The notes under the pieces: model-generated
The model's database searches: none
Seen by the model: the letters and a program-made list of their open reading frames with translations, nothing else
Told to the model about the DNA's origin: nothing
Assembly: GCF_022045235.1 (NCBI RefSeq)
Contig: NW_027266275.1
Location: 28,024,001-28,088,000 of the forward strand
Direction: 5' to 3'
Source: Haliotis cracherodii
Lineage: Eukaryota
DNA: 64,000 nucleotides
Shown here: positions 1-64,000 of the stretch, piece by piece
Numbering within the stretch: position 1 is the first letter of the stretch
Layout: each line of letters begins with the position of its first letter
Program-made: the position numbers and the translations under genes

Positions 1-685
1 TGTTACTTGTATGTCAATCAGCTTAACTCATGTGGATGTTACTTGTATGTCAATCAGCTTAACTCATGTGGATAGTACTTGTATGTCAATCAGCTTAACT
101 CATGTGGATGTTACTTGTATGTCAATCAGCTTAACTCATGTGGATGTTACTTGTATGTCAATCAGCTTAACTCATGTGGATGTTACTTGTATGTCGATCA
201 GCTTAACTCATGTGGATGTTACTTGTATGTCGATCAGCTTAACTCATGTGGATGTTACTTGTATGTCGATCAGCTTAACTCATGTGGATGTTACTTGTAT
301 GTCGATCAGCTTAACTCATGTGGATGTTACTTGTATGTCAATCAGCTTAACTCATGTGGATGTTACTTGTATGTCAATCAGCTTAACTCATGTGGATGTT
401 ACTTGTATGTCAATCAGCTTAACTCATGTGGTTGACTTGTATGTCAATCAGCTTAACTCAGGTGGATGTTACTTGTATGTCAATCAGCTTAACTCATGTG
501 GATGTTACTTGTATGTTGATCAGCTTAACTCATGTGGATGTTACTTGTATGTTGATCAGCTTAACTCATGTGGATGTTACTTGTATGTTGATCAGCTTAA
601 CTCATGTGGATGTTACTTGTATGTTGATCAGCTTAACTCATGTGGATGTTACTTGTATGTCAATTCTCATAACTCATGTGGATCT
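1..685. repeat. 36-bp minisatellite (~19 copies), probably within SNX8-like intron 2
   Basis: Unit tgttacttgtatgtcaatcagcttaactcatgtgga repeats from the window edge; it explains the repetitive ORFs 11..772, 79..435 and 426..701. Confidence 0.97.
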
Positions 686-2972
686 CAGGGTGAAAATATG
701 AGACGACACTTCTTGCGGGCCGGGTATTTAATCTGGTATTTCCCCATGACGTTAGGGAGTAGTAACACGTGAACTCAGTATCAGTAACAATTAAAAAAAA
801 TAAAAAATTATACCCTCTACTTCATTACACACAGTGGCGACGAGAAAGAGAATGATGTGGCATTGGGTGACCAAACCGCTTAGGTCACGGTGCACAGGGT
901 TTGTAAATGTGTGACCCATTTGTTTGGGGGATGACTATGGTGATGTGAGGGGTTATCGGGCAAAATAATTTTAGAAGCTGTTTGACCAAAAGTCGAAAAT
1001 ACAACTTTCATTCCATCTTTTTCCAAGAAGGAAATTTGCATGTAAGGCACACATATATCTGTTTAATTTGGCAATATCATGAAATGATCTTGCACTTTTA
1101 TTTCTATGCAGGCTACCCCAATCAAAGACTTAGAGCAGAGACGGGTATTACAGATGGTGTTGCATTAACCAATGGATTTATAAATCTCATCTAAATCACG
1201 TCTAAACATACACATTTACCAACATAAATAAGCATGTCAATAGTTTGTGTGAGTCCTCTTCTGGAATGAACAATTGATTGCCAAAAATTATGTACTATCA
1301 ATCCTTAACAATCGATGTGTGATACGGCCTCTTTGAACTCTAAACAACTAAGCGATATCTATATTAATGACCTACATGGCCTCTATGCCAATCATATCTT
1401 GCTGAAGTTAGGTTTCCACCAGATATTTATAGACTAGCCAACTGTGGACTCGTTGACATATTTCTGTTCCACAATGCAGTCTTCCCGCCACATTGGCGGT
1501 CATTATAGTCAGTCAGTATCAGTACCGGCCTCCACTTGCAAGGTGAGTGTGGCATTTACTGATAACACAACCACTGACAGTCCTAGTTGTATATGCAAAT
1601 ATTCAGTGACTTGAAACGACTGAGATTTATGTTTCTCTTACTTAAACTTAACTTATCTGAGATGTATATACACGTAATATACATTTGCAATATATAAAAA
1701 ATAGCACTAAATAATATAGAATGCAAAATACACAAGAAAGATGAATTCACTCGATTTACAATTGGATGAAATTATTCACATACATAAAGTAAAGTGCTAG
1801 TATGAATAAATTGAAGTAACAAAATGAAATATTACTGGATCTTGTATACCTATATATGTAAAAAAACAATATATATTGTAACATGTAAAGTATTTTGACA
1901 TTTATTCTTGGTGCCATTTTACAAAGAGTTACATGTAATTTGTTGTTGATTTCATGTAAATGAATTAAATCTTTTTACTGGACTTGATCTATTTTCTTTC
2001 ATAAATGAGTATATTAAAATATATATTTCTGCTGAACAGTACCTGTGGTATTCAGGTTCATGCACTGCACTGTCTCTTGTGCAATATATATTGTGTGAGA
2101 TTTAACGCTGTTATGAACAGTATTTCTTTGATATCAGGAGTGGAGAGTTTTCATGTAGCTAAAGTACAAATGATGTGGGAATAATCGCAGTATACTTAAT
2201 TGTTCATCACTGGGAAAATACAAATATGCCTGTGTGCATATCTAAACATTTCTGTTGTAATCTTAAGGAATTTTTAAACAAGCTTCCAGTCACATGACCA
2301 CATTGATATTATTATTGGTCTTACACGGTTGTCATTTCATAAGTATATTTAGCACTACCCATAGGTACTTTTTACTTATAAAGTTTGAGTTCAATTCATA
2401 TTATCGGTAATTGACGACCAAAGTCATCGGCAGATTCACCCTTCATCAGTAAATGCCCAACTTACGGGTTTGCGTTTGAGTGCCGTATTACGAACCCACT
2501 ACATAAAATATACGGCCATATTATATATTGAGGTAATATCCTGAAATCACATTTGGAAACACATCTTCTTATTTGCATAGGGTTTCCCCTTTACCGTATC
2601 AGTAATACCCGCCTCTGCACTATGTTATAACTGCATTATGCAAAGTAAAAAAAACAACTGAAATACTGAAATCGATTCCCTGTTATGACACAACACCACA
2701 GTGATAACATAAATACCATAACTGTCACCTCATTGCAACAAATGAAATGCCCATTTGACATTAAAATCACAAACAGGAAAATTGTCATTTAAATCTTGAT
2801 GCAAGACCAGAGTTCTCTGTGGAAACGCCCACTTTTAAGTGAAAGGGGATCTTATAAACGACAACCCAGTTGACAGGCCGCTATTACTTTTGACAGCTGC
2901 ACAATGCAATAAATACAATCGAAATCTGTTTCGTCACATAAGCATGTATCAATTGCACAACAAAATACACAC

Positions 2973-3243
2973 CTGCATAATTGTTTGTTTGGGCAAACTG
3001 GATTTCACCATCATTTGCACGAATAGTTCGCGGTCGACATGTTCTTGATTTGGACAGACGATCTCATAAACCTCGCGATACAGAGGAGGGACCGACCCTG
3101 AAAATAAAGATAACATTAAAATGGATGATTCTACCAACACAGTGCGTAATTCAGGCTATTGAAAATCCTGACAGCTGATTAGCGCATCAGGTGTGGCTGT
3201 TGTAACACGCCTCCCGCTTACCAGATACAAGGTCGGCCGACAT
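2973..3243 (-). CDS. SNX8: Sorting nexin-8-like, 5' exons (EH-like N-terminus); gene continues off the left edge
   Basis: Exon 1 3243-3222 (ATG..G|gtaagc) and exon 2 3097-2973 (ttttcag|..CAG|gtgtgt) join in phase to give MSADLVSGSVPPLYREVYEIVCPNQEHVDRELFVQMMVKSSLPKQTIMQ. This resembles the N-terminus of invertebrate SNX8-like proteins as I recall it; PX/BAR exons are not in the window. Confidence 0.68.
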
Positions 3244-3729
3244 CTTGAATGGGTCATGTGATCGGTAGAACATAGTCTCAAACCATACTTATTAATTTGA
3301 AAACATTCCCTATTAGGTATAAATCAAAGCTTGTGACATTCATGAGTGACAATGGCCTGCATACAATGACCAAGAATGTATTGAATATATTTTATACTGA
3401 TATGTCTATGTGGGGCAAATCACTTTGGTACGAGGTTAGAGGTTATTTTCATGGTTGTTATGTTTATATCCAAGTAACATTGAATGAAATTATCGAACAG
3501 TTGACATGCCGGGTCATCTTTATTAAAGCGGCCCCGTTAAAGCTGCTTTGGTTATCATAACGACTATCGTTTAAAAAGGTGGTCTGAAAAATAGACAAGT
3601 CGACGTATATGTTGTTGGCGGAACGGGCACCTGCCAGTTTCAGATCGAGAACAAGTCATCTGTAGTCTAGTCTTAGAAACCAGTCCAGACACGAGGATGT
3701 AAGCGTGGAAATCACCGGCCAAAAACATC
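3244..3729. promoter_or_regulatory. Putative bidirectional promoter SNX8-like/IQCE with candidate RFX X-box
   Basis: Divergent ATGs at 3243(-) and 3730(+), 486 bp apart. GTTATCATAACGAC at 3551-3564 fits the X-box pattern GYTRYY-N2-RRHRAC. Confidence 0.55.
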
Positions 3730-5669
3730 ATGTCACGCAAAACACAGGTTAGCATTGCTCTGACATTCTCTTACATGCGCTGACCATGTTGTTATGAATG
3801 CCTATATTTCAACGTTTACATAAGGTTGCAATGCAGTTGGGTATTTTGTTGTGGTACAAGCGTAATTTTATTGGTTTGAGTACTATGACAGTAAATATAG
3901 TAAAGAGACATGTCTGTCACTTTGTGTTATTACTAGTCATTCTAATTAGAACAACTTTTCAGCAAGTTTTATTTTGACTTTTACAAGGAAAGTATGTGTC
4001 CTTTTGATATGTTCAGCTTCAAATCATATTCACCAGGGTCAGGATTTTGTTTAGGCAGAATAGCACTGAGTAGGTTACACGTTATAAGTTAATGCCTTCG
4101 TCATACAAGACGCAGTGGTATAGAGATGACAACCATCTTGTGACATTTCTGATGGTCTGTCAAAACAACAATCTATCATACCCTGGTGCATGCTCCCACT
4201 ATAAGCCACTGGTTTGTTCGAGCCAGATTAGCTCAGAATACATTACTTGACCTAATTACCGTATTTGACATAATAAGGGTGCACAACAATATTTGCTAAT
4301 ATATTGGCTAGTGATCAATCGAAATTAGCACCCCTTCCAATTGATCAATGTACACAAGACTTATTTATTCGTGTATAATATGCACACATGTGTTATAATT
4401 ACAGCACACATGTGTTATATGCACCCTTAGTTATGGGCAATTAAATTCTGGAAAATATATCTGTCGTGTATAATACGCACAGATTCTTCTTTTGTATCAT
4501 TTCTGGCTGTCAGCATAAACCACAAAATTTACAATCTTTCAACTCTGTTTGGTTTTTTTCACCAAAATTATATTCTAATAAGAGCCCCCTATTTCAAATT
4601 TTGTGACTGCCCTGGGCGCTTATTACATTGAATATGGTGCCATGATTACACTTTCAAGAAAGTGCAACCTTCAAATGTGATAGCATTATACTCTATTTGG
4701 CAATTTAACAAGGATTTCTACTTGTAGAGCTACAGGTATGTTTTTTTCAGATTTATATACTTTACATCATAATAACAAATGCTTGACCAAAATTAAATTT
4801 GAAAAACTATCTTGGAAAAATTATATTTGCAACAAAATCGCACGTTATTTGCCCTTTAAAAGTGAAAATGTGTTAGTCCAGAAATCTTACCTTCTGTAAG
4901 ATTACTGCTGGGAAACTATATATATGATTAAAGTGACACGACTCCCATGATTTGTTGACAGGAAATTTTCTAATTCAGACCAGTGTTTGAAATAAGAAAA
5001 GAATTATCAGGACCCACAGACTTTAGAAGCTGCAGGCCCTGACTAAACTTTTTGGGCCTTCATTGAAAAACTGCAGCTTACTGTAATAAATGAATTGACT
5101 CATAAATGTACTGCAGGCCATAAGGACCCATACAAATGTGAAACTACAGGCCCGACACAAGATCTACCTGATACGGGGCTACGGCCAGGCGTTTATTTTG
5201 AACACTGATCATCATGATCATGCTGATCCAGACCCTTGTTTAGATTCCAGTTCAGAACACATGTATCAGGATAGTAAATGAGTTTTTGTTATATGAGCAT
5301 TACTGATCATTGTAAGTGGTTGTATTGCTATCGTAAAACACACTAACTGCTATGATGAGTCTTGACAACTGAACTAGTCCTAGTACCATCTGTCACGTTT
5401 ATGATGGCAGTCAACCAATAATTAGGGCGTGGATCACATCACTTCTGTTTATGGTGAGCTGGCTAATTGGGTGTTAGAGCATTCCGTTTGAAAGGACAAT
5501 ACCAGTGCAATTGATTTGAAAAGGTAATTAGTGATTGCTAATTGCTTATATAATCCTAGCTTATTGGCTTTGTGTTATCTTTGTACATTAATCCTTTCTC
5601 ATTGGCTTTGTCATTATATTATTATCTATGTCCATTCATCCCACCTTGTGTTGTATAAACATATCAATC

Positions 5670-5729
<60 letters not shown>

Positions 5730-8700
5730 CTCTCAGCAATATTCCAGCTATATGACAGCTGTCTGTAAATAATCAAGTTTGGACCAGACAATCCAGTTAT
5801 TGACATCATGAGCATTGATCCACACAATTGGTATACAATGACATGTATCAACCAAGTTCAGTGAGTCTGACCACCCGATCCCGTTAGTTGCCTCTTACGA
5901 CAAGTATGGGTTGCTGAATACCTATTCTGACCCGGATCTCAATGGGTCAATATCTATAATGACACATAGATGTTGCAAATAGAAATTGTGGAGATTAAAA
6001 TAAGATAAAAAAAGTTTCATAATGTTCACTGTACCAAAATCATGTAATATTTGTATGGCATACACTTCCAGGGTTTTACGCGACTCACAGTACGCACAAA
6101 TGTAGAGAATGGAGGCAGAAAGAAATTATGGTGAATCCCTCGGGATGCACAATGATACTAAGTATCAAGAGCTGTTATTAGCATCTGTCATATCACCCAC
6201 CAATCATGACCAGTGTCCACATGATCATTGATTCATTCTAGGTTCTAACGTGATTATGTAATGGACAGTACACTACATCATTTCATTACCATGATTATCC
6301 CTATTGCCTGCAAGGACTCCTAAAATTTATCATTGGGGGTCCCCTGGCCCCACACATTTGTAAGTCAAGGTTATGACCTGACTTTATTTTTTTCTTCAAA
6401 AAATGCCAAACACGTATTATATAAATTTTATTAGCACATTAATCATTTGATATTTGGATATTTGGATGTTTTCCATGTGGTATCTATTAATAATATGTTA
6501 AGCATAATAGTACTCTAAAATAAATGAAAGATACTATCATGATTATGATCAACATGATTTTTTATATTGAACCAAGTGGGGTGGGGGGGTAACTCCAGGT
6601 TTGATGTTATCCCAGTTGGATATGAGCAACCCAGCGCGGAACTAGTCACAGCATGGAGATTGCCCTTAAGTGTTAGCCGGCACCCTTGGTCGCACTATGA
6701 TTAATGATATTCTTTTCTTGTTTAAGAAGTGGTGTGACACTGTGAGTGATTTCCCTTTAATCTCCTATTGTAAGGTGTATTTAACAGTGACATTTTTTTT
6801 TTTGGTAATGTAAGACCTTTGTTATTTATGGGTTAACAGAGTTTCTAAACTGTTTCTTGGGTAGTTCAAACTAAACTGGTTAATATTATATATTATTTGG
6901 CATATTTGGCAGAAGATATTGTTTGGATCAGTCTGCCAAACAGGAAATAAATAATTTAATAAATGTGATCAAAGCTAAAGTATTTTAAATCGTAGTCATC
7001 TGCATAAAGATTAAAGCAACAAGACCATGAAGACAGGTCTTGTAAAGCAATGATAATAGAATTTTCTATGACGAATAATAACTTGTACTGGTAACCGCAG
7101 ATGGTACACAGATACAGCTTATTGTACAGGCTGTATTGTCATGTTGTTTTGTAATTATCAGTCCCCGACCCAAAAAAATTCTGTGGTCAATTTTGATAAA
7201 TTCTGCATCCTAATTTGGGGGGCAGGGGGTGTAGTTGTCTGAGGCGCCGCAATTCACTGTGCAGAGTTGTGTCTCTTATGCAGGCCAGAAATCTATAATA
7301 GTGGGTTCGAATCCCGGTGCGCCTCAGTTATGTTTATGATATTCAGAAGCATTTTGTATTTTGTCTTTGTATTAGGCATGGATGATATGGCAAAACAGAG
7401 AATTTCCACAACTCTGAAACTGTTAGCATGATTAGTTTGTGTGAATTTGACAAACGTCTTGCATCCAACTAGTGACCATTACATCAACTGAAATTTGGAA
7501 TGGCAACTGTGATCACTGGTTATTGTTAAGCTTCTGTGTCTTATCAGTGCTTATTGTCTGATTGTTTAAGTGTCCTTACTCATGTTCATTCAAATAATAC
7601 ATATGGGTCAAATCAACAATTAGTCATCTGGACAGTCAACTAAGGCCCATATTATGGCTGTTACTTGTTGATAGTGTCATGTATTTGTCAAGTATCATAT
7701 AAACGATGTAAATTAATGCTCTCTGTAGTGAAAGTAAGTAAGCGTTCCCTGCCCCAAGGCATCTTGGGATTGTTTGTAATGGCCAACGGACATAGGCGGA
7801 ATTTCTGCACCTGTAATAAACCTATCCTATTCCATCTTGGGTCTGTCAACCTCATACCACCACAGTATTCACCATTTTATCACAAGGACTATACAGTAAA
7901 CGAACAGTTACCATGGTTACAACAAACTCGAAGGGACCACTAATTTTAGTTCGTGATAACCGTAGTTTGTTATAAGCATATATACAGCATATATCATGTA
8001 TATACAACAAATGGTCGGGACTTAATATTAAGTTCGTTATATCGGTGTGTTCGTTATAAACGTAGTTTACTGTACATCTAAGATATGTATGGGCAGTTCA
8101 CCAGGTTGGCTATACATCTTATCAGTGATTTTGCAACTAGTTTCTGTATGTTTTATTCAACAACATGCATCTTTGAGACAAAACTCATAAACAGGATAAG
8201 GTAAATTGATCCCACCTTGCCTACTATGTTACAGTGAACTATTATACACCAACTGAGGCACACTGACGATTGGCAGTTGACAGTGTCAAGTATAATCATG
8301 CTAATGGAAGAATGTTTTCACTACTCATTTCACTATTGATAAGTGTTTGGTGTAACAGTTACTACGAAGTTTTAAGATATGTATTGATATTTTTTGTTTA
8401 GTGTGCCACTGTTATGGCCATGATGGTACTTGTATGGAGAAGTAAAAACCTGTGATCCTTCCATGCATCTGTGTATTGTTCCACCGCTGATTAGCATGGT
8501 TAAAGGTATTTCACATTTTCACTTGTTACAGAAGAATATATAAGTTTTTGTTAAATATCCAATGATTATTTCAGAACCGTTATGATGAGGACTTTGAATA
8601 TGATGAACTTGAGGACACAGAAACTCTGGTATGTATACATGGTATGCCATTCAGAGCTCCAGATAAGCATCGTATTTGCGTAAAATAAACCCCAAACATT

Positions 8701-11700
8701 GCCAAAATACAGAAACGCATGCATTAAATGAAAAACTCAAATGTATAAAAACAGCATGCGTAAATACCCAATGAAGCTTTTTCAGCAAGGGTACAAAGGA
8801 GCTAAGTTCCGAAACACAATTACGAGCTAATTTACTTTCTGAGTCCAGCCTTTATATTTAGAATGGTTATCATGGTTATATACATCTAAAACATTATTTC
8901 ATTTTTTAAATCTTAAAATGTTCACTGTTTTGGGGAAATACCCAAAAGAGTGAAGAATAGATGAGTGAAAAAGTATTGGTTACCCAAAGAAAAATGTAAT
9001 AACCCAATGAAAACAGAAACCCTAGAGTAAAAACTCAATGGCTCAAAAAGTTATCTGGAGCTCTGGGCATGTGAAATATGTATTCCTTGTGACATGAAAC
9101 AGGTTACTGTAAACATGGTAAAGGGACTGCTTGTTAATGTTACTACCATGATTACCAGGTCATTATCCAAATTCTATATGTTCCTTAAGACCACCTCCAT
9201 GGTCTAGTGGAGCGGAAGGTCCGGGAATCAAAACCCGGCGGCATCATACCAAAAGACGTTAAAGTTGGTGCTTCTTGTTACCCTGTCTGGCGCTTGGCGT
9301 TAATGGGCTAAAACAAGGACTAGTTGGCTCGGAGTCGGTATACTGTGTCTGAGTGGGGTATTCATGTTAAACTGCGGCATGGTATCTCAGTGGGCTAGCA
9401 CTATAAAGTAGGCACACACACACACATGCATGTTGCTGTATACATGGTATAAGTGCAATAATCTTAGATGCAAAGTTAAACCCCATTTCAACTCCCCTCA
9501 CCTTATATTTCTTAACTTTGGAGATGTCTCCATGGTCTAGTGGATAGAGCATTTGTCCGGAAATCAGGAGATCGGTGGTTCGATCCCCTGACCGTTTTAT
9601 TCCAAAGCATGTTAACAGATGTTACTTGTTACCTTGTATTTTGGGGATAAAACAATGACTGGCGGGCTGGGAGTTAGTGGTATCTCAGTGGGCTAGCATA
9701 CTAAGACTCACTTAAGTCTGGACCAGAACAAGCTGTTATACACATGCTCCTTCACACTGCTATATAAATGACATTATCTTGAACATGTTGAATGGGATTG
9801 TAAACACCATTTTATCTCATAACTTTTGATATAATAAGATAATATAAAGGGAGATAATCTGTATTTCTTGTGACAATTTCAATAAATTATGTTTCAGATA
9901 TCTAGAAACAAGCCTCCAAGATACAAGTCAGGTATGTGTGTAAAATAAACATTTGGTATATTCTCTTACTATGCTTACCAATATACAAAGTAAAATATGT
10001 TGCTTCACACTGATTGTTTTCAAAGTGGCCACCAGCAGTGTAATGTCCTGGATAATAAAACAGTCTCAGGGCATACAGCATCAATTGTTTTGAGACGGAT
10101 GATTGTAGCTTGTGATGTAGTATCTAGCTCTATGTTAACATGGTTCAAGCAAACAACATGTAATATGTATAGTGACGGTAACGATGTTAAACATCCTGGT
10201 TAATTACAGCTCCTGCTAAGAAAACCAAGAAGACAGGTCGCAGACCAGGTGAGTGTGAAGAATATGTTTGTATAGGCTGCCATGCCACTCTTGTGTCAAT
10301 ATACAAAATAAGATTAATAAATCTTTAATGATTTCTCTGTCATGGCCGGTGGTGATGACAAAAAGAGTGATTACCATCCCCTCAGTATTTTCAAATTTGA
10401 GTGAAATTTACAAAACAATAAATTTGAAGGATTTCTTGTTCCACCTGGCAATAGGGATATTTAGGTTTTTTTATTTTGTATACACGGTAACATTTCAAAA
10501 TTCAGAACTGGATACGAATCATGATCATGATCATAATATTAATCATGATTTCACGATAATATATGATTAAATTCAGATTTGCTGACTGATGGCAACTTGG
10601 ACTTTTTGAACCTGTTGAATAGGTCATTATATCAAAATGAAACTTCTGCACAAATATTTTGTGAATGAATTCGCTAAAGTTTCACTGATTATGAGATCCT
10701 AATTTCCAGGATCTCCAAACAAAGCAAAGCCTAAGCTTGGTAAGGATTTGTGGATGACTGCCATCAAGAAACGACAGACATGTGAGTTTCAGTTGATTCA
10801 ACAATTAATATAGAATTTTATAAAGTTTCANNNNNNNNNNNNNNNNNNNNNNNNNNNNNNNNNNNNNNNNNNNNNNNNNNNNNNNNNNNNNNNNNNNNNN
10901 NNNNNNNNNNNNNNNNNNNNNNNNNNNNNNNNNNNNNNNNNNNNNNNNNNNNNNNNNNNNNNNNNNNNNNNNNNNNNNNNNNNNNNNNNNNNNNNNNNNN
11001 NNNNNNNNNNNNNNNNNNNNNNNNNNNNNNNNNNNNNNNNNNNNNNNNAACGTGCTATTTAACATCACATCAGCATTATTTCAGCCATATAGCGACAGAT
11101 GCTAAACATACTTAATCATTAATCCCATAGTAAATATCAGATACAATATATGCTTAATGTCATAGTTAATACCAGATACTAAGAAGAAATCAAACCAACT
11201 TATAAAATTGTTTTTATGCAACAGAAATTTTTTCATCCACTTAAGAGATTTTTTCACTCCAAAAAGAGCCTACTGCTCCATTGACAAATGGTGAGCAATT
11301 TCAAAATAAATATGATGCTAGTTTGAAAAAAACCTGACTTTGAAGTCAATGTAAATGTATATTCAAAGTGAATGTGTGTGAACAAGGTGATTATAAACAT
11401 GATAAAGGGATTTCCATAGGTGATTTCATAAAATATTATTCAATCTCTAGTGGGAATTGCAAATGGACGCCATCCAGACACCCCTCATCACAAGACTCCA
11501 ATTGAGTTTTGGGTTGACACTCTTCGTAAAACCGGCGTGGGTAAGTATTATTCCATATCTACCACATTCAACTATATGAAGTCTTGACAAAACAAACTGA
11601 TTGCTTAGCAATGTTCTGTATCTTCTGTTCTGGGCACAACAACTCACAACACTGAAGTGACACATTTTTACAACCCTGTCATCATGATTATAGATTCGGG

Positions 11701-14700
11701 GTCGAATAGGTCTTCACCGACCAATGCTTGCCGTAAAGGGCGACTAATGGGATCGGGTGGTCAGACTTGCTGACTTGCTTGATGCATGTCATCATAAACC
11801 AATTGCTGGATCGATGCTCGTGATTTCGATCACTGGATTGCCTGGTCCAGACTCGATGATTTACAGACTGCCGTAAATAATCAAGTCTGAACCAGACAAT
11901 CCAGTGATTGACATCATGAGCATTGATCTACGCAACTGGGATATGCATCAATCAAGTCAGCGAGCCTAACTAACCAATCCTGTTAGTCACCTTTTATGAC
12001 AAGCATGGGTTGCTGCAGACCAATTCTGTACCCGGATCTTCACAGGTCATGACAAGCATGAGGTCTGAAATACTTAGTTTTACCCAAAATCCTTATCATG
12101 CTTATGAAGCATTGAAATGAATAATATTAATCTACTTTTCTTTGATATTTTGTCCTTAGCTTGACTGAGTACTCATGACACTCATAAACAGAGTCGCAAG
12201 TACCCACCCGTGACGGACTAATTCCATGAGTATGATGAGGGATGTGTAGATTATAAAAATTATCCAAGTCGTAAAGTTAGTAGCATTATGTTGTGACTTT
12301 AGTGTCATTACATCCCTGAGCTGGAATTTAGGATATTTGTTGTTATTCATAGTTAGAATGACTTCTGCCATGAATACTAATAATAGTTCTGGAGATAATT
12401 GTTATACTTTTGATACCAGGACATTGGGACTGGTAAGATTTTCAAGAGGTCCATCCTGTTTGTAACCCTGCCAAAACTCAGAAAGGTTCTTGTGGCTTTG
12501 GAGGACTTACTGTTATAGATTTGGATTTTAGGGTTAGGTCAGATCTTATTTTGGTTGGGGACAGGTGATTTTTAATGACTGCATATATTTAAACAAAAGG
12601 AGTGGTTTCCGGTAAATCCAAGTGAGTGAGTGAGTATGGTTTTACGCCGCTTTTAGCAATTTTCCAGCAATATCACAGCGGGGGACACCAGAAATGAGCT
12701 TCACACATTGTACCCATGTCGGGAATCGTATACAGGTCTTCGGCTTTAACCACTAGGCTATCAGACCGCCCAAATCCAAGTGAGAGAGTTTCACGTGTGG
12801 ATGACCCAGCTGTTGACTTGCCCTTGTTTGTGACAGGCATGAGCACAGAGAGTTCAGGAAACGCTATGACAGGTCTGAAGAAGGGCAACGACCTGAACCT
12901 GGCCTACCTCAGCACCAGCCACTACATGCGCCAGATGATGGGGACGGAGAAGCCACGGAGGAACGTGGACGACCCCACAGGTGGGTGATCACTTCAGCTG
13001 TGTCTCTGATAAGTACATGATGGATCTGTTTACAACATTAGACAGTCAGACTTCATTATTCAGACTTAAGATGCATACACAGGATACAGGTAATGTGTAA
13101 AGATAACACATTGCTATTGTTTTGAAGATTGTAAGTGACACACATGCAATGCTATTTGTAATTGCCAACATGGCTCCGAAGAGTTCAGGCACAGAATATA
13201 TGGTTTTCATTCTTTCAAATAATGTAAGAATGATTATGATTGTGGCCTAGTTTTGAGGAGGTGACTCAAAGTGACCCTCTGTTTGCAGCCAAGGCTCATG
13301 CTGGCACCCCAGCATATAAATCCCCAGAAGAATACTATGATGATATCCTGGACTTGAAAAAGGTAGGAGGTGTCTGTTTGGTGCAGATCTATATGATGTT
13401 GACACAAGTAACAGAAGTGGGTTTATTTGGAGCTTTTCAATTTACAAACGCACAAAAACAGATTGAGATGTTTTATTGTAAAATTACTGTGCAGAAAAGG
13501 ATAAATATGAGGTGAACTTAATAAGCCCTGATTATTGTATGAAGACTTTGTGTAAACCTCATGAGGAATATGATTGTTTCCATTGTGACAGCACATCTCC
13601 TCCCTCAGTCAGGACAACTCAACAATGAAGGCAAAAGTGAGACGTCTGGAAGAAGACAATATTAAAAAGGTATCAGTTTGGTCAAGATAACGACATGTTT
13701 TTGTTGTTGAAATGAAAAATCAAACTTTGAAGGTGGTTAGATTTGAATGTTTCTTAAAGAAATGTCATATCTGGTCAAATACAAACCTGTAAACTAGTGT
13801 TACAGCTAACCAGCTATTTTCTATTGATCATGTGATGTTGGTTTGTATACTTCCAGGAGAAGGAGATTGATGGCCTACTACACCCAGAAAAGGTGAGATT
13901 TTGTGGAATTGTATTTCATATGTATACAATTATTACGTTAATTCTTTTCTGAACTTCATAAGCTATTATTAGGATTTAGGAAATACATTTTGCTTACCAT
14001 CAAGATAAGTCCCTAGGACAAGCTGAACATGTCACAAAAACAAAGCAGATACTCATTCACATAAGAAAGGTTTATTATTATGACATCATCTGTGTCTTCT
14101 TGATGATTGGTTGTTTGTGTGACAGAATGAGGAGCTGCGATGGACGATGGGAGATAGAAAACCCGACACTGGTGCAGTCATACACAGCCTTAAGCAGAAG
14201 ATCCTCAAGCTAGAGATGCAGCTCCGAGACAAGGAAGCCTCATATGTGTAAGTGATGATATACAGCGTGTTGTCATGGCAACAAGGAAGCCTCATATGTG
14301 TAAGTGATCATATACAGTGTGTTGTCATGGCAACAAGAAAGCCTCATGTGTAAGTGATCAAATATAGTGTGTTGTCATGGCAACAAGGAAGCCTCATATG
14401 TGTAAGTGATGATATACATGTACTGTCGTTCCCGAGGAGGTAGGCTCGTAAGGGTGCATAATGATATGCAGTGTGTTGTCATTGCAACAGTGAAGGCTCA
14501 TAAGATAAGGGATGATATACTTTGTGTTGTCATGGCAACAAGGAAGGCTTATGACGATTAGTAATGATACGCAGTGTGTTGTCATAGCAACAATGAAGGC
14601 TCCCATGTGCAACTAAGGATTTGCAGTGCATTGTCTCAGACATGGTTTTATGTATAACATATGAAGACATTAATTAAGCATCATGGAATGAGTTTCATGA

Positions 14701-17700
14701 CTAAATGCAATGATGATGATGTTGCAGGAAGCTGGTGAGTGAGCTGAAGACAACGAGGGTGGAGGAGATGAAGATACAGATGGAGGTTCTCTACCAGGAA
14801 CTGCTCCGCTTGCAGAACTCCCACGACACTGGTGCTGACAAATCTAGGTACATCTCACCCTTCAGAAGATTGTTTGCGCGTAAATAAAAGTTATGAGGAT
14901 TGCTTGAATGTGCCTGCGATTGTATATTGAGATTTCGTAGGGTTGCCATGTTAAATATATAGCTTTGTGACATTATCTTATCCATTCTCAAGGACTATAG
15001 GAGATTAATAGCAGGTACATGTCATCCTAAGGGTAAGGTCACTGACTGATGTTTGTGTATGACCTCCATTTGGTAAGGCCACTGACTGATGTTTGTGTGT
15101 GACCTCCATTGGGTAAGGCCACTGACTGATGTTTGTGTGTGACCTCAATAGTGAAAGGCCGCTGATCGATGTTTGTATGTGACCTCAATAGTGAAAGGCC
15201 ACTAACTGATGTTTGTGTGTGACCTCCATCGGGTAAGGCCACTGATTGATGTTTGTATGTGACCTCAGTAGTGAAAGGCCACTGACTGATGTTTGTGTAT
15301 GACCTCAATAGTGTAAGGCCATGGACTGATGTTTGTATGTGACCTCCATTGTGTGAGGCCACTGACTGATGTTTGTATGTGACCTCCATTGTGTAAGGCC
15401 ACTAACTGATGTTTGTATGTGACCTCCATTGTGTAAGGCCACTAACTGATTTTGACCCCCAAAGGATAAGACCACTTACTAATAATGTTTGTATGTGACC
15501 TCCAAAGGACAAGGCCACTAACTGATAATTTGTATATGTGACCTCCATAGGACAAGGCTACTGACTAATGTTTATGTGTGACCTCCACAGTGCAAGGCCA
15601 CTAACTGATAATGTTTGTATGTGACCTCCATAGGACAAGGCCACTAACTGATAATTTTTATATGTGACCTCCATAGGACAAGGCTACTGACTAATGTTTA
15701 TGTGTGACCTCCACAGTGCAAGGCCACTAACTGATAATTTTTGTATGTGACCTTCATTGGCTATGGCCAGTTACTGATGTTTGTATGTGATCTCCATTGT
15801 GTAAGGCCACTAACTGATAATGTGTGTATGTGACCTCCATAGGTTAAGACTACTAACTGATAATGTGTGACCTTGTGACCTTCATTGTAGGTCAAGAGCA
15901 GTCTGTAGTTTGTTCATGATGTTAGTGTGTCATGTACTCCGTCCTTCACCAGGGATAAGCTAAAATCTGTCTGAGGTAGTCTGATGTAAACACATATCTT
16001 ATGCGTGAAAAGTGAATATGTGAAACTGATGATAACAGTTGTAGGTCATGTTCAGTAAACCATAGGGAAAATCATACCTTGGTATCTGTGTAAACATTAT
16101 GCCAAACAAACATATGGAATACTAGAGTTTTCTTTAACAAAACAATCAACAAACAAGGATTAACATTTGTCTTTTAGATCGGGAAAGGAAAGTGGTGCAA
16201 AGGTGAAGGCGCTGAATCAGACTGTGCTTCGACTCAGTAAAGTCAACGAGCAGCTGCAGTCAGAGAACAAGGGGCTGAAGGAGGACCTAGAGAAGGCCCT
16301 GGAGGAAACTGATGAGGCCCCATCAGGCAGACGTAAGTACTGGGGGCACATAAGGCAGACGTAAGTACTGGGGGCACATAAGGCAGACGTAAGTACTGGG
16401 GGCACATAAGGCAGACGTAAGTACTGGAGGCACATAAGGCAGACATAACAGGGGGCACATAAGACAGACGTAAGTACTGGGGGCACATCAGGCAGATGTA
16501 AGAACTGGGGGCACACAAGGCAGACGTAAGTACTGGGGTCACATCGGGCATATGGAAGTACTGGGGCACATTGGGCAGATGTAAGTACTGGGGTCACATC
16601 GGGCAGATGTAAGTACTGGGGGCACATTGGGCAGACGTAAGTACTGGGGGCACATCGGGCAGATGTAAGTACTAGGGGCACATTGGGCAGACGTAAGTAC
16701 TGGGGGCACATGGGGCAGATGTAAGTACTAGGCGCACATTGGGCAGCCGTAAGTACTGGAGGCACATTGGGCAGCCGTAAGTACTGGGGGCACATGGGGC
16801 AGACGTAAGTACTAGGGGCACATGGGGCAGACGTAAGTACTGGGGGCACATGGGGCAGCCGTAAGTACTAGGGGCACATTGGGCAGACGTAAGTACTAGG
16901 GGCACATTGGGCAGACGTAAGTACTAGGGGCACATTGGGCAGCCGTAAGTACTAGGGGCACATTGGGCAGATGTAAGTACTGGGGCACATTGGGCAGATG
17001 TAAGTACTAGGGGCACATTGGGCAGACGTAAGTACTAGGGGCACATTGGGCAGCCGTAAGTACTGGGGCACATTGGGCAGCCGTAAGTACTAGGGGCACA
17101 TTGGGCAGATGTAAGTACTGGGGCACATTGGGCAGATGTAAGTACTGGGGTCACATCGGGCAGATGTAAGTACTGGGGCACATTGGGCAGATGTAAGTAC
17201 TGGGGGCACATGGGGCAGATGTAAGTACTGGGGCACATTGGGCAGATGTAAGTACTGGGGGCACATTGGGCAGATGTAAGTACTGGGGCACATTGGGCAG
17301 ATGTAAGTACTGGGGTCACATCGGGCAGATGTAAGTACTGGGGCACATTGGGCAGATGTAAGTACTGGGGCACATTGGGCAGATGTAAGTACTAGGGGCA
17401 CATTGGGCAGACGTAAGTACTAGGGGCACATTGGGCAGACGTAAGTACTAGGGGCACATTGGGCAGACGTAAGTACTAGGGGCACATTGGGCAGTCGTAA
17501 GTACTGGGGCACATTGGGCAGATGTAAGTACTGGGGTCACATCGGGCAGATGTAAGTACTGGGGGCACATTGGGCAGACGTAAGTACTGGGGGCACATCG
17601 GGCAGATGTAAGTACTAGGGGCACATTGGGCAGACGTAAGTACTGGGGGCACATTGGGCAGACGTAAGTACTGGGGCACATTGGGCAGACGTAAGTACTG

Positions 17701-20700
17701 GGGGCACATGGGGCAGATGTAAGTACTAGGCGCACATTGGGCAGACGTAAGTACAGGGTGCACATTGGGCAGCCGTAAGTACTGGGGGCACATGGGGCAG
17801 ACGTAAGTACTAGGGGCACATGGGGCAGACGTAAGTACTGGGGGCACATTGGGCAGACGTAAGTACTAGGGGCACATTGGGCAGATGTAAGTACTAGGGG
17901 CACATTGGGCAGACGTAAGTTCTGGGGGCACATTGGGCAGACGTAAGTACTAGGGGCACATTGGGCAGACGTAAGTACTGGGGGCACATTGGGCAGACGT
18001 AAGTACTGTCAAGCAGTAGTGAGTAGAAGTGTGGGGGGAGGCACATCAGTAGCAGAGAGTACATGATGATACAGCAAGTCACAGCATCAGAAGCAGCTTC
18101 AACTTTCGAAGGAGGTGGAAAGGGGTTCAAATGCTAAAAAATAATGTTAAGTTGTGAAGTAGGAGATAACACAGGGTGTTTTCTGTTGTTACTAATGATA
18201 ATCGATCAAGGTTGTTTATCATTTCAGGAGAGTACGAGGACATGAACAAGAGACAGTTGCTAGTAGCAATATCTAAAGCAGAGCGGGTACGTCAAAACAG
18301 TCATCCCAGACTTCTGTCACAATTCTCTAGTCCAATGAATTGCGTTGTTTTTGTCCAAAGGTTCATTTCTCAAAGAACTATATTATGCCATTCTCCCAGC
18401 TTACCAAACATTGTCTTAATTCTTGTCCAACAAGTGTAAAAATTTGGAAGCCCTCTCTAAAAAGATTAATGCTATTATTGCCAAATTAAAACTGGTTGTT
18501 ATGGATTTGTGGTTACTGAAAATCAGCGGTTCAATAACCCAAGTGAGTCGGGTCTGATCTTGAACTCTCCCAAGCGATATCTCCTGTGGGAGCCAGTTTT
18601 GGATGATAAATGTTAATCCTTGTTTGTCAGGACACAAGTAGATTATGTGGATCACAGTGTTAATACTTAATGTTTGTGTGCAGAGAGCAGAGCGGGCGGA
18701 GAGGAAGGCGGAGGCGGACAACACCTCCATGTTGTCTCTAGACAGTCGGCGCAGTGAAGTCCAGGGTACGTTCACTATCTGTAGAACCTGGGCCCCGTTC
18801 CACAAAGCGATCGTAGCACTACGACTGTCATAAGCCTATGCTAAAGAATGGGAGTTACGATCATCTTAGCGCTACGATCGCTTTGTGGAACGGGGCCCTG
18901 CTTGTGTTTGCAGGGTGATCAGCAACTGCTGTTCTGTTTGCTCTAGGAAACAGGAAAAAACCATCATGAAGCTACATAGATTGTATATTGAACAAGTATT
19001 TCTTTGTGTCATATATATATATCTGCAAATTGAAAACAACTAATATCACCTAGTTCTTCTTTTTCCAAAACAGGAATTGATACCAATTTTGATACCAATT
19101 AATTGGTGGTGTAACGATGCGGCAATACAGTATTGTATCGCAATATGAGGCCCATAATACAATCGATTGACGAACCCTGTATCGCGATACATACGATACA
19201 TTTCTATGCAAGTTATTTTGCTGTAAAAACGTGAATTATAACAGTAACAGCTCAACAACTAGCTTGCACAGATTGTCCAGTATTTCCTGGTTAGCTATAA
19301 ATAGCATAACAGCATAACATTCACAGTGCCTTCTCGCCTTTATGTTTCTGCACTACAGAATCCCATCTTCGATCTCTGAAATGTAGAAACATATGATTCA
19401 GGGTTGTGATTCACCTGCAAAAAGAAAGAATACCAACTGTATAAAATAAAAGTAATTTATCGCGATATGAATCATATCACACCCATAGTATTGAGATGCA
19501 TATTATATCGCGACCCCACTGTATTTCTACACCTCTGCAGTTAATGTCATATTTATGTCATCCCTGTCTATGTGTGTCCAATGCACACTGTGTAACAATG
19601 TGATGTCCTGCAGGCAAGATTGTGCTCCATGGCAGCATGGAAGAACGGTTGCACCAACTTGACCAGAGAGAGTCAGAGCTACTGGATGAAATTGAGAAAC
19701 TCAAGGTGAAGGTCAGGAGGCTGAATAACGAGATGAGCAAGAAAGGGTATGTTCTTTGATATTGACTTGTACTTGTAAACCTCCTTGCACTATGTTGTTG
19801 CATCTGTTGATGTTGATACTTTTGCATGCTACAGTATAGTCTTGGATCTCTGGCAGTTTTAGCAGCAACAGGAACGATTTAGGTGAAAGGGCATTATCAG
19901 TGATTCATATTGGGAAAGGGAGGTCACTCTAATTACAATGTGGAGCTATTTCCATTGTTTATTTGTTTTTGGAAAATGGTGTTAGTCTCGCAAAACGTTT
20001 TTGTAGTTCAATATATAAATTCACCATCTTATTTTGCAATGTTCGTAGAAGTGAGTTCTGCTGTACTTTCTACAAACTTTAATATTCCAATCCAATAATT
20101 CAGGAAAGTTACATAATTATATTTACAAAATAGTATTTTGTAGTACAGGTTTTTGGTGGTAGTGCATGTTCCCTTCCACAAGTGAGTTTAGTTTTGAATG
20201 TGGGTCTACCTTGCACGTACACTTAGGCAAGCAATGTTAGCTCCCTTCTCACACGACTAATAATATGGTTTCACCGAGAATTGTGCTTTATAAGAAAGTA
20301 ACATGCTACCACCTGTCCCACTATGACATAGAAGCTCTACTCAAGTTTTGTGTTTTAAAACAAACCGCATTAGAACAAGCCATTTTCATTTCAATGTGTT
20401 ACCATTACTTGTTTTATGCCATGCTTGTGACTAGCATTCTTTGCTGGGATTCCTCATCAACAAATTATTATTCTCACTGTATCATTTCAGCCGAGATTCA
20501 TCTGGTACACCAAGACGGCGGGACTCCCCCACTGGTGTGACTCCAAGAAGGCGCAGGTAAGATTATATGTGTGCTGGTCATTTTCTCGTCTCATGGTTGG
20601 CTACGCCAGAAACCTATGATTGTGGGTTCGAATCCCGGTTCGCCCTGATTATGTTTCTAGGTTTGTCAGCACCATACCCGTGCTCATGGGTTTCCCCGAA

Positions 20701-23700
20701 GTGGTAAACATCTGAGACCTGCATCACTTCGGGCTTTCCTCCCACATTAAGCTGACACGCCGTGATATAACTGGAATACTGTTAAAAGCGGTGTTAAACC
20801 CAACTCACTCACTCACTCGTCTCCTGGTTAATGTTTGTTGGTATCTTGTGTTGGTTGACCTGGAACTATAGATTCAGCACTGTCCAAATCTCATGTGTAC
20901 AGTCTTTTTGTTCCAGATCATCCTCAATAGACTCAGGCAGAGAGACAAATGTCCAGAGTTTTTCACAGAAAAAAGCCGCCAAAAGTATTCAGAGGCAATG
21001 GCGTCAGCATCGGGAGAAGAAACGTGAAGAAGAAGAGGTAGGGTAGACAACTCTGCTCTTGTAGTGGACACATGCATGACATCGTCTCCTGTTCTGTAAA
21101 CATTCAGATTATGTCAGTAATGCACAAGACCTCTCCTTTCACCTAAGTTTAAGATATAACTTTTCATCTGAATCCTTTTCTCCCATATCCAGTATCTCTT
21201 GCATGCATGCACAAAACTATCAAAATAAGAATTCACAGATAGGAAATATCAAAGTAATGTGATCATCCAAATGTGGCACTCTGTGTGATGTGTGGTGGCC
21301 TGCATGTGAGTAGCAGGGCCAGTGATGTCCACAGTCCGTCTGTCTCTACCTATCTCTGTTCTGTCCTCATGTGTCTAGAGATTAGCTATTCGAGTCGAGG
21401 AGATGCGTCGAACCCATGCGGCTCGGACAATACAGCGGAGGTGGACCAAACATCAAGGAGAGACCGAGAGAGTAGGACATTTCCCCGAACATGCTTAAGC
21501 TGTTGTCACATGTTATGCCGGTGTTGTGTCCGTGTTGTGTCACTGTGCTGTTACTTGAGTCACCAGTGTGGTCACCTGACGCGCCTTCCCTTTGCCTCGC
21601 ACTGCACCTGCATAGTGTTGATGAGCAGTGTAGTCACTGCCCGAAACACACACACACCATCAGTGATACCACCTCCCTTGCTTGCTGTGCATTGAATTAC
21701 TGCACCAATGTGTCTACCTTGCACCGATGTCCTGGAGCTGCGTTGCTTATCATTGCAGTGTTTGTATGCGACTGCACTCCGGTTATCAGTTCTCACACAC
21801 ATGAAACTCGTGAAACACATACATTGGTCTCAGATGTCACAATTTGCTGGGCAGAGTTGCTCTCTTATCCCTGCCAGCTGGTTGTGGTTCAAATCCCAGG
21901 TTCGTCCGGAGTATCATCCTTTGTTTGCTTGCACCATATCGATGTTCCTTGGTTTCACCAAGGAGTAAATGTCTTACGACCTGCATCTCATCAGCTGACA
22001 CACCTATAATTGACATACTGCTCACCTAACAACTCATTCATGTACATAAGACTTTGGTCTAATTATAGGTGAAAATACTCTCTCCCTTGTCTTCCTACAT
22101 GAGTGGAACACATTGACTGACATTTCCATTTAAATACATGAGTTAGTTTGCTGAGAAAATACGCACACCATCTGCGTGAAGTTTGTTTCACAGAACAAGT
22201 TGCATGATGGAATCACTCTCCTGACTGTACAAGTACCATGTGTGTGCAAGTTCTGTTTGATGACCTGTTGGATGCTTGAACATGCTATTTGTTACCCTGA
22301 CCTGTCGCACAGCTTGGTGTTGGAGGCTGACATAGACAAAAGCTGATGTCAGGAATTAAGGAGATGGGTCGGGCCGAGATTGAGGTCAGAGCAATAAGGA
22401 TGATGGGTTGGGTCAAGATTGAGGTCAGAGCATTAATGGAGATGGGTTGGGCCAAGACTGAGGTCAGAGCAATAAGGATGATGGGTTGGGTCAAGATTGA
22501 GGTCAGAGCATTAAGGGAGATGGGTTGGGTCAAGATTGAGGTCAGAGCATTAAGGGAGATGGGTTGGGCCAAGACTGAGGTCAGAGCAATAAGGATGATG
22601 GGTTGGGTCAAGATTGAGGTCAGAGCATTAAGGCAGATGGGTTGGGTCAAGATTGAGGTCAGAGCAATAAGGAGATGGGTTGGGCCAGGATTGAGGTCAG
22701 AGCATTAAGGGAGATGGGTTGGGTCAAGATTGATGTCAGAGCAATAAGGAGATAGGTTGGGTCAAGATTGAGGCCAGAGAAATCAGGGTGATGGGTCGGG
22801 TCAAGATTGAGGTCAGAGCATTAAGGCAGATGGGTTGGGTCAAGATTGAGGTCAGAGCAATAAGGAGATGGGTTGGGCCAGGATTGAGATCAGAGCATTA
22901 AGGGAGATGGGTTGGGTCAAGATTGATGTCAGAGCAATAAGGAGATAGGTTGGGTCAAGATTGAGGCCAGAGAAATCAGGATGATGGGTTGGGTCAAAAT
23001 TGAGGTCAGAGCATTTAGGGAGATGGGATGGGTCAAGGTTGAGGTCAGAGCAATAAGGATGATGTGTTGGGTCAAGATTGAGGTCAGAGCAATAAGGAGA
23101 TGGGTTGGGTCAGGATTGAGGTCAGAGCAATAAGGAGATGGGTTGGGCCAAGAATGAGGTCAGAGCATTAAGGGAGATGGGTTAAAGGGTTAGAAGGTAA
23201 GCATAATGAACATGATCTTTTGGGTCAAGGGGTCAATAGTGTGGTGTGTTGGATCCTGAGGGATTCAAGTGTCTTGACCAGGACAAGGAGTAGGAGTCTG
23301 TTGCTTCAGTAGCCATCAGCAAGAGGCAGCAGCTTCTACTGTTGTACTCAGCTTGGTCTGTGGTATAGGGCTGTCTCCTCAGTACAACACATATACCATT
23401 TAGTGATAATATGCACGTCAGCATACATATTCTCAGAGCTACAGATAAGCTGCATATGAGCATAAAATACCCCCCAAAAGTATTCAAAACCCAATCACTT
23501 TCAATTAACTTGCGTACATAAACGCATACATTAAATGAAAATGAAGCTTTTTCAGCATGCATACAATGGAGCTAATTTCCGAAACACAATTTCGAGCTAA
23601 TTTACTTTCCCAGGCAAGACTATATATTTAGAACAGTTATATACATCTAGAACATTATTTCTTTAATTTCTTTTTTAAGTCTTAAAATGTTCACTAATTT

Positions 23701-26700
23701 GGGGGAAAACCCAATCGAGTCATGAATAGATGAGTGAAAAAATACTGGTTACTGAATGAAAAATGTAATAACCCAATTAAGATAGAAACCCTAGAGTAAA
23801 AACTCAATCGCTCAAAAAAGTTATCTGGAGCTCTGTATTCTGCAAGAAGAATAGGAATAAACTTTTTCAATTTGTTGTCATGTCTTTATATATTTAGTTT
23901 AATAATCTTTGTTTCTACGAATGACTATTAACCTTGACTATACAACTGTTTCTACATCACTGTTTTTATCATGTGAACTGTTATGACACCCTATGTAAGT
24001 TAGGACATTCTATGTACATTATGACACCCTATGTAAGTTAGCACACTCTATGTACATTATGACACCCTATGTAAAGTGAACAACATATGAGCAGTGCACC
24101 GTGGCATCAACAGTAAAAGCCATTGTCTATTCAGTTTTGAATATGAAAAATGTCCATGCTCCATCCAGTAACCTGCCAGACGGGCCATGTGCTTCCTGTT
24201 TGGCAGCTGGACATATTCCCATTACGATGCCATATGTCGTTCACGTCTGTATTTATGCATGGTTTATTTTCTCGTCTTACTTTTGTCTTTGGTGTCCTTT
24301 TGTGATCAGATGCACAATGTGAACAAATTCCGTGAGAATCACGCAGCAAAAGCTATCCAGGCCAGATGGCGTCGACATCGCCAGGACGAAGAGGAGGATG
24401 AGGAAGTAGGTCGCAGGCTCACTGAACGATAACTGTTGGAAACACTGTGCATTGTGATGCATAGATATGGTTGAGGTTGTCTCAGTCTGGGCTTGGATTT
24501 CTATGGTTGTCAAAGGTTCCTGTACTTGAAGTCGATAGAACATCGATAAATGTGATAAGAGCCTAGTGTAATGCTAGCAAGGCAAGATGTTGCTTTCATC
24601 CAAACTATCAAAATGCACAGCTATTTAGCTATTGTTAGGGTATGCATCTTCTGTGAAAATTTCCATAGAATTCCAATGTTACTTTTCTGTTCTAGTTAAA
24701 ACATGACTCTCAAAAGATTTTGGTTTAAAATGTAAAACTGGAAAGTAATACCTCTCACAAGATTACTAAGAAATAGCAGGATACCCTTAAAACAATAGGC
24801 AAAAATGGCAGTTGGTTTATAAAAGTCTTGATAAGCGCTATGCTTTGTACATGGGAACCAGTTATTTTGCTGAAAGGGTTGCTGACAAATTGAGCTAAAA
24901 AATGTTTGGGTTCTTGAGTTTGGGATTATGGTAAATCCACCTTTCCAAGTAGCTGGTCCTAAAATCTTCGGTAATGTTTAATGTGTATGGGTAGTAAGTC
25001 AAGGCGTCGGATCACGAAAGCATGTTCACTAACCTGTGGTCGTGCATGCACTGATGTTTTGCTTTGGAACGTGAATAATGCAACATTTGTGTGTAAGACA
25101 ACTGTGTGTTTTTCTGTCTCTTCTGTCTGTCATTCTTGTCTCTCTGTCTGTTGTATCTGATATGCCCAGTGTATATACCTCCAGTATACAGTCGTGCAGA
25201 ACAGCATGAGTGTCATCGCAATGAAGGTGACAGTTGTGGGTGTTGCAGTCGTCACTGTGAAGGTGACATATCAATGACAGTAGTATTGCAAGGAGTGTGT
25301 TGTCTTGGTGACCTGAGTACTGTAATTCCTACATTAAGAGCCCAGGATACCGTTGTACAAATTGATGTTAGTGCTAAGGTGATTGTAACTCCCATGCCTT
25401 AACATAGACTTGTGACAGTCGTAGCTCTACGGTTGTTTTGTGCAATGGCACCCAGCCTTTGATAACCTGTTTACTATTGAACCCAGCCAATAGAGTATAG
25501 CTCTTTTTGAGACCAGGGGCCACTGGCACAAAGCGATCTTAGCCCTACGGTGATCGTAACTACCATAGTTTAACATAGACTTACGAGGATCGTAGCGCTA
25601 AGATCACTTTGTGGAATGGACCTTGGACCTTATTCCTTGTGTCATGAAGGTACAAGGACACCTTTGTTCCAATATAATTTATTGCATTGAATGTAAGAGG
25701 GATACTCATTAGCTGAAGCTGACCTAGCCCTTATTTTACTTACGGCTCTTATTTCAAAGTCTTGTCCCTAGACCAAGGTCTTAGTTGTTTGGGGAATGTA
25801 CGTCAGTCTTGATTCCGAAGTAGAATGGCGGACCTCATTACACCATGTTTGATGTAAGTCTTCAAAACTGGTGATCGATGGTAACAGTGTTGGAAGTTCA
25901 TATTGCATGTAACAGTACCTGGTGAATCACAGCTCTTGTTATCAAGCACAGGTTTTTCTGGTCCAGATGAATTTCCAGGCTGCCATGATACAGCTGCAGT
26001 ATCACTGACCACTGCATGAGCAATACTGTCACTGTGTTAGTATTGATCTATTAAGGAGATTTGAAATAGGTGACCCACCAGGAGATAAGGGACCTTATGT
26101 GTGAAACATCACATTTTGACTTAAATATTTTTTTTAAACCACAGTTTTTAAAAAATTAAAAAATCAAATAAAAAAAAATCATAGCTTCATTTCATATTTG
26201 TTACAGAGATACATGGACTCAAACATTTGGACTCATTTTCTGAAAACTGTTTATGTAAAGATTGCAGTTTTTAGGTATAATGTCTGAATAATTGAAAGTA
26301 GACATATGCTGAAATGTTTTGAAATAATGTTTTTATTACATTGCGAACTAATGGGAGAAAACTAAGATATTTTTGTGCAGTCCGCACACATGGCGATTTT
26401 TGCGGAAGTAAGTTGACATGACTTCTTTCTTTATGACGTCACAGCACAATTGTTTCCTGGCACCCATAAAGTCCCTTTTCTCCTGTCCTATGACTTACCG
26501 GTATGTCATAATGCAAGTAGGTTGTATCCAGTTGAGTGGAGTCGTGGTATTTGGTATCTACACGAGGGGTAAGGTGTTTGAGGAAGCAATATCTTTGGTA
26601 AAATATTTAAATTATGATATGTTAAATGTTTGTTTGTTTTTTAATGTGCTGATTTAATGTGTCTAGAGATGGATGGTACATCTATGTGAAGGAGGGTAGA

Positions 26701-28425
26701 CTAGTGGCTCAGGGAGCATCAAGATGAGGTGAATAGTATCGGACTAAAAATATCAAAGAGCACTGTTTGTTTTTATGTGCTGCTTGTTGGTATTTCTGTC
26801 AATGTTACAGACAGTTATGGTTTTTATATCAAATCAAACATACCAAATGTATTACAAAACAGAAAAATCTTATTAGGAAAAGATATTAGGAAGTTCTCAC
26901 AGGAAGGTTTTTTTTGGAAATTTTAGGCAGCATACGTTATCCAGTCTGCCCTCCGAGGACATCATCAACGGCGACAGAAGCTGAAGCGATATCAAGATGA
27001 TGATTATGACGATGAGGAGGAGGCAGACTACAGCACAGGAAGTGATGATGCTGTCTATTTGATTCAGTCTTCCTTGAAGGGCCATTCAGCTCGCCGACAG
27101 AGAATGATGAAAATGAGGTAAAACAGCATCCTCGATTGTCTTGTGTTATATTTCCATTCTATCATGGATACAATATCTAATATGATATGTATTCAGTCAT
27201 GAGGCAAGTGTATTGTGATGCTTATCATGTTTTCAGCATAGGGCTAAGGGACCATGCATTGTTTCTTTCTAGGGGATGTTTATCCTGTCATGAGGCAAGT
27301 GTATTGTGATGCTCCTAGCGTTTTCAGCACATTGCCTAAGGGACCATTCATTGTATCTGTTTAAGGGATATGTATCCTCTCATAAGGCAAGTGTATTGTG
27401 ATGCTCCTAGCGTTTTCATCACATTGGCTAAGGGACCATTCATTGTATCTGTTTAGGGTATATGTATCCTGTCATGAGGCAAGTGTATTGTGATGCTCCT
27501 AGCGTTTTCAGCACATTGGCTAAGGGACCATTGATTGTATCTGTTTAGGGGATATGTATCCTGTCATAAGGCAAGTGTATAAGGCAAGTGTGAACCCTCA
27601 TATCATGATTTCCTTGTTTTAGACTGGATTCAACAGGGGATGAGGATTATGATGATGAAGGTCCCCGTGGTCACACTGGCCAGAGGTACTCAGGTTCTCG
27701 GCGACCGTCATCGGGTATGAAACTTTCTTCTTTTTTTATGATGATAACACGTGGTATGAAATATACCATATATATAGCTGAATTTTGAGATACATTAATA
27801 GTAAACGTGGTAAAGACAGAATGTGACTTTAAGATCCTGTTTGTAAATATGCTTTTGGTCTTTCAGCTCATTCTCGGGGAAGTTCGGTAAAGGTAAGCAA
27901 GACCAGTTCATCATGGTTCATCTCTCTTAACTATTCTACAAAGTCTTTTTAGAAACTTCTTTGTGGAAATAGGTCTTCAGCAACCCATTAATGTCGTAAG
28001 AGGCAATTAATGCGATCGGGTGGTCAGGCTTGTTGACTTGATTGAAGCATGTCATCATATCCCAATTGCATGGATCAATGCTCATGATGTTAATCACTTG
28101 ATTGTCTGGCGCAGACTTGATTATTTACAGACCACTGTCATATAGCTGGAATATTGCTGAGTGCTGCGTTAAACAAAAAACCCAAAACCAAACATATCTA
28201 ACAAAATTATTTCGCCCGTCACCAATTGCAATCTGACTTCCACAATAGTAAAAATTTTGGTATTAATTTGCTCATTAGTGACGAGAAGAACAAACTAACA
28301 AACTAACAAACAAATCAAGCAGAAGTACAGGATTACAATGTTTCTTATTATTACAGAAAACGTACGCCACATACCCCAGCTCACGTCAAGCAAGTATGGA
28401 CGATGATGATGACATCATAACCTGA
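3730..28425 (+). CDS. IQCE: IQ domain-containing protein E, 24 predicted coding exons, ~687 aa
   Basis: Phase-consistent GT-AG exons: 3730-3747, 8575-8628, 9898-9931, 10210-10248, 10710-10781, 11451-11540, 12837-12980, 13289-13362, 13592-13669, 13857-13892, 14126-14247, 14728-14847, 16178-16332, 18228-18286, 18684-18765, 19614-19746, 20491-20556, 20917-21037, 21379-21471, 24310-24405, 26927-27117, 27623-27714, 27867-27892, 28357-28425(TGA). GTPAYKSPEEYYDDILDLKK, MKAKVRRLEEDNIKKEKEIDGLL, KPDTGAVIHSLKQKILKLE and LKTTRVEEMKIQME match the IQCE coiled-coil core. IQ motifs IQSALRGH and IQSSLKGH and the C-terminal DDDDDII are present. The 5'-most exons are least certain, and an exon could lie in the N gap. 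Confidence 0.9.
4259..4637. mobile_element. Tc1/mariner-type MITE (CCGTATT termini); second copy at 56451-56773
   Basis: TIRs ccgtatttgacataataag / cttattacattgaatatgg after TA. The interior matches 56451-56773 in reverse orientation. Confidence 0.8.
4981..5207. mobile_element. hAT-like MITE (CAGTGTT...AACACTG termini)
   Basis: TIR cagtgtttgaaata / tattttgaacactg; the end resembles that of the element at 40643-41838. Confidence 0.65.
5672..5724. repeat. (TA)n microsatellite at a SINE tail
   Basis: About 26 TA units directly abutting the SINE 3' end. Confidence 0.95.
5725..5948 (-). mobile_element. SINE family A (non-tRNA head GACCCGTGAAGATCCGGG...)
   Basis: Reverse complement matches the full copy at 54292-54570. 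Confidence 0.85.
7218..7340 (+). mobile_element. SINE family C (tRNA-Leu-like head), 5' fragment
   Basis: Similar to 60976-61100; B-box gggttcgaatccc. Confidence 0.7.
7894..8072. mobile_element. pogo/Tigger-like MITE
   Basis: TA|CAGTAAAC...GTTTACTG|TA, with internal gttcgttata subterminal repeats. Confidence 0.7.
8652..9065. mobile_element. MITE with 15-bp TIR CAGAGCTCCAGATAA; second copy 23434-23835
   Basis: Perfect TIRs; two ~400-bp homologous copies in the window. Confidence 0.85.
9193..9815 (+). mobile_element. Two tandem tRNA-derived SINEs, family D (other copies ~56965-57205, ~58343-58570)
   Basis: Heads ctccatggtctagtgg with B-box ggttcgatccc; shared core ...gttaccctgtctggcgct...aaaacaaggact...atctcagtgggctagca; tail gttaaaccccatttca. 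Confidence 0.75.
10831..11048. other. Assembly gap (218 N) in an IQCE intron
   Basis: Run of N. Confidence 1.
11692..12048. mobile_element. Two family-A SINEs fused tail-to-tail (inverted pair)
   Basis: A + copy at 11692-11872 abuts a - copy at 11873-12048; both lack tails. Confidence 0.85.
12627..12771 (-). mobile_element. SINE family B (short tRNA-derived, (CTCA)n tail) with 13-bp TSD
   Basis: TSD aaatccaagtgag at 12614-12626 and 12772-12784; matches 54938-55100. Confidence 0.88.
14229..14600 (+). repeat. 52-bp minisatellite spanning an IQCE exon end, carrying splice donors and X-box motifs
   Basis: Unit acaaggaagcctcatatgt|gtaagtgatgatatacagcgtgttgtcatggca; gtaagt at 14248, 14300, 14350 and 14402. 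Confidence 0.9.
15033..15885. repeat. ~40-43-bp minisatellite (~20 copies)
   Basis: Unit gtaaggccactgactgatgtttgtatgtgacctccattgt. Confidence 0.95.
16326..18008 (+). repeat. 27-28-bp minisatellite (~60 copies), each unit containing the IQCE 5' splice site
   Basis: Unit ggcagac|gtaagtactgggggcacattg. The first unit overlaps the end of exon 16178-16332. Explains the minus-strand Cys/Pro-rich ORFs. Confidence 0.97.
18791..18897. mobile_element. PIF/Harbinger-like ~107-bp MITE with CTG TSD (relatives ~25345-25456, ~25514-25625, ~30300-30411, ~42321-42432, ~57774-57976)
   Basis: 27-bp perfect TIR GGCCCCGTTCCACAAAGCGATCGTAGC flanked by ctg/ctg. Confidence 0.85.
19105..19537. mobile_element. Degenerate hAT-like MITE with (atcgcgat) subterminal motifs
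   Basis: Ends ggtgtaacgat... / ...ttctacacctct; gtatcgcgatac motifs near both ends. Confidence 0.5.
20599..20815 (+). mobile_element. SINE family C, 5'-truncated, with 14-bp TSD
   Basis: TSD ctcgtctc(a/c)tggtt at 20585-20598 and 20816-20829; near-identical to 61040-61254. Confidence 0.88.
22360..23183. repeat. 39-bp G-rich minisatellite (~21 copies)
   Basis: Unit gagatgggttgggtcaagattgaggtcagagcaataagg; an internal ~193-bp block is duplicated. Confidence 0.95.
23434..23835. mobile_element. MITE (CAGAGCT..AGCTCTG) with apparent 6-bp TSD
   Basis: tattct at 23428-23433 and 23836-23841; homologous to 8652-9065. Confidence 0.85.
27190..27592. repeat. 92-bp tandem repeat (~4.3 copies)
   Basis: tcat(g/a)aggcaagtgtat recurs at 27197, 27288, 27380, 27472 and 27564. 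Confidence 0.93.
27967..28192 (+). mobile_element. SINE family A, slightly 5'-truncated
   Basis: Matches 54310-54570. Confidence 0.85.
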
Positions 28426-28625
28426 GGGAGGATCGATCTCTCTAGGGGCAGGGGTACGGTGCTGTGACCCTCCCCCATCACACAGTGCCTGTCGCTCTCA
28501 TCAATTCATACATACACACTGTGATATCTCACAATTCTAGATTGTCTAAGGACGGCCTACCTTGGGCTGCACATTTTGCTCAGTAGCTGTTGTCTGACAT
28601 GTATTACTTTTGTAAATCAGTTTAT

Positions 28626-28631
28626 AATAAA
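28626..28631 (+). terminator. Candidate IQCE polyadenylation signal
   Basis: AATAAA 200 nt after the stop codon. Confidence 0.45.
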
Positions 28632-29629
28632 CATTGCTTAGTAGGATCCTGTCATTGACCAGAATCAGTGTCTTCGATAAATCATGTTTTAGTGTAAATA
28701 CCTGTACAGTAGAATTACACTGCATATGTGTATGAAGTATTGATAATTTGTATGTAGGAATAACACTTCAGTTTGGAGGATGCTGGAGTCTGCATCATGC
28801 TTTTGTTTGAATTTTGCTGCATATGAATAATGTCAGAATTAAGCTATAGTGGGGTCTGTGTTCTGTGCTAAGCTTGTAAACCTCACGGAGCAATGTGTTT
28901 CCGGTAACCTGGACCTCCCAAAAGATAGGGGTCACTAGGTAGGGCTCATTTTTTCATTTGATTTTCTTTTTACAATGTTAACACAGATGGCTTGTAAAGG
29001 ACTTGTGTTGGTTGCAATGTTTCTCAAATTTGTACATCAAAATATCTACAGCAATGATAATGTGTAGAAACTCCTGATATTAAATATGGTTTTCTTGACA
29101 ACCGTTTCTAGCTGTGTTTAAAAGAAATTCGAATCTCTAGTGAAATGGCAGGTCGGTTATCTGAAACACAAGTTTGTTTTAAGGCTGAATCATGAAGTAT
29201 GGATCATGGTAACCTGCCATTGTTGAATTAACTCAGCACCATTCAGTCACGGCAGCTGTCTGGCAGACATTAGTTACCCTATGTGGTGGGAATGTAGGAT
29301 TGATGTAGGGAGGCATCTCTGTTTCGTATTTCGATGTATACCAGAGATGCCTGTGTTGGTGCTGCATGTTTTACTCCTATCATCTAGTTCCACCATGTTG
29401 TAAGTTCTTTCATTTGTATTATAGGCATTTGCTTACATGTGTATGATTTACACATATACAAAATAAGACGTGAGTATGTTCATTATGTAAACACAAATTC
29501 TCTCCGGAGTTGTTTTGCATATGGTGCAAATTTTTACCTGGTTGGACGAGATGCAGAAGTATTCTTACATATATTCAATTTTACACCAAGAGTATCGGTA
29601 ACTTGTTTATTGACCCTGAGTGTCTCTTT

Positions 29630-29900
29630 GACTAGTCAAGATCCGGGGTAGAACAGGTCTTCAGCAACCCATTCTTGACGTAAAAGGCGACTATGCTTGT
29701 CGTAAAAGGCGACTAATGGGATCGGGTGGTCAGGCACGCAGACTTGGTTGATGCATGCCATGATCCCAGTTGTGTGGATCGATGCTCATGATGTCAATCA
29801 CTGGATTGTCTGTTCCAGACTTGATTATTTACAGACTGCCGTCATATAGCTCCAATATTGCTGAGTGTGGCGTTCAACAACAAACAAACAAAACAAAAAA
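29630..29900 (+). mobile_element. SINE family A, full length, double-hairpin subfamily
   Basis: Head ...gatccggggtagaacaggtcttcagc, duplicated cttgNcgtaaaaggcgact module, (AAAC)n tail. Confidence 0.88.
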
Positions 29901-30702
29901 CTTGGACTCGTCTCCTGTGGCTTTAAGTTATCTTCTAGCCCTGAACATTATAACTGAAAGGTAGGCTTGGTCATTCAGAATTACTCTTTCCATTCAGCAT
30001 TGGTGAATGTACCCACGACTAATCATTACCTCAAATCAGATGTCTGCTCTTTTTGTCCAGATAGTCCTCTCCCATGTTTGTCCACATACGAGGCCAAAAC
30101 AGAGTGTCGACTCATTGTAACAATTATATTTATATGTAAAATTGCATATATGTAAATTATGCACATGTAAGCAAATATGAGCATGTAAATGAGGTTTGCA
30201 CTTCTTTCAAATGTATTATTTACAGTTTTTATTATGTGTACCACATGTCATGATGTGAATTGATGGATAACCAAACAGATTACTGTCTTGATTTGTACAC
30301 CAGTGCCATTGTACAAAACAACCTTAGTGCTACGACTGTCGTAAGTCTATGTTAAGGTATGGGCATTATGATCACCTGAGCGGTAAGATCGCTTTGTACA
30401 ACGGCACCCTGATATGTAATGAGATGCAATAGTGTTCTTACGTCCATGGTAATTATCCAGTAAACATGATCAGAGGCAGAACCATGGACAAGTGACCAGC
30501 TTGTCACCGTATTGATATTATAAATTTGTATATTTTTATTTGTAATCTACATTGTTTACAAGAGCAACTCTGACTTGGCTGTTTTTAAAGATGTTGAAAT
30601 AGGTGTGCATTTTATGATAACTAATTGGGTAGGGTTAATCTAGAATGTGATTATACACGCACGTAAACAGGACTGTAACAAGCCACTGTGCACTGAGGAA
30701 TC

Positions 30703-30835
30703 GGGCGGTGGGGTAGCCTAATGGTTAATGCGTTTGCTTGTCATACCAAAGGCCCAGGTTTGATTCTCCACGTGAGTACCATGTCTGAAGCCCATTTCTG
30801 GTGTCCCCCACCATAATATTACTGGAATATTGCTT
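30703..30835 (+). mobile_element. SINE family B with 11-bp TSD (duplicate at 42724-42856)
   Basis: TSD actgaggaatc at 30692-30702 and 30836-30846; tRNA A/B boxes. Confidence 0.85.
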
Positions 30836-32451
30836 ACTGAGGAATCACTACGTTATGAGTTGAAGTACTGTATAATGAGGTTATGTATGGGTTTTGAGTA
30901 GATTAAAATTTAACATTGCATTATCAATATTTCAGCCATATCGACATGTGGTATGACATGAATCATGCAGGAGATATATTTTTCTGGCAGTAAGGTTCTC
31001 AAACCATTGTTAGTTTATATAATTGATAAAGTGTATCTGGTACTCAATATGTTTTCCTGGACACACTATTCACCTGTTGATGATTGAATACAGCTGGATT
31101 ATGCGAGCACTTTTCATGCAGCATACCTTCAATCATATCACAACCTTCCTGTGTTGATGCATGTCATAATGTGACAGTGTATTGTTACAGTGCTGTACAA
31201 CAAATACGTCATCTCACATTCCACGAGTCTGTCATTCAGACCTATTCTAGTTCAGTAGTTGCATAGCTTTTAGAACTGATTTACTGACACAATGTCTTGA
31301 TTTTACATGGTGGATTCTGAACTTCTTATATTTTCCCTATTTTTTATGTATTTACACCACTATGGTGCGTTATGTCCATTGTTTATTGGTGGGGTGTTAT
31401 TTTTTGTAACAACCCTGCACATGGAATTGCAGAGACTGGGGACTGGGCCTCAGTTCATGATGTCGTGTAGAGCACTTCGCTTCTAGGCCCATATGGTGTA
31501 TGTGCTTTTGGCTCACTCTTGAAGAGGGCAATAACCTATACATATCCAGCTTGAGGCTGACTGCTCGGTGTTCAGGGCATGACAGTGGAATAGAAGCAGA
31601 CAATATAAAGGAAATTATGTCATCCACAAAGTTGGGACATCCTCAACCTGAAACTGTAATTTATGAAATATCCTTGGTGTCAGTTTCTTGGACTTCCTAT
31701 TAGTATTACCTGGTAGTATCTGAAGCCAGTCAGATGAAGAATCCGTCCATATGTATTAATTTATTTCAAATTGATGAATAGTATTTATTCTCTACTCTTC
31801 GTTGGATTTCTGTACTCCCATTTTGTTGAGAAATTCTGTGATCTTTAATAAATGTTACATAAATTAGCCTTTTGTGTTCTTCTCTTCATTGTGGAGTATC
31901 CCTTCACCTCAACAGTGCCCACTGACAATATTTCAAAAGGATATCTTTCAAGTCTTTTGAAAAGATCATCAACAATGTCTTGACAGTAAATATGATTTAA
32001 TTCATTATCAGAGATTGCATTATGTCCATCTTTTGGCTTATGTACACGGTATTCTTTGTGAAACATCATGTGAAGAACAATGCCATCAACTGTTGGAAGA
32101 CCAGTCATCCATTTTACTGTATACTTACTTTAAATTATTCAACAATAAAATTCAATGAAATAGTTTGTTTTCTTAAACATGATGACATGGATCAAAGGAT
32201 AGTTACAACAGTTTCTTCTGGCAACGTGTGGCAATTTAGGTATACCTAAATATACCAAGATATCACCTCTGAACTGTCCAGATATCCTCATTTTTGGCAT
32301 ATTTGACATCAGCAGTGTGATGCAGACAAAACCAAGTTATGCTGTTTCAGTGAACAGAACACTGGCACCTCACATAACTGCACTGTAGTAAATTGGCATA
32401 GTCTTGTTTCCTGTACCATCTCAAAGCACACATGAACAGATCAAAAACCTG

Positions 32452-35400
32452 TCATGTCCCCACCCCAACACCATCTGCTCCCTCTTCATCCAACAGACCA
32501 AAGGATTTGTACACCTTGTGCTGGCGAGAATTCCGGAGCTTTTTCAAATCATCTGCATACTGTTGTTCTCGCACCAGCTGTCTGCGTTGCTCCTCGAGTT
32601 CGGCCTTGTGTTGGTGCAGCGCCCGGGTCGTCTGTATCAGCCCCAGCAGTTTTCGCCTTAACTGCCGGTTCTCCGTCTTGATCTGGTTTGTGTGTTCCGT
32701 CAGACATTGAGTTGCCTCCTAGAGAAATGAACAAGGAGAAATCATTGACCAAGGTGTTGGACCAGAGCATGCATCTTCAGACACACATAGCTTTACATTA
32801 AAATATATAAATTGAAAAACTGGACACAAATAATATCCAAAGCAAGTTTGGACCAAAAGAGTATGTCTGTTTGAATCATTTAGACTTATTCAATTGTAGC
32901 ATGCAAATAAAGGTCATTTGACAATACCATTCAGATAACAGAATTACTATCAGGAGATCAAAAGATCATCTTCACTCAATCACTGTTTTGTTTTGAACAA
33001 GGAAACCAGTACTTAGACCTCAAGTAGGTCACAGTGGTCAACATGTAACTCCCTAACTCACAGATAGACCACTGTATTGTAATATGCATTGATCTATGGT
33101 TACATTCCACTCTTCCCCGTAAAGATCTGGGTCGGAATAGGTCTTCAGCAACCCAAGCTTGCTGTAAAAGGTGACTGTTTGTCAAGCTCGCTGACTTGGT
33201 TGACTCATGTCATCGTATCCCAATTGCGTGGGTAGATGCTCATGATATCAATCACTTGATCGTCTGATCCAGACTCGAGCAGCGTTTAACCACAAACATA
33301 AAAACATCCCACCCTTACCTTGTTAGCCTTTTTCTCAAGGGTTGTTATCCGAGTTTCGGAGTCCTGCTGGAAGTCATGTTTCTCAGTGAGAAAATTTGAC
33401 TTGAGTTGCTGCATTGTCTCGGAATGCTTGGCACGCATCTTCATCACTTCCTTCTCCAGGTTGCGGATCTTGGTGAGCTGCTCTGTCTGGAGGTCCTGTG
33501 TACACCGATAGAGAGGACATGGTCACTGAATGTGCAGAGGTGTGGGCAACAAGTTGAACTCTTGGATAGGAACAAACTAACTGTAGATCAAACTGCTATT
33601 TCCATAGTTTCAACAATGGTATATCAACTCTTCATACATGTCATAGTTAACCACATGACTTGAATAAATGTATAGTTTATTCCTCCAGTAATACACACGA
33701 GTCAGTGTTCAACACACTTTGAATATAGCTGGTGAGTGACGCAGCCAGTTATACTCTCAAACCCCTGAGTCTGCACAGGATAGTCTCGAACCAATTGTTC
33801 TGGCTTGATACATGACACTTTTTCAGGTAACAAGGTATCTCATTTGATCTGTAACTATTCATACATTAAGACCATGCTATCAGACATGACACATCAAGAA
33901 GTTTGTCATCAAACCTCATTTTTGACATTTTAATCTCAGTGTTTGTTTTGCATAAAGCTGACCTTGTATTCCTGAAGGTCACTCAGCTCCTGCTTTGTCT
34001 TGGTTAGCATATGCTGCTTCTCCAGCCGCACATTCTCCAGGGCTGGACAACAGAAGACACAATATCAGCAACGGAAAACACACAGTGGATATACCAACAT
34101 CAGAACACAGTGGATATATCAGCAACAGAAGATGCACAGTGGATATACCAACAACAGAACACAGTGGATATATCAGCAACAGAACACAGTGGATAACAAC
34201 AACAGAACACAGTGGATATATCAGCAACAGAACACAGTGGATATACCAACAACAGAACACAGTGGATATACCAACAACAGAACACAGTGGATATACCAAC
34301 AACAGAACACAGTTGATATATCAGCAACAGAACACAGTGGATATATCAGCAACAGAACATAGTGGATATACCAACAACAGAACACAGTGGATATACCAAC
34401 AACAGAACACAGTGGATATATCAGCAACAGAACACAGTGGATAACAACAGAAGACACACAGTGGATATACCAACAACAGAACACAGTGGATATACCAACA
34501 ACAGAATACAGTGGATATACCAACAACAGAACACAGTGGATATATCAGCAACAGAACATAGTGGATATACCAACAACAGAACACAGTGGATATACCAACA
34601 ACAGAACACAGTTGATATACCAACAACAGAACAAAGTGGATATACCAACAACAGAACACAGTGGGTATATCAGAAACAGAACACAGTGGGTATATCAGCA
34701 ACAGAACACAGGGCATAACAACAACAGAAGACACAGTGGATATGAATAACAGGAGATGCACAGTGGATATCAACAGAAGACACAGTGGATATCAGCAATA
34801 GGACAAACACTGGATTTCATCAAAAGGAGAAACACTGGATATCAACAACAGAAAACACAGGGGATATCAACAACAGAAGACACAGGGGATATCAACAACA
34901 TGATACAGTGGATATCAGCAACAGAAAACACAAGGGATATCAAAAATAAAAGTGAGGGAAGTAATATACTCTAGATTCTCAGACACTGGTGCATCACAAA
35001 GTATTCCCAAATATCCATACTTGTACAAAAGATATTCCCTTTAGAGAAACAAATAATCTGCTGACCTACAGCTCTCCTAGAAATACATGGGAAACATGGG
35101 AGCTTACAGATCTTTCTAAGGGAGCTTCATGCCTATGACATGTGACACATACTCAGTCCAGTAGTAGTATATATTCTAATTAAATATATAACATCTAAAT
35201 GAAGGGACAACAAAAAATATGAATCTTTATTATAATTCCTTTAGGAAGACATCCCCTTTAAGCCTTGTTCATGAGTCCCAAGACTCAACTTCAATGGCAA
35301 TGTAATCATTGTCTGATTTTGTTCATCTAAATACTATGTTTGATATCATCAAGAGGAAACCGAATCCGAAAAATATCAACATGACTTAGCCTAGATGGCA

Positions 35401-36723
35401 ACTTTATGACTTTTAGCAACCAAGGTCCCTCTGTCCATCTTAAGATCTTCTTGCTAACCTTTCTTTTTCTCATCGAACTCCTCCTCCATGAGCTGTTTCT
35501 GCATCTGAATGTTGCGTATCTCCTGCTTGTTGTGGTCACTCAGTGTGATGATCGCAGTCTGACGCTTGCTGGTCTTCTTCTCCATGTAACTCATGTACTC
35601 ATGCTGGAAGATACACCCACATCACAACATATCCAGACACAGTCAAACAAATGTGTACAGCATAATACAATCAAAAATGTCAAAAGAAGGAAAGACGGTC
35701 ACAATCATGGATGGGTTAAACATACACAGCTGAGGCTTTAATTCCTTCCTGCTAACCTTTCATACCAATTAAAGCAACTTTCTTGAACGGCAAGAAAACA
35801 ATGCAATAAAACGGCTAAAACATGCACAATCTGGAATATGGGCTAATTTGTGAACGTGTCACACATTGATTCTCTCCATTTAGTTACTGACCAAATTCTA
35901 CCTGAACTTCTGTTCTGTCATTGTCATGTTTACAGTTACAAGTGGAAGCAATGACAATTGCAGCCACCCATTGGGAGTTGACTGCAGCAAACCCACAAAG
36001 GTAGACTTCTCTGTACTACAGGAACTATAAGACTAAAGAAATGTAAACGTGTCTCAGTACTTACACTCTCCACTCGCACTTTGTGAGCCTCCTGCTGCAA
36101 CCAGTCATTCTCTTCCCGTCTGAGAGTGGGAGTTAAGTTTACAAAACACATATGTTACTTTTATAACCGAATCAACTCACTATAAATTTGCAATGATCTA
36201 TGGGGGTGGGGTGGGGGTTTGGGGTGGGGGTGGGGCGGGGAGATATGACAAAAGTATGTGATGCTAACAAAATGAAGATCTTACAGTATGCTAACATTAA
36301 TGATTTGACTTGAGCATACATCAGATAATTTATGCTAGCATACTGTAAGATCTTCATTTTGTTAGCATTACATAGTAACTTACGAAAATAACAACAAAGC
36401 TTTATTACTAATTCAGATCGGTTCATTTCTAGGACAGTGACTCAATGTCACCCAAAATATCAGGAAGATTTTGTATATATTTGCTATTGACACACAAGAA
36501 TCTCCTGGCAAAATTATAATGTCATGAAAATGTCCTCATGCCATTTTCTTCTACGAAAATCACTGTAATGAGTATGAAGATATGTGGCAAAACATGTGTC
36601 CCACAGCTCACTCAAGGACGGACTGACAATGACATGTAAAAGGTATACCTCTGGAGAACAGGTAACACATGGATAAGTTGTGTGGGATGAGTGGGAATAG
36701 GGATGGAAAGAGCCAGGCTACAC

Positions 36724-36769
<46 letters not shown>

Positions 36770-37233
36770 CCCTCTTTTTTAAAGGATACAAATCTTCAAC
36801 CTTTTTCTTTGAATTTTCAAGTTCTTCTGTGACCTTCACCAACCTACAAATAAACATAAAAAGAAATGTTAGTTTTGTAGTGCTTAGTGTCAATGTTTAT
36901 ATAAAAATTTAAAAAAACATCATTTACATCTTTTATTTTTGTGCCATCATTATCAAGAATTATCAATCTCTGAAATACCGTAGACCTGTAAGCCTATGAC
37001 TTCAGCATGCCTAAAAATTTAGGCTAGCCTAGGCCAATTAAGTTTCTCTGGATAGAATCTATCGTGTATATATATCAGTATATAAAAACTTACTCTTGCT
37101 GCAGCAATATCTCTTTCTCGGTTGGTTCTGGTGTTTTTGGTCTCTCGATTTCATTTGATGCATCATCTTTTCCCTTTCCGCCTTTCTTTCCCTTTTTACC
37201 ATTTTTACCCTTCCCTTTCTTCTTTGGTGGCAT
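32452..37233 (-). CDS. CCDC166: Coiled-coil domain-containing protein 166-like (DUF4515 family), copy 1, 7 exons, 305 aa
   Basis: Exons 37233-37094, 36843-36790, 36119-36065, 35603-35459, 34042-33963, 33495-33319, 32718-32452(TGA), all GT-AG and in phase. MPPKKK..., LREENDWLQQEAHKVRVESHEYMSYMEKK..AIITLSDHN, LQEYKDLQTEQLTKIRNLEKE and EHTNQIKTENRQLR match remembered CCDC166 motifs. Paralogue assignment versus CCDC121 is less certain. Confidence 0.83.
33115..33300 (+). mobile_element. SINE family A, internally deleted (duplicate 45136-45321)
   Basis: Head ccccgtaaagatctgggtcggaataggtcttcagcaaccc. Confidence 0.8.
34045..34950. repeat. 25-bp minisatellite abutting a CCDC166 acceptor (duplicate 46066-46971)
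   Basis: Unit aacagaacacagtggatataccaac; explains the many repetitive ORFs here. Confidence 0.95.
36724..36767. repeat. (AAT)n microsatellite (duplicate 48745-48788)
   Basis: About 14 AAT units, same length in both copies. Confidence 0.95.
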
Positions 37234-37471
37234 CTTTGTAAAGTCGCTGAACGATCTCGTATAGGCGTTGCCTGGCAACGAATAATAGCTTCGTTTGAAT
37301 TATTTGTTTCGTATGAAAGGAACAAATGTTTTTGTTCTTCAGAAACATATTTGTCCGTTTTTAATTAGCAAAAATGTATATCAACATTTATAATGTCATG
37401 TCAGTTGGAAGCGAGAATTGATAAATGTTTTGAATGTTGAATACGCAACTTTACAGCAGAGCTGATTAAAA
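37234..37471. promoter_or_regulatory. Bidirectional promoter CCDC166-like/LSM11 with palindromic RFX X-box (duplicate 49255-49492)
   Basis: Divergent ATGs 238 bp apart; GTTGCCTGGCAAC at 37267-37279. Confidence 0.75.
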
Positions 37472-37832
37472 ATGGCAGCCCCCACGGATAACATGTCAGA
37501 CGACGTCAGTGACGAAGAACTCAATCTATTCTCATCGAATTTTGATCCTTTGCGAGCTTTGTACTCGACCAATATCCCTGTTCAGTTTCCAGACGTTCGA
37601 GTCTTTAACAATGTCGCAGAATACGAAAGCAAAATGCAAGGAAAAGGGAGAGCTCGTCAAGATCCACATTTGTCAATGTCCCAAAATCCGCCGTCCCAGA
37701 CAGCGAGTAGACCTAAAGCTCCATCACACAAACCGTCTGCTCAGGGCAGACCGGTTCTACAGATGCCTGACGCCAGTATGCATAGTGTAAGACGTAGGAT
37801 GCTAAGGAATGTGTTGACACGAATGGATCAAA
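37472..37832 (+). CDS. LSM11: LSM11 exon 1, duplicated upstream copy (N-terminal region only)
   Basis: Same translation as 49493-49853; FDPLRALY..FNNVAEYES..RNVLTRM motifs; donor gtaagc at 37833. Exons 2-4 exist only after copy 2. Confidence 0.85.
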
Positions 37833-39515
37833 GTAAGCTCTCAAAATATTTGACAAAAAGTGGAAGGCAGCAACCATTTAATTTTCAATGTGTGTGTGTG
37901 GTTCTAAAAAAAGATAAACAAGACCTTGGTCTACTGATTTCTTTTTTACATATGCCTCGCATTGTAGGAAAATATATAATGTGCCCTTTTCTTGCAGATA
38001 AACGTCAAAAAAATATAGTTCATTTTTTACATTTATTGAAAAAATTTCATTGAGCCTGTTGAGTATACTCAGAACCCATGGTACCGCGGCATTCATCGTA
38101 TCGCAGTATTTGTGATTTCTGGTTGTTCATGTGGGACATACATCCTAGTCACCATTGTCTAAATCAAATCAATAACCAGAAAGTCCACGCTTCATAAATA
38201 ATTTCAATTTCTGCAGAATGTTCTATAAGTAAGTATTTATTGACATGTTGATACCTACTTCTGAGTCCTGACATCTATTTAATATTGCCTTATCACTTAT
38301 ATCAATGGACAACCATATGACACGCAGTTTCCCATGTAAACTTTCTCCATCGACCTGAACTAGATCGTCTGCATATTCATGGTGACAAATAAGGTAACGG
38401 AAGTGACGTAGTCCTCATATTTTTCCTTCTATAAAGTGGCCAGAATATTTTAGGAGATGATAAGAGCCATAATGCCATCCTTAGCAATATGTTCTTCTCC
38501 AGTAGCCAAATGATAAATTCATACTGTTGTCACTATAGGAGTGCTTTTTAGATATTTATTGTTAACATTTAACACATTTTCACTTTTTGGGACTAATTAT
38601 TTTCATCCTATTTTTGAATAAAATCTTAAAATATCTTTTCTGATATTTTGTTATTGGTTTTAAAAAAAATCTTAGTTTTTCGGTAAATATGTTTTGAATA
38701 CCTATTGATTATTACACATAATGAATATTACTTGTGCTGTCTTTGCACTTGTCTGGATAATTCACAGAAGTCTGGCATCATCATACTTTGTGGTTGGTAG
38801 AAATATGTCCTGTTTTTACAATTTAGGGCCTCCATACACAACTTTTCCCTGTACTGCAGTACACTGGAGTTCTCTCCCTAGTTAAACTGAGTGAGATGCC
38901 CGGCTTTCACTAGGTGCATCTAATGTAAATAATGAACATTTATCGGTAAAATATGCATAGATAGATAAAATACATGAATCTGATCAAGAGAACATGAATA
39001 ATCATAAACATGATGAAGGTTAGTGAGTGCATTTTGTTCTCTTTTGCCTACATAACAAGTAAACGTGATAACCCAAGGTTGCAGGCTACTTGTATATTAT
39101 GTTTATGTTTTTATGTTTATTTGAGCTGCTGAACATTAAAAAAATATATGCTGATCTGAAATGCTTGCTCCTTTATTTACTTTTTATGTGATTCGGCTTG
39201 ACAGCAGTTTACCTGGTGCATCTTGTTGAGCTAATTAGCTCCGGGTAACCAGATGTGGCTCTTGCTTCATGGACCTTGCCTGCCTCTTTGATCCATAGGG
39301 TTAGTTGTGTTTGGGTTGGGGAAGGTTACCACAACTCTGCACTTACCCTTGGATATGGGAATAAAACAACTAGTCCGTCTACATTCTTAGTAGTCTCAGA
39401 CCAACGGACTAGTAGGCATTTCTATCCCTGGATAAATGGTTATGACTAGGGTTAGCTATTTCACCTCCTTTAACAAATTAATCAAGTGTTATGTCAGGTA
39501 AATCCTTACAATTTT

Positions 39516-40642
39516 ACGAGAATGAGTTGCGCAATGAATTATGGCTACCACGGATGCATATTATAATAGAAATTGAAATTGAAAAATTGGGTACAACACT
39601 AAGTAAACAAAAATGAATTATTTGTGATAGCACACGTTGTCCCATGGTAAACTGTTGGTTTATTAGATTAACTCATTAGACTAGCTAGCTTCAAACTGGC
39701 AACGCAAGTTCGAAATCCAAACAAGTGCATTCCAGTAAAGTGCAGTACTCCCGATAATATTTATCTGATTCGTTAAATGTCTTTAAGTCTCCTTCTCAGC
39801 AAATACTTGAAAACAATCCACTCACATTCATAACAATGATCTCAGGGAGTCACTTGTACCCATAACAGGCCTGTCACACCTACACGTTACATCCTCTACT
39901 GCTGATAATATTGTTGAATGATAACAATTCATTTTTATATCCGCGCAAGTGCAGGCCTTATTGCACAATAGCATGCCCAGACACATGTTCAAAGAAAGTG
40001 TTCTTCTGTACCATGTATGTCAAAGTTACTTCCAAACATTTTAAGCAGACCCAGCTGATTTTGTTGTGTCTTGGGTTTACCAATAACAGCCAGAGACTAA
40101 GTAAGAGTCAAAGCAGTGGCAACATCTGACGTCTCCTTCTCCAAAAAGGGTAAAGTCTGTTCCATCAGCTGGCAAGGTGATGGCTTCCAGTTTCTGGGAT
40201 TCACCTACTGTTGGACTACCTCCTGAAAGTCAGACTATTATGATCTCTTACATGATTAAGACTATGCTAAGCTGCATAGGCAACTGCATGTGAATATCAA
40301 GGCTAAACATCGTGGAGGTGAGTCTCTAAAGGTGTGTTGGTCCATGAGGACAATGCATCTGCACAAGTTTGTTTTTGCCATGTCGGCAATGCAAGACTGG
40401 CTTGCTTTGAATTCAGTTAACATCCTCCGTTTTTACCAGATTTTGCATCATCATATTTTCACCTCTTCCCAAGCTTGAAGAAGTAAATGTCTGGCAAGCA
40501 TTGTGCAAATGATGATGATGTCATTTCTTCTGTGGAGGACAGTTTACCCCTCCAGGAGGAAGCCTTCTACACCAGTGGGATCCAGGCACTCCCTGGCATT
40601 GTTGCCAGAAGTGTGTGAACTTTGGAATGGATTATGTTGAAG
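39516..40642 (+). pseudogene. Decayed mariner transposase (duplicate 51537-52663)
   Basis: Fragments KQWQ..SPSPKRVKSVPSAGKVMASSFWDS (~40110-40203), VHEDNASA (40340), HPPFLPDFASSYFHLFPSLKK* (40421; compare HPPYSPDLAPSDFHLF) and AFYTSGIQAL..QKCV..DYVE, with stops and frameshifts. The 5' limit is approximate. Confidence 0.85.
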
Positions 40643-41838
40643 CAGTGTCTGAAACTCAGCAGAGTTAAATGAAAGAGCCTTCAATAATTGTAGGCCCTGT
40701 GGAAAAAGTGTAGGCCCTGTGGAAAAAGTGTAGGCCCTGTGGAAAAGTGTAGGCCCTGTGGAAAAAGTGTAGGCCCTGTGGAAAAAGTGTAGGCTCTGTG
40801 GAAAAAGTGTAGGCCCTGTGGAAAAAGTGTAGGCCCAAGCAGTTTGCTGCATCAGGGAGACATACTCTCGGAGGATAAATTACAGAACACAACCAGGCAA
40901 CCAGAGACTTAGTGGTGATAAATGATGTCTACATTTATCGGGAAATTATCAATTTGTGAAACATCTTTGCAACTTCTGGTACATGTCATACACCATTTGA
41001 AAGGTCTAATTCTCATATTTATAAATATGAAAGTTATGTTTATCCCATTACTTAAATAATGCTTAAAGGGGAAGTGTACACGCAAAAATCACTTTCTTTC
41101 TTTTTCTAAACAAAACGCAATTTTAGAATTAGTTAGTATCTGTGTTTGAAAATATACACTCATTTTTTTCACAGTGAAAGTAGGAAGCTCACAATAGTGT
41201 GAAAGTGATATGCCGTTATGAGGCCTTCGTTTTACGAGCGAAATAGGCCTGAGTTATCCCCCTTAGATTATGACGTAATTGGTGCCAATTCAACTGGGTC
41301 CCTGTCTATTCTCAACGCAAAAGATATCAAGGACCAGTGTGCAGTAAAACAACATGGTCTACGACACACTCGGGCGCAGGGTGACTCAGCATAACACAAT
41401 TCTGGCTGGCATCTGAGATGCTAGAATCACAAAACTGTACCTACACCACGTGAAGCGGCTCTAACAAAGCATGATGACGTCATAATGTTTATCAATTGGC
41501 ACCAATGACGTCATATTGCAAGGGGCATAAGCCATGGTGTTTTTGTTATGGAAAGAGAACACTTGGTAAATGTGAAAAATATAAATCGTTTTAGTGCAAA
41601 AAATATGTTAATTAAATATGATGTTTTTATATTTTTGTCTATGACACTTCTATGTTAACACTTTTAATGTGGAAAAAGTACAAGAAAAAATGGTTCATTT
41701 CCGTGTGAACTTGCCCTTTAATAAATCATTACTTAAGTAAACTGCATACCATAAGGGCCTATTGAAAATAAAGACTATCAGCCCCAGAACAAATCTCTCT
41801 GCCTCTGGCCTACGGGCTGATGTCTATTTTGAACACTG
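40643..41838. mobile_element. hAT-like non-autonomous element with 8-bp TSD and an internal 20-bp repeat (duplicate 52664-53859)
   Basis: Termini cagtgtctgaaa / ttttgaacactg; TSD tgttgaag / ttttgaag; gtaggccctgtggaaaaagt x7 at 40690-40835. Confidence 0.75.
41067..41717. mobile_element. Kolobok-like MITE with TTAA TSD (duplicate 53088-53738)
   Basis: ttaa|AGGGGAAGTGTACACG...CGTGTGAACTTGCCCT|ttaa, plus an internal inverted repeat atgacgtaattggtgccaatt / aattggcaccaatgacgtcat. Confidence 0.8.
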
Positions 41839-44472
41839 TTTTGAAGAAAGATGAGCAACCAACTCCATCAACGCAGGCCATCTCCATCACTCGTCATACA
41901 TGTACAGATTTATATCAGTTATGATATTTTATCTTTGAATGGAAGCTTGAAATCAAGAATAATAATCTCATCAGCACTCTAGTCAGGAATAATCATATAC
42001 ACAGCAACCGTTGAACAAGCATATCACATGATTTCAAAAATGGAGATCTGAGGAGTTTGGTACTTGGCATTTGTGTTTTTATCTCTCGGTCATGTGGTTA
42101 CCAGAAATATGAAAGCTATGTTCATTGTCGACTCATTGTAACAATTATATTTATATGTAAAATTGCATATATGTAAATTATGCACATGTAAGCAAATATG
42201 AGCATGTAAATGAGGTTTGCACTTCTTTCAAATGTATTATTTACAGTTTTTATTATGTGTACCACATGTCATGATGTGAATTGATGGATAACCAAACAGA
42301 TTACTGTCTTGATTTGTACACCAGTGCCATTGTACAAAACAACCTTAGTGCTACGACTGTCGTAAGTCTATGTTAAGGTATGGGCATTATGATCACCTGA
42401 GCGGTAAGATCGCTTTGTACAACGGCACCCTGATATGTAATGAGATGCAATAGTGTTCTTACGTCCATGGTAATTATCCAGTAAACATGATCAGAGGCAG
42501 AACCATGGACAAGTGACCAGCTTGTCACCGTATTGATATTATAAATTTGTATATTTTTATTTGTAATCTACATTGTTTACAAGAGCAACTCTGACTTGGC
42601 TGTTTTTAAAGATGTTGAAATAGGTGTGCATTTTATGATAACTAATTGGGTAGGGTTAATCTAGAATGTGATTATACACGCACGTAAACAGGACTGTAAC
42701 AAGCCACTGTGCACTGAGGAATCGGGCGGTGGGGTAGCCTAATGGTTAATGCGTTTGCTTGTCATACCAAAGGCCCAGGTTTGATTCTCCACGTGAGTAC
42801 CATGTCTGAAGCCCATTTCTGGTGTCCCCCACCATAATATTACTGGAATATTGCTTACTGAGGAATCACTACGTTATGAGTTGAAGTACTGTATAATGAG
42901 GTTATGTATGGGTTTTGAGTAGATTAAAATTTAACATTGCATTATCAATATTTCAGCCATATCGACATGTGGTATGACATGAATCATGCAGGAGATATAT
43001 TTTTCTGGCAGTAAGGTTCTCAAACCATTGTTAGTTTATATAATTGATAAAGTGTATCTGGTACTCAATATGTTTTCCTGGACACACTATTCACCTGTTG
43101 ATGATTGAATACAGCTGGATTATGCGAGCACTTTTCATGCAGCATACCTTCAATCATATCACAACCTTCCTGTGTTGATGCATGTCATAATGTGACAGTG
43201 TATTGTTACAGTGCTGTACAACAAATACGTCATCTCACATTCCACGAGTCTGTCATTCAGACCTATTCTAGTTCAGTAGTTGCATAGCTTTTAGAACTGA
43301 TTTACTGACACAATGTCTTGATTTTACATGGTGGATTCTGAACTTCTTATATTTTCCCTATTTTTTATGTATTTACACCACTATGGTGCGTTATGTCCAT
43401 TGTTTATTGGTGGGGTGTTATTTTTTGTAACAACCCTGCACATGGAATTGCAGAGACTGGGGACTGGGCCTCAGTTCATGATGTCGTGTAGAGCACTTCG
43501 CTTCTAGGCCCATATGGTGTATGTGCTTTTGGCTCACTCTTGAAGAGGGCAATAACCTATACATATCCAGCTTGAGGCTGACTGCTCGGTGTTCAGGGCA
43601 TGACAGTGGAATAGAAGCAGACAATATAAAGGAAATTATGTCATCCACAAAGTTGGGACATCCTCAACCTGAAACTGTAATTTATGAAATATCCTTGGTG
43701 TCAGTTTCTTGGACTTCCTATTAGTATTACCTGGTAGTATCTGAAGCCAGTCAGATGAAGAATCCGTCCATATGTATTAATTTATTTCAAATTGATGAAT
43801 AGTATTTATTCTCTACTCTTCGTTGGATTTCTGTACTCCCATTTTGTTGAGAAATTCTGTGATCTTTAATAAATGTTACATAAATTAGCCTTTTGTGTTC
43901 TTCTCTTCATTGTGGAGTATCCCTTCACCTCAACAGTGCCCACTGACAATATTTCAAAAGGATATCTTTCAAGTCTTTTGAAAAGATCATCAACAATGTC
44001 TTGACAGTAAATATGATTTAATTCATTATCAGAGATTGCATTATGTCCATCTTTTGGCTTATGTACACGGTATTCTTTGTGAAACATCATGTGAAGAACA
44101 ATGCCATCAACTGTTGGAAGACCAGTCATCCATTTTACTGTATACTTACTTTAAATTATTCAACAATAAAATTCAATGAAATAGTTTGTTTTCTTAAACA
44201 TGATGACATGGATCAAAGGATAGTTACAACAGTTTCTTCTGGCAACGTGTGGCAATTTAGGTATACCTAAATATACCAAGATATCACCTCTGAACTGTCC
44301 AGATATCCTCATTTTTGGCATATTTGACATCAGCAGTGTGATGCAGACAAAACCAAGTTATGCTGTTTCAGTGAACAGAACACTGGCACCTCACATAACT
44401 GCACTGTAGTAAATTGGCATAGTCTTGTTTCCTGTACCATCTCAAAGCACACATGAACAGATCAAAAACCTG

Positions 44473-47400
44473 TCATGTCCCCACCCCAACACCATCTGCT
44501 CCCTCTTCATCCAACAGACCAAAGGATTTGTACACCTTGTGCTGGCGAGAATTCCGGAGCTTTTTCAAATCATCTGCATACTGTTGTTCTCGCACCAGCT
44601 GTCTGCGTTGCTCCTCGAGTTCGGCCTTGTGTTGGTGCAGCGCCCGGGTCGTCTGTATCAGCCCCAGCAGTTTTCGCCTTAACTGCCGGTTCTCCGTCTT
44701 GATCTGGTTTGTGTGTTCCGTCAGACATTGAGTTGCCTCCTAGAGAAATGAACAAGGAGAAATCATTGACCAAGGTGTTGGACCAGAGCATGCATCTTCA
44801 GACACACATAGCTTTACATTAAAATATATAAATTGAAAAACTGGACACAAATAATATCCAAAGCAAGTTTGGACCAAAAGAGTATGTCTGTTTGAATCAT
44901 TTAGACTTATTCAATTGTAGCATGCAAATAAAGGTCATTTGACAATACCATTCAGATAACAGAATTACTATCAGGAGATCAAAAGATCATCTTCACTCAA
45001 TCACTGTTTTGTTTTGAACAAGGAAACCAGTACTTAGACCTCAAGTAGGTCACAGTGGTCAACATGTAACTCCCTAACTCACAGATAGACCACTGTATTG
45101 TAATATGCATTGATCTATGGTTACATTCCACTCTTCCCCGTAAAGATCTGGGTCGGAATAGGTCTTCAGCAACCCAAGCTTGCTGTAAAAGGTGACTGTT
45201 TGTCAAGCTCGCTGACTTGGTTGACTCATGTCATCGTATCCCAATTGCGTGGGTAGATGCTCATGATATCAATCACTTGATCGTCTGATCCAGACTCGAG
45301 CAGCGTTTAACCACAAACATAAAAACATCCCACCCTTACCTTGTTAGCCTTTTTCTCAAGGGTTGTTATCCGAGTTTCGGAGTCCTGCTGGAAGTCATGT
45401 TTCTCAGTGAGAAAATTTGACTTGAGTTGCTGCATTGTCTCGGAATGCTTGGCACGCATCTTCATCACTTCCTTCTCCAGGTTGCGGATCTTGGTGAGCT
45501 GCTCTGTCTGGAGGTCCTGTGTACACCGATAGAGAGGACATGGTCACTGAATGTGCAGAGGTGTGGGCAACAAGTTGAACTCTTGGATAGGAACAAACTA
45601 ACTGTAGATCAAACTGCTATTTCCATAGTTTCAACAATGGTATATCAACTCTTCATACATGTCATAGTTAACCACATGACTTGAATAAATGTATAGTTTA
45701 TTCCTCCAGTAATACACACGAGTCAGTGTTCAACACACTTTGAATATAGCTGGTGAGTGACGCAGCCAGTTATACTCTCAAACCCCTGAGTCTGCACAGG
45801 ATAGTCTCGAACCAATTGTTCTGGCTTGATACATGACACTTTTTCAGGTAACAAGGTATCTCATTTGATCTGTAACTATTCATACATTAAGACCATGCTA
45901 TCAGACATGACACATCAAGAAGTTTGTCATCAAACCTCATTTTTGACATTTTAATCTCAGTGTTTGTTTTGCATAAAGCTGACCTTGTATTCCTGAAGGT
46001 CACTCAGCTCCTGCTTTGTCTTGGTTAGCATATGCTGCTTCTCCAGCCGCACATTCTCCAGGGCTGGACAACAGAAGACACAATATCAGCAACGGAAAAC
46101 ACACAGTGGATATACCAACATCAGAACACAGTGGATATATCAGCAACAGAAGATGCACAGTGGATATACCAACAACAGAACACAGTGGATATATCAGCAA
46201 CAGAACACAGTGGATAACAACAACAGAACACAGTGGATATATCAGCAACAGAACACAGTGGATATACCAACAACAGAACACAGTGGATATACCAACAACA
46301 GAACACAGTGGATATACCAACAACAGAACACAGTTGATATATCAGCAACAGAACACAGTGGATATATCAGCAACAGAACATAGTGGATATACCAACAACA
46401 GAACACAGTGGATATACCAACAACAGAACACAGTGGATATATCAGCAACAGAACACAGTGGATAACAACAGAAGACACACAGTGGATATACCAACAACAG
46501 AACACAGTGGATATACCAACAACAGAATACAGTGGATATACCAACAACAGAACACAGTGGATATATCAGCAACAGAACATAGTGGATATACCAACAACAG
46601 AACACAGTGGATATACCAACAACAGAACACAGTTGATATACCAACAACAGAACAAAGTGGATATACCAACAACAGAACACAGTGGGTATATCAGAAACAG
46701 AACACAGTGGGTATATCAGCAACAGAACACAGGGCATAACAACAACAGAAGACACAGTGGATATGAATAACAGGAGATGCACAGTGGATATCAACAGAAG
46801 ACACAGTGGATATCAGCAATAGGACAAACACTGGATTTCATCAAAAGGAGAAACACTGGATATCAACAACAGAAAACACAGGGGATATCAACAACAGAAG
46901 ACACAGGGGATATCAACAACATGATACAGTGGATATCAGCAACAGAAAACACAAGGGATATCAAAAATAAAAGTGAGGGAAGTAATATACTCTAGATTCT
47001 CAGACACTGGTGCATCACAAAGTATTCCCAAATATCCATACTTGTACAAAAGATATTCCCTTTAGAGAAACAAATAATCTGCTGACCTACAGCTCTCCTA
47101 GAAATACATGGGAAACATGGGAGCTTACAGATCTTTCTAAGGGAGCTTCATGCCTATGACATGTGACACATACTCAGTCCAGTAGTAGTATATATTCTAA
47201 TTAAATATATAACATCTAAATGAAGGGACAACAAAAAATATGAATCTTTATTATAATTCCTTTAGGAAGACATCCCCTTTAAGCCTTGTTCATGAGTCCC
47301 AAGACTCAACTTCAATGGCAATGTAATCATTGTCTGATTTTGTTCATCTAAATACTATGTTTGATATCATCAAGAGGAAACCGAATCCGAAAAATATCAA

Positions 47401-48744
47401 CATGACTTAGCCTAGATGGCAACTTTATGACTTTTAGCAACCAAGGTCCCTCTGTCCATCTTAAGATCTTCTTGCTAACCTTTCTTTTTCTCATCGAACT
47501 CCTCCTCCATGAGCTGTTTCTGCATCTGAATGTTGCGTATCTCCTGCTTGTTGTGGTCACTCAGTGTGATGATCGCAGTCTGACGCTTGCTGGTCTTCTT
47601 CTCCATGTAACTCATGTACTCATGCTGGAAGATACACCCACATCACAACATATCCAGACACAGTCAAACAAATGTGTACAGCATAATACAATCAAAAATG
47701 TCAAAAGAAGGAAAGACGGTCACAATCATGGATGGGTTAAACATACACAGCTGAGGCTTTAATTCCTTCCTGCTAACCTTTCATACCAATTAAAGCAACT
47801 TTCTTGAACGGCAAGAAAACAATGCAATAAAACGGCTAAAACATGCACAATCTGGAATATGGGCTAATTTGTGAACGTGTCACACATTGATTCTCTCCAT
47901 TTAGTTACTGACCAAATTCTACCTGAACTTCTGTTCTGTCATTGTCATGTTTACAGTTACAAGTGGAAGCAATGACAATTGCAGCCACCCATTGGGAGTT
48001 GACTGCAGCAAACCCACAAAGGTAGACTTCTCTGTACTACAGGAACTATAAGACTAAAGAAATGTAAACGTGTCTCAGTACTTACACTCTCCACTCGCAC
48101 TTTGTGAGCCTCCTGCTGCAACCAGTCATTCTCTTCCCGTCTGAGAGTGGGAGTTAAGTTTACAAAACACATATGTTACTTTTATAACCGAATCAACTCA
48201 CTATAAATTTGCAATGATCTATGGGGGTGGGGTGGGGGTTTGGGGTGGGGGTGGGGCGGGGAGATATGACAAAAGTATGTGATGCTAACAAAATGAAGAT
48301 CTTACAGTATGCTAACATTAATGATTTGACTTGAGCATACATCAGATAATTTATGCTAGCATACTGTAAGATCTTCATTTTGTTAGCATTACATAGTAAC
48401 TTACGAAAATAACAACAAAGCTTTATTACTAATTCAGATCGGTTCATTTCTAGGACAGTGACTCAATGTCACCCAAAATATCAGGAAGATTTTGTATATA
48501 TTTGCTATTGACACACAAGAATCTCCTGGCAAAATTATAATGTCATGAAAATGTCCTCATGCCATTTTCTTCTACGAAAATCACTGTAATGAGTATGAAG
48601 ATATGTGGCAAAACATGTGTCCCACAGCTCACTCAAGGACGGACTGACAATGACATGTAAAAGGTATACCTCTGGAGAACAGGTAACACATGGATAAGTT
48701 GTGTGGGATGAGTGGGAATAGGGATGGAAAGAGCCAGGCTACAC

Positions 48745-48790
<46 letters not shown>

Positions 48791-49254
48791 CCCTCTTTTT
48801 TAAAGGATACAAATCTTCAACCTTTTTCTTTGAATTTTCAAGTTCTTCTGTGACCTTCACCAACCTACAAATAAACATAAAAAGAAATGTTAGTTTTGTA
48901 GTGCTTAGTGTCAATGTTTATATAAAAATTTAAAAAAACATCATTTACATCTTTTATTTTTGTGCCATCATTATCAAGAATTATCAATCTCTGAAATACC
49001 GTAGACCTGTAAGCCTATGACTTCAGCATGCCTAAAAATTTAGGCTAGCCTAGGCCAATTAAGTTTCTCTGGATAGAATCTATCGTGTATATATATCAGT
49101 ATATAAAAACTTACTCTTGCTGCAGCAATATCTCTTTCTCGGTTGGTTCTGGTGTTTTTGGTCTCTCGATTTCATTTGATGCATCATCTTTTCCCTTTCC
49201 GCCTTTCTTTCCCTTTTTACCATTTTTACCCTTCCCTTTCTTCTTTGGTGGCAT
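44473..49254 (-). CDS. CCDC166: CCDC166-like, copy 2 (no difference seen from copy 1)
   Basis: Exons 49254-49115, 48864-48811, 48140-48086, 47624-47480, 46063-45984, 45516-45340, 44739-44473. Confidence 0.83.
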
Positions 49255-49492
49255 CTTTGTAAAGTCGCTGAACGATCTCGTATAGGCGTTGCCTGGCAAC
49301 GAATAATAGCTTCGTTTGAATTATTTGTTTCGTATGAAAGGAACAAATGTTTTTGTTCTTCAGAAACATATTTGTCCGTTTTTAATTAGCAAAAATGTAT
49401 ATCAACATTTATAATGTCATGTCAGTTGGAAGCGAGAATTGATAAATGTTTTGAATGTTGAATACGCAACTTTACAGCAGAGCTGATTAAAA

Positions 49493-52400
49493 ATGGCAGC
49501 CCCCACGGATAACATGTCAGACGACGTCAGTGACGAAGAACTCAATCTATTCTCATCGAATTTTGATCCTTTGCGAGCTTTGTACTCGACCAATATCCCT
49601 GTTCAGTTTCCAGACGTTCGAGTCTTTAACAATGTCGCAGAATACGAAAGCAAAATGCAAGGAAAAGGGAGAGCTCGTCAAGATCCACATTTGTCAATGT
49701 CCCAAAATCCGCCGTCCCAGACAGCGAGTAGACCTAAAGCTCCATCACACAAACCGTCTGCTCAGGGCAGACCGGTTCTACAGATGCCTGACGCCAGTAT
49801 GCATAGTGTAAGACGTAGGATGCTAAGGAATGTGTTGACACGAATGGATCAAAGTAAGCTCTCAAAATATTTGACAAAAAGTGGAAGGCAGCAACCATTT
49901 AATTTTCAATGTGTGTGTGTGGTTCTAAAAAAAGATAAACAAGACCTTGGTCTACTGATTTCTTTTTTACATATGCCTCGCATTGTAGGAAAATATATAA
50001 TGTGCCCTTTTCTTGCAGATAAACGTCAAAAAAATATAGTTCATTTTTTACATTTATTGAAAAAATTTCATTGAGCCTGTTGAGTATACTCAGAACCCAT
50101 GGTACCGCGGCATTCATCGTATCGCAGTATTTGTGATTTCTGGTTGTTCATGTGGGACATACATCCTAGTCACCATTGTCTAAATCAAATCAATAACCAG
50201 AAAGTCCACGCTTCATAAATAATTTCAATTTCTGCAGAATGTTCTATAAGTAAGTATTTATTGACATGTTGATACCTACTTCTGAGTCCTGACATCTATT
50301 TAATATTGCCTTATCACTTATATCAATGGACAACCATATGACACGCAGTTTCCCATGTAAACTTTCTCCATCGACCTGAACTAGATCGTCTGCATATTCA
50401 TGGTGACAAATAAGGTAACGGAAGTGACGTAGTCCTCATATTTTTCCTTCTATAAAGTGGCCAGAATATTTTAGGAGATGATAAGAGCCATAATGCCATC
50501 CTTAGCAATATGTTCTTCTCCAGTAGCCAAATGATAAATTCATACTGTTGTCACTATAGGAGTGCTTTTTAGATATTTATTGTTAACATTTAACACATTT
50601 TCACTTTTTGGGACTAATTATTTTCATCCTATTTTTGAATAAAATCTTAAAATATCTTTTCTGATATTTTGTTATTGGTTTTAAAAAAAATCTTAGTTTT
50701 TCGGTAAATATGTTTTGAATACCTATTGATTATTACACATAATGAATATTACTTGTGCTGTCTTTGCACTTGTCTGGATAATTCACAGAAGTCTGGCATC
50801 ATCATACTTTGTGGTTGGTAGAAATATGTCCTGTTTTTACAATTTAGGGCCTCCATACACAACTTTTCCCTGTACTGCAGTACACTGGAGTTCTCTCCCT
50901 AGTTAAACTGAGTGAGATGCCCGGCTTTCACTAGGTGCATCTAATGTAAATAATGAACATTTATCGGTAAAATATGCATAGATAGATAAAATACATGAAT
51001 CTGATCAAGAGAACATGAATAATCATAAACATGATGAAGGTTAGTGAGTGCATTTTGTTCTCTTTTGCCTACATAACAAGTAAACGTGATAACCCAAGGT
51101 TGCAGGCTACTTGTATATTATGTTTATGTTTTTATGTTTATTTGAGCTGCTGAACATTAAAAAAATATATGCTGATCTGAAATGCTTGCTCCTTTATTTA
51201 CTTTTTATGTGATTCGGCTTGACAGCAGTTTACCTGGTGCATCTTGTTGAGCTAATTAGCTCCGGGTAACCAGATGTGGCTCTTGCTTCATGGACCTTGC
51301 CTGCCTCTTTGATCCATAGGGTTAGTTGTGTTTGGGTTGGGGAAGGTTACCACAACTCTGCACTTACCCTTGGATATGGGAATAAAACAACTAGTCCGTC
51401 TACATTCTTAGTAGTCTCAGACCAACGGACTAGTAGGCATTTCTATCCCTGGATAAATGGTTATGACTAGGGTTAGCTATTTCACCTCCTTTAACAAATT
51501 AATCAAGTGTTATGTCAGGTAAATCCTTACAATTTTACGAGAATGAGTTGCGCAATGAATTATGGCTACCACGGATGCATATTATAATAGAAATTGAAAT
51601 TGAAAAATTGGGTACAACACTAAGTAAACAAAAATGAATTATTTGTGATAGCACACGTTGTCCCATGGTAAACTGTTGGTTTATTAGATTAACTCATTAG
51701 ACTAGCTAGCTTCAAACTGGCAACGCAAGTTCGAAATCCAAACAAGTGCATTCCAGTAAAGTGCAGTACTCCCGATAATATTTATCTGATTCGTTAAATG
51801 TCTTTAAGTCTCCTTCTCAGCAAATACTTGAAAACAATCCACTCACATTCATAACAATGATCTCAGGGAGTCACTTGTACCCATAACAGGCCTGTCACAC
51901 CTACACGTTACATCCTCTACTGCTGATAATATTGTTGAATGATAACAATTCATTTTTATATCCGCGCAAGTGCAGGCCTTATTGCACAATAGCATGCCCA
52001 GACACATGTTCAAAGAAAGTGTTCTTCTGTACCATGTATGTCAAAGTTACTTCCAAACATTTTAAGCAGACCCAGCTGATTTTGTTGTGTCTTGGGTTTA
52101 CCAATAACAGCCAGAGACTAAGTAAGAGTCAAAGCAGTGGCAACATCTGACGTCTCCTTCTCCAAAAAGGGTAAAGTCTGTTCCATCAGCTGGCAAGGTG
52201 ATGGCTTCCAGTTTCTGGGATTCACCTACTGTTGGACTACCTCCTGAAAGTCAGACTATTATGATCTCTTACATGATTAAGACTATGCTAAGCTGCATAG
52301 GCAACTGCATGTGAATATCAAGGCTAAACATCGTGGAGGTGAGTCTCTAAAGGTGTGTTGGTCCATGAGGACAATGCATCTGCACAAGTTTGTTTTTGCC

Positions 52401-55400
52401 ATGTCGGCAATGCAAGACTGGCTTGCTTTGAATTCAGTTAACATCCTCCGTTTTTACCAGATTTTGCATCATCATATTTTCACCTCTTCCCAAGCTTGAA
52501 GAAGTAAATGTCTGGCAAGCATTGTGCAAATGATGATGATGTCATTTCTTCTGTGGAGGACAGTTTACCCCTCCAGGAGGAAGCCTTCTACACCAGTGGG
52601 ATCCAGGCACTCCCTGGCATTGTTGCCAGAAGTGTGTGAACTTTGGAATGGATTATGTTGAAGCAGTGTCTGAAACTCAGCAGAGTTAAATGAAAGAGCC
52701 TTCAATAATTGTAGGCCCTGTGGAAAAAGTGTAGGCCCTGTGGAAAAAGTGTAGGCCCTGTGGAAAAGTGTAGGCCCTGTGGAAAAAGTGTAGGCCCTGT
52801 GGAAAAAGTGTAGGCTCTGTGGAAAAAGTGTAGGCCCTGTGGAAAAAGTGTAGGCCCAAGCAGTTTGCTGCATCAGGGAGACATACTCTCGGAGGATAAA
52901 TTACAGAACACAACCAGGCAACCAGAGACTTAGTGGTGATAAATGATGTCTACATTTATCGGGAAATTATCAATTTGTGAAACATCTTTGCAACTTCTGG
53001 TACATGTCATACACCATTTGAAAGGTCTAATTCTCATATTTATAAATATGAAAGTTATGTTTATCCCATTACTTAAATAATGCTTAAAGGGGAAGTGTAC
53101 ACGCAAAAATCACTTTCTTTCTTTTTCTAAACAAAACGCAATTTTAGAATTAGTTAGTATCTGTGTTTGAAAATATACACTCATTTTTTTCACAGTGAAA
53201 GTAGGAAGCTCACAATAGTGTGAAAGTGATATGCCGTTATGAGGCCTTCGTTTTACGAGCGAAATAGGCCTGAGTTATCCCCCTTAGATTATGACGTAAT
53301 TGGTGCCAATTCAACTGGGTCCCTGTCTATTCTCAACGCAAAAGATATCAAGGACCAGTGTGCAGTAAAACAACATGGTCTACGACACACTCGGGCGCAG
53401 GGTGACTCAGCATAACACAATTCTGGCTGGCATCTGAGATGCTAGAATCACAAAACTGTACCTACACCACGTGAAGCGGCTCTAACAAAGCATGATGACG
53501 TCATAATGTTTATCAATTGGCACCAATGACGTCATATTGCAAGGGGCATAAGCCATGGTGTTTTTGTTATGGAAAGAGAACACTTGGTAAATGTGAAAAA
53601 TATAAATCGTTTTAGTGCAAAAAATATGTTAATTAAATATGATGTTTTTATATTTTTGTCTATGACACTTCTATGTTAACACTTTTAATGTGGAAAAAGT
53701 ACAAGAAAAAATGGTTCATTTCCGTGTGAACTTGCCCTTTAATAAATCATTACTTAAGTAAACTGCATACCATAAGGGCCTATTGAAAATAAAGACTATC
53801 AGCCCCAGAACAAATCTCTCTGCCTCTGGCCTACGGGCTGATGTCTATTTTGAACACTGTTTTGAAGAAAGATGAGCAACCAACTCCATCAACGCAGGCC
53901 ATCTCCATCACTCGTCATACATGTACAGATTTATATCAGTTATGATATTTTATCTTTGAATGGAAGCTTGAAATCAAGAATAATAATCTCATCAGCACTC
54001 TAGTCAGGAATAATCATATACACAGCAACCGTTGAACAAGCATATCACATGATTTCAAAAATGGAGATCTGAGGAGTTTGGTACTTGGCATTTGTGTTTT
54101 TATCTCTCGGTCATGTGGTTACCAGAAATATGAAAGCTATGTTCATTGATTAATCTGAAACAAAACAGGCAAAACAATTTTCTATAGTCACTAACCATGC
54201 TAACAACATGTTTTCTGCATTGGTATGTTTTCTTCTTTAGGTTTTTGTTAACATGGTTAACAACGCTTTTGTTACATACACTTGATCTTTGGACCCGTGA
54301 AAATCCGGGGTAGAATAGGTCTTCTGCAACCCATGCTTGCCGTAAAAGCCAACTATGCTTGTCATAAGAGCCAACTAACGGGATAGGGTGGTCAGGCTCA
54401 CTGACTTGGTTGTTGCATGTCATCGTATCCCAATTGAGCATGTTGAGTGGATTGATGCTCATGATGTCAATCACTGGATTGTCGGGTCCGGACTTCATTA
54501 TTTACAGACCGCCGTCATATAGCTGGAATATAGCTGAGTGTGGCGTTAAACAACAAACAAACAAACAAAAACACTTGATCTTTGCTCATTCAGTCTATTG
54601 TGATCATTGTTGTTTGCAGCAAATTCTACCTCTACTCAACACATGACAATCACTGAGCGAAACAGAAGACCTTTCTTCAGCAATGGCATTGAGTTGTAGT
54701 AAGGTGTGAGTGGTACAGCCAGATATGTGTTCTTGTTTCAGGCTTCATCAGTGGGCCACTGAGTATCTTGAGGCGCTGTGTTCAGGAGAAGCTGCAGACA
54801 TACATATGGACTCGCAGTGCATGCAGTGTTCGGGGGATTCTCAGAGGATATGTTGTAGCTTTCGACAAACACTTTAATTTGGTAAGGGTTAACAGTCTGG
54901 AAGTTGTTATGTCAGGTGACCATTCTCAAGCCCTCAAGGGGCGGTCGGGTAGCCTAGTGGTTAAAGCGTTCGCTCGTCACGCCAAAGACCCGGGTTCGAT
55001 TCCCGACATGGGTACAATGTGTGAAGCCCATTTCTGGTGTCCCCCGCAGTGATTTTGCTGGAATATTGCTAAAAGCGACGCTAAACCATACTCACACTCA
55101 CTCAAGCCCTTGATCGTTTGTCCTACCATGCCCACAAAGCAGGTTAATAATGGATTGTCTTTGAATTGTTCACAGTGCTAAATATGACTCTGTTTCATCA
55201 TTCCTACTGAAGTTTAGAATTACACTCAGTACAGTCGACTTGGTCTGTTTTGTCAGCATGCTCCATATGTTGGAGATCAACGAAGTACACAATGGTACAA
55301 TCAAACCTATTTATTTCTTATTGTCTGCAGGCAATGATTGATGTTGATGAAGTCTACAGAATTCCCAGTGTTTGCAGGAAGAAAATGAAAAAGGTACAAA

Positions 55401-56222
55401 TATATATATATTTAAAATTTAAAACAATACTTCTTCTGACATGTTTCTTTCGTATCATCAGGGAGAATTATCATCATATTGTATCATCAGATTCTCCCTG
55501 ATGATACAAATGAAGTATGTCGGAGGAAGTATTTGTCGTTGTGTTTTGTTTTAAATGTATAATATATTGGAATGTACACTCGAATTGTAAGTACATTTAT
55601 TTATGTTAATATATATATCTTTATGTGTTCAATATCCAGTTTGTTAATATCACTATTCATAGGTCCTGTTTTGTATGTTTAGGGATGAGTTTTGATAATG
55701 TAATATGTTAACATCTTTTTTATGGAATATGGAAGCTGTATCAATGCTGACACAGTTGCCTTATGGATTTGAGCTTCTACATTCTTTCAATGTGATGTTT
55801 CAATAAGGATGCTAGTATCTTATCGAGCAAGTGATCAACAACTGGGTAGGACATGGTTAGGTAGCTAACATTACATATCTTCTTGTTTCTGACAGATGAG
55901 AGATGTAAAACAAGATCGTCTGGCTCAAGAAAAATCTGCAGATGTAGAGATGGAAGAAGCTGATGCAAGAGCATCCTCTCGCAGTGAAGATCAACGCAGA
56001 CATTTCATATCAGAGCGATTATCCTCCACACAGACAACCCATCGCTCTACCTCAACAACTCATACACACCAAACCTCAGGTCAGGTCTCGCAATGTGAAA
56101 CACCTCTGCCACGTGAAGCAGCCTGGCTTGGACTGAGACCAGAAGATGTTCAGTGGCGACATGTGAATCAATTGTTCATAAGGGGAGATAATGTGGTGTG
56201 TGTCAATCTTGTTGGTACTTGA
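49493..56222 (+). CDS. LSM11: U7 snRNA-associated Sm-like protein LSm11, 4 exons, 296 aa
   Basis: Exons 49493-49853, 54742-54881, 55331-55393, 55896-56222(TGA). N-terminal FDPLRALY/FNNVAEYES; Sm1 GPLSILRRC..VRGILRGYVVAFDKHFNL|AMIDVDEVY; long insert; Sm2 RHVNQLFIRGDNVVCV. Confidence 0.95.
54292..54570 (+). mobile_element. SINE family A, full length, 14-bp TSD
   Basis: TSD acacttgatctttg at 54278-54291 and 54571-54584; (AAAC)n tail. Confidence 0.92.
54938..55100 (+). mobile_element. SINE family B, full length, 10-bp TSD
   Basis: tRNA head with A box tagcctagtgg and B box gggttcgattccc; TSD ctcaagccct at 54925-54934 and 55101-55110. Confidence 0.92.
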
Positions 56223-56450
56223 AGGAGATAAATCAGATGACAACTGCTGTGTTTGGTTTACATTTGTTTTTATTTGTTTTAGTTTTTAAGTCAACAGATC
56301 TGGAAAATAATGAAGCTCCTCTAAAATCTGACTCTATTTGATGTCCCTGAAATCCCACATTTAGACATGGTTTTCAGTATGTATTGGGTTGGGTAATACA
56401 TGTACTCAGTGGCTGACTATACCTTTGGAAGATTGAAGAGAGTAAGATTA

Positions 56451-56773
56451 CCGTATTCGACGTAATAAGCGCCCAGGGGGCTCTCAAAATTAGAAATAGG
56501 GGGCTCTTATTAGAATATTATTTTGGTGAAAAAACAGAGTTGAAAGATAAGTTTCATGGTTTATGCTGACAGCCTGAAATGTTTATATACAGATATATTT
56601 TTCCAGAATTTAATTGCCCATAATTGAGGGTGCATATTACACACGAGTGCGTATTATACACGAATAAATAGATCTTGTGTACATTGATCAATCGGAAGGG
56701 GTGCTAATTGGGATTGTTCACTAGCCAATATATTAGCAATTATCGCTGTGGGCGCTTATTATGTCGAATACGG
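56451..56773. mobile_element. Tc1/mariner-type MITE, TA TSD
   Basis: ta|ccgtattcgacgtaataagcgccca ... tgggcgcttattatgtcgaatacgg|ta. Confidence 0.88.
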
Positions 56774-57086
56774 TATTCATGTTTCATTTACTCCAAAGTT
56801 ATATATTTGGTGTATATGTTGTGCCTACACTTTTCTAATTAAAAGATCCATGAAGTACATAAATGAGTACTAGGTGTATGCCTTACTTAAGAATAAGATA
56901 TATGGTGTCAGTATTGACGATACAAGAATGTCGAAGCCATATAAGAAAATACACAGGTACGGTTGGAATGATGGTAAAAAGATGGTACTTGTTGTTACCC
57001 TGTCTGGCGCTCGGCATTAAGGGGCTAAAACAAGGACTGGTCGGCTCGGAGTGGGTATACAGCGAGCGCGCACACGCACACGCTCA

Positions 57087-57087
<1 letters not shown>

Positions 57088-57147
<60 letters not shown>
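57088..57147. repeat. (CA)n microsatellite inside a family-D SINE
   Basis: About 30 CA units. Confidence 0.95.
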
Positions 57148-57150
<3 letters not shown>

Positions 57151-57544
57151 GCTATGTAAGTGCAATAATCTTGGACACAATGTTAAACCCCATTTCACCT
57201 CACCTACTCTTGGACAACATATGCTAATGAGAATAGAGTATGATTATGCAGGTGATGTGTGGATGTAAGGTAAAGACCTGGAAGAGGATGTAGGAAGTAT
57301 ATTAGATGCCTTTCCGTGAAGAATAATTCTAGTTCCCTTATTAAAGTTATAGTGAAGATATATACATCTATATAGCAGACCTGTCCAAACCATGTGTGTC
57401 AGCTTGTAACTTTAAGAACTGTACACGTATAATCTACAAACACATTTGAAATCTCGTGACATTAACTAATAATCAAATTAATAACAACTTTTACTATTGT
57501 GGAAGTCAGATTGCAATTGGTGATGGGTGAAATAATCTTAAAAG

Positions 57545-57976
57545 ATTTTTTTGTTTTTGTTTTTTGTTTAATGCAGCACTCAGCAATCTTCCAGCCTTGT
57601 GACCATGTTCTGTAACTAATCAAGTCTGGGCCAGACAATCAAGTGATTGACATCATGAGCATCAATCTACGCATTTGGGATACGATGACATGCATCATTG
57701 AGCCTGACCACCCAATCCCGTTAGTCGCCTCTTACGACAAGCATGTGTTGCTGAAGACCAAAAAATAATATATGGGTCCCGTTCCACAACACGTTCATAG
57801 GGCTATGATTGTTGTAAGTCTATGTTAAGCATGGTAGTTACAATCCCTTAGAGTGAGTGAGTATTGTTTTATACCGCTTTTAGCAATATTCCAGCAATAT
57901 CACTGTAGGGGACACCAGAAATGGGCTTCATACTTTGTACCCATGTAGGGATGATTGCTTTATGGAATGGGACCCT
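57545..57976 (-). mobile_element. Cluster: family-A SINE (57545-57760), then a Harbinger-like MITE interrupted by a family-B SINE fragment (57851-57950)
   Basis: Homology to other copies in the window; MITE ends gggtcccgttcca / tggaatgggaccc. Confidence 0.8.
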
Positions 57977-59107
57977 GAACTGGAATATGGAGTGCAGTCT
58001 TCAGTACTGATGACACAACAGCACATGCCAGTATGCTCAGGTCGAGTTGTTTCATCATTGTTTTAAGTCGCAGCTGTCTGTAAATAATCAAGGGTTGAAC
58101 CTTGCAAACCCCTGGTAGATATTATGAGCGAGGCCCCTTGCCATTACTGGCATCAGGGTATGGTGACATGCAATCAACCCGCCCGGTCTATTTCATTGTC
58201 ATCTCCTTTAGGACAAGCATTTATTGCCGGGAAGACATTCTAACCTAGGATCCACACGGGATGTGGTATCTTGCCCGGGTGGCATGGTGAATATACCTAA
58301 AGGAGAAACATCCAGTTGCACCTTCTACACAATATCAAGAGTGCCTTCATGGTCTAGTGGATAGAGCGGTTACCCTCACTGGCACTCTGAATGAAGGAGA
58401 TAAAACAAGGACTGATCAGTCTGTTAAACCATAGCATAGTATCTCAGTAGGCTGGCACCATAAAACCGCCATAAAGTCCGGACTAGTCCAAGTAGCCACA
58501 CATATATGCATACAACACTATGTAAGTGAAATATTCTGGAATTCGTTAAAACCCATTTCGCTTCATTTCTACACTATATCATGTTGTTAATGCAATGAAA
58601 TAAGAGCATGTATTTATTGTCTTGTAAACCAGATCACAAGAAAACAGACAGCTTCATGGAATGTGTGCATAGTGACTATCATTCATTATTCACCAACATT
58701 CAAACTATATCACATTACAACACTGCCAAACTATTACTTGCGTGCATCCATTTATCCTTATTATGCAAAATGACTTATGCATGATAATAATCTCATTACC
58801 AACCTCATGTCACAGTCAATTTGAAACCAGATCATTTAAACATATGTTGTGTCTGGATGAATCATCTATTATTTTTTCAATCTTTTTTGTTAATGCAGCC
58901 AGTAACGTTACAGCCGCATTACAGCTGTCACGGTAGCCAGTAAGCCTGGACAGGCCAACAAGTGGATGACAGCATGGGCGATGATCCTTCCAGGAACGTG
59001 GACACACACGCACATGGTACTATGGGTCTACTCGGTATTCTTTCCTTTGGCAGGACATTTGAGATGTTGGTTTGAGGTTGTATGGGTGGTCAATATTATA
59101 CGCTTCA

Positions 59108-62100
59108 TCAGACTTCTTGTGTAGACGTTTTGGTGTAGTTGAAATAATAGGTCTGGTCAAATGTGCCGTCATCTTGGTAGTTCATGTAGAAGTTCTCGAT
59201 GACGGCGTCTGCAGCGTCTTGAACGTTGGGAAACGTGTGACCACTTAGACGAGCTGAAACACACAGCATCCTTCAGCATACTGACAAGGCTATAGTTTGG
59301 GTTACAGTAAGTGAATGTTACTAACGCTGCCGTCATCGTATCCCATTGCGTGGATCGATGTTCATGATGCCAATCACTGGATTGTCAGGTCCAGACTCGA
59401 TTATTTACAGAACGCCGTCATATAGCTGGAATATTGCTGAGTGCGGCGTTAAACAAGAAACAAACAAGCCAACGCTGTAGTCAGCAGTATTCCGACCATA
59501 TCACATCAAGGCTTGTATAAGGGGTGTGCACCAGACAAAACTGTGACTAAAAACATGAGGAACGACCTATACACGTAGTCTCGCAAACACATAGCCATTC
59601 AAGACACCCACCCAAAGGCTTACAAATACACCTGAACCGTGAAGATCCGGGATAGAATAGGTCTTCAGCAACCCATATTTGCCGTAAAATGCGACCATGC
59701 TTGCCGTAAGAGGCGACTAACGGGATCGGGTGGTCAGGCTCGCTGACTTGGTCGATGCATGTTATCGTATACCGATCGTCGATCGATGCTCATGATGCCC
59801 CACACTGGATTGTCTGGTCCAGACTCAATTACTTACAGACCGCCGTCATTACCTGGAAAATTGCTTAATGCGACGTTAAACAATAACAACAACAACAACA
59901 AGAAAAGTACACATAAATCTGATCCCATAGTCACGTCCCGCCGAAAATCATGGTTCGATTCCCAATAGGTTGGAAAATTGCTAAAATACGTTCGCTCACT
60001 GAGTCGCCAACTAAGGATGAAAACAACGTTTACCTTCGCCGATGAAGAAGGAGGAAAAGTAGTGTGAGATGAGGACTCCATTGCTGGTATGGTCCAGCGC
60101 TTGCTTGGGGTTCCAGTCGAAGTTGATCACCTCGGGGTGCCACTGGGTGCCATAGAACGGGTACTTGTAGGCTGAAGCGAAGGCAGTATCGAGATGATGG
60201 CCATAACGAGACGTCCTGGGGCTTTATACACAAAAGTATATCGTTCAAAGGACCTGTTGGATGTACTGGAATATAATGTGTCGTGGGTCTCAAGTAGTCT
60301 GTCATACAGACCCTGATACAAATATATCCATAACAGCCCGTTCAAGTCTATAATGTTAGGCAAGTTTAGATTACTGCAGTATCTGAAAATGAAGAGTCTC
60401 TGGGCTCCTATTTACTATATTTTTATTACGATAATTTAACAACTGTATTTTTTTTCTGTAAGATATGTTCATTTCAGAGACTATAATAGATGTCTAGGTC
60501 CCATGCATTGTTTGACTCTACATTGTATGTATTCTACTGAACTTTTGATAGGGATATTTTTATCTTTCCCGGTTACACAAAACTGGTTCTCATATGTCAG
60601 GTGTATATTTAAATGGTATGGTATATATAGTTATCCATATCAATAGTTGAGTAATATATTTAAGCTCTGAATGAAAATATATTATGTCTCAAACAAAATA
60701 TCATGTATATTATAATCCATGACACTGCTTTACCGGATGCTGATTCCAGTCCATCAGCAGCCAGAAATGACACAGGAAATGCAGCCGTCGTATCTTTGAG
60801 AAAGGAATATTCATCCAATACTAAGTATCAGATCTCGGATTGTGTTCATCATTCGAATGTGTAACTTGTATTTGAATCCCTTAACCTCACCGATCCCTGT
60901 AGTGTATGCCAATCTCGCATCGTCTCTACTCTCTGCTACAGTCATCAGTACCCGCCTGTCCTCTCAATACCTTCTGGGGGCACGGGTGGCCAAGTTGTCA
61001 AAGGCGCCGCGATGCGCTGAGCAGAGTCGCGTCCCTTGGGCACGCCAGAAACCTATGATTGTAGATTCAAATCCCGGTTCGCCCCGATTATGTTTCTAGG
61101 TTTGTCAGCACCATACCCGTGCTCGTGGGTTTCACCGAAGTGGTAAACGTCTGAGACCTGCATCACTTGGGGCTTTCCTCCCACATTAAGCTGACACGTC
61201 TCGATAAAACTGGAATACTGTTAAAAGCGGCGTTAAACCCAACTCACTCACTCACTCAATACCTTCTATGGTGGACGCAAACACCTTCCCCTTCCGGCCT
61301 CTGTTTGTGGAGATGAGTCTGTAGAAGGAGGTGAGCGACTTGGTCTGGTTGTACGTCTGGGGACAGAATATATACAGCATATGATGTTTGTTTGTTGTTT
61401 AACGCCGCACTCTGCAATATTCTAGCAATATGACGACGGTCAGTAAATAATCGAGTTAGACAATCCAGTGATTGATATCATGAGCATCGATCCACACAAT
61501 TGGGATACAATAACATGCATCAACCAAGTCAGCGAGCCAGACCACCCGATCCCGTTAGTCACCTCTTACGACAAGCATGGGTTGCTGAAGACCAATTCTA
61601 ACCGGGGTCACCACGGGTAACAGCATATGAACATGGCATGGTTAAACCAGAGGATGTTGTTATTTATACGACAGAACGTCCCTAATACATATACATCATA
61701 TGAACTTTGCAAGGCCAAACCAGGGATGCTGTTGTGATATAAGTAAGAACGTCTGGAAACAGAAAGCACACTTTATTGTTAAACCAGGGCACATTGCTTC
61801 AGTATTGCTCCTTAAAGGATCTAGCAATCTGATTTACCTGTCTCCGTCTTCTAAAAAAGACACATGTCGGCTGATCGGCCTGTGGGGATATCGTGATGTC
61901 TCTTGTCACATCAGCACTTAGAATTACCATACGTCCGATGGCGACCACACGAACACAAAGAAATACTCCCCCGAAATAATTCTTTGAATTCGTAGTGATA
62001 TTAATTTGTTACATGTGTCAAAAGACCTCCATGCCTCACCTCCAGCAACAATCCGTAGTGGTGGAAGTTGGGGGTGACGTTCTCAGTGGTCAGTATGTGA

Positions 62101-62146
62101 AACGTCTTCGATGATAGTCGACTCAACAGCCTGCTGGACTTGGCAT
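59108..62146 (-). CDS. GGH: Gamma-glutamyl hydrolase (peptidase C26), last four exons; gene begins right of the window
   Basis: Exons 62146-62040, 61356-61263, 60171-60034, 59253-59108(TGA) join in phase: SRLLSRL..LTTENVTPNFHHYGL|..SFYRLISTNRGRKGKVFASTIE|AYKYPFYGTQWHPE..DHTSNGVLISHYFSSFFIGE|ARLSGHTF..FDQTYYF. The catalytic HPE motif is present. Confidence 0.93.
59634..59901 (+). mobile_element. SINE family A, full length (a truncated copy also at ~59331-59470)
   Basis: Head gaaccgtgaagatccgggatagaataggtcttcagc; (AAC)n tail. Confidence 0.88.
60976..61254 (+). mobile_element. SINE family C, full length, 13-bp TSD overlapping a GGH splice donor
   Basis: TSD ctcaataccttct at 60963-60975 and 61255-61267; tRNA-like head; (CTCA)n tail. 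Confidence 0.92.
61385..61619 (-). mobile_element. SINE family A, full length, 11-bp TSD
   Basis: TSD acagcatatga at 61374-61384 and 61620-61630. Confidence 0.9.
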
Positions 62147-62157
62147 CTGGGGGATAG

Positions 62158-63480
62158 CATTGATCAGAGCATGATTTATACAGTGCACGTGTTATCCTTA
62201 ACAACACAACATTGACCAGAGCATGATTTATACAGTTCACGTGTTATCCTTAACAACACAACATTGACCAGAGCATGATTTTTACAGTGCACGTGTTATC
62301 CTTAACAACACAATATTGACCAGAGCATGATTTATACAGTGCACGTGTTATCCTTAACAACACAACATTGACCAGAGCATGATTTATACAGTGTGCGTGT
62401 TATCCTTAACAACACAGCATTGACCAGAGCATGATTTATACAGTGCATGTGTTATCCTTAACAACACAGCATTGACCAGAGCATGATTTAAACAGTGTGC
62501 GTATTATCCTTAACAACACAGCATTGACCAGAGCATGATTTATACAGTGCACGTGTTATCCTTAACAACACAGCATTGACCAGAGCATGATTTATACAGT
62601 GTGCGTGTTATCCTTAACAACACAGCATTGACCTGAGCATGATTTATACAGTGCATGCGTTATCCTTAACAACACAACATTGACCAGAGCATGATTTATA
62701 CAGTGCATGTGTTATCCTTAACAACACAACATTGACCAGAGCATGATTTATACAGTTCACGTGTTATCCTTAACAACACAACATTGACCAGAGCATGATT
62801 TTTACAGTGCACGTGTTATCCTTAACAACACAATATTGACCAGAGCATGATTTAAACAGTGCACGTGTTATCCTTAACAACACAACATTGACCAGAGCAT
62901 GATTTATACAGTGTGCGTGTTATCCTTAACAACACAGCATTGACCAGAGCATGATTTATACAGTGCATGTGTTATCCTTAACAACACAGCATTGACCAGA
63001 GCATGATTTATACAGTGTGCGTATTATCCTTAACAACACAGCATTGACCAGAGCATGATTTATACAGTGCACGTGTTATCCTTAACAACACAGCATTGAC
63101 CAGAGCATGATTTATACAGTGTGCGTGTTATCCTTAACAACACAGCATTGACCTGAGCATGATTTATACAGTGCATGCGTTATCCTTAACAACACAACAT
63201 TGACCAGAGCATGATTTATACAGTGCATGTGTTATCCTTAACAACACAACATTGACCAGAGCATGATTTATACAATGTGCTTGTTATCATTAGCAGCACA
63301 CCATTAACCTGAGCATGATTATTACAGTACATATGTTATCCCAACAGCACAGGACTAACAAGAGCATGATTTATACAGAGGACGTGGTATTAACATCTCA
63401 TCATTGTCAAGAGCATGATTTTTAAAGAGCATGTGTTATCTTTAACAACACATTGACCAGAGCATAATTTCTACAGAGCA
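62158..63480. repeat. 52-bp minisatellite (~25 copies) abutting a GGH acceptor, with a 520-bp higher-order repeat
   Basis: Unit cagagcatgatttatacagtgcacgtgttatccttaacaacacaacattgac. Confidence 0.96.
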
Positions 63481-63529
63481 CAGGACAACGAATTAAAAAC
63501 ACACATAAACGAAAGATTTAGCAGCTATT

Positions 63530-63945
63530 ACAAATAGCGAATAGAATGTCTTTTGATATCAAATGCATCAACATGAGTTGATAAAGTAGGAAAACTCCGA
63601 GGCTTGCCGAGGATGTTTTCCACTTTTATCAACAAGTGTAGATATATTTGATATCAAAAGACACGAGGGTTTGGATTTTATTTATCATCCAACACCATTA
63701 TTCCAACTTTTTCAGTTCGTAGACAGTAATAAGCAGTGTCTTAAGTGTAAAAATTACTGCTGACAGCTTCAGTAGCAGAGCCATTAGTGATGTCATTTGA
63801 TTGTGACGTCATGGTAACCAATGGCGTCACAATGGTCTGCAAAGCATTGTGATGCAATTTCATTGCAGCGATATCTACAGTGTAGATATCGCTTGATCTC
63901 ACCCAAGCGATATCTCCTGTGGGAGCCAGTTTGGGATGATAAATA
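63530..63945. mobile_element. Non-autonomous element with a long internal palindrome (Crypton-like, tentative); end fragment also at ~18555-18612
   Basis: Arms tgtcttttgatatcaaat...gttgataaa / tttatcaac...atttgatatcaaaagaca surround cgaggcttgccgag. The 3' end cccaagcgatatctcctgtgggagccagttt..ggatgataaat is shared with 18569-18611. Confidence 0.55.
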
Positions 63946-64000
63946 TAGTCAAATTCTTTGAAATCAAATCATCATTATTCATTGTTTGTCTATCACAGAA

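Follow-up and report, generated by a model that had tools for sequence, protein, structure and literature searches.

An intron of the IQCE-like gene of the abalone Haliotis cracherodii opens with a minisatellite built of copies of the gene's own exon-intron junction, and the transcripts that we could see are spliced at the first copy; the other donors are probably inert passengers of repeat turnover. The array is a large but ordinary minisatellite of the type described as mirages in amphioxus, and roles for it as a decoy, an enhancer or a shield are unsupported. It lies within the window, meaning the whole 64,000-nt stretch of DNA that was analysed, among the following features:

9898-28420, forward strand: IQCE-like gene, placed by tblastn of three Haliotis proteins; its first exon is unmapped and its end approximate.
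14229-14609, forward strand: second donor-spanning array of the same gene, more decayed, with a 52-nt unit in 7.4 copies (TRF).
16178-16332, forward strand: coding exon of 155 nt, of which at least the last 7 bases are part of repeat unit 1 (homologues; one spliced contig per run).
16308-16342, forward strand: candidate ancestral duplicated segment, with ACTG at 16308 and again at 16339, 31 nt apart.
16326-18008, forward strand: minisatellite, 61 units of 27-28 nt (TRF and unit parsing).
16330-16338, forward strand: authentic donor GAC/GTAAGT, with its GT at 16333 (spliced contigs).
16362-16364, forward strand: in-frame TAA within donor 2, included in the transcript from donor 3 on.
18009-18227, forward strand: remainder of the intron, unique, 219 nt, including the acceptor.
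18228-18286, forward strand: next coding exon, 59 nt (protein mapping; joined to donor 1 in 4/4 runs).

TRF placed the array at exactly 16326-18008, with a period of 28, 60.6 copies and 91% matches. Parsing divided it into 48 units of 28 nt, 11 of 27 nt, one of 25 nt and a last piece of 17 nt, which is identical to the 17-mer that opens the array. GTAAGT is present in 58 of the 61 units and GT is kept in 59, the damaged donors being those of units 5, 7 and 9. Fifty units read GAY/GTAAGT (28 GAC, 22 GAT), besides which there are seven with GCC and one with GTC, and over positions -7 to +10 units 2-4 match donor 1 exactly. The earlier note had described some 60 units at these positions, opening in the IQCE exon, repeating GAY/GTAAGT almost throughout and ending on the opening 17-mer, and the counts bear this out. 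The array is thus head-to-tail, with units in the 10-100 nt range; its terminal unit, with at least 7 exon bases and the donor, lies across the authentic exon-intron boundary, and most units keep the splice signal, as expected of a junction-spanning minisatellite. It takes up 1,676 of the 1,895 nt of its intron. With 58 GTAAGT in 1.68 kb, compared with 24 in the other 62.3 kb of the window, the cluster is far beyond chance, but this is the trivial outcome of tandem amplification of one site.

At the protein level the exon at 16178-16332 is 98% identical to the IQCE-like protein of Haliotis rufescens, 92% to that of H. asinina and 88% to that of H. rubra (4 of 51 candidates passed). About 20 exons were mapped by Haliotis proteins between 9898 and 28398, and 19 exons gave 601 codons without a stop when donor 1 was used. 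RefSeq-type proteins of two other Haliotis species run continuously across donor 1 into the exon at 18228, and a Pfam IQ motif is present in one relative (P0001). Of all 59 GT-bearing donors only donor 1 leaves the frame open: donor 2 adds 28 nt and shifts the frame, so that a stop is met 46 nt inside the next exon; the other 57 all include the TAA at 16362. The earlier claim that only the first donor is productive, with a frameshift from donor 2 and this TAA in later products, is therefore correct. The TAA in question comes from the GTAAGT of donor 2 itself. As many junctions lie downstream, products of the later donors are predicted to undergo nonsense-mediated decay (NMD).

Donor use was assessed in assembled contigs from three runs of organism A (X1, X2 and X3) and one of organism C (X10), the four runs representing two studies. 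In every run a single long contig (1,759-2,181 nt, depth 12-87) includes the exon, exits at donor 1 and goes on in the exon at 18228, unbroken at the junction. The alignment extends to 16340, because the first eight bases of the next exon resemble those of the intron. The runs carry no RNA record and their RNA status was guessed, but the exon-exon joins show that they contain spliced RNA. The authentic site is thus used in normal mRNA in 4/4 runs, as judged from the dominant form, rare forms being invisible. No contig joined from donor 2 or later was found in any of the four runs; contigs drop rare forms and collapse the array, and the stretch used as query held only about three array units. 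Exclusive use of the first donor, which the earlier note had named as an outcome that would count against its functional reading, was therefore seen at contig resolution only. Two further low-depth contigs of X10 consist of array units, one of which passes the last donor into a 3' flank like that of the window, with a small deletion, and is unspliced. At least two array units and the same 3' flank thus persist in organism C, although about 3 of the 155 exon bases differ there, so the array is not brand-new. One comparison was dominated by an intronic SINE-like repeat and yielded no loose-end sequence at the acceptor.

The closest known counterpart is the 37-bp VNTR of intron 7 of human F7, reported to have copies that are all functional in minigenes, of which only the most upstream donor is used; a pseudo-site becomes active once the preceding sites are mutated (Borensztajn et al., 2006, PMC1557585). 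As reported there, F7 resembles the abalone array in having its first unit across the boundary and identical intronic donors, with only the most upstream seen in use. The two differ in size (5-9 units of 37 nt in F7, 61 of 28 nt in the abalone) and in the kind of evidence, since the F7 copies are minigene-proven and polymorphic in length, whereas the abalone array is known from sequence and contigs. The suggestion that the array is a natural test of the choice of the most upstream donor is fair, but by this account that test has already been done on F7. The same report lists arrays in 6-16 intron 2, CBS intron 13, LMNB2 and PDGF. The 31-bp VNTR of CBS intron 13 is similar in make-up, its unit consisting of 24 exon and 7 intron bases in 16-21 copies (PMC1557585, PMC2630376). 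For CBS and 6-16 the two nearest pseudo-sites are reported to be used as well (PMC1557585), unlike in the abalone array, where no such use was seen at contig resolution.

These nearest-site events lend some weight to the idea that donor choice is leaky, with transcripts from donor 2 onwards being destroyed and the length or sequence of the array tuning IQCE output. The idea also draws on the 58 unproductive donors, on the match of units 2-4 to donor 1 and on the predicted U1 energy, which is the same as that of donor 1 in 35 of the 61 sites. The contigs of all four runs argue against it, being unbroken at the junction and free of later-donor joins, and in F7 even stronger downstream copies are reported not to have competed (PMC1557585). 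Moreover, if only the nearest copies leak, the total length of the array should not matter. We consider such a rheostat unlikely.

Less likely still is a selected exon-definition enhancer, in which repeated U1 sites and G-runs would strengthen a middling donor. Donor 1 has no G at -1, and its 5.5 bits are low in the matrix trained here, a matrix biased to consensus sites; the sense strand of the array holds 109 runs of at least three G, and G-runs downstream of a donor are reported to enhance splicing in human cells (PMC6344860). However, the predicted U1 pairing of donor 1 (-7.1 kcal/mol) is the median for the gene, 11th of 21, and array-bearing donors are not weaker than others (median 9.5 vs 8.2 bits, P 0.54). 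Among 59 aligned units the donor columns +1 to +6 carry two substitutions, compared with none in the non-donor columns +15 to +18 and one in -7 to -4; the donor columns thus vary as little as their non-donor neighbours, giving no sign of selection on the copies. The array has no canonical G4 motif with loops of up to 12 nt and a mean G4Hunter score of 0.85, which also makes a G-quadruplex a weak candidate for driving the array. In folding, donor 1 had an unpaired probability of 0.59 compared with 0.43 ± 0.11, rank 3 of 61, at most a hint of RNA structure exposing donor 1 only.

U1 suppresses premature cleavage and polyadenylation in what is known as telescripting, and the array, with 58 U1-complementary sites in 1.7 kb, might load U1 and so shield the transcript. 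This is highly improbable: the 1,895-nt intron contains no AATAAA or ATTAAA (the nearest are at 14883, 18485 and 19445, and AATAAA occurs at 0.49 per kb across the gene), and without the array it would measure only about 230 nt. Of the earlier interpretation as a U1 landing array, then, the anatomy and the frame logic stand and the functional roles go unsupported. That misassembly produced the array, or its length, is scarcely credible, for although the window has a 12,023-bp tandem duplication at 100.000% identity, which makes local assembly error possible, the array comprises 27 distinct unit sequences in non-random order, and its units recur with the same 3' flank in the independent run of organism C.

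Under the passenger reading, a short segment spanning the junction would first have been duplicated in tandem, perhaps between the two ACTG words; slippage or unequal exchange would then have multiplied the copies and made them alike, the edge units lagging behind. The array would be tolerated if, past the upstream acceptor, the spliceosome takes whichever functional donor comes first, as in human F7, a rule established in mammalian cells and not in molluscs. A slip to any later donor would bring in a premature stop and probably lead to clearance by NMD. The G-runs behind each donor and the slightly more open donor 1 may help the choice of the first donor, but similar abalone arrays have no G-runs. 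Several observations run counter to the passenger reading: rare forms are lost from contigs and NMD would deplete the products of later donors, donor-spanning arrays exceed two of three controls (see below), and there is the reported pseudo-site use in 6-16 and CBS.

The unit pattern had 30 exact matches in G000, all within this array, a search in which a blank elsewhere is no proof of rarity; with no copy found at other loci, the unit does not look like that of a dispersed or mobile repeat family. The confinement of the pattern to this locus suggests that the array grew in place. Unit 6, which was picked by eye, aligned with exon positions -24 to -8 at a score reached by 5/428 other exon ends; for a later-type unit, which has no such alignment, 267/428 other exon ends score as well. 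An origin from the segment between the two ACTG words flanking the junction is thus only suggested by the sequence. A distinct tail type sets units 1-7 apart, the units at the edges are unlike those further in, and within the array exact blocks as long as 113 nt are repeated. Internal block repeats and distinct edges are what slippage or unequal exchange would be expected to leave, and they fit concerted evolution of the interior with divergent edge units. Birth of the intron by duplication was also considered, as the start of the intron resembles that of the next exon, and was rejected because 53/366 other exon starts score as well.

These features recall the mirages of amphioxus, reported in Adh3, the globins BflGb6 and BflGb9, troponin C and PGBD5 with no disturbance of splicing (PMC3087553, PMC3902484). 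As described there, the mirages are likewise minisatellite-like boundary copies, and their host too is a marine invertebrate; a genome or a single gene can hold several of them, on the donor or the acceptor side, and they share a concerted evolution that spares the edges. They differ in belonging to another phylum, in the 3-6 units of the globin cases as against the larger abalone array, and in that length instability was shown in amphioxus. Closer by descent is the polymorphic 27-bp array of about 62 units in intron 3 of a TSSK1-like gene of H. discus hannai, which shares unit size, copy number and intronic position, junction-spanning not being described in the excerpted text of that report (PMC6905558). 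Repeats whose length is associated with splicing outcome have been classed as spl-TRs (PMC10078293). In the open-access literature that was searched, neither mirages in Haliotis nor a genome-wide frequency of such arrays turned up, a weak negative.

To estimate how common these arrays are, we took an independent sample of kinesin, kinase, myosin and SNF exon matches in G000 and the 1.50 Mb around them, which yielded 428 donors and 366 acceptors, called computationally, from roughly 139 and 132 gene loci. The sample leaves out AMP-binding genes (mostly single-exon), a tandem myosin cluster and, of the 50 regions planned for SNF, the matches in 30; a further 30 loci, intronless kinases, were used only for profile building. 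Minisatellites made up 13% of the sample (276 arrays), and 26 donor calls deep inside arrays, probably false exons, were dropped, leaving 402. An automated rule flagged 13 donors, both before and after this removal; inspection by eye upheld 12, which have between 2 and 83 extra donors apiece, and left one (L250) doubtful. The rate of donor-spanning arrays is therefore about 3% (12/402, 95% interval 1.6-5.2%), an approximate figure from four conserved, mutually unrelated families and computational junctions. In the high-margin subset it was 6/278, under a filter that penalises repeated donors.

The same rule applied to intronic GT sites flagged 0.97% of all sites, 1.36% of those with at least 3 bits and 2.17% of those with at least 6 bits, the last control probably including unannotated real donors. 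Against these, 13/402 gave P values of 0.0002, 0.004 and, for the strictest, 0.10; counting 12 in place of 13 gave P 0.0007 to 0.17. The excess over chance is thus 1.5-3 fold, depending on the control; a first pass with 190 donors (7 vs 4.3 expected) was not significant. Acceptor-spanning arrays showed no excess (4/365 vs about 1%), and an asymmetry between donors and acceptors was not established (12/428 vs 4/366, Fisher P 0.13). Between -60 and +100 of donors the density of array edges was 0.55-0.69 per kb, compared with 0.08-0.17 further in; over the last 50 nt ahead of acceptors it was 0.79 per kb, compared with 0.12-0.34. Arrays that start just inside introns, without the donor, are equally over-represented, so the excess on the donor side is no special property of arrays with donor copies. 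On the earlier note's question whether such arrays are associated with junctions beyond chance, the outcome is accordingly mixed. Arrays starting 0-100 nt inside introns do not appear to be decayed junction copies, as only 1/20 resembles its own exon end. No look-alike of this stretch was found among the other genomes compared.

Both the arrangement and its splicing outcome are already in print for human and lancelet genes, and a single locus adds little; the new piece is the rate of about 3% of called donors in four conserved families. Extrapolated to an assumed intron total, it would mean thousands of such arrays per genome. It implies that first-donor choice is robust in a mollusc even when dozens of identical sites compete at intervals of 28 nt. 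Gene predictors can be misled by such arrays, which also provide many ready-made tests of splice-site choice.

A far-reaching and improbable version would be that minisatellites born at junctions number in the thousands in abalone (about 3% of donors), that they arise or are kept near donors 2-3 times more often than chance and more often than across acceptors, and that at loci like the IQCE-like array transcripts from later donors end in NMD, with expression tuned by the length of the array. If so, abalone populations would provide a natural experiment, genome-wide in extent, on how the first donor is selected, and would be a source of variation in expression driven by repeats. The IQCE-like gene itself holds a further example, the decayed array at 14229-14609, whose first unit has 19 nt of exon ending at 14247 and which contains four GTAAGT, including the real donor at 14248.

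The donor-spanning minisatellite at 16326-18008 has a counterpart elsewhere in the same IQCE-like gene, an array with a 52-nt unit that carries GTAAGT at four sites in all, the authentic donor among them. Two further minisatellites of this gene, at 27184-27580 and 15030-15861, start 66 and 182 nt past IQCE donors, respectively, with the donor itself not copied; both are in line with the clustering of array edges close to junctions. An SNF transporter exon in the abalone genome searched (locus L235, ~870-2860, + strand) is flanked by arrays on both sides, at the acceptor (13 extra sites) and at the donor (28 extra sites), and the kinesin locus L138 likewise has both an acceptor and a donor array, the junctions being computationally called at each locus. 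Donor-spanning arrays were also seen at ten further kinesin, myosin and SNF gene loci (L113, L187, L213, L220, L164, L132, L114, L188, L291 and L286), with at most 83 extra donors per array, again relative to computationally called donors.

Features of the window and of the genome searched

Window 14229-14609: second donor-spanning array of the IQCE-like gene
Window near 32452-32718, - strand: DUF4515 coding stretch, inside a 12,023-bp tandem duplication
Contig C12, 64.6-65.9 Mb: myosin-head genes clustered in tandem, some 15 or more of them
Contig C12, 28.406-28.415 Mb: six near-identical intronless kinase copies, spaced ~1.6 kb apart

In the Haliotis rubra IQCE-like protein model (P0003), the exon after the array intron begins with ~230 unrelated residues flanked by two REYED copies, which may come from an insertion event that duplicated its target, or else from an error in the model. 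An IQCE intron also holds a SINE-like interspersed element (20603-20818), with contig matches numbering in the thousands per sequencing run.

The tandem duplication spans 30105-54148, 30105-42127 matching 42126-54148 at 100.000% identity; it was either introduced by the assembly or formed very recently.

On another contig, C74, kinesin and kinase matches (loci L046 and L066) were full-length with many TAA/TAG codons read through, a pattern like that of a ciliate-type code; C74 is possibly a foreign contig within the assembly.

What the first reader, a model, noticed from the sequence alone, without database searches (positions are those of the whole stretch)
30105..54148. 12,021-bp tandem duplication with no visible divergence: very recent CNV or assembly artefact
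Seen: I found no difference between copies, even in the (AAT)n and 25-bp arrays. The breakpoints are not in shared repeats and have a 2-bp tg microhomology, with tcattg present near both ends. The result is two full CCDC166-like genes, two bidirectional promoters and two LSM11 first exons. Inference: if real, a microhomology-mediated duplication doubling a ciliary gene. The scaffold has N gaps, so a duplicated contig overlap is equally plausible.
Basis: partly seen in the sequence, partly recalled or inferred. Interest (0 to 1): 0.7.

Follow-up and report, generated by a model that had tools for sequence, protein, structure and literature searches.

The report
Exact 12-kb tandem duplication, one assembly
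This mollusc (likely abalone) assembly carries a 12-kb stretch, holding one whole gene and the start of a second, twice in a row letter for letter; the join did not show in eight other sequencing runs, so it is likely a rare, young duplication in this one animal, possibly an assembly error, and ordinary either way.

Summary
Window 30105-42127 equals 42126-54148 with no difference, a 2-nt TG overlap and no N at the join. The unit holds a complete seven-exon DUF4515/CCDC166-like gene and exon 1 of LSM11; one intact LSM11 remains. In 8 of 8 runs laid (of 17 listed), a contig matches up to exactly 42127 and runs on unbroken, and no listed piece bridges the join. Those runs differ from the window by about 1.2%, so two alleles written side by side (about 147 differences expected) are excluded. 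The absence does not separate a real variant from an artefact, because a copy this young would be rare anyway. Mildly for real: no gap at the join, and 84%-alike copies of one SINE-like repeat just outside both breakpoints (33 of 1500 random pairs, post hoc). That fits end joining steered by diverged repeats. Verdict: about 0.7 real private duplication, 0.3 artefact; only the source reads can decide. The scan noted similar exact duplications in bacterial assemblies, none at this place. Low interest.

The parts
30105..42125 (+). Copy 1 of the 12,021-bp unit
42126..54148 (+). Copy 2 of the unit, including the terminal 2-nt overlap; identical to 30105-42127
42126..42127 (+). Join between the copies; TG overlap; no N; no listed contig of 8 runs bridges it
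32452..37233 (-). CCDC166-like (DUF4515) gene, copy 1: 7 exons (37233-37094, 36843-36790, 36119-36065, 35603-35459, 34042-33963, 33495-33319, 32718-32452), 305 aa, intact; stop codon 2,347 nt inside the left breakpoint
   Evidence: model; PF14988 E 1e-7 on the last exon; 16 relatives at 64-79% identity; distance
44473..49254 (-). CCDC166-like gene, copy 2, identical; no further copy found elsewhere in G000
37472..37832 (+). LSM11 exon 1 coding part, copy 1 (extra first exon, 16,909 nt upstream of exon 2)
   Evidence: match to human LSm11 chains E 1.8e-7
49493..56222 (+). Intact LSM11 gene: exons 49493-49853, 54742-54881, 55331-55393, 55896-56222; 296 aa; the right breakpoint lies in intron 1
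   Evidence: model; exon 2 matches LSm11 E 8.9e-5
37234..37471 (.). 238 nt between the two head-to-head start codons; shared promoter inferred, not tested (again at 49255-49492)
29641..29880 (+). SINE-like dispersed repeat, left copy, ends 225 nt outside the left breakpoint
   Evidence: 95 hits of this repeat in 664 kb; the label 'SINE-like' is my reading of its length and AAAC tail, not tested
54303..54553 (+). SINE-like repeat, right copy, 84% like the left one, same strand, starts 154 nt outside the right breakpoint

Best explanation
The window holds an exact head-to-tail duplication of 12,021 bp, which is likely a real, rare and young structural variant carried by the assembled animal, likely made by end joining at a 2-nt overlap after a break. 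Shown: the exact duplication, the gap-free join, the gene content, and contigs from eight other runs that leave the unit at its end without a break. Inferred: a break or stalled fork near the right end was joined to the left end on the sister or homologous chromatid by microhomology-type end joining (polymerase-theta-like). More tentatively inferred: the two diverged SINE-like repeats outside the breakpoints paired first and set the register; the pair was then cut and trimmed away (620 nt) before joining. The predicted effect is one extra dose of the CCDC166-like gene and an unharmed LSM11, with no new protein.
For: Exact copy with no N at the join. Only one N run in 664 kb around it, 19 kb away, and only one exact duplication of 1.5 kb or more there. 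[quoted passage not shown] Same-family, same-strand repeats in the 500-nt outer flanks occur in 4 of 1500 random 12-kb pairs, and in 33 of 1500 for any of four flank pairings; an assembler's cut has no obvious reason to fall there, yet outside the repeats (inference). 15-30% diverged Alu pairs steer end joining to their vicinity (PMC4356517, abstract and passages). The TCATTG echo occurs in 0.8% of random joins. Tandem duplications with microhomology joins are a known product (61.8% of 204 joins in Arabidopsis tsk mutants; PMC13031928, passages). Gene copy-number variation is reported in abalones (PMC9936805, abstract).
Against: No independent record of the join: 0 of 8 runs laid show it. None of the 17 listed runs holds more than 0.78 of the sampled words, so the source animal's reads were not tested. 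The 2-nt overlap is within chance (17%). The repeat-flank and 6-mer signals were noticed after the fact, with window sizes I chose. Zero differences over 12 kb, including microsatellites, is also what writing one sequence twice gives. PMC9516828 notes false duplications joined without a gap by wrong gap filling. 12 kb is about the length of one long read (recalled). The Alu work concerns deletions in human cell reporters, not duplications in molluscs.
Confidence: 0.68

Rival explanations
1. Assembly artefact of the homotype kind: one haplotype's 12 kb was written twice, through overlapping contig ends joined or patched without a gap, or through one chimeric read.
For: Perfect identity including unstable arrays. 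The join is unseen in 8 of 8 runs laid. The overlap is no longer than chance often gives. Gap-free false duplications exist (PMC9516828, passages).
Against: No gap at the join, and no N but one 218-nt run in 664 kb. Homotype false duplication was at most 0.1% of each of three long-read assemblies (table passage). The flanking repeat pair is not explained by this reading. Absence in other animals is expected for a real young copy too.
Confidence: 0.29
2. Two alleles of the locus placed in tandem by the assembler (heterotype false duplication).
For: It is the commonest kind of false duplication in heterozygous genomes (PMC9516828, passages).
Against: Other animals differ from the window at 50 of 4,084 nt (1.2%), so about 147 differences are expected; 0 are seen (P about 1e-64). 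It would need a run of homozygosity, which makes it the homotype case.
Confidence: 0.01
3. A common or fixed, possibly selected, gene duplication of the species, kept identical by gene conversion.
For: Earlier scan notes describe near-identical gene arrays elsewhere in this genome (not checked here).
Against: Six runs of organism A and two of organism B go straight out of the unit; if the six are single diploid animals, the frequency is under 22%.
Confidence: 0.02

Closest known systems
Non-recurrent tandem duplications with microhomology joins (polymerase-theta-type end joining; for example Arabidopsis tsk mutants, PMC13031928, passages)
   Same: Head-to-tail copy, short overlap at the join, no long homology at the join.
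   Different: Here the join has no read support, the overlap is only 2 nt, and no pathway was tested.
Homeology-influenced end joining near diverged Alu pairs (HI-NHEJ; PMC4356517, abstract and passages)
   Same: Direct repeats about 16% diverged (within the 15-30% range) flank the event; the join lies near them, uses microhomology and holds no hybrid repeat.
   Different: Described for deletions in human reporter cells; here a duplication in a mollusc, with both breakpoints wholly outside the repeats (154 and 225 nt), a single case, noticed post hoc.
Homotype false duplication in genome assemblies (PMC9516828, passages)
   Same: Adjacent copies with no copy-specific letters.
   Different: No gap between the copies; read depth and read-pair tests could not be run.
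Repeat-to-repeat non-allelic homologous recombination (Alu/Alu type, hybrid element at the join)
   Same: Same-strand repeat pair around the event.
   Different: No repeat at the join; the unit is 620 nt shorter than the repeat spacing. It would need a second deletion.

Membership tests
Real tandem duplication (CNV) | Two head-to-tail copies with a defined join | tested here: met
Real tandem duplication (CNV) | Join-spanning reads in the source individual | not testable with these tools
   no listed run holds more than 0.78 of the words; source reads not found
Real tandem duplication (CNV) | Raised read depth over the unit | not testable with these tools
   only contigs were served; their depth is no copy number
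Real tandem duplication (CNV) | Join present in other individuals | tested here: not met
   0 of 8 runs laid; not required for a rare variant; tables were cut and contigs drop rare variants
Heterotype false duplication | Copies differ at the level of alleles | tested here: not met
   0 of 12,023 against about 147 expected
Homotype false duplication | No copy-specific letters | tested here: met
Homotype false duplication | Assembly gap between the copies | tested here: not met
Homotype false duplication | Low depth, depth gap or discordant pairs at the join | not testable with these tools
   needs the source reads
Microhomology-mediated join (MMEJ/TMEJ/MMBIR) | Overlap at the join beyond chance | tested here: inconclusive
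   2 nt; 2 or more in 17% of 200,000 random joins; 6-mer echo in 0.8% but post hoc
Repeat-to-repeat NAHR | Hybrid repeat at the join, breakpoints in register | tested here: not met
   the join lies outside both repeats, 620 nt out of register
HI-NHEJ-like event | Direct repeats 15-30% diverged near both breakpoints | tested here: met
   84% identity, same strand, 225 and 154 nt away; chance 33 of 1500
HI-NHEJ-like event | Dependence on the repeats and on mismatch repair | not testable with these tools
   needs enrichment over many events, or an assay
CCDC166-like / DUF4515 family | PF14988 domain above the curated cut-off | tested here: met
   last exon 32.5 bits against cut-off 24.5; 16 of 16 relatives carry PF14988
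CCDC166-like / DUF4515 family | Ciliary function | not tested
   automatic names only; the paper search gave nothing direct
LSM11 (U7 snRNP) | N-terminal LSm11 motif and Sm1 motif | tested here: met
   best matches are human LSm11 for exon 1 and exon 2

The most novel reading that the evidence does not exclude
A natural germ-line tandem duplication in a mollusc whose register was set by two diverged SINE-like repeats that were then trimmed away, the duplication counterpart of homeology-influenced end joining so far described for deletions in human reporter cells. If this repeat family does this genome-wide, it would be a testable engine of gene copy-number change in abalone.
Probability: 0.18. 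Interest if true: 0.42.

Novelty: new member of a known kind. Interest (0 to 1): 0.17.

Why it matters
Practically, anyone using this assembly should treat the locus as single-copy in most animals: reads will map ambiguously over 24 kb, and annotation would count two CCDC166-like genes. Biologically it is one rare copy-number variant at most, with no new protein and no broken gene predicted. It would matter more only if breakpoints near diverged SINE-like pairs proved to be a general pattern in mollusc duplications.

Tried and rejected
Other placements of the locus in G000: none; the join flanks, the 3' flank of the gene and a related protein all match only here. Depth as a copy-number test: not possible with contigs. 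The 94-aa stop-to-stop frame at 31845-32129 (-): no Pfam family, only sub-0.9 Atlas leads; taken as a chance frame in the 3' flank. Atlas look-up of an exon-like frame at 13243-13425: kinase-labelled hits with low shared-feature counts, not accepted. Repeat-to-repeat NAHR in one step: rejected, no repeat at the join. Allelic false duplication: rejected. Fixed species duplication: rejected. Early exon models had wrong boundaries and were corrected. Earlier notes near this place: none. I do not claim that this duplication is absent from print; no search was aimed at that beyond. The base-rate survey covered only 664 kb of 1,182 Mb, too little to give a rate of exact duplications.

Full report
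Observation. The duplication is in the sequence as described. Comparing each base with the base 12,021 further on gives one unbroken identical run, 30105-42127, and blastn aligns 30105-42127 to 42126-54148 at 100.000% with no mismatch or gap. The tandem arrays inside the unit are the same in both copies. The join has a 2-nt TG overlap and no N. The window is G000:C12:28024001-28088000, and the unique sequence on both sides of the join matches only here in the genome. Earlier scan notes on the same genome call it an abalone; I did not test this, though the close relatives of the duplicated protein include a gastropod (71%) and bivalves.

Gene content. The unit holds a complete minus-strand gene of 7 exons and 305 codons, all introns GT-AG, no internal stop, identical in both copies. 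Its last exon passes the Pfam cut-off for DUF4515, and 16 relatives at 64-79% identity carry the same domain; six are named CCDC166-like and one basal-body-orientation-factor-1-like. A related protein finds only these two copies in G000. A ciliary role is plausible from those names but not shown; 4 papers hold both CCDC166 and cilia, none in title or abstract (search listing). Head to head, 238 nt away, starts LSM11: exons 1 and 2 match human LSm11 best. The right breakpoint is in LSM11 intron 1, so copy 2 plus the right flank is an intact 296-codon gene, and copy 1 adds a spare first exon 16,909 nt upstream of exon 2. The left breakpoint is 2,347 nt past the stop codon of the CCDC166-like gene; where its transcript ends is not known. 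If real, the predicted effect is an extra gene dose, perhaps damped by opposing transcription, and no new protein (inference).

Is the join in other animals? The run search listed 17 runs from 8 studies; the best holds 0.78 of the sampled words, so the source animal does not seem to be among them. I laid 8 of the 17, all contigs. In X1-X4 (organism A, one study) a contig matches up to exactly 42127 and runs on for 162, 162, 169 and 162 letters; in X3 another enters at 42126 with 235 letters before it. In X5 and X6 (organism A, second study) and X7 and X8 (organism B, two studies) the same happens, with 116, 162, 191 and 191 letters running on; depth is zero at 42130-42148 in X5, X6 and X8. The run-on letters were not printed. 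Lengths of 162-169 and 235 would end at 54310-54317 and 29870, where high-copy repeats begin, so I infer they are the single-copy flanks. No listed piece bridges the join, but the tables were cut (34,973 and 117 rows not shown), X1-X4 and X7 have other depth in that bin, and contigs drop rare variants. For those five runs the argument is the unbroken run-on, since a join at fair depth should branch the contig (inference).

What this does and does not decide. Long contigs of X1-X4 differ from the window at 50 of 4,084 nt, 1.2%. Two alleles written in tandem would show about 147 differences, so that kind of false duplication is excluded. A fixed duplication is excluded too. With the abalone mutation rate of 8.6e-9 (PMC11704959, abstract), zero differences means an age under about 14,500 generations, about 1% of 4Ne; a neutral variant that young sits near or below 0.2% frequency and would be missed in 12 haplotypes 98% of the time. 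Absence from other animals is therefore expected under both remaining readings.

Real or artefact. PMC9516828 (passages) lists low depth, a gap between copies and discordant pairs as marks of false duplication, says copies were most often separated by a gap but sometimes joined by wrong gap filling, and gives homotype false duplication as at most 0.1% of three long-read assemblies. Here there is no gap; 664 kb around the window has one N run of 218 nt, 19 kb away, which may be a mask, and no other exact duplication of 1.5 kb or more. The 2-nt overlap says little: 17% of random joins have as much. Two weaker hints favour biology. The last six letters of the unit recur within 15 nt after the join, as in 0.8% of random joins. 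Full-length copies of one SINE-like repeat (95 hits in 664 kb; label by appearance), same strand, 84% alike, end 225 nt before the left breakpoint and start 154 nt after the right one. Random 12-kb pairs show this in 4 of 1500 cases for the outer flanks and 33 of 1500 for any of four flank pairings. Both hints were noticed after the fact. I put real at 0.68 and homotype artefact at 0.29; these are judgements, not computed values.

Mechanism if real. The join holds no hybrid repeat and the unit is 620 nt shorter than the repeat spacing, so simple unequal crossing-over in the repeats is out. End joining at microhomology is the usual source of such duplications: 61.8% of 204 joins in Arabidopsis tsk mutants (PMC13031928, passages). 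PMC4356517 (abstract and passages) reports that Alu pairs 15-30% diverged shift repair from recombination to end joining in their vicinity, proposing that the mismatched pair is cut and some or all of the elements are deleted. Applied between sister chromatids, that gives this anatomy: right repeat pairs with left repeat, the pair and 379 nt of flank are trimmed, and the ends join at TG. Every step of this is inferred; the paper studied deletions in human cells. Unequal crossing-over followed by a 620-nt deletion, or a plain template switch with the repeats nearby by chance, cannot be told apart from it here.

Novelty and verdict. Gene copy-number variation is reported in abalones (PMC9936805, abstract). 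The scan has notes on exact tandem duplications in bacterial assemblies and none at this place. This is one more rare tandem duplication or one more false duplication, with intact genes either way. Interest 0.17; the boldest reading (repeat-steered duplication) has probability 0.18 and would deserve 0.42. No supplements were read; none is likely to bear on these claims.

Noticed in passing
G000:C12 about 27.73-27.84 Mb against 28.28-28.37 Mb (L049-L060, L037-L047): A large, older inverted segmental duplication: several blocks of 4-13 kb at 95-98% identity on opposite strands, 0.46-0.63 Mb apart, on either side of the window.
   Followed up: no
window about 12700-28430, + strand: A multi-exon gene with IQ-like motifs and acidic runs lies left of the duplication (PF00612 E 9e-4, just under cut-off). 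It resembles IQCE from memory; not confirmed (one search gave no support). Its last exon-like frame ends about 1.7 kb before the left breakpoint.
   Followed up: partly
window 41064-41722 (and 53085-53743): A high-copy 0.66-kb element with TTAAAGGG...CCCTTTAA inverted ends; contigs of X1-X4 skip 41062-41807, which may be empty or variant sites elsewhere. It looks like a non-autonomous DNA transposon (Kolobok-like, recalled).
   Followed up: no
window 37234-37471: LSM11 and the CCDC166-like gene are head to head with 238 nt between start codons; conservation of this pairing in other molluscs was not checked.
   Followed up: no
window 1-683, 15030-15866, 16326-18008, 22344-23183, 34080-34930, 62158-63481: Many minisatellites (periods 25-52 bp); the 36-bp array at the window's start extends to about 3.8 kb in G000.
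   Followed up: no
window 36203-36240 (and +12,021): A G-rich run of GGGGT units in an intron of the CCDC166-like gene that could form a quadruplex; far from both breakpoints.
   Followed up: no
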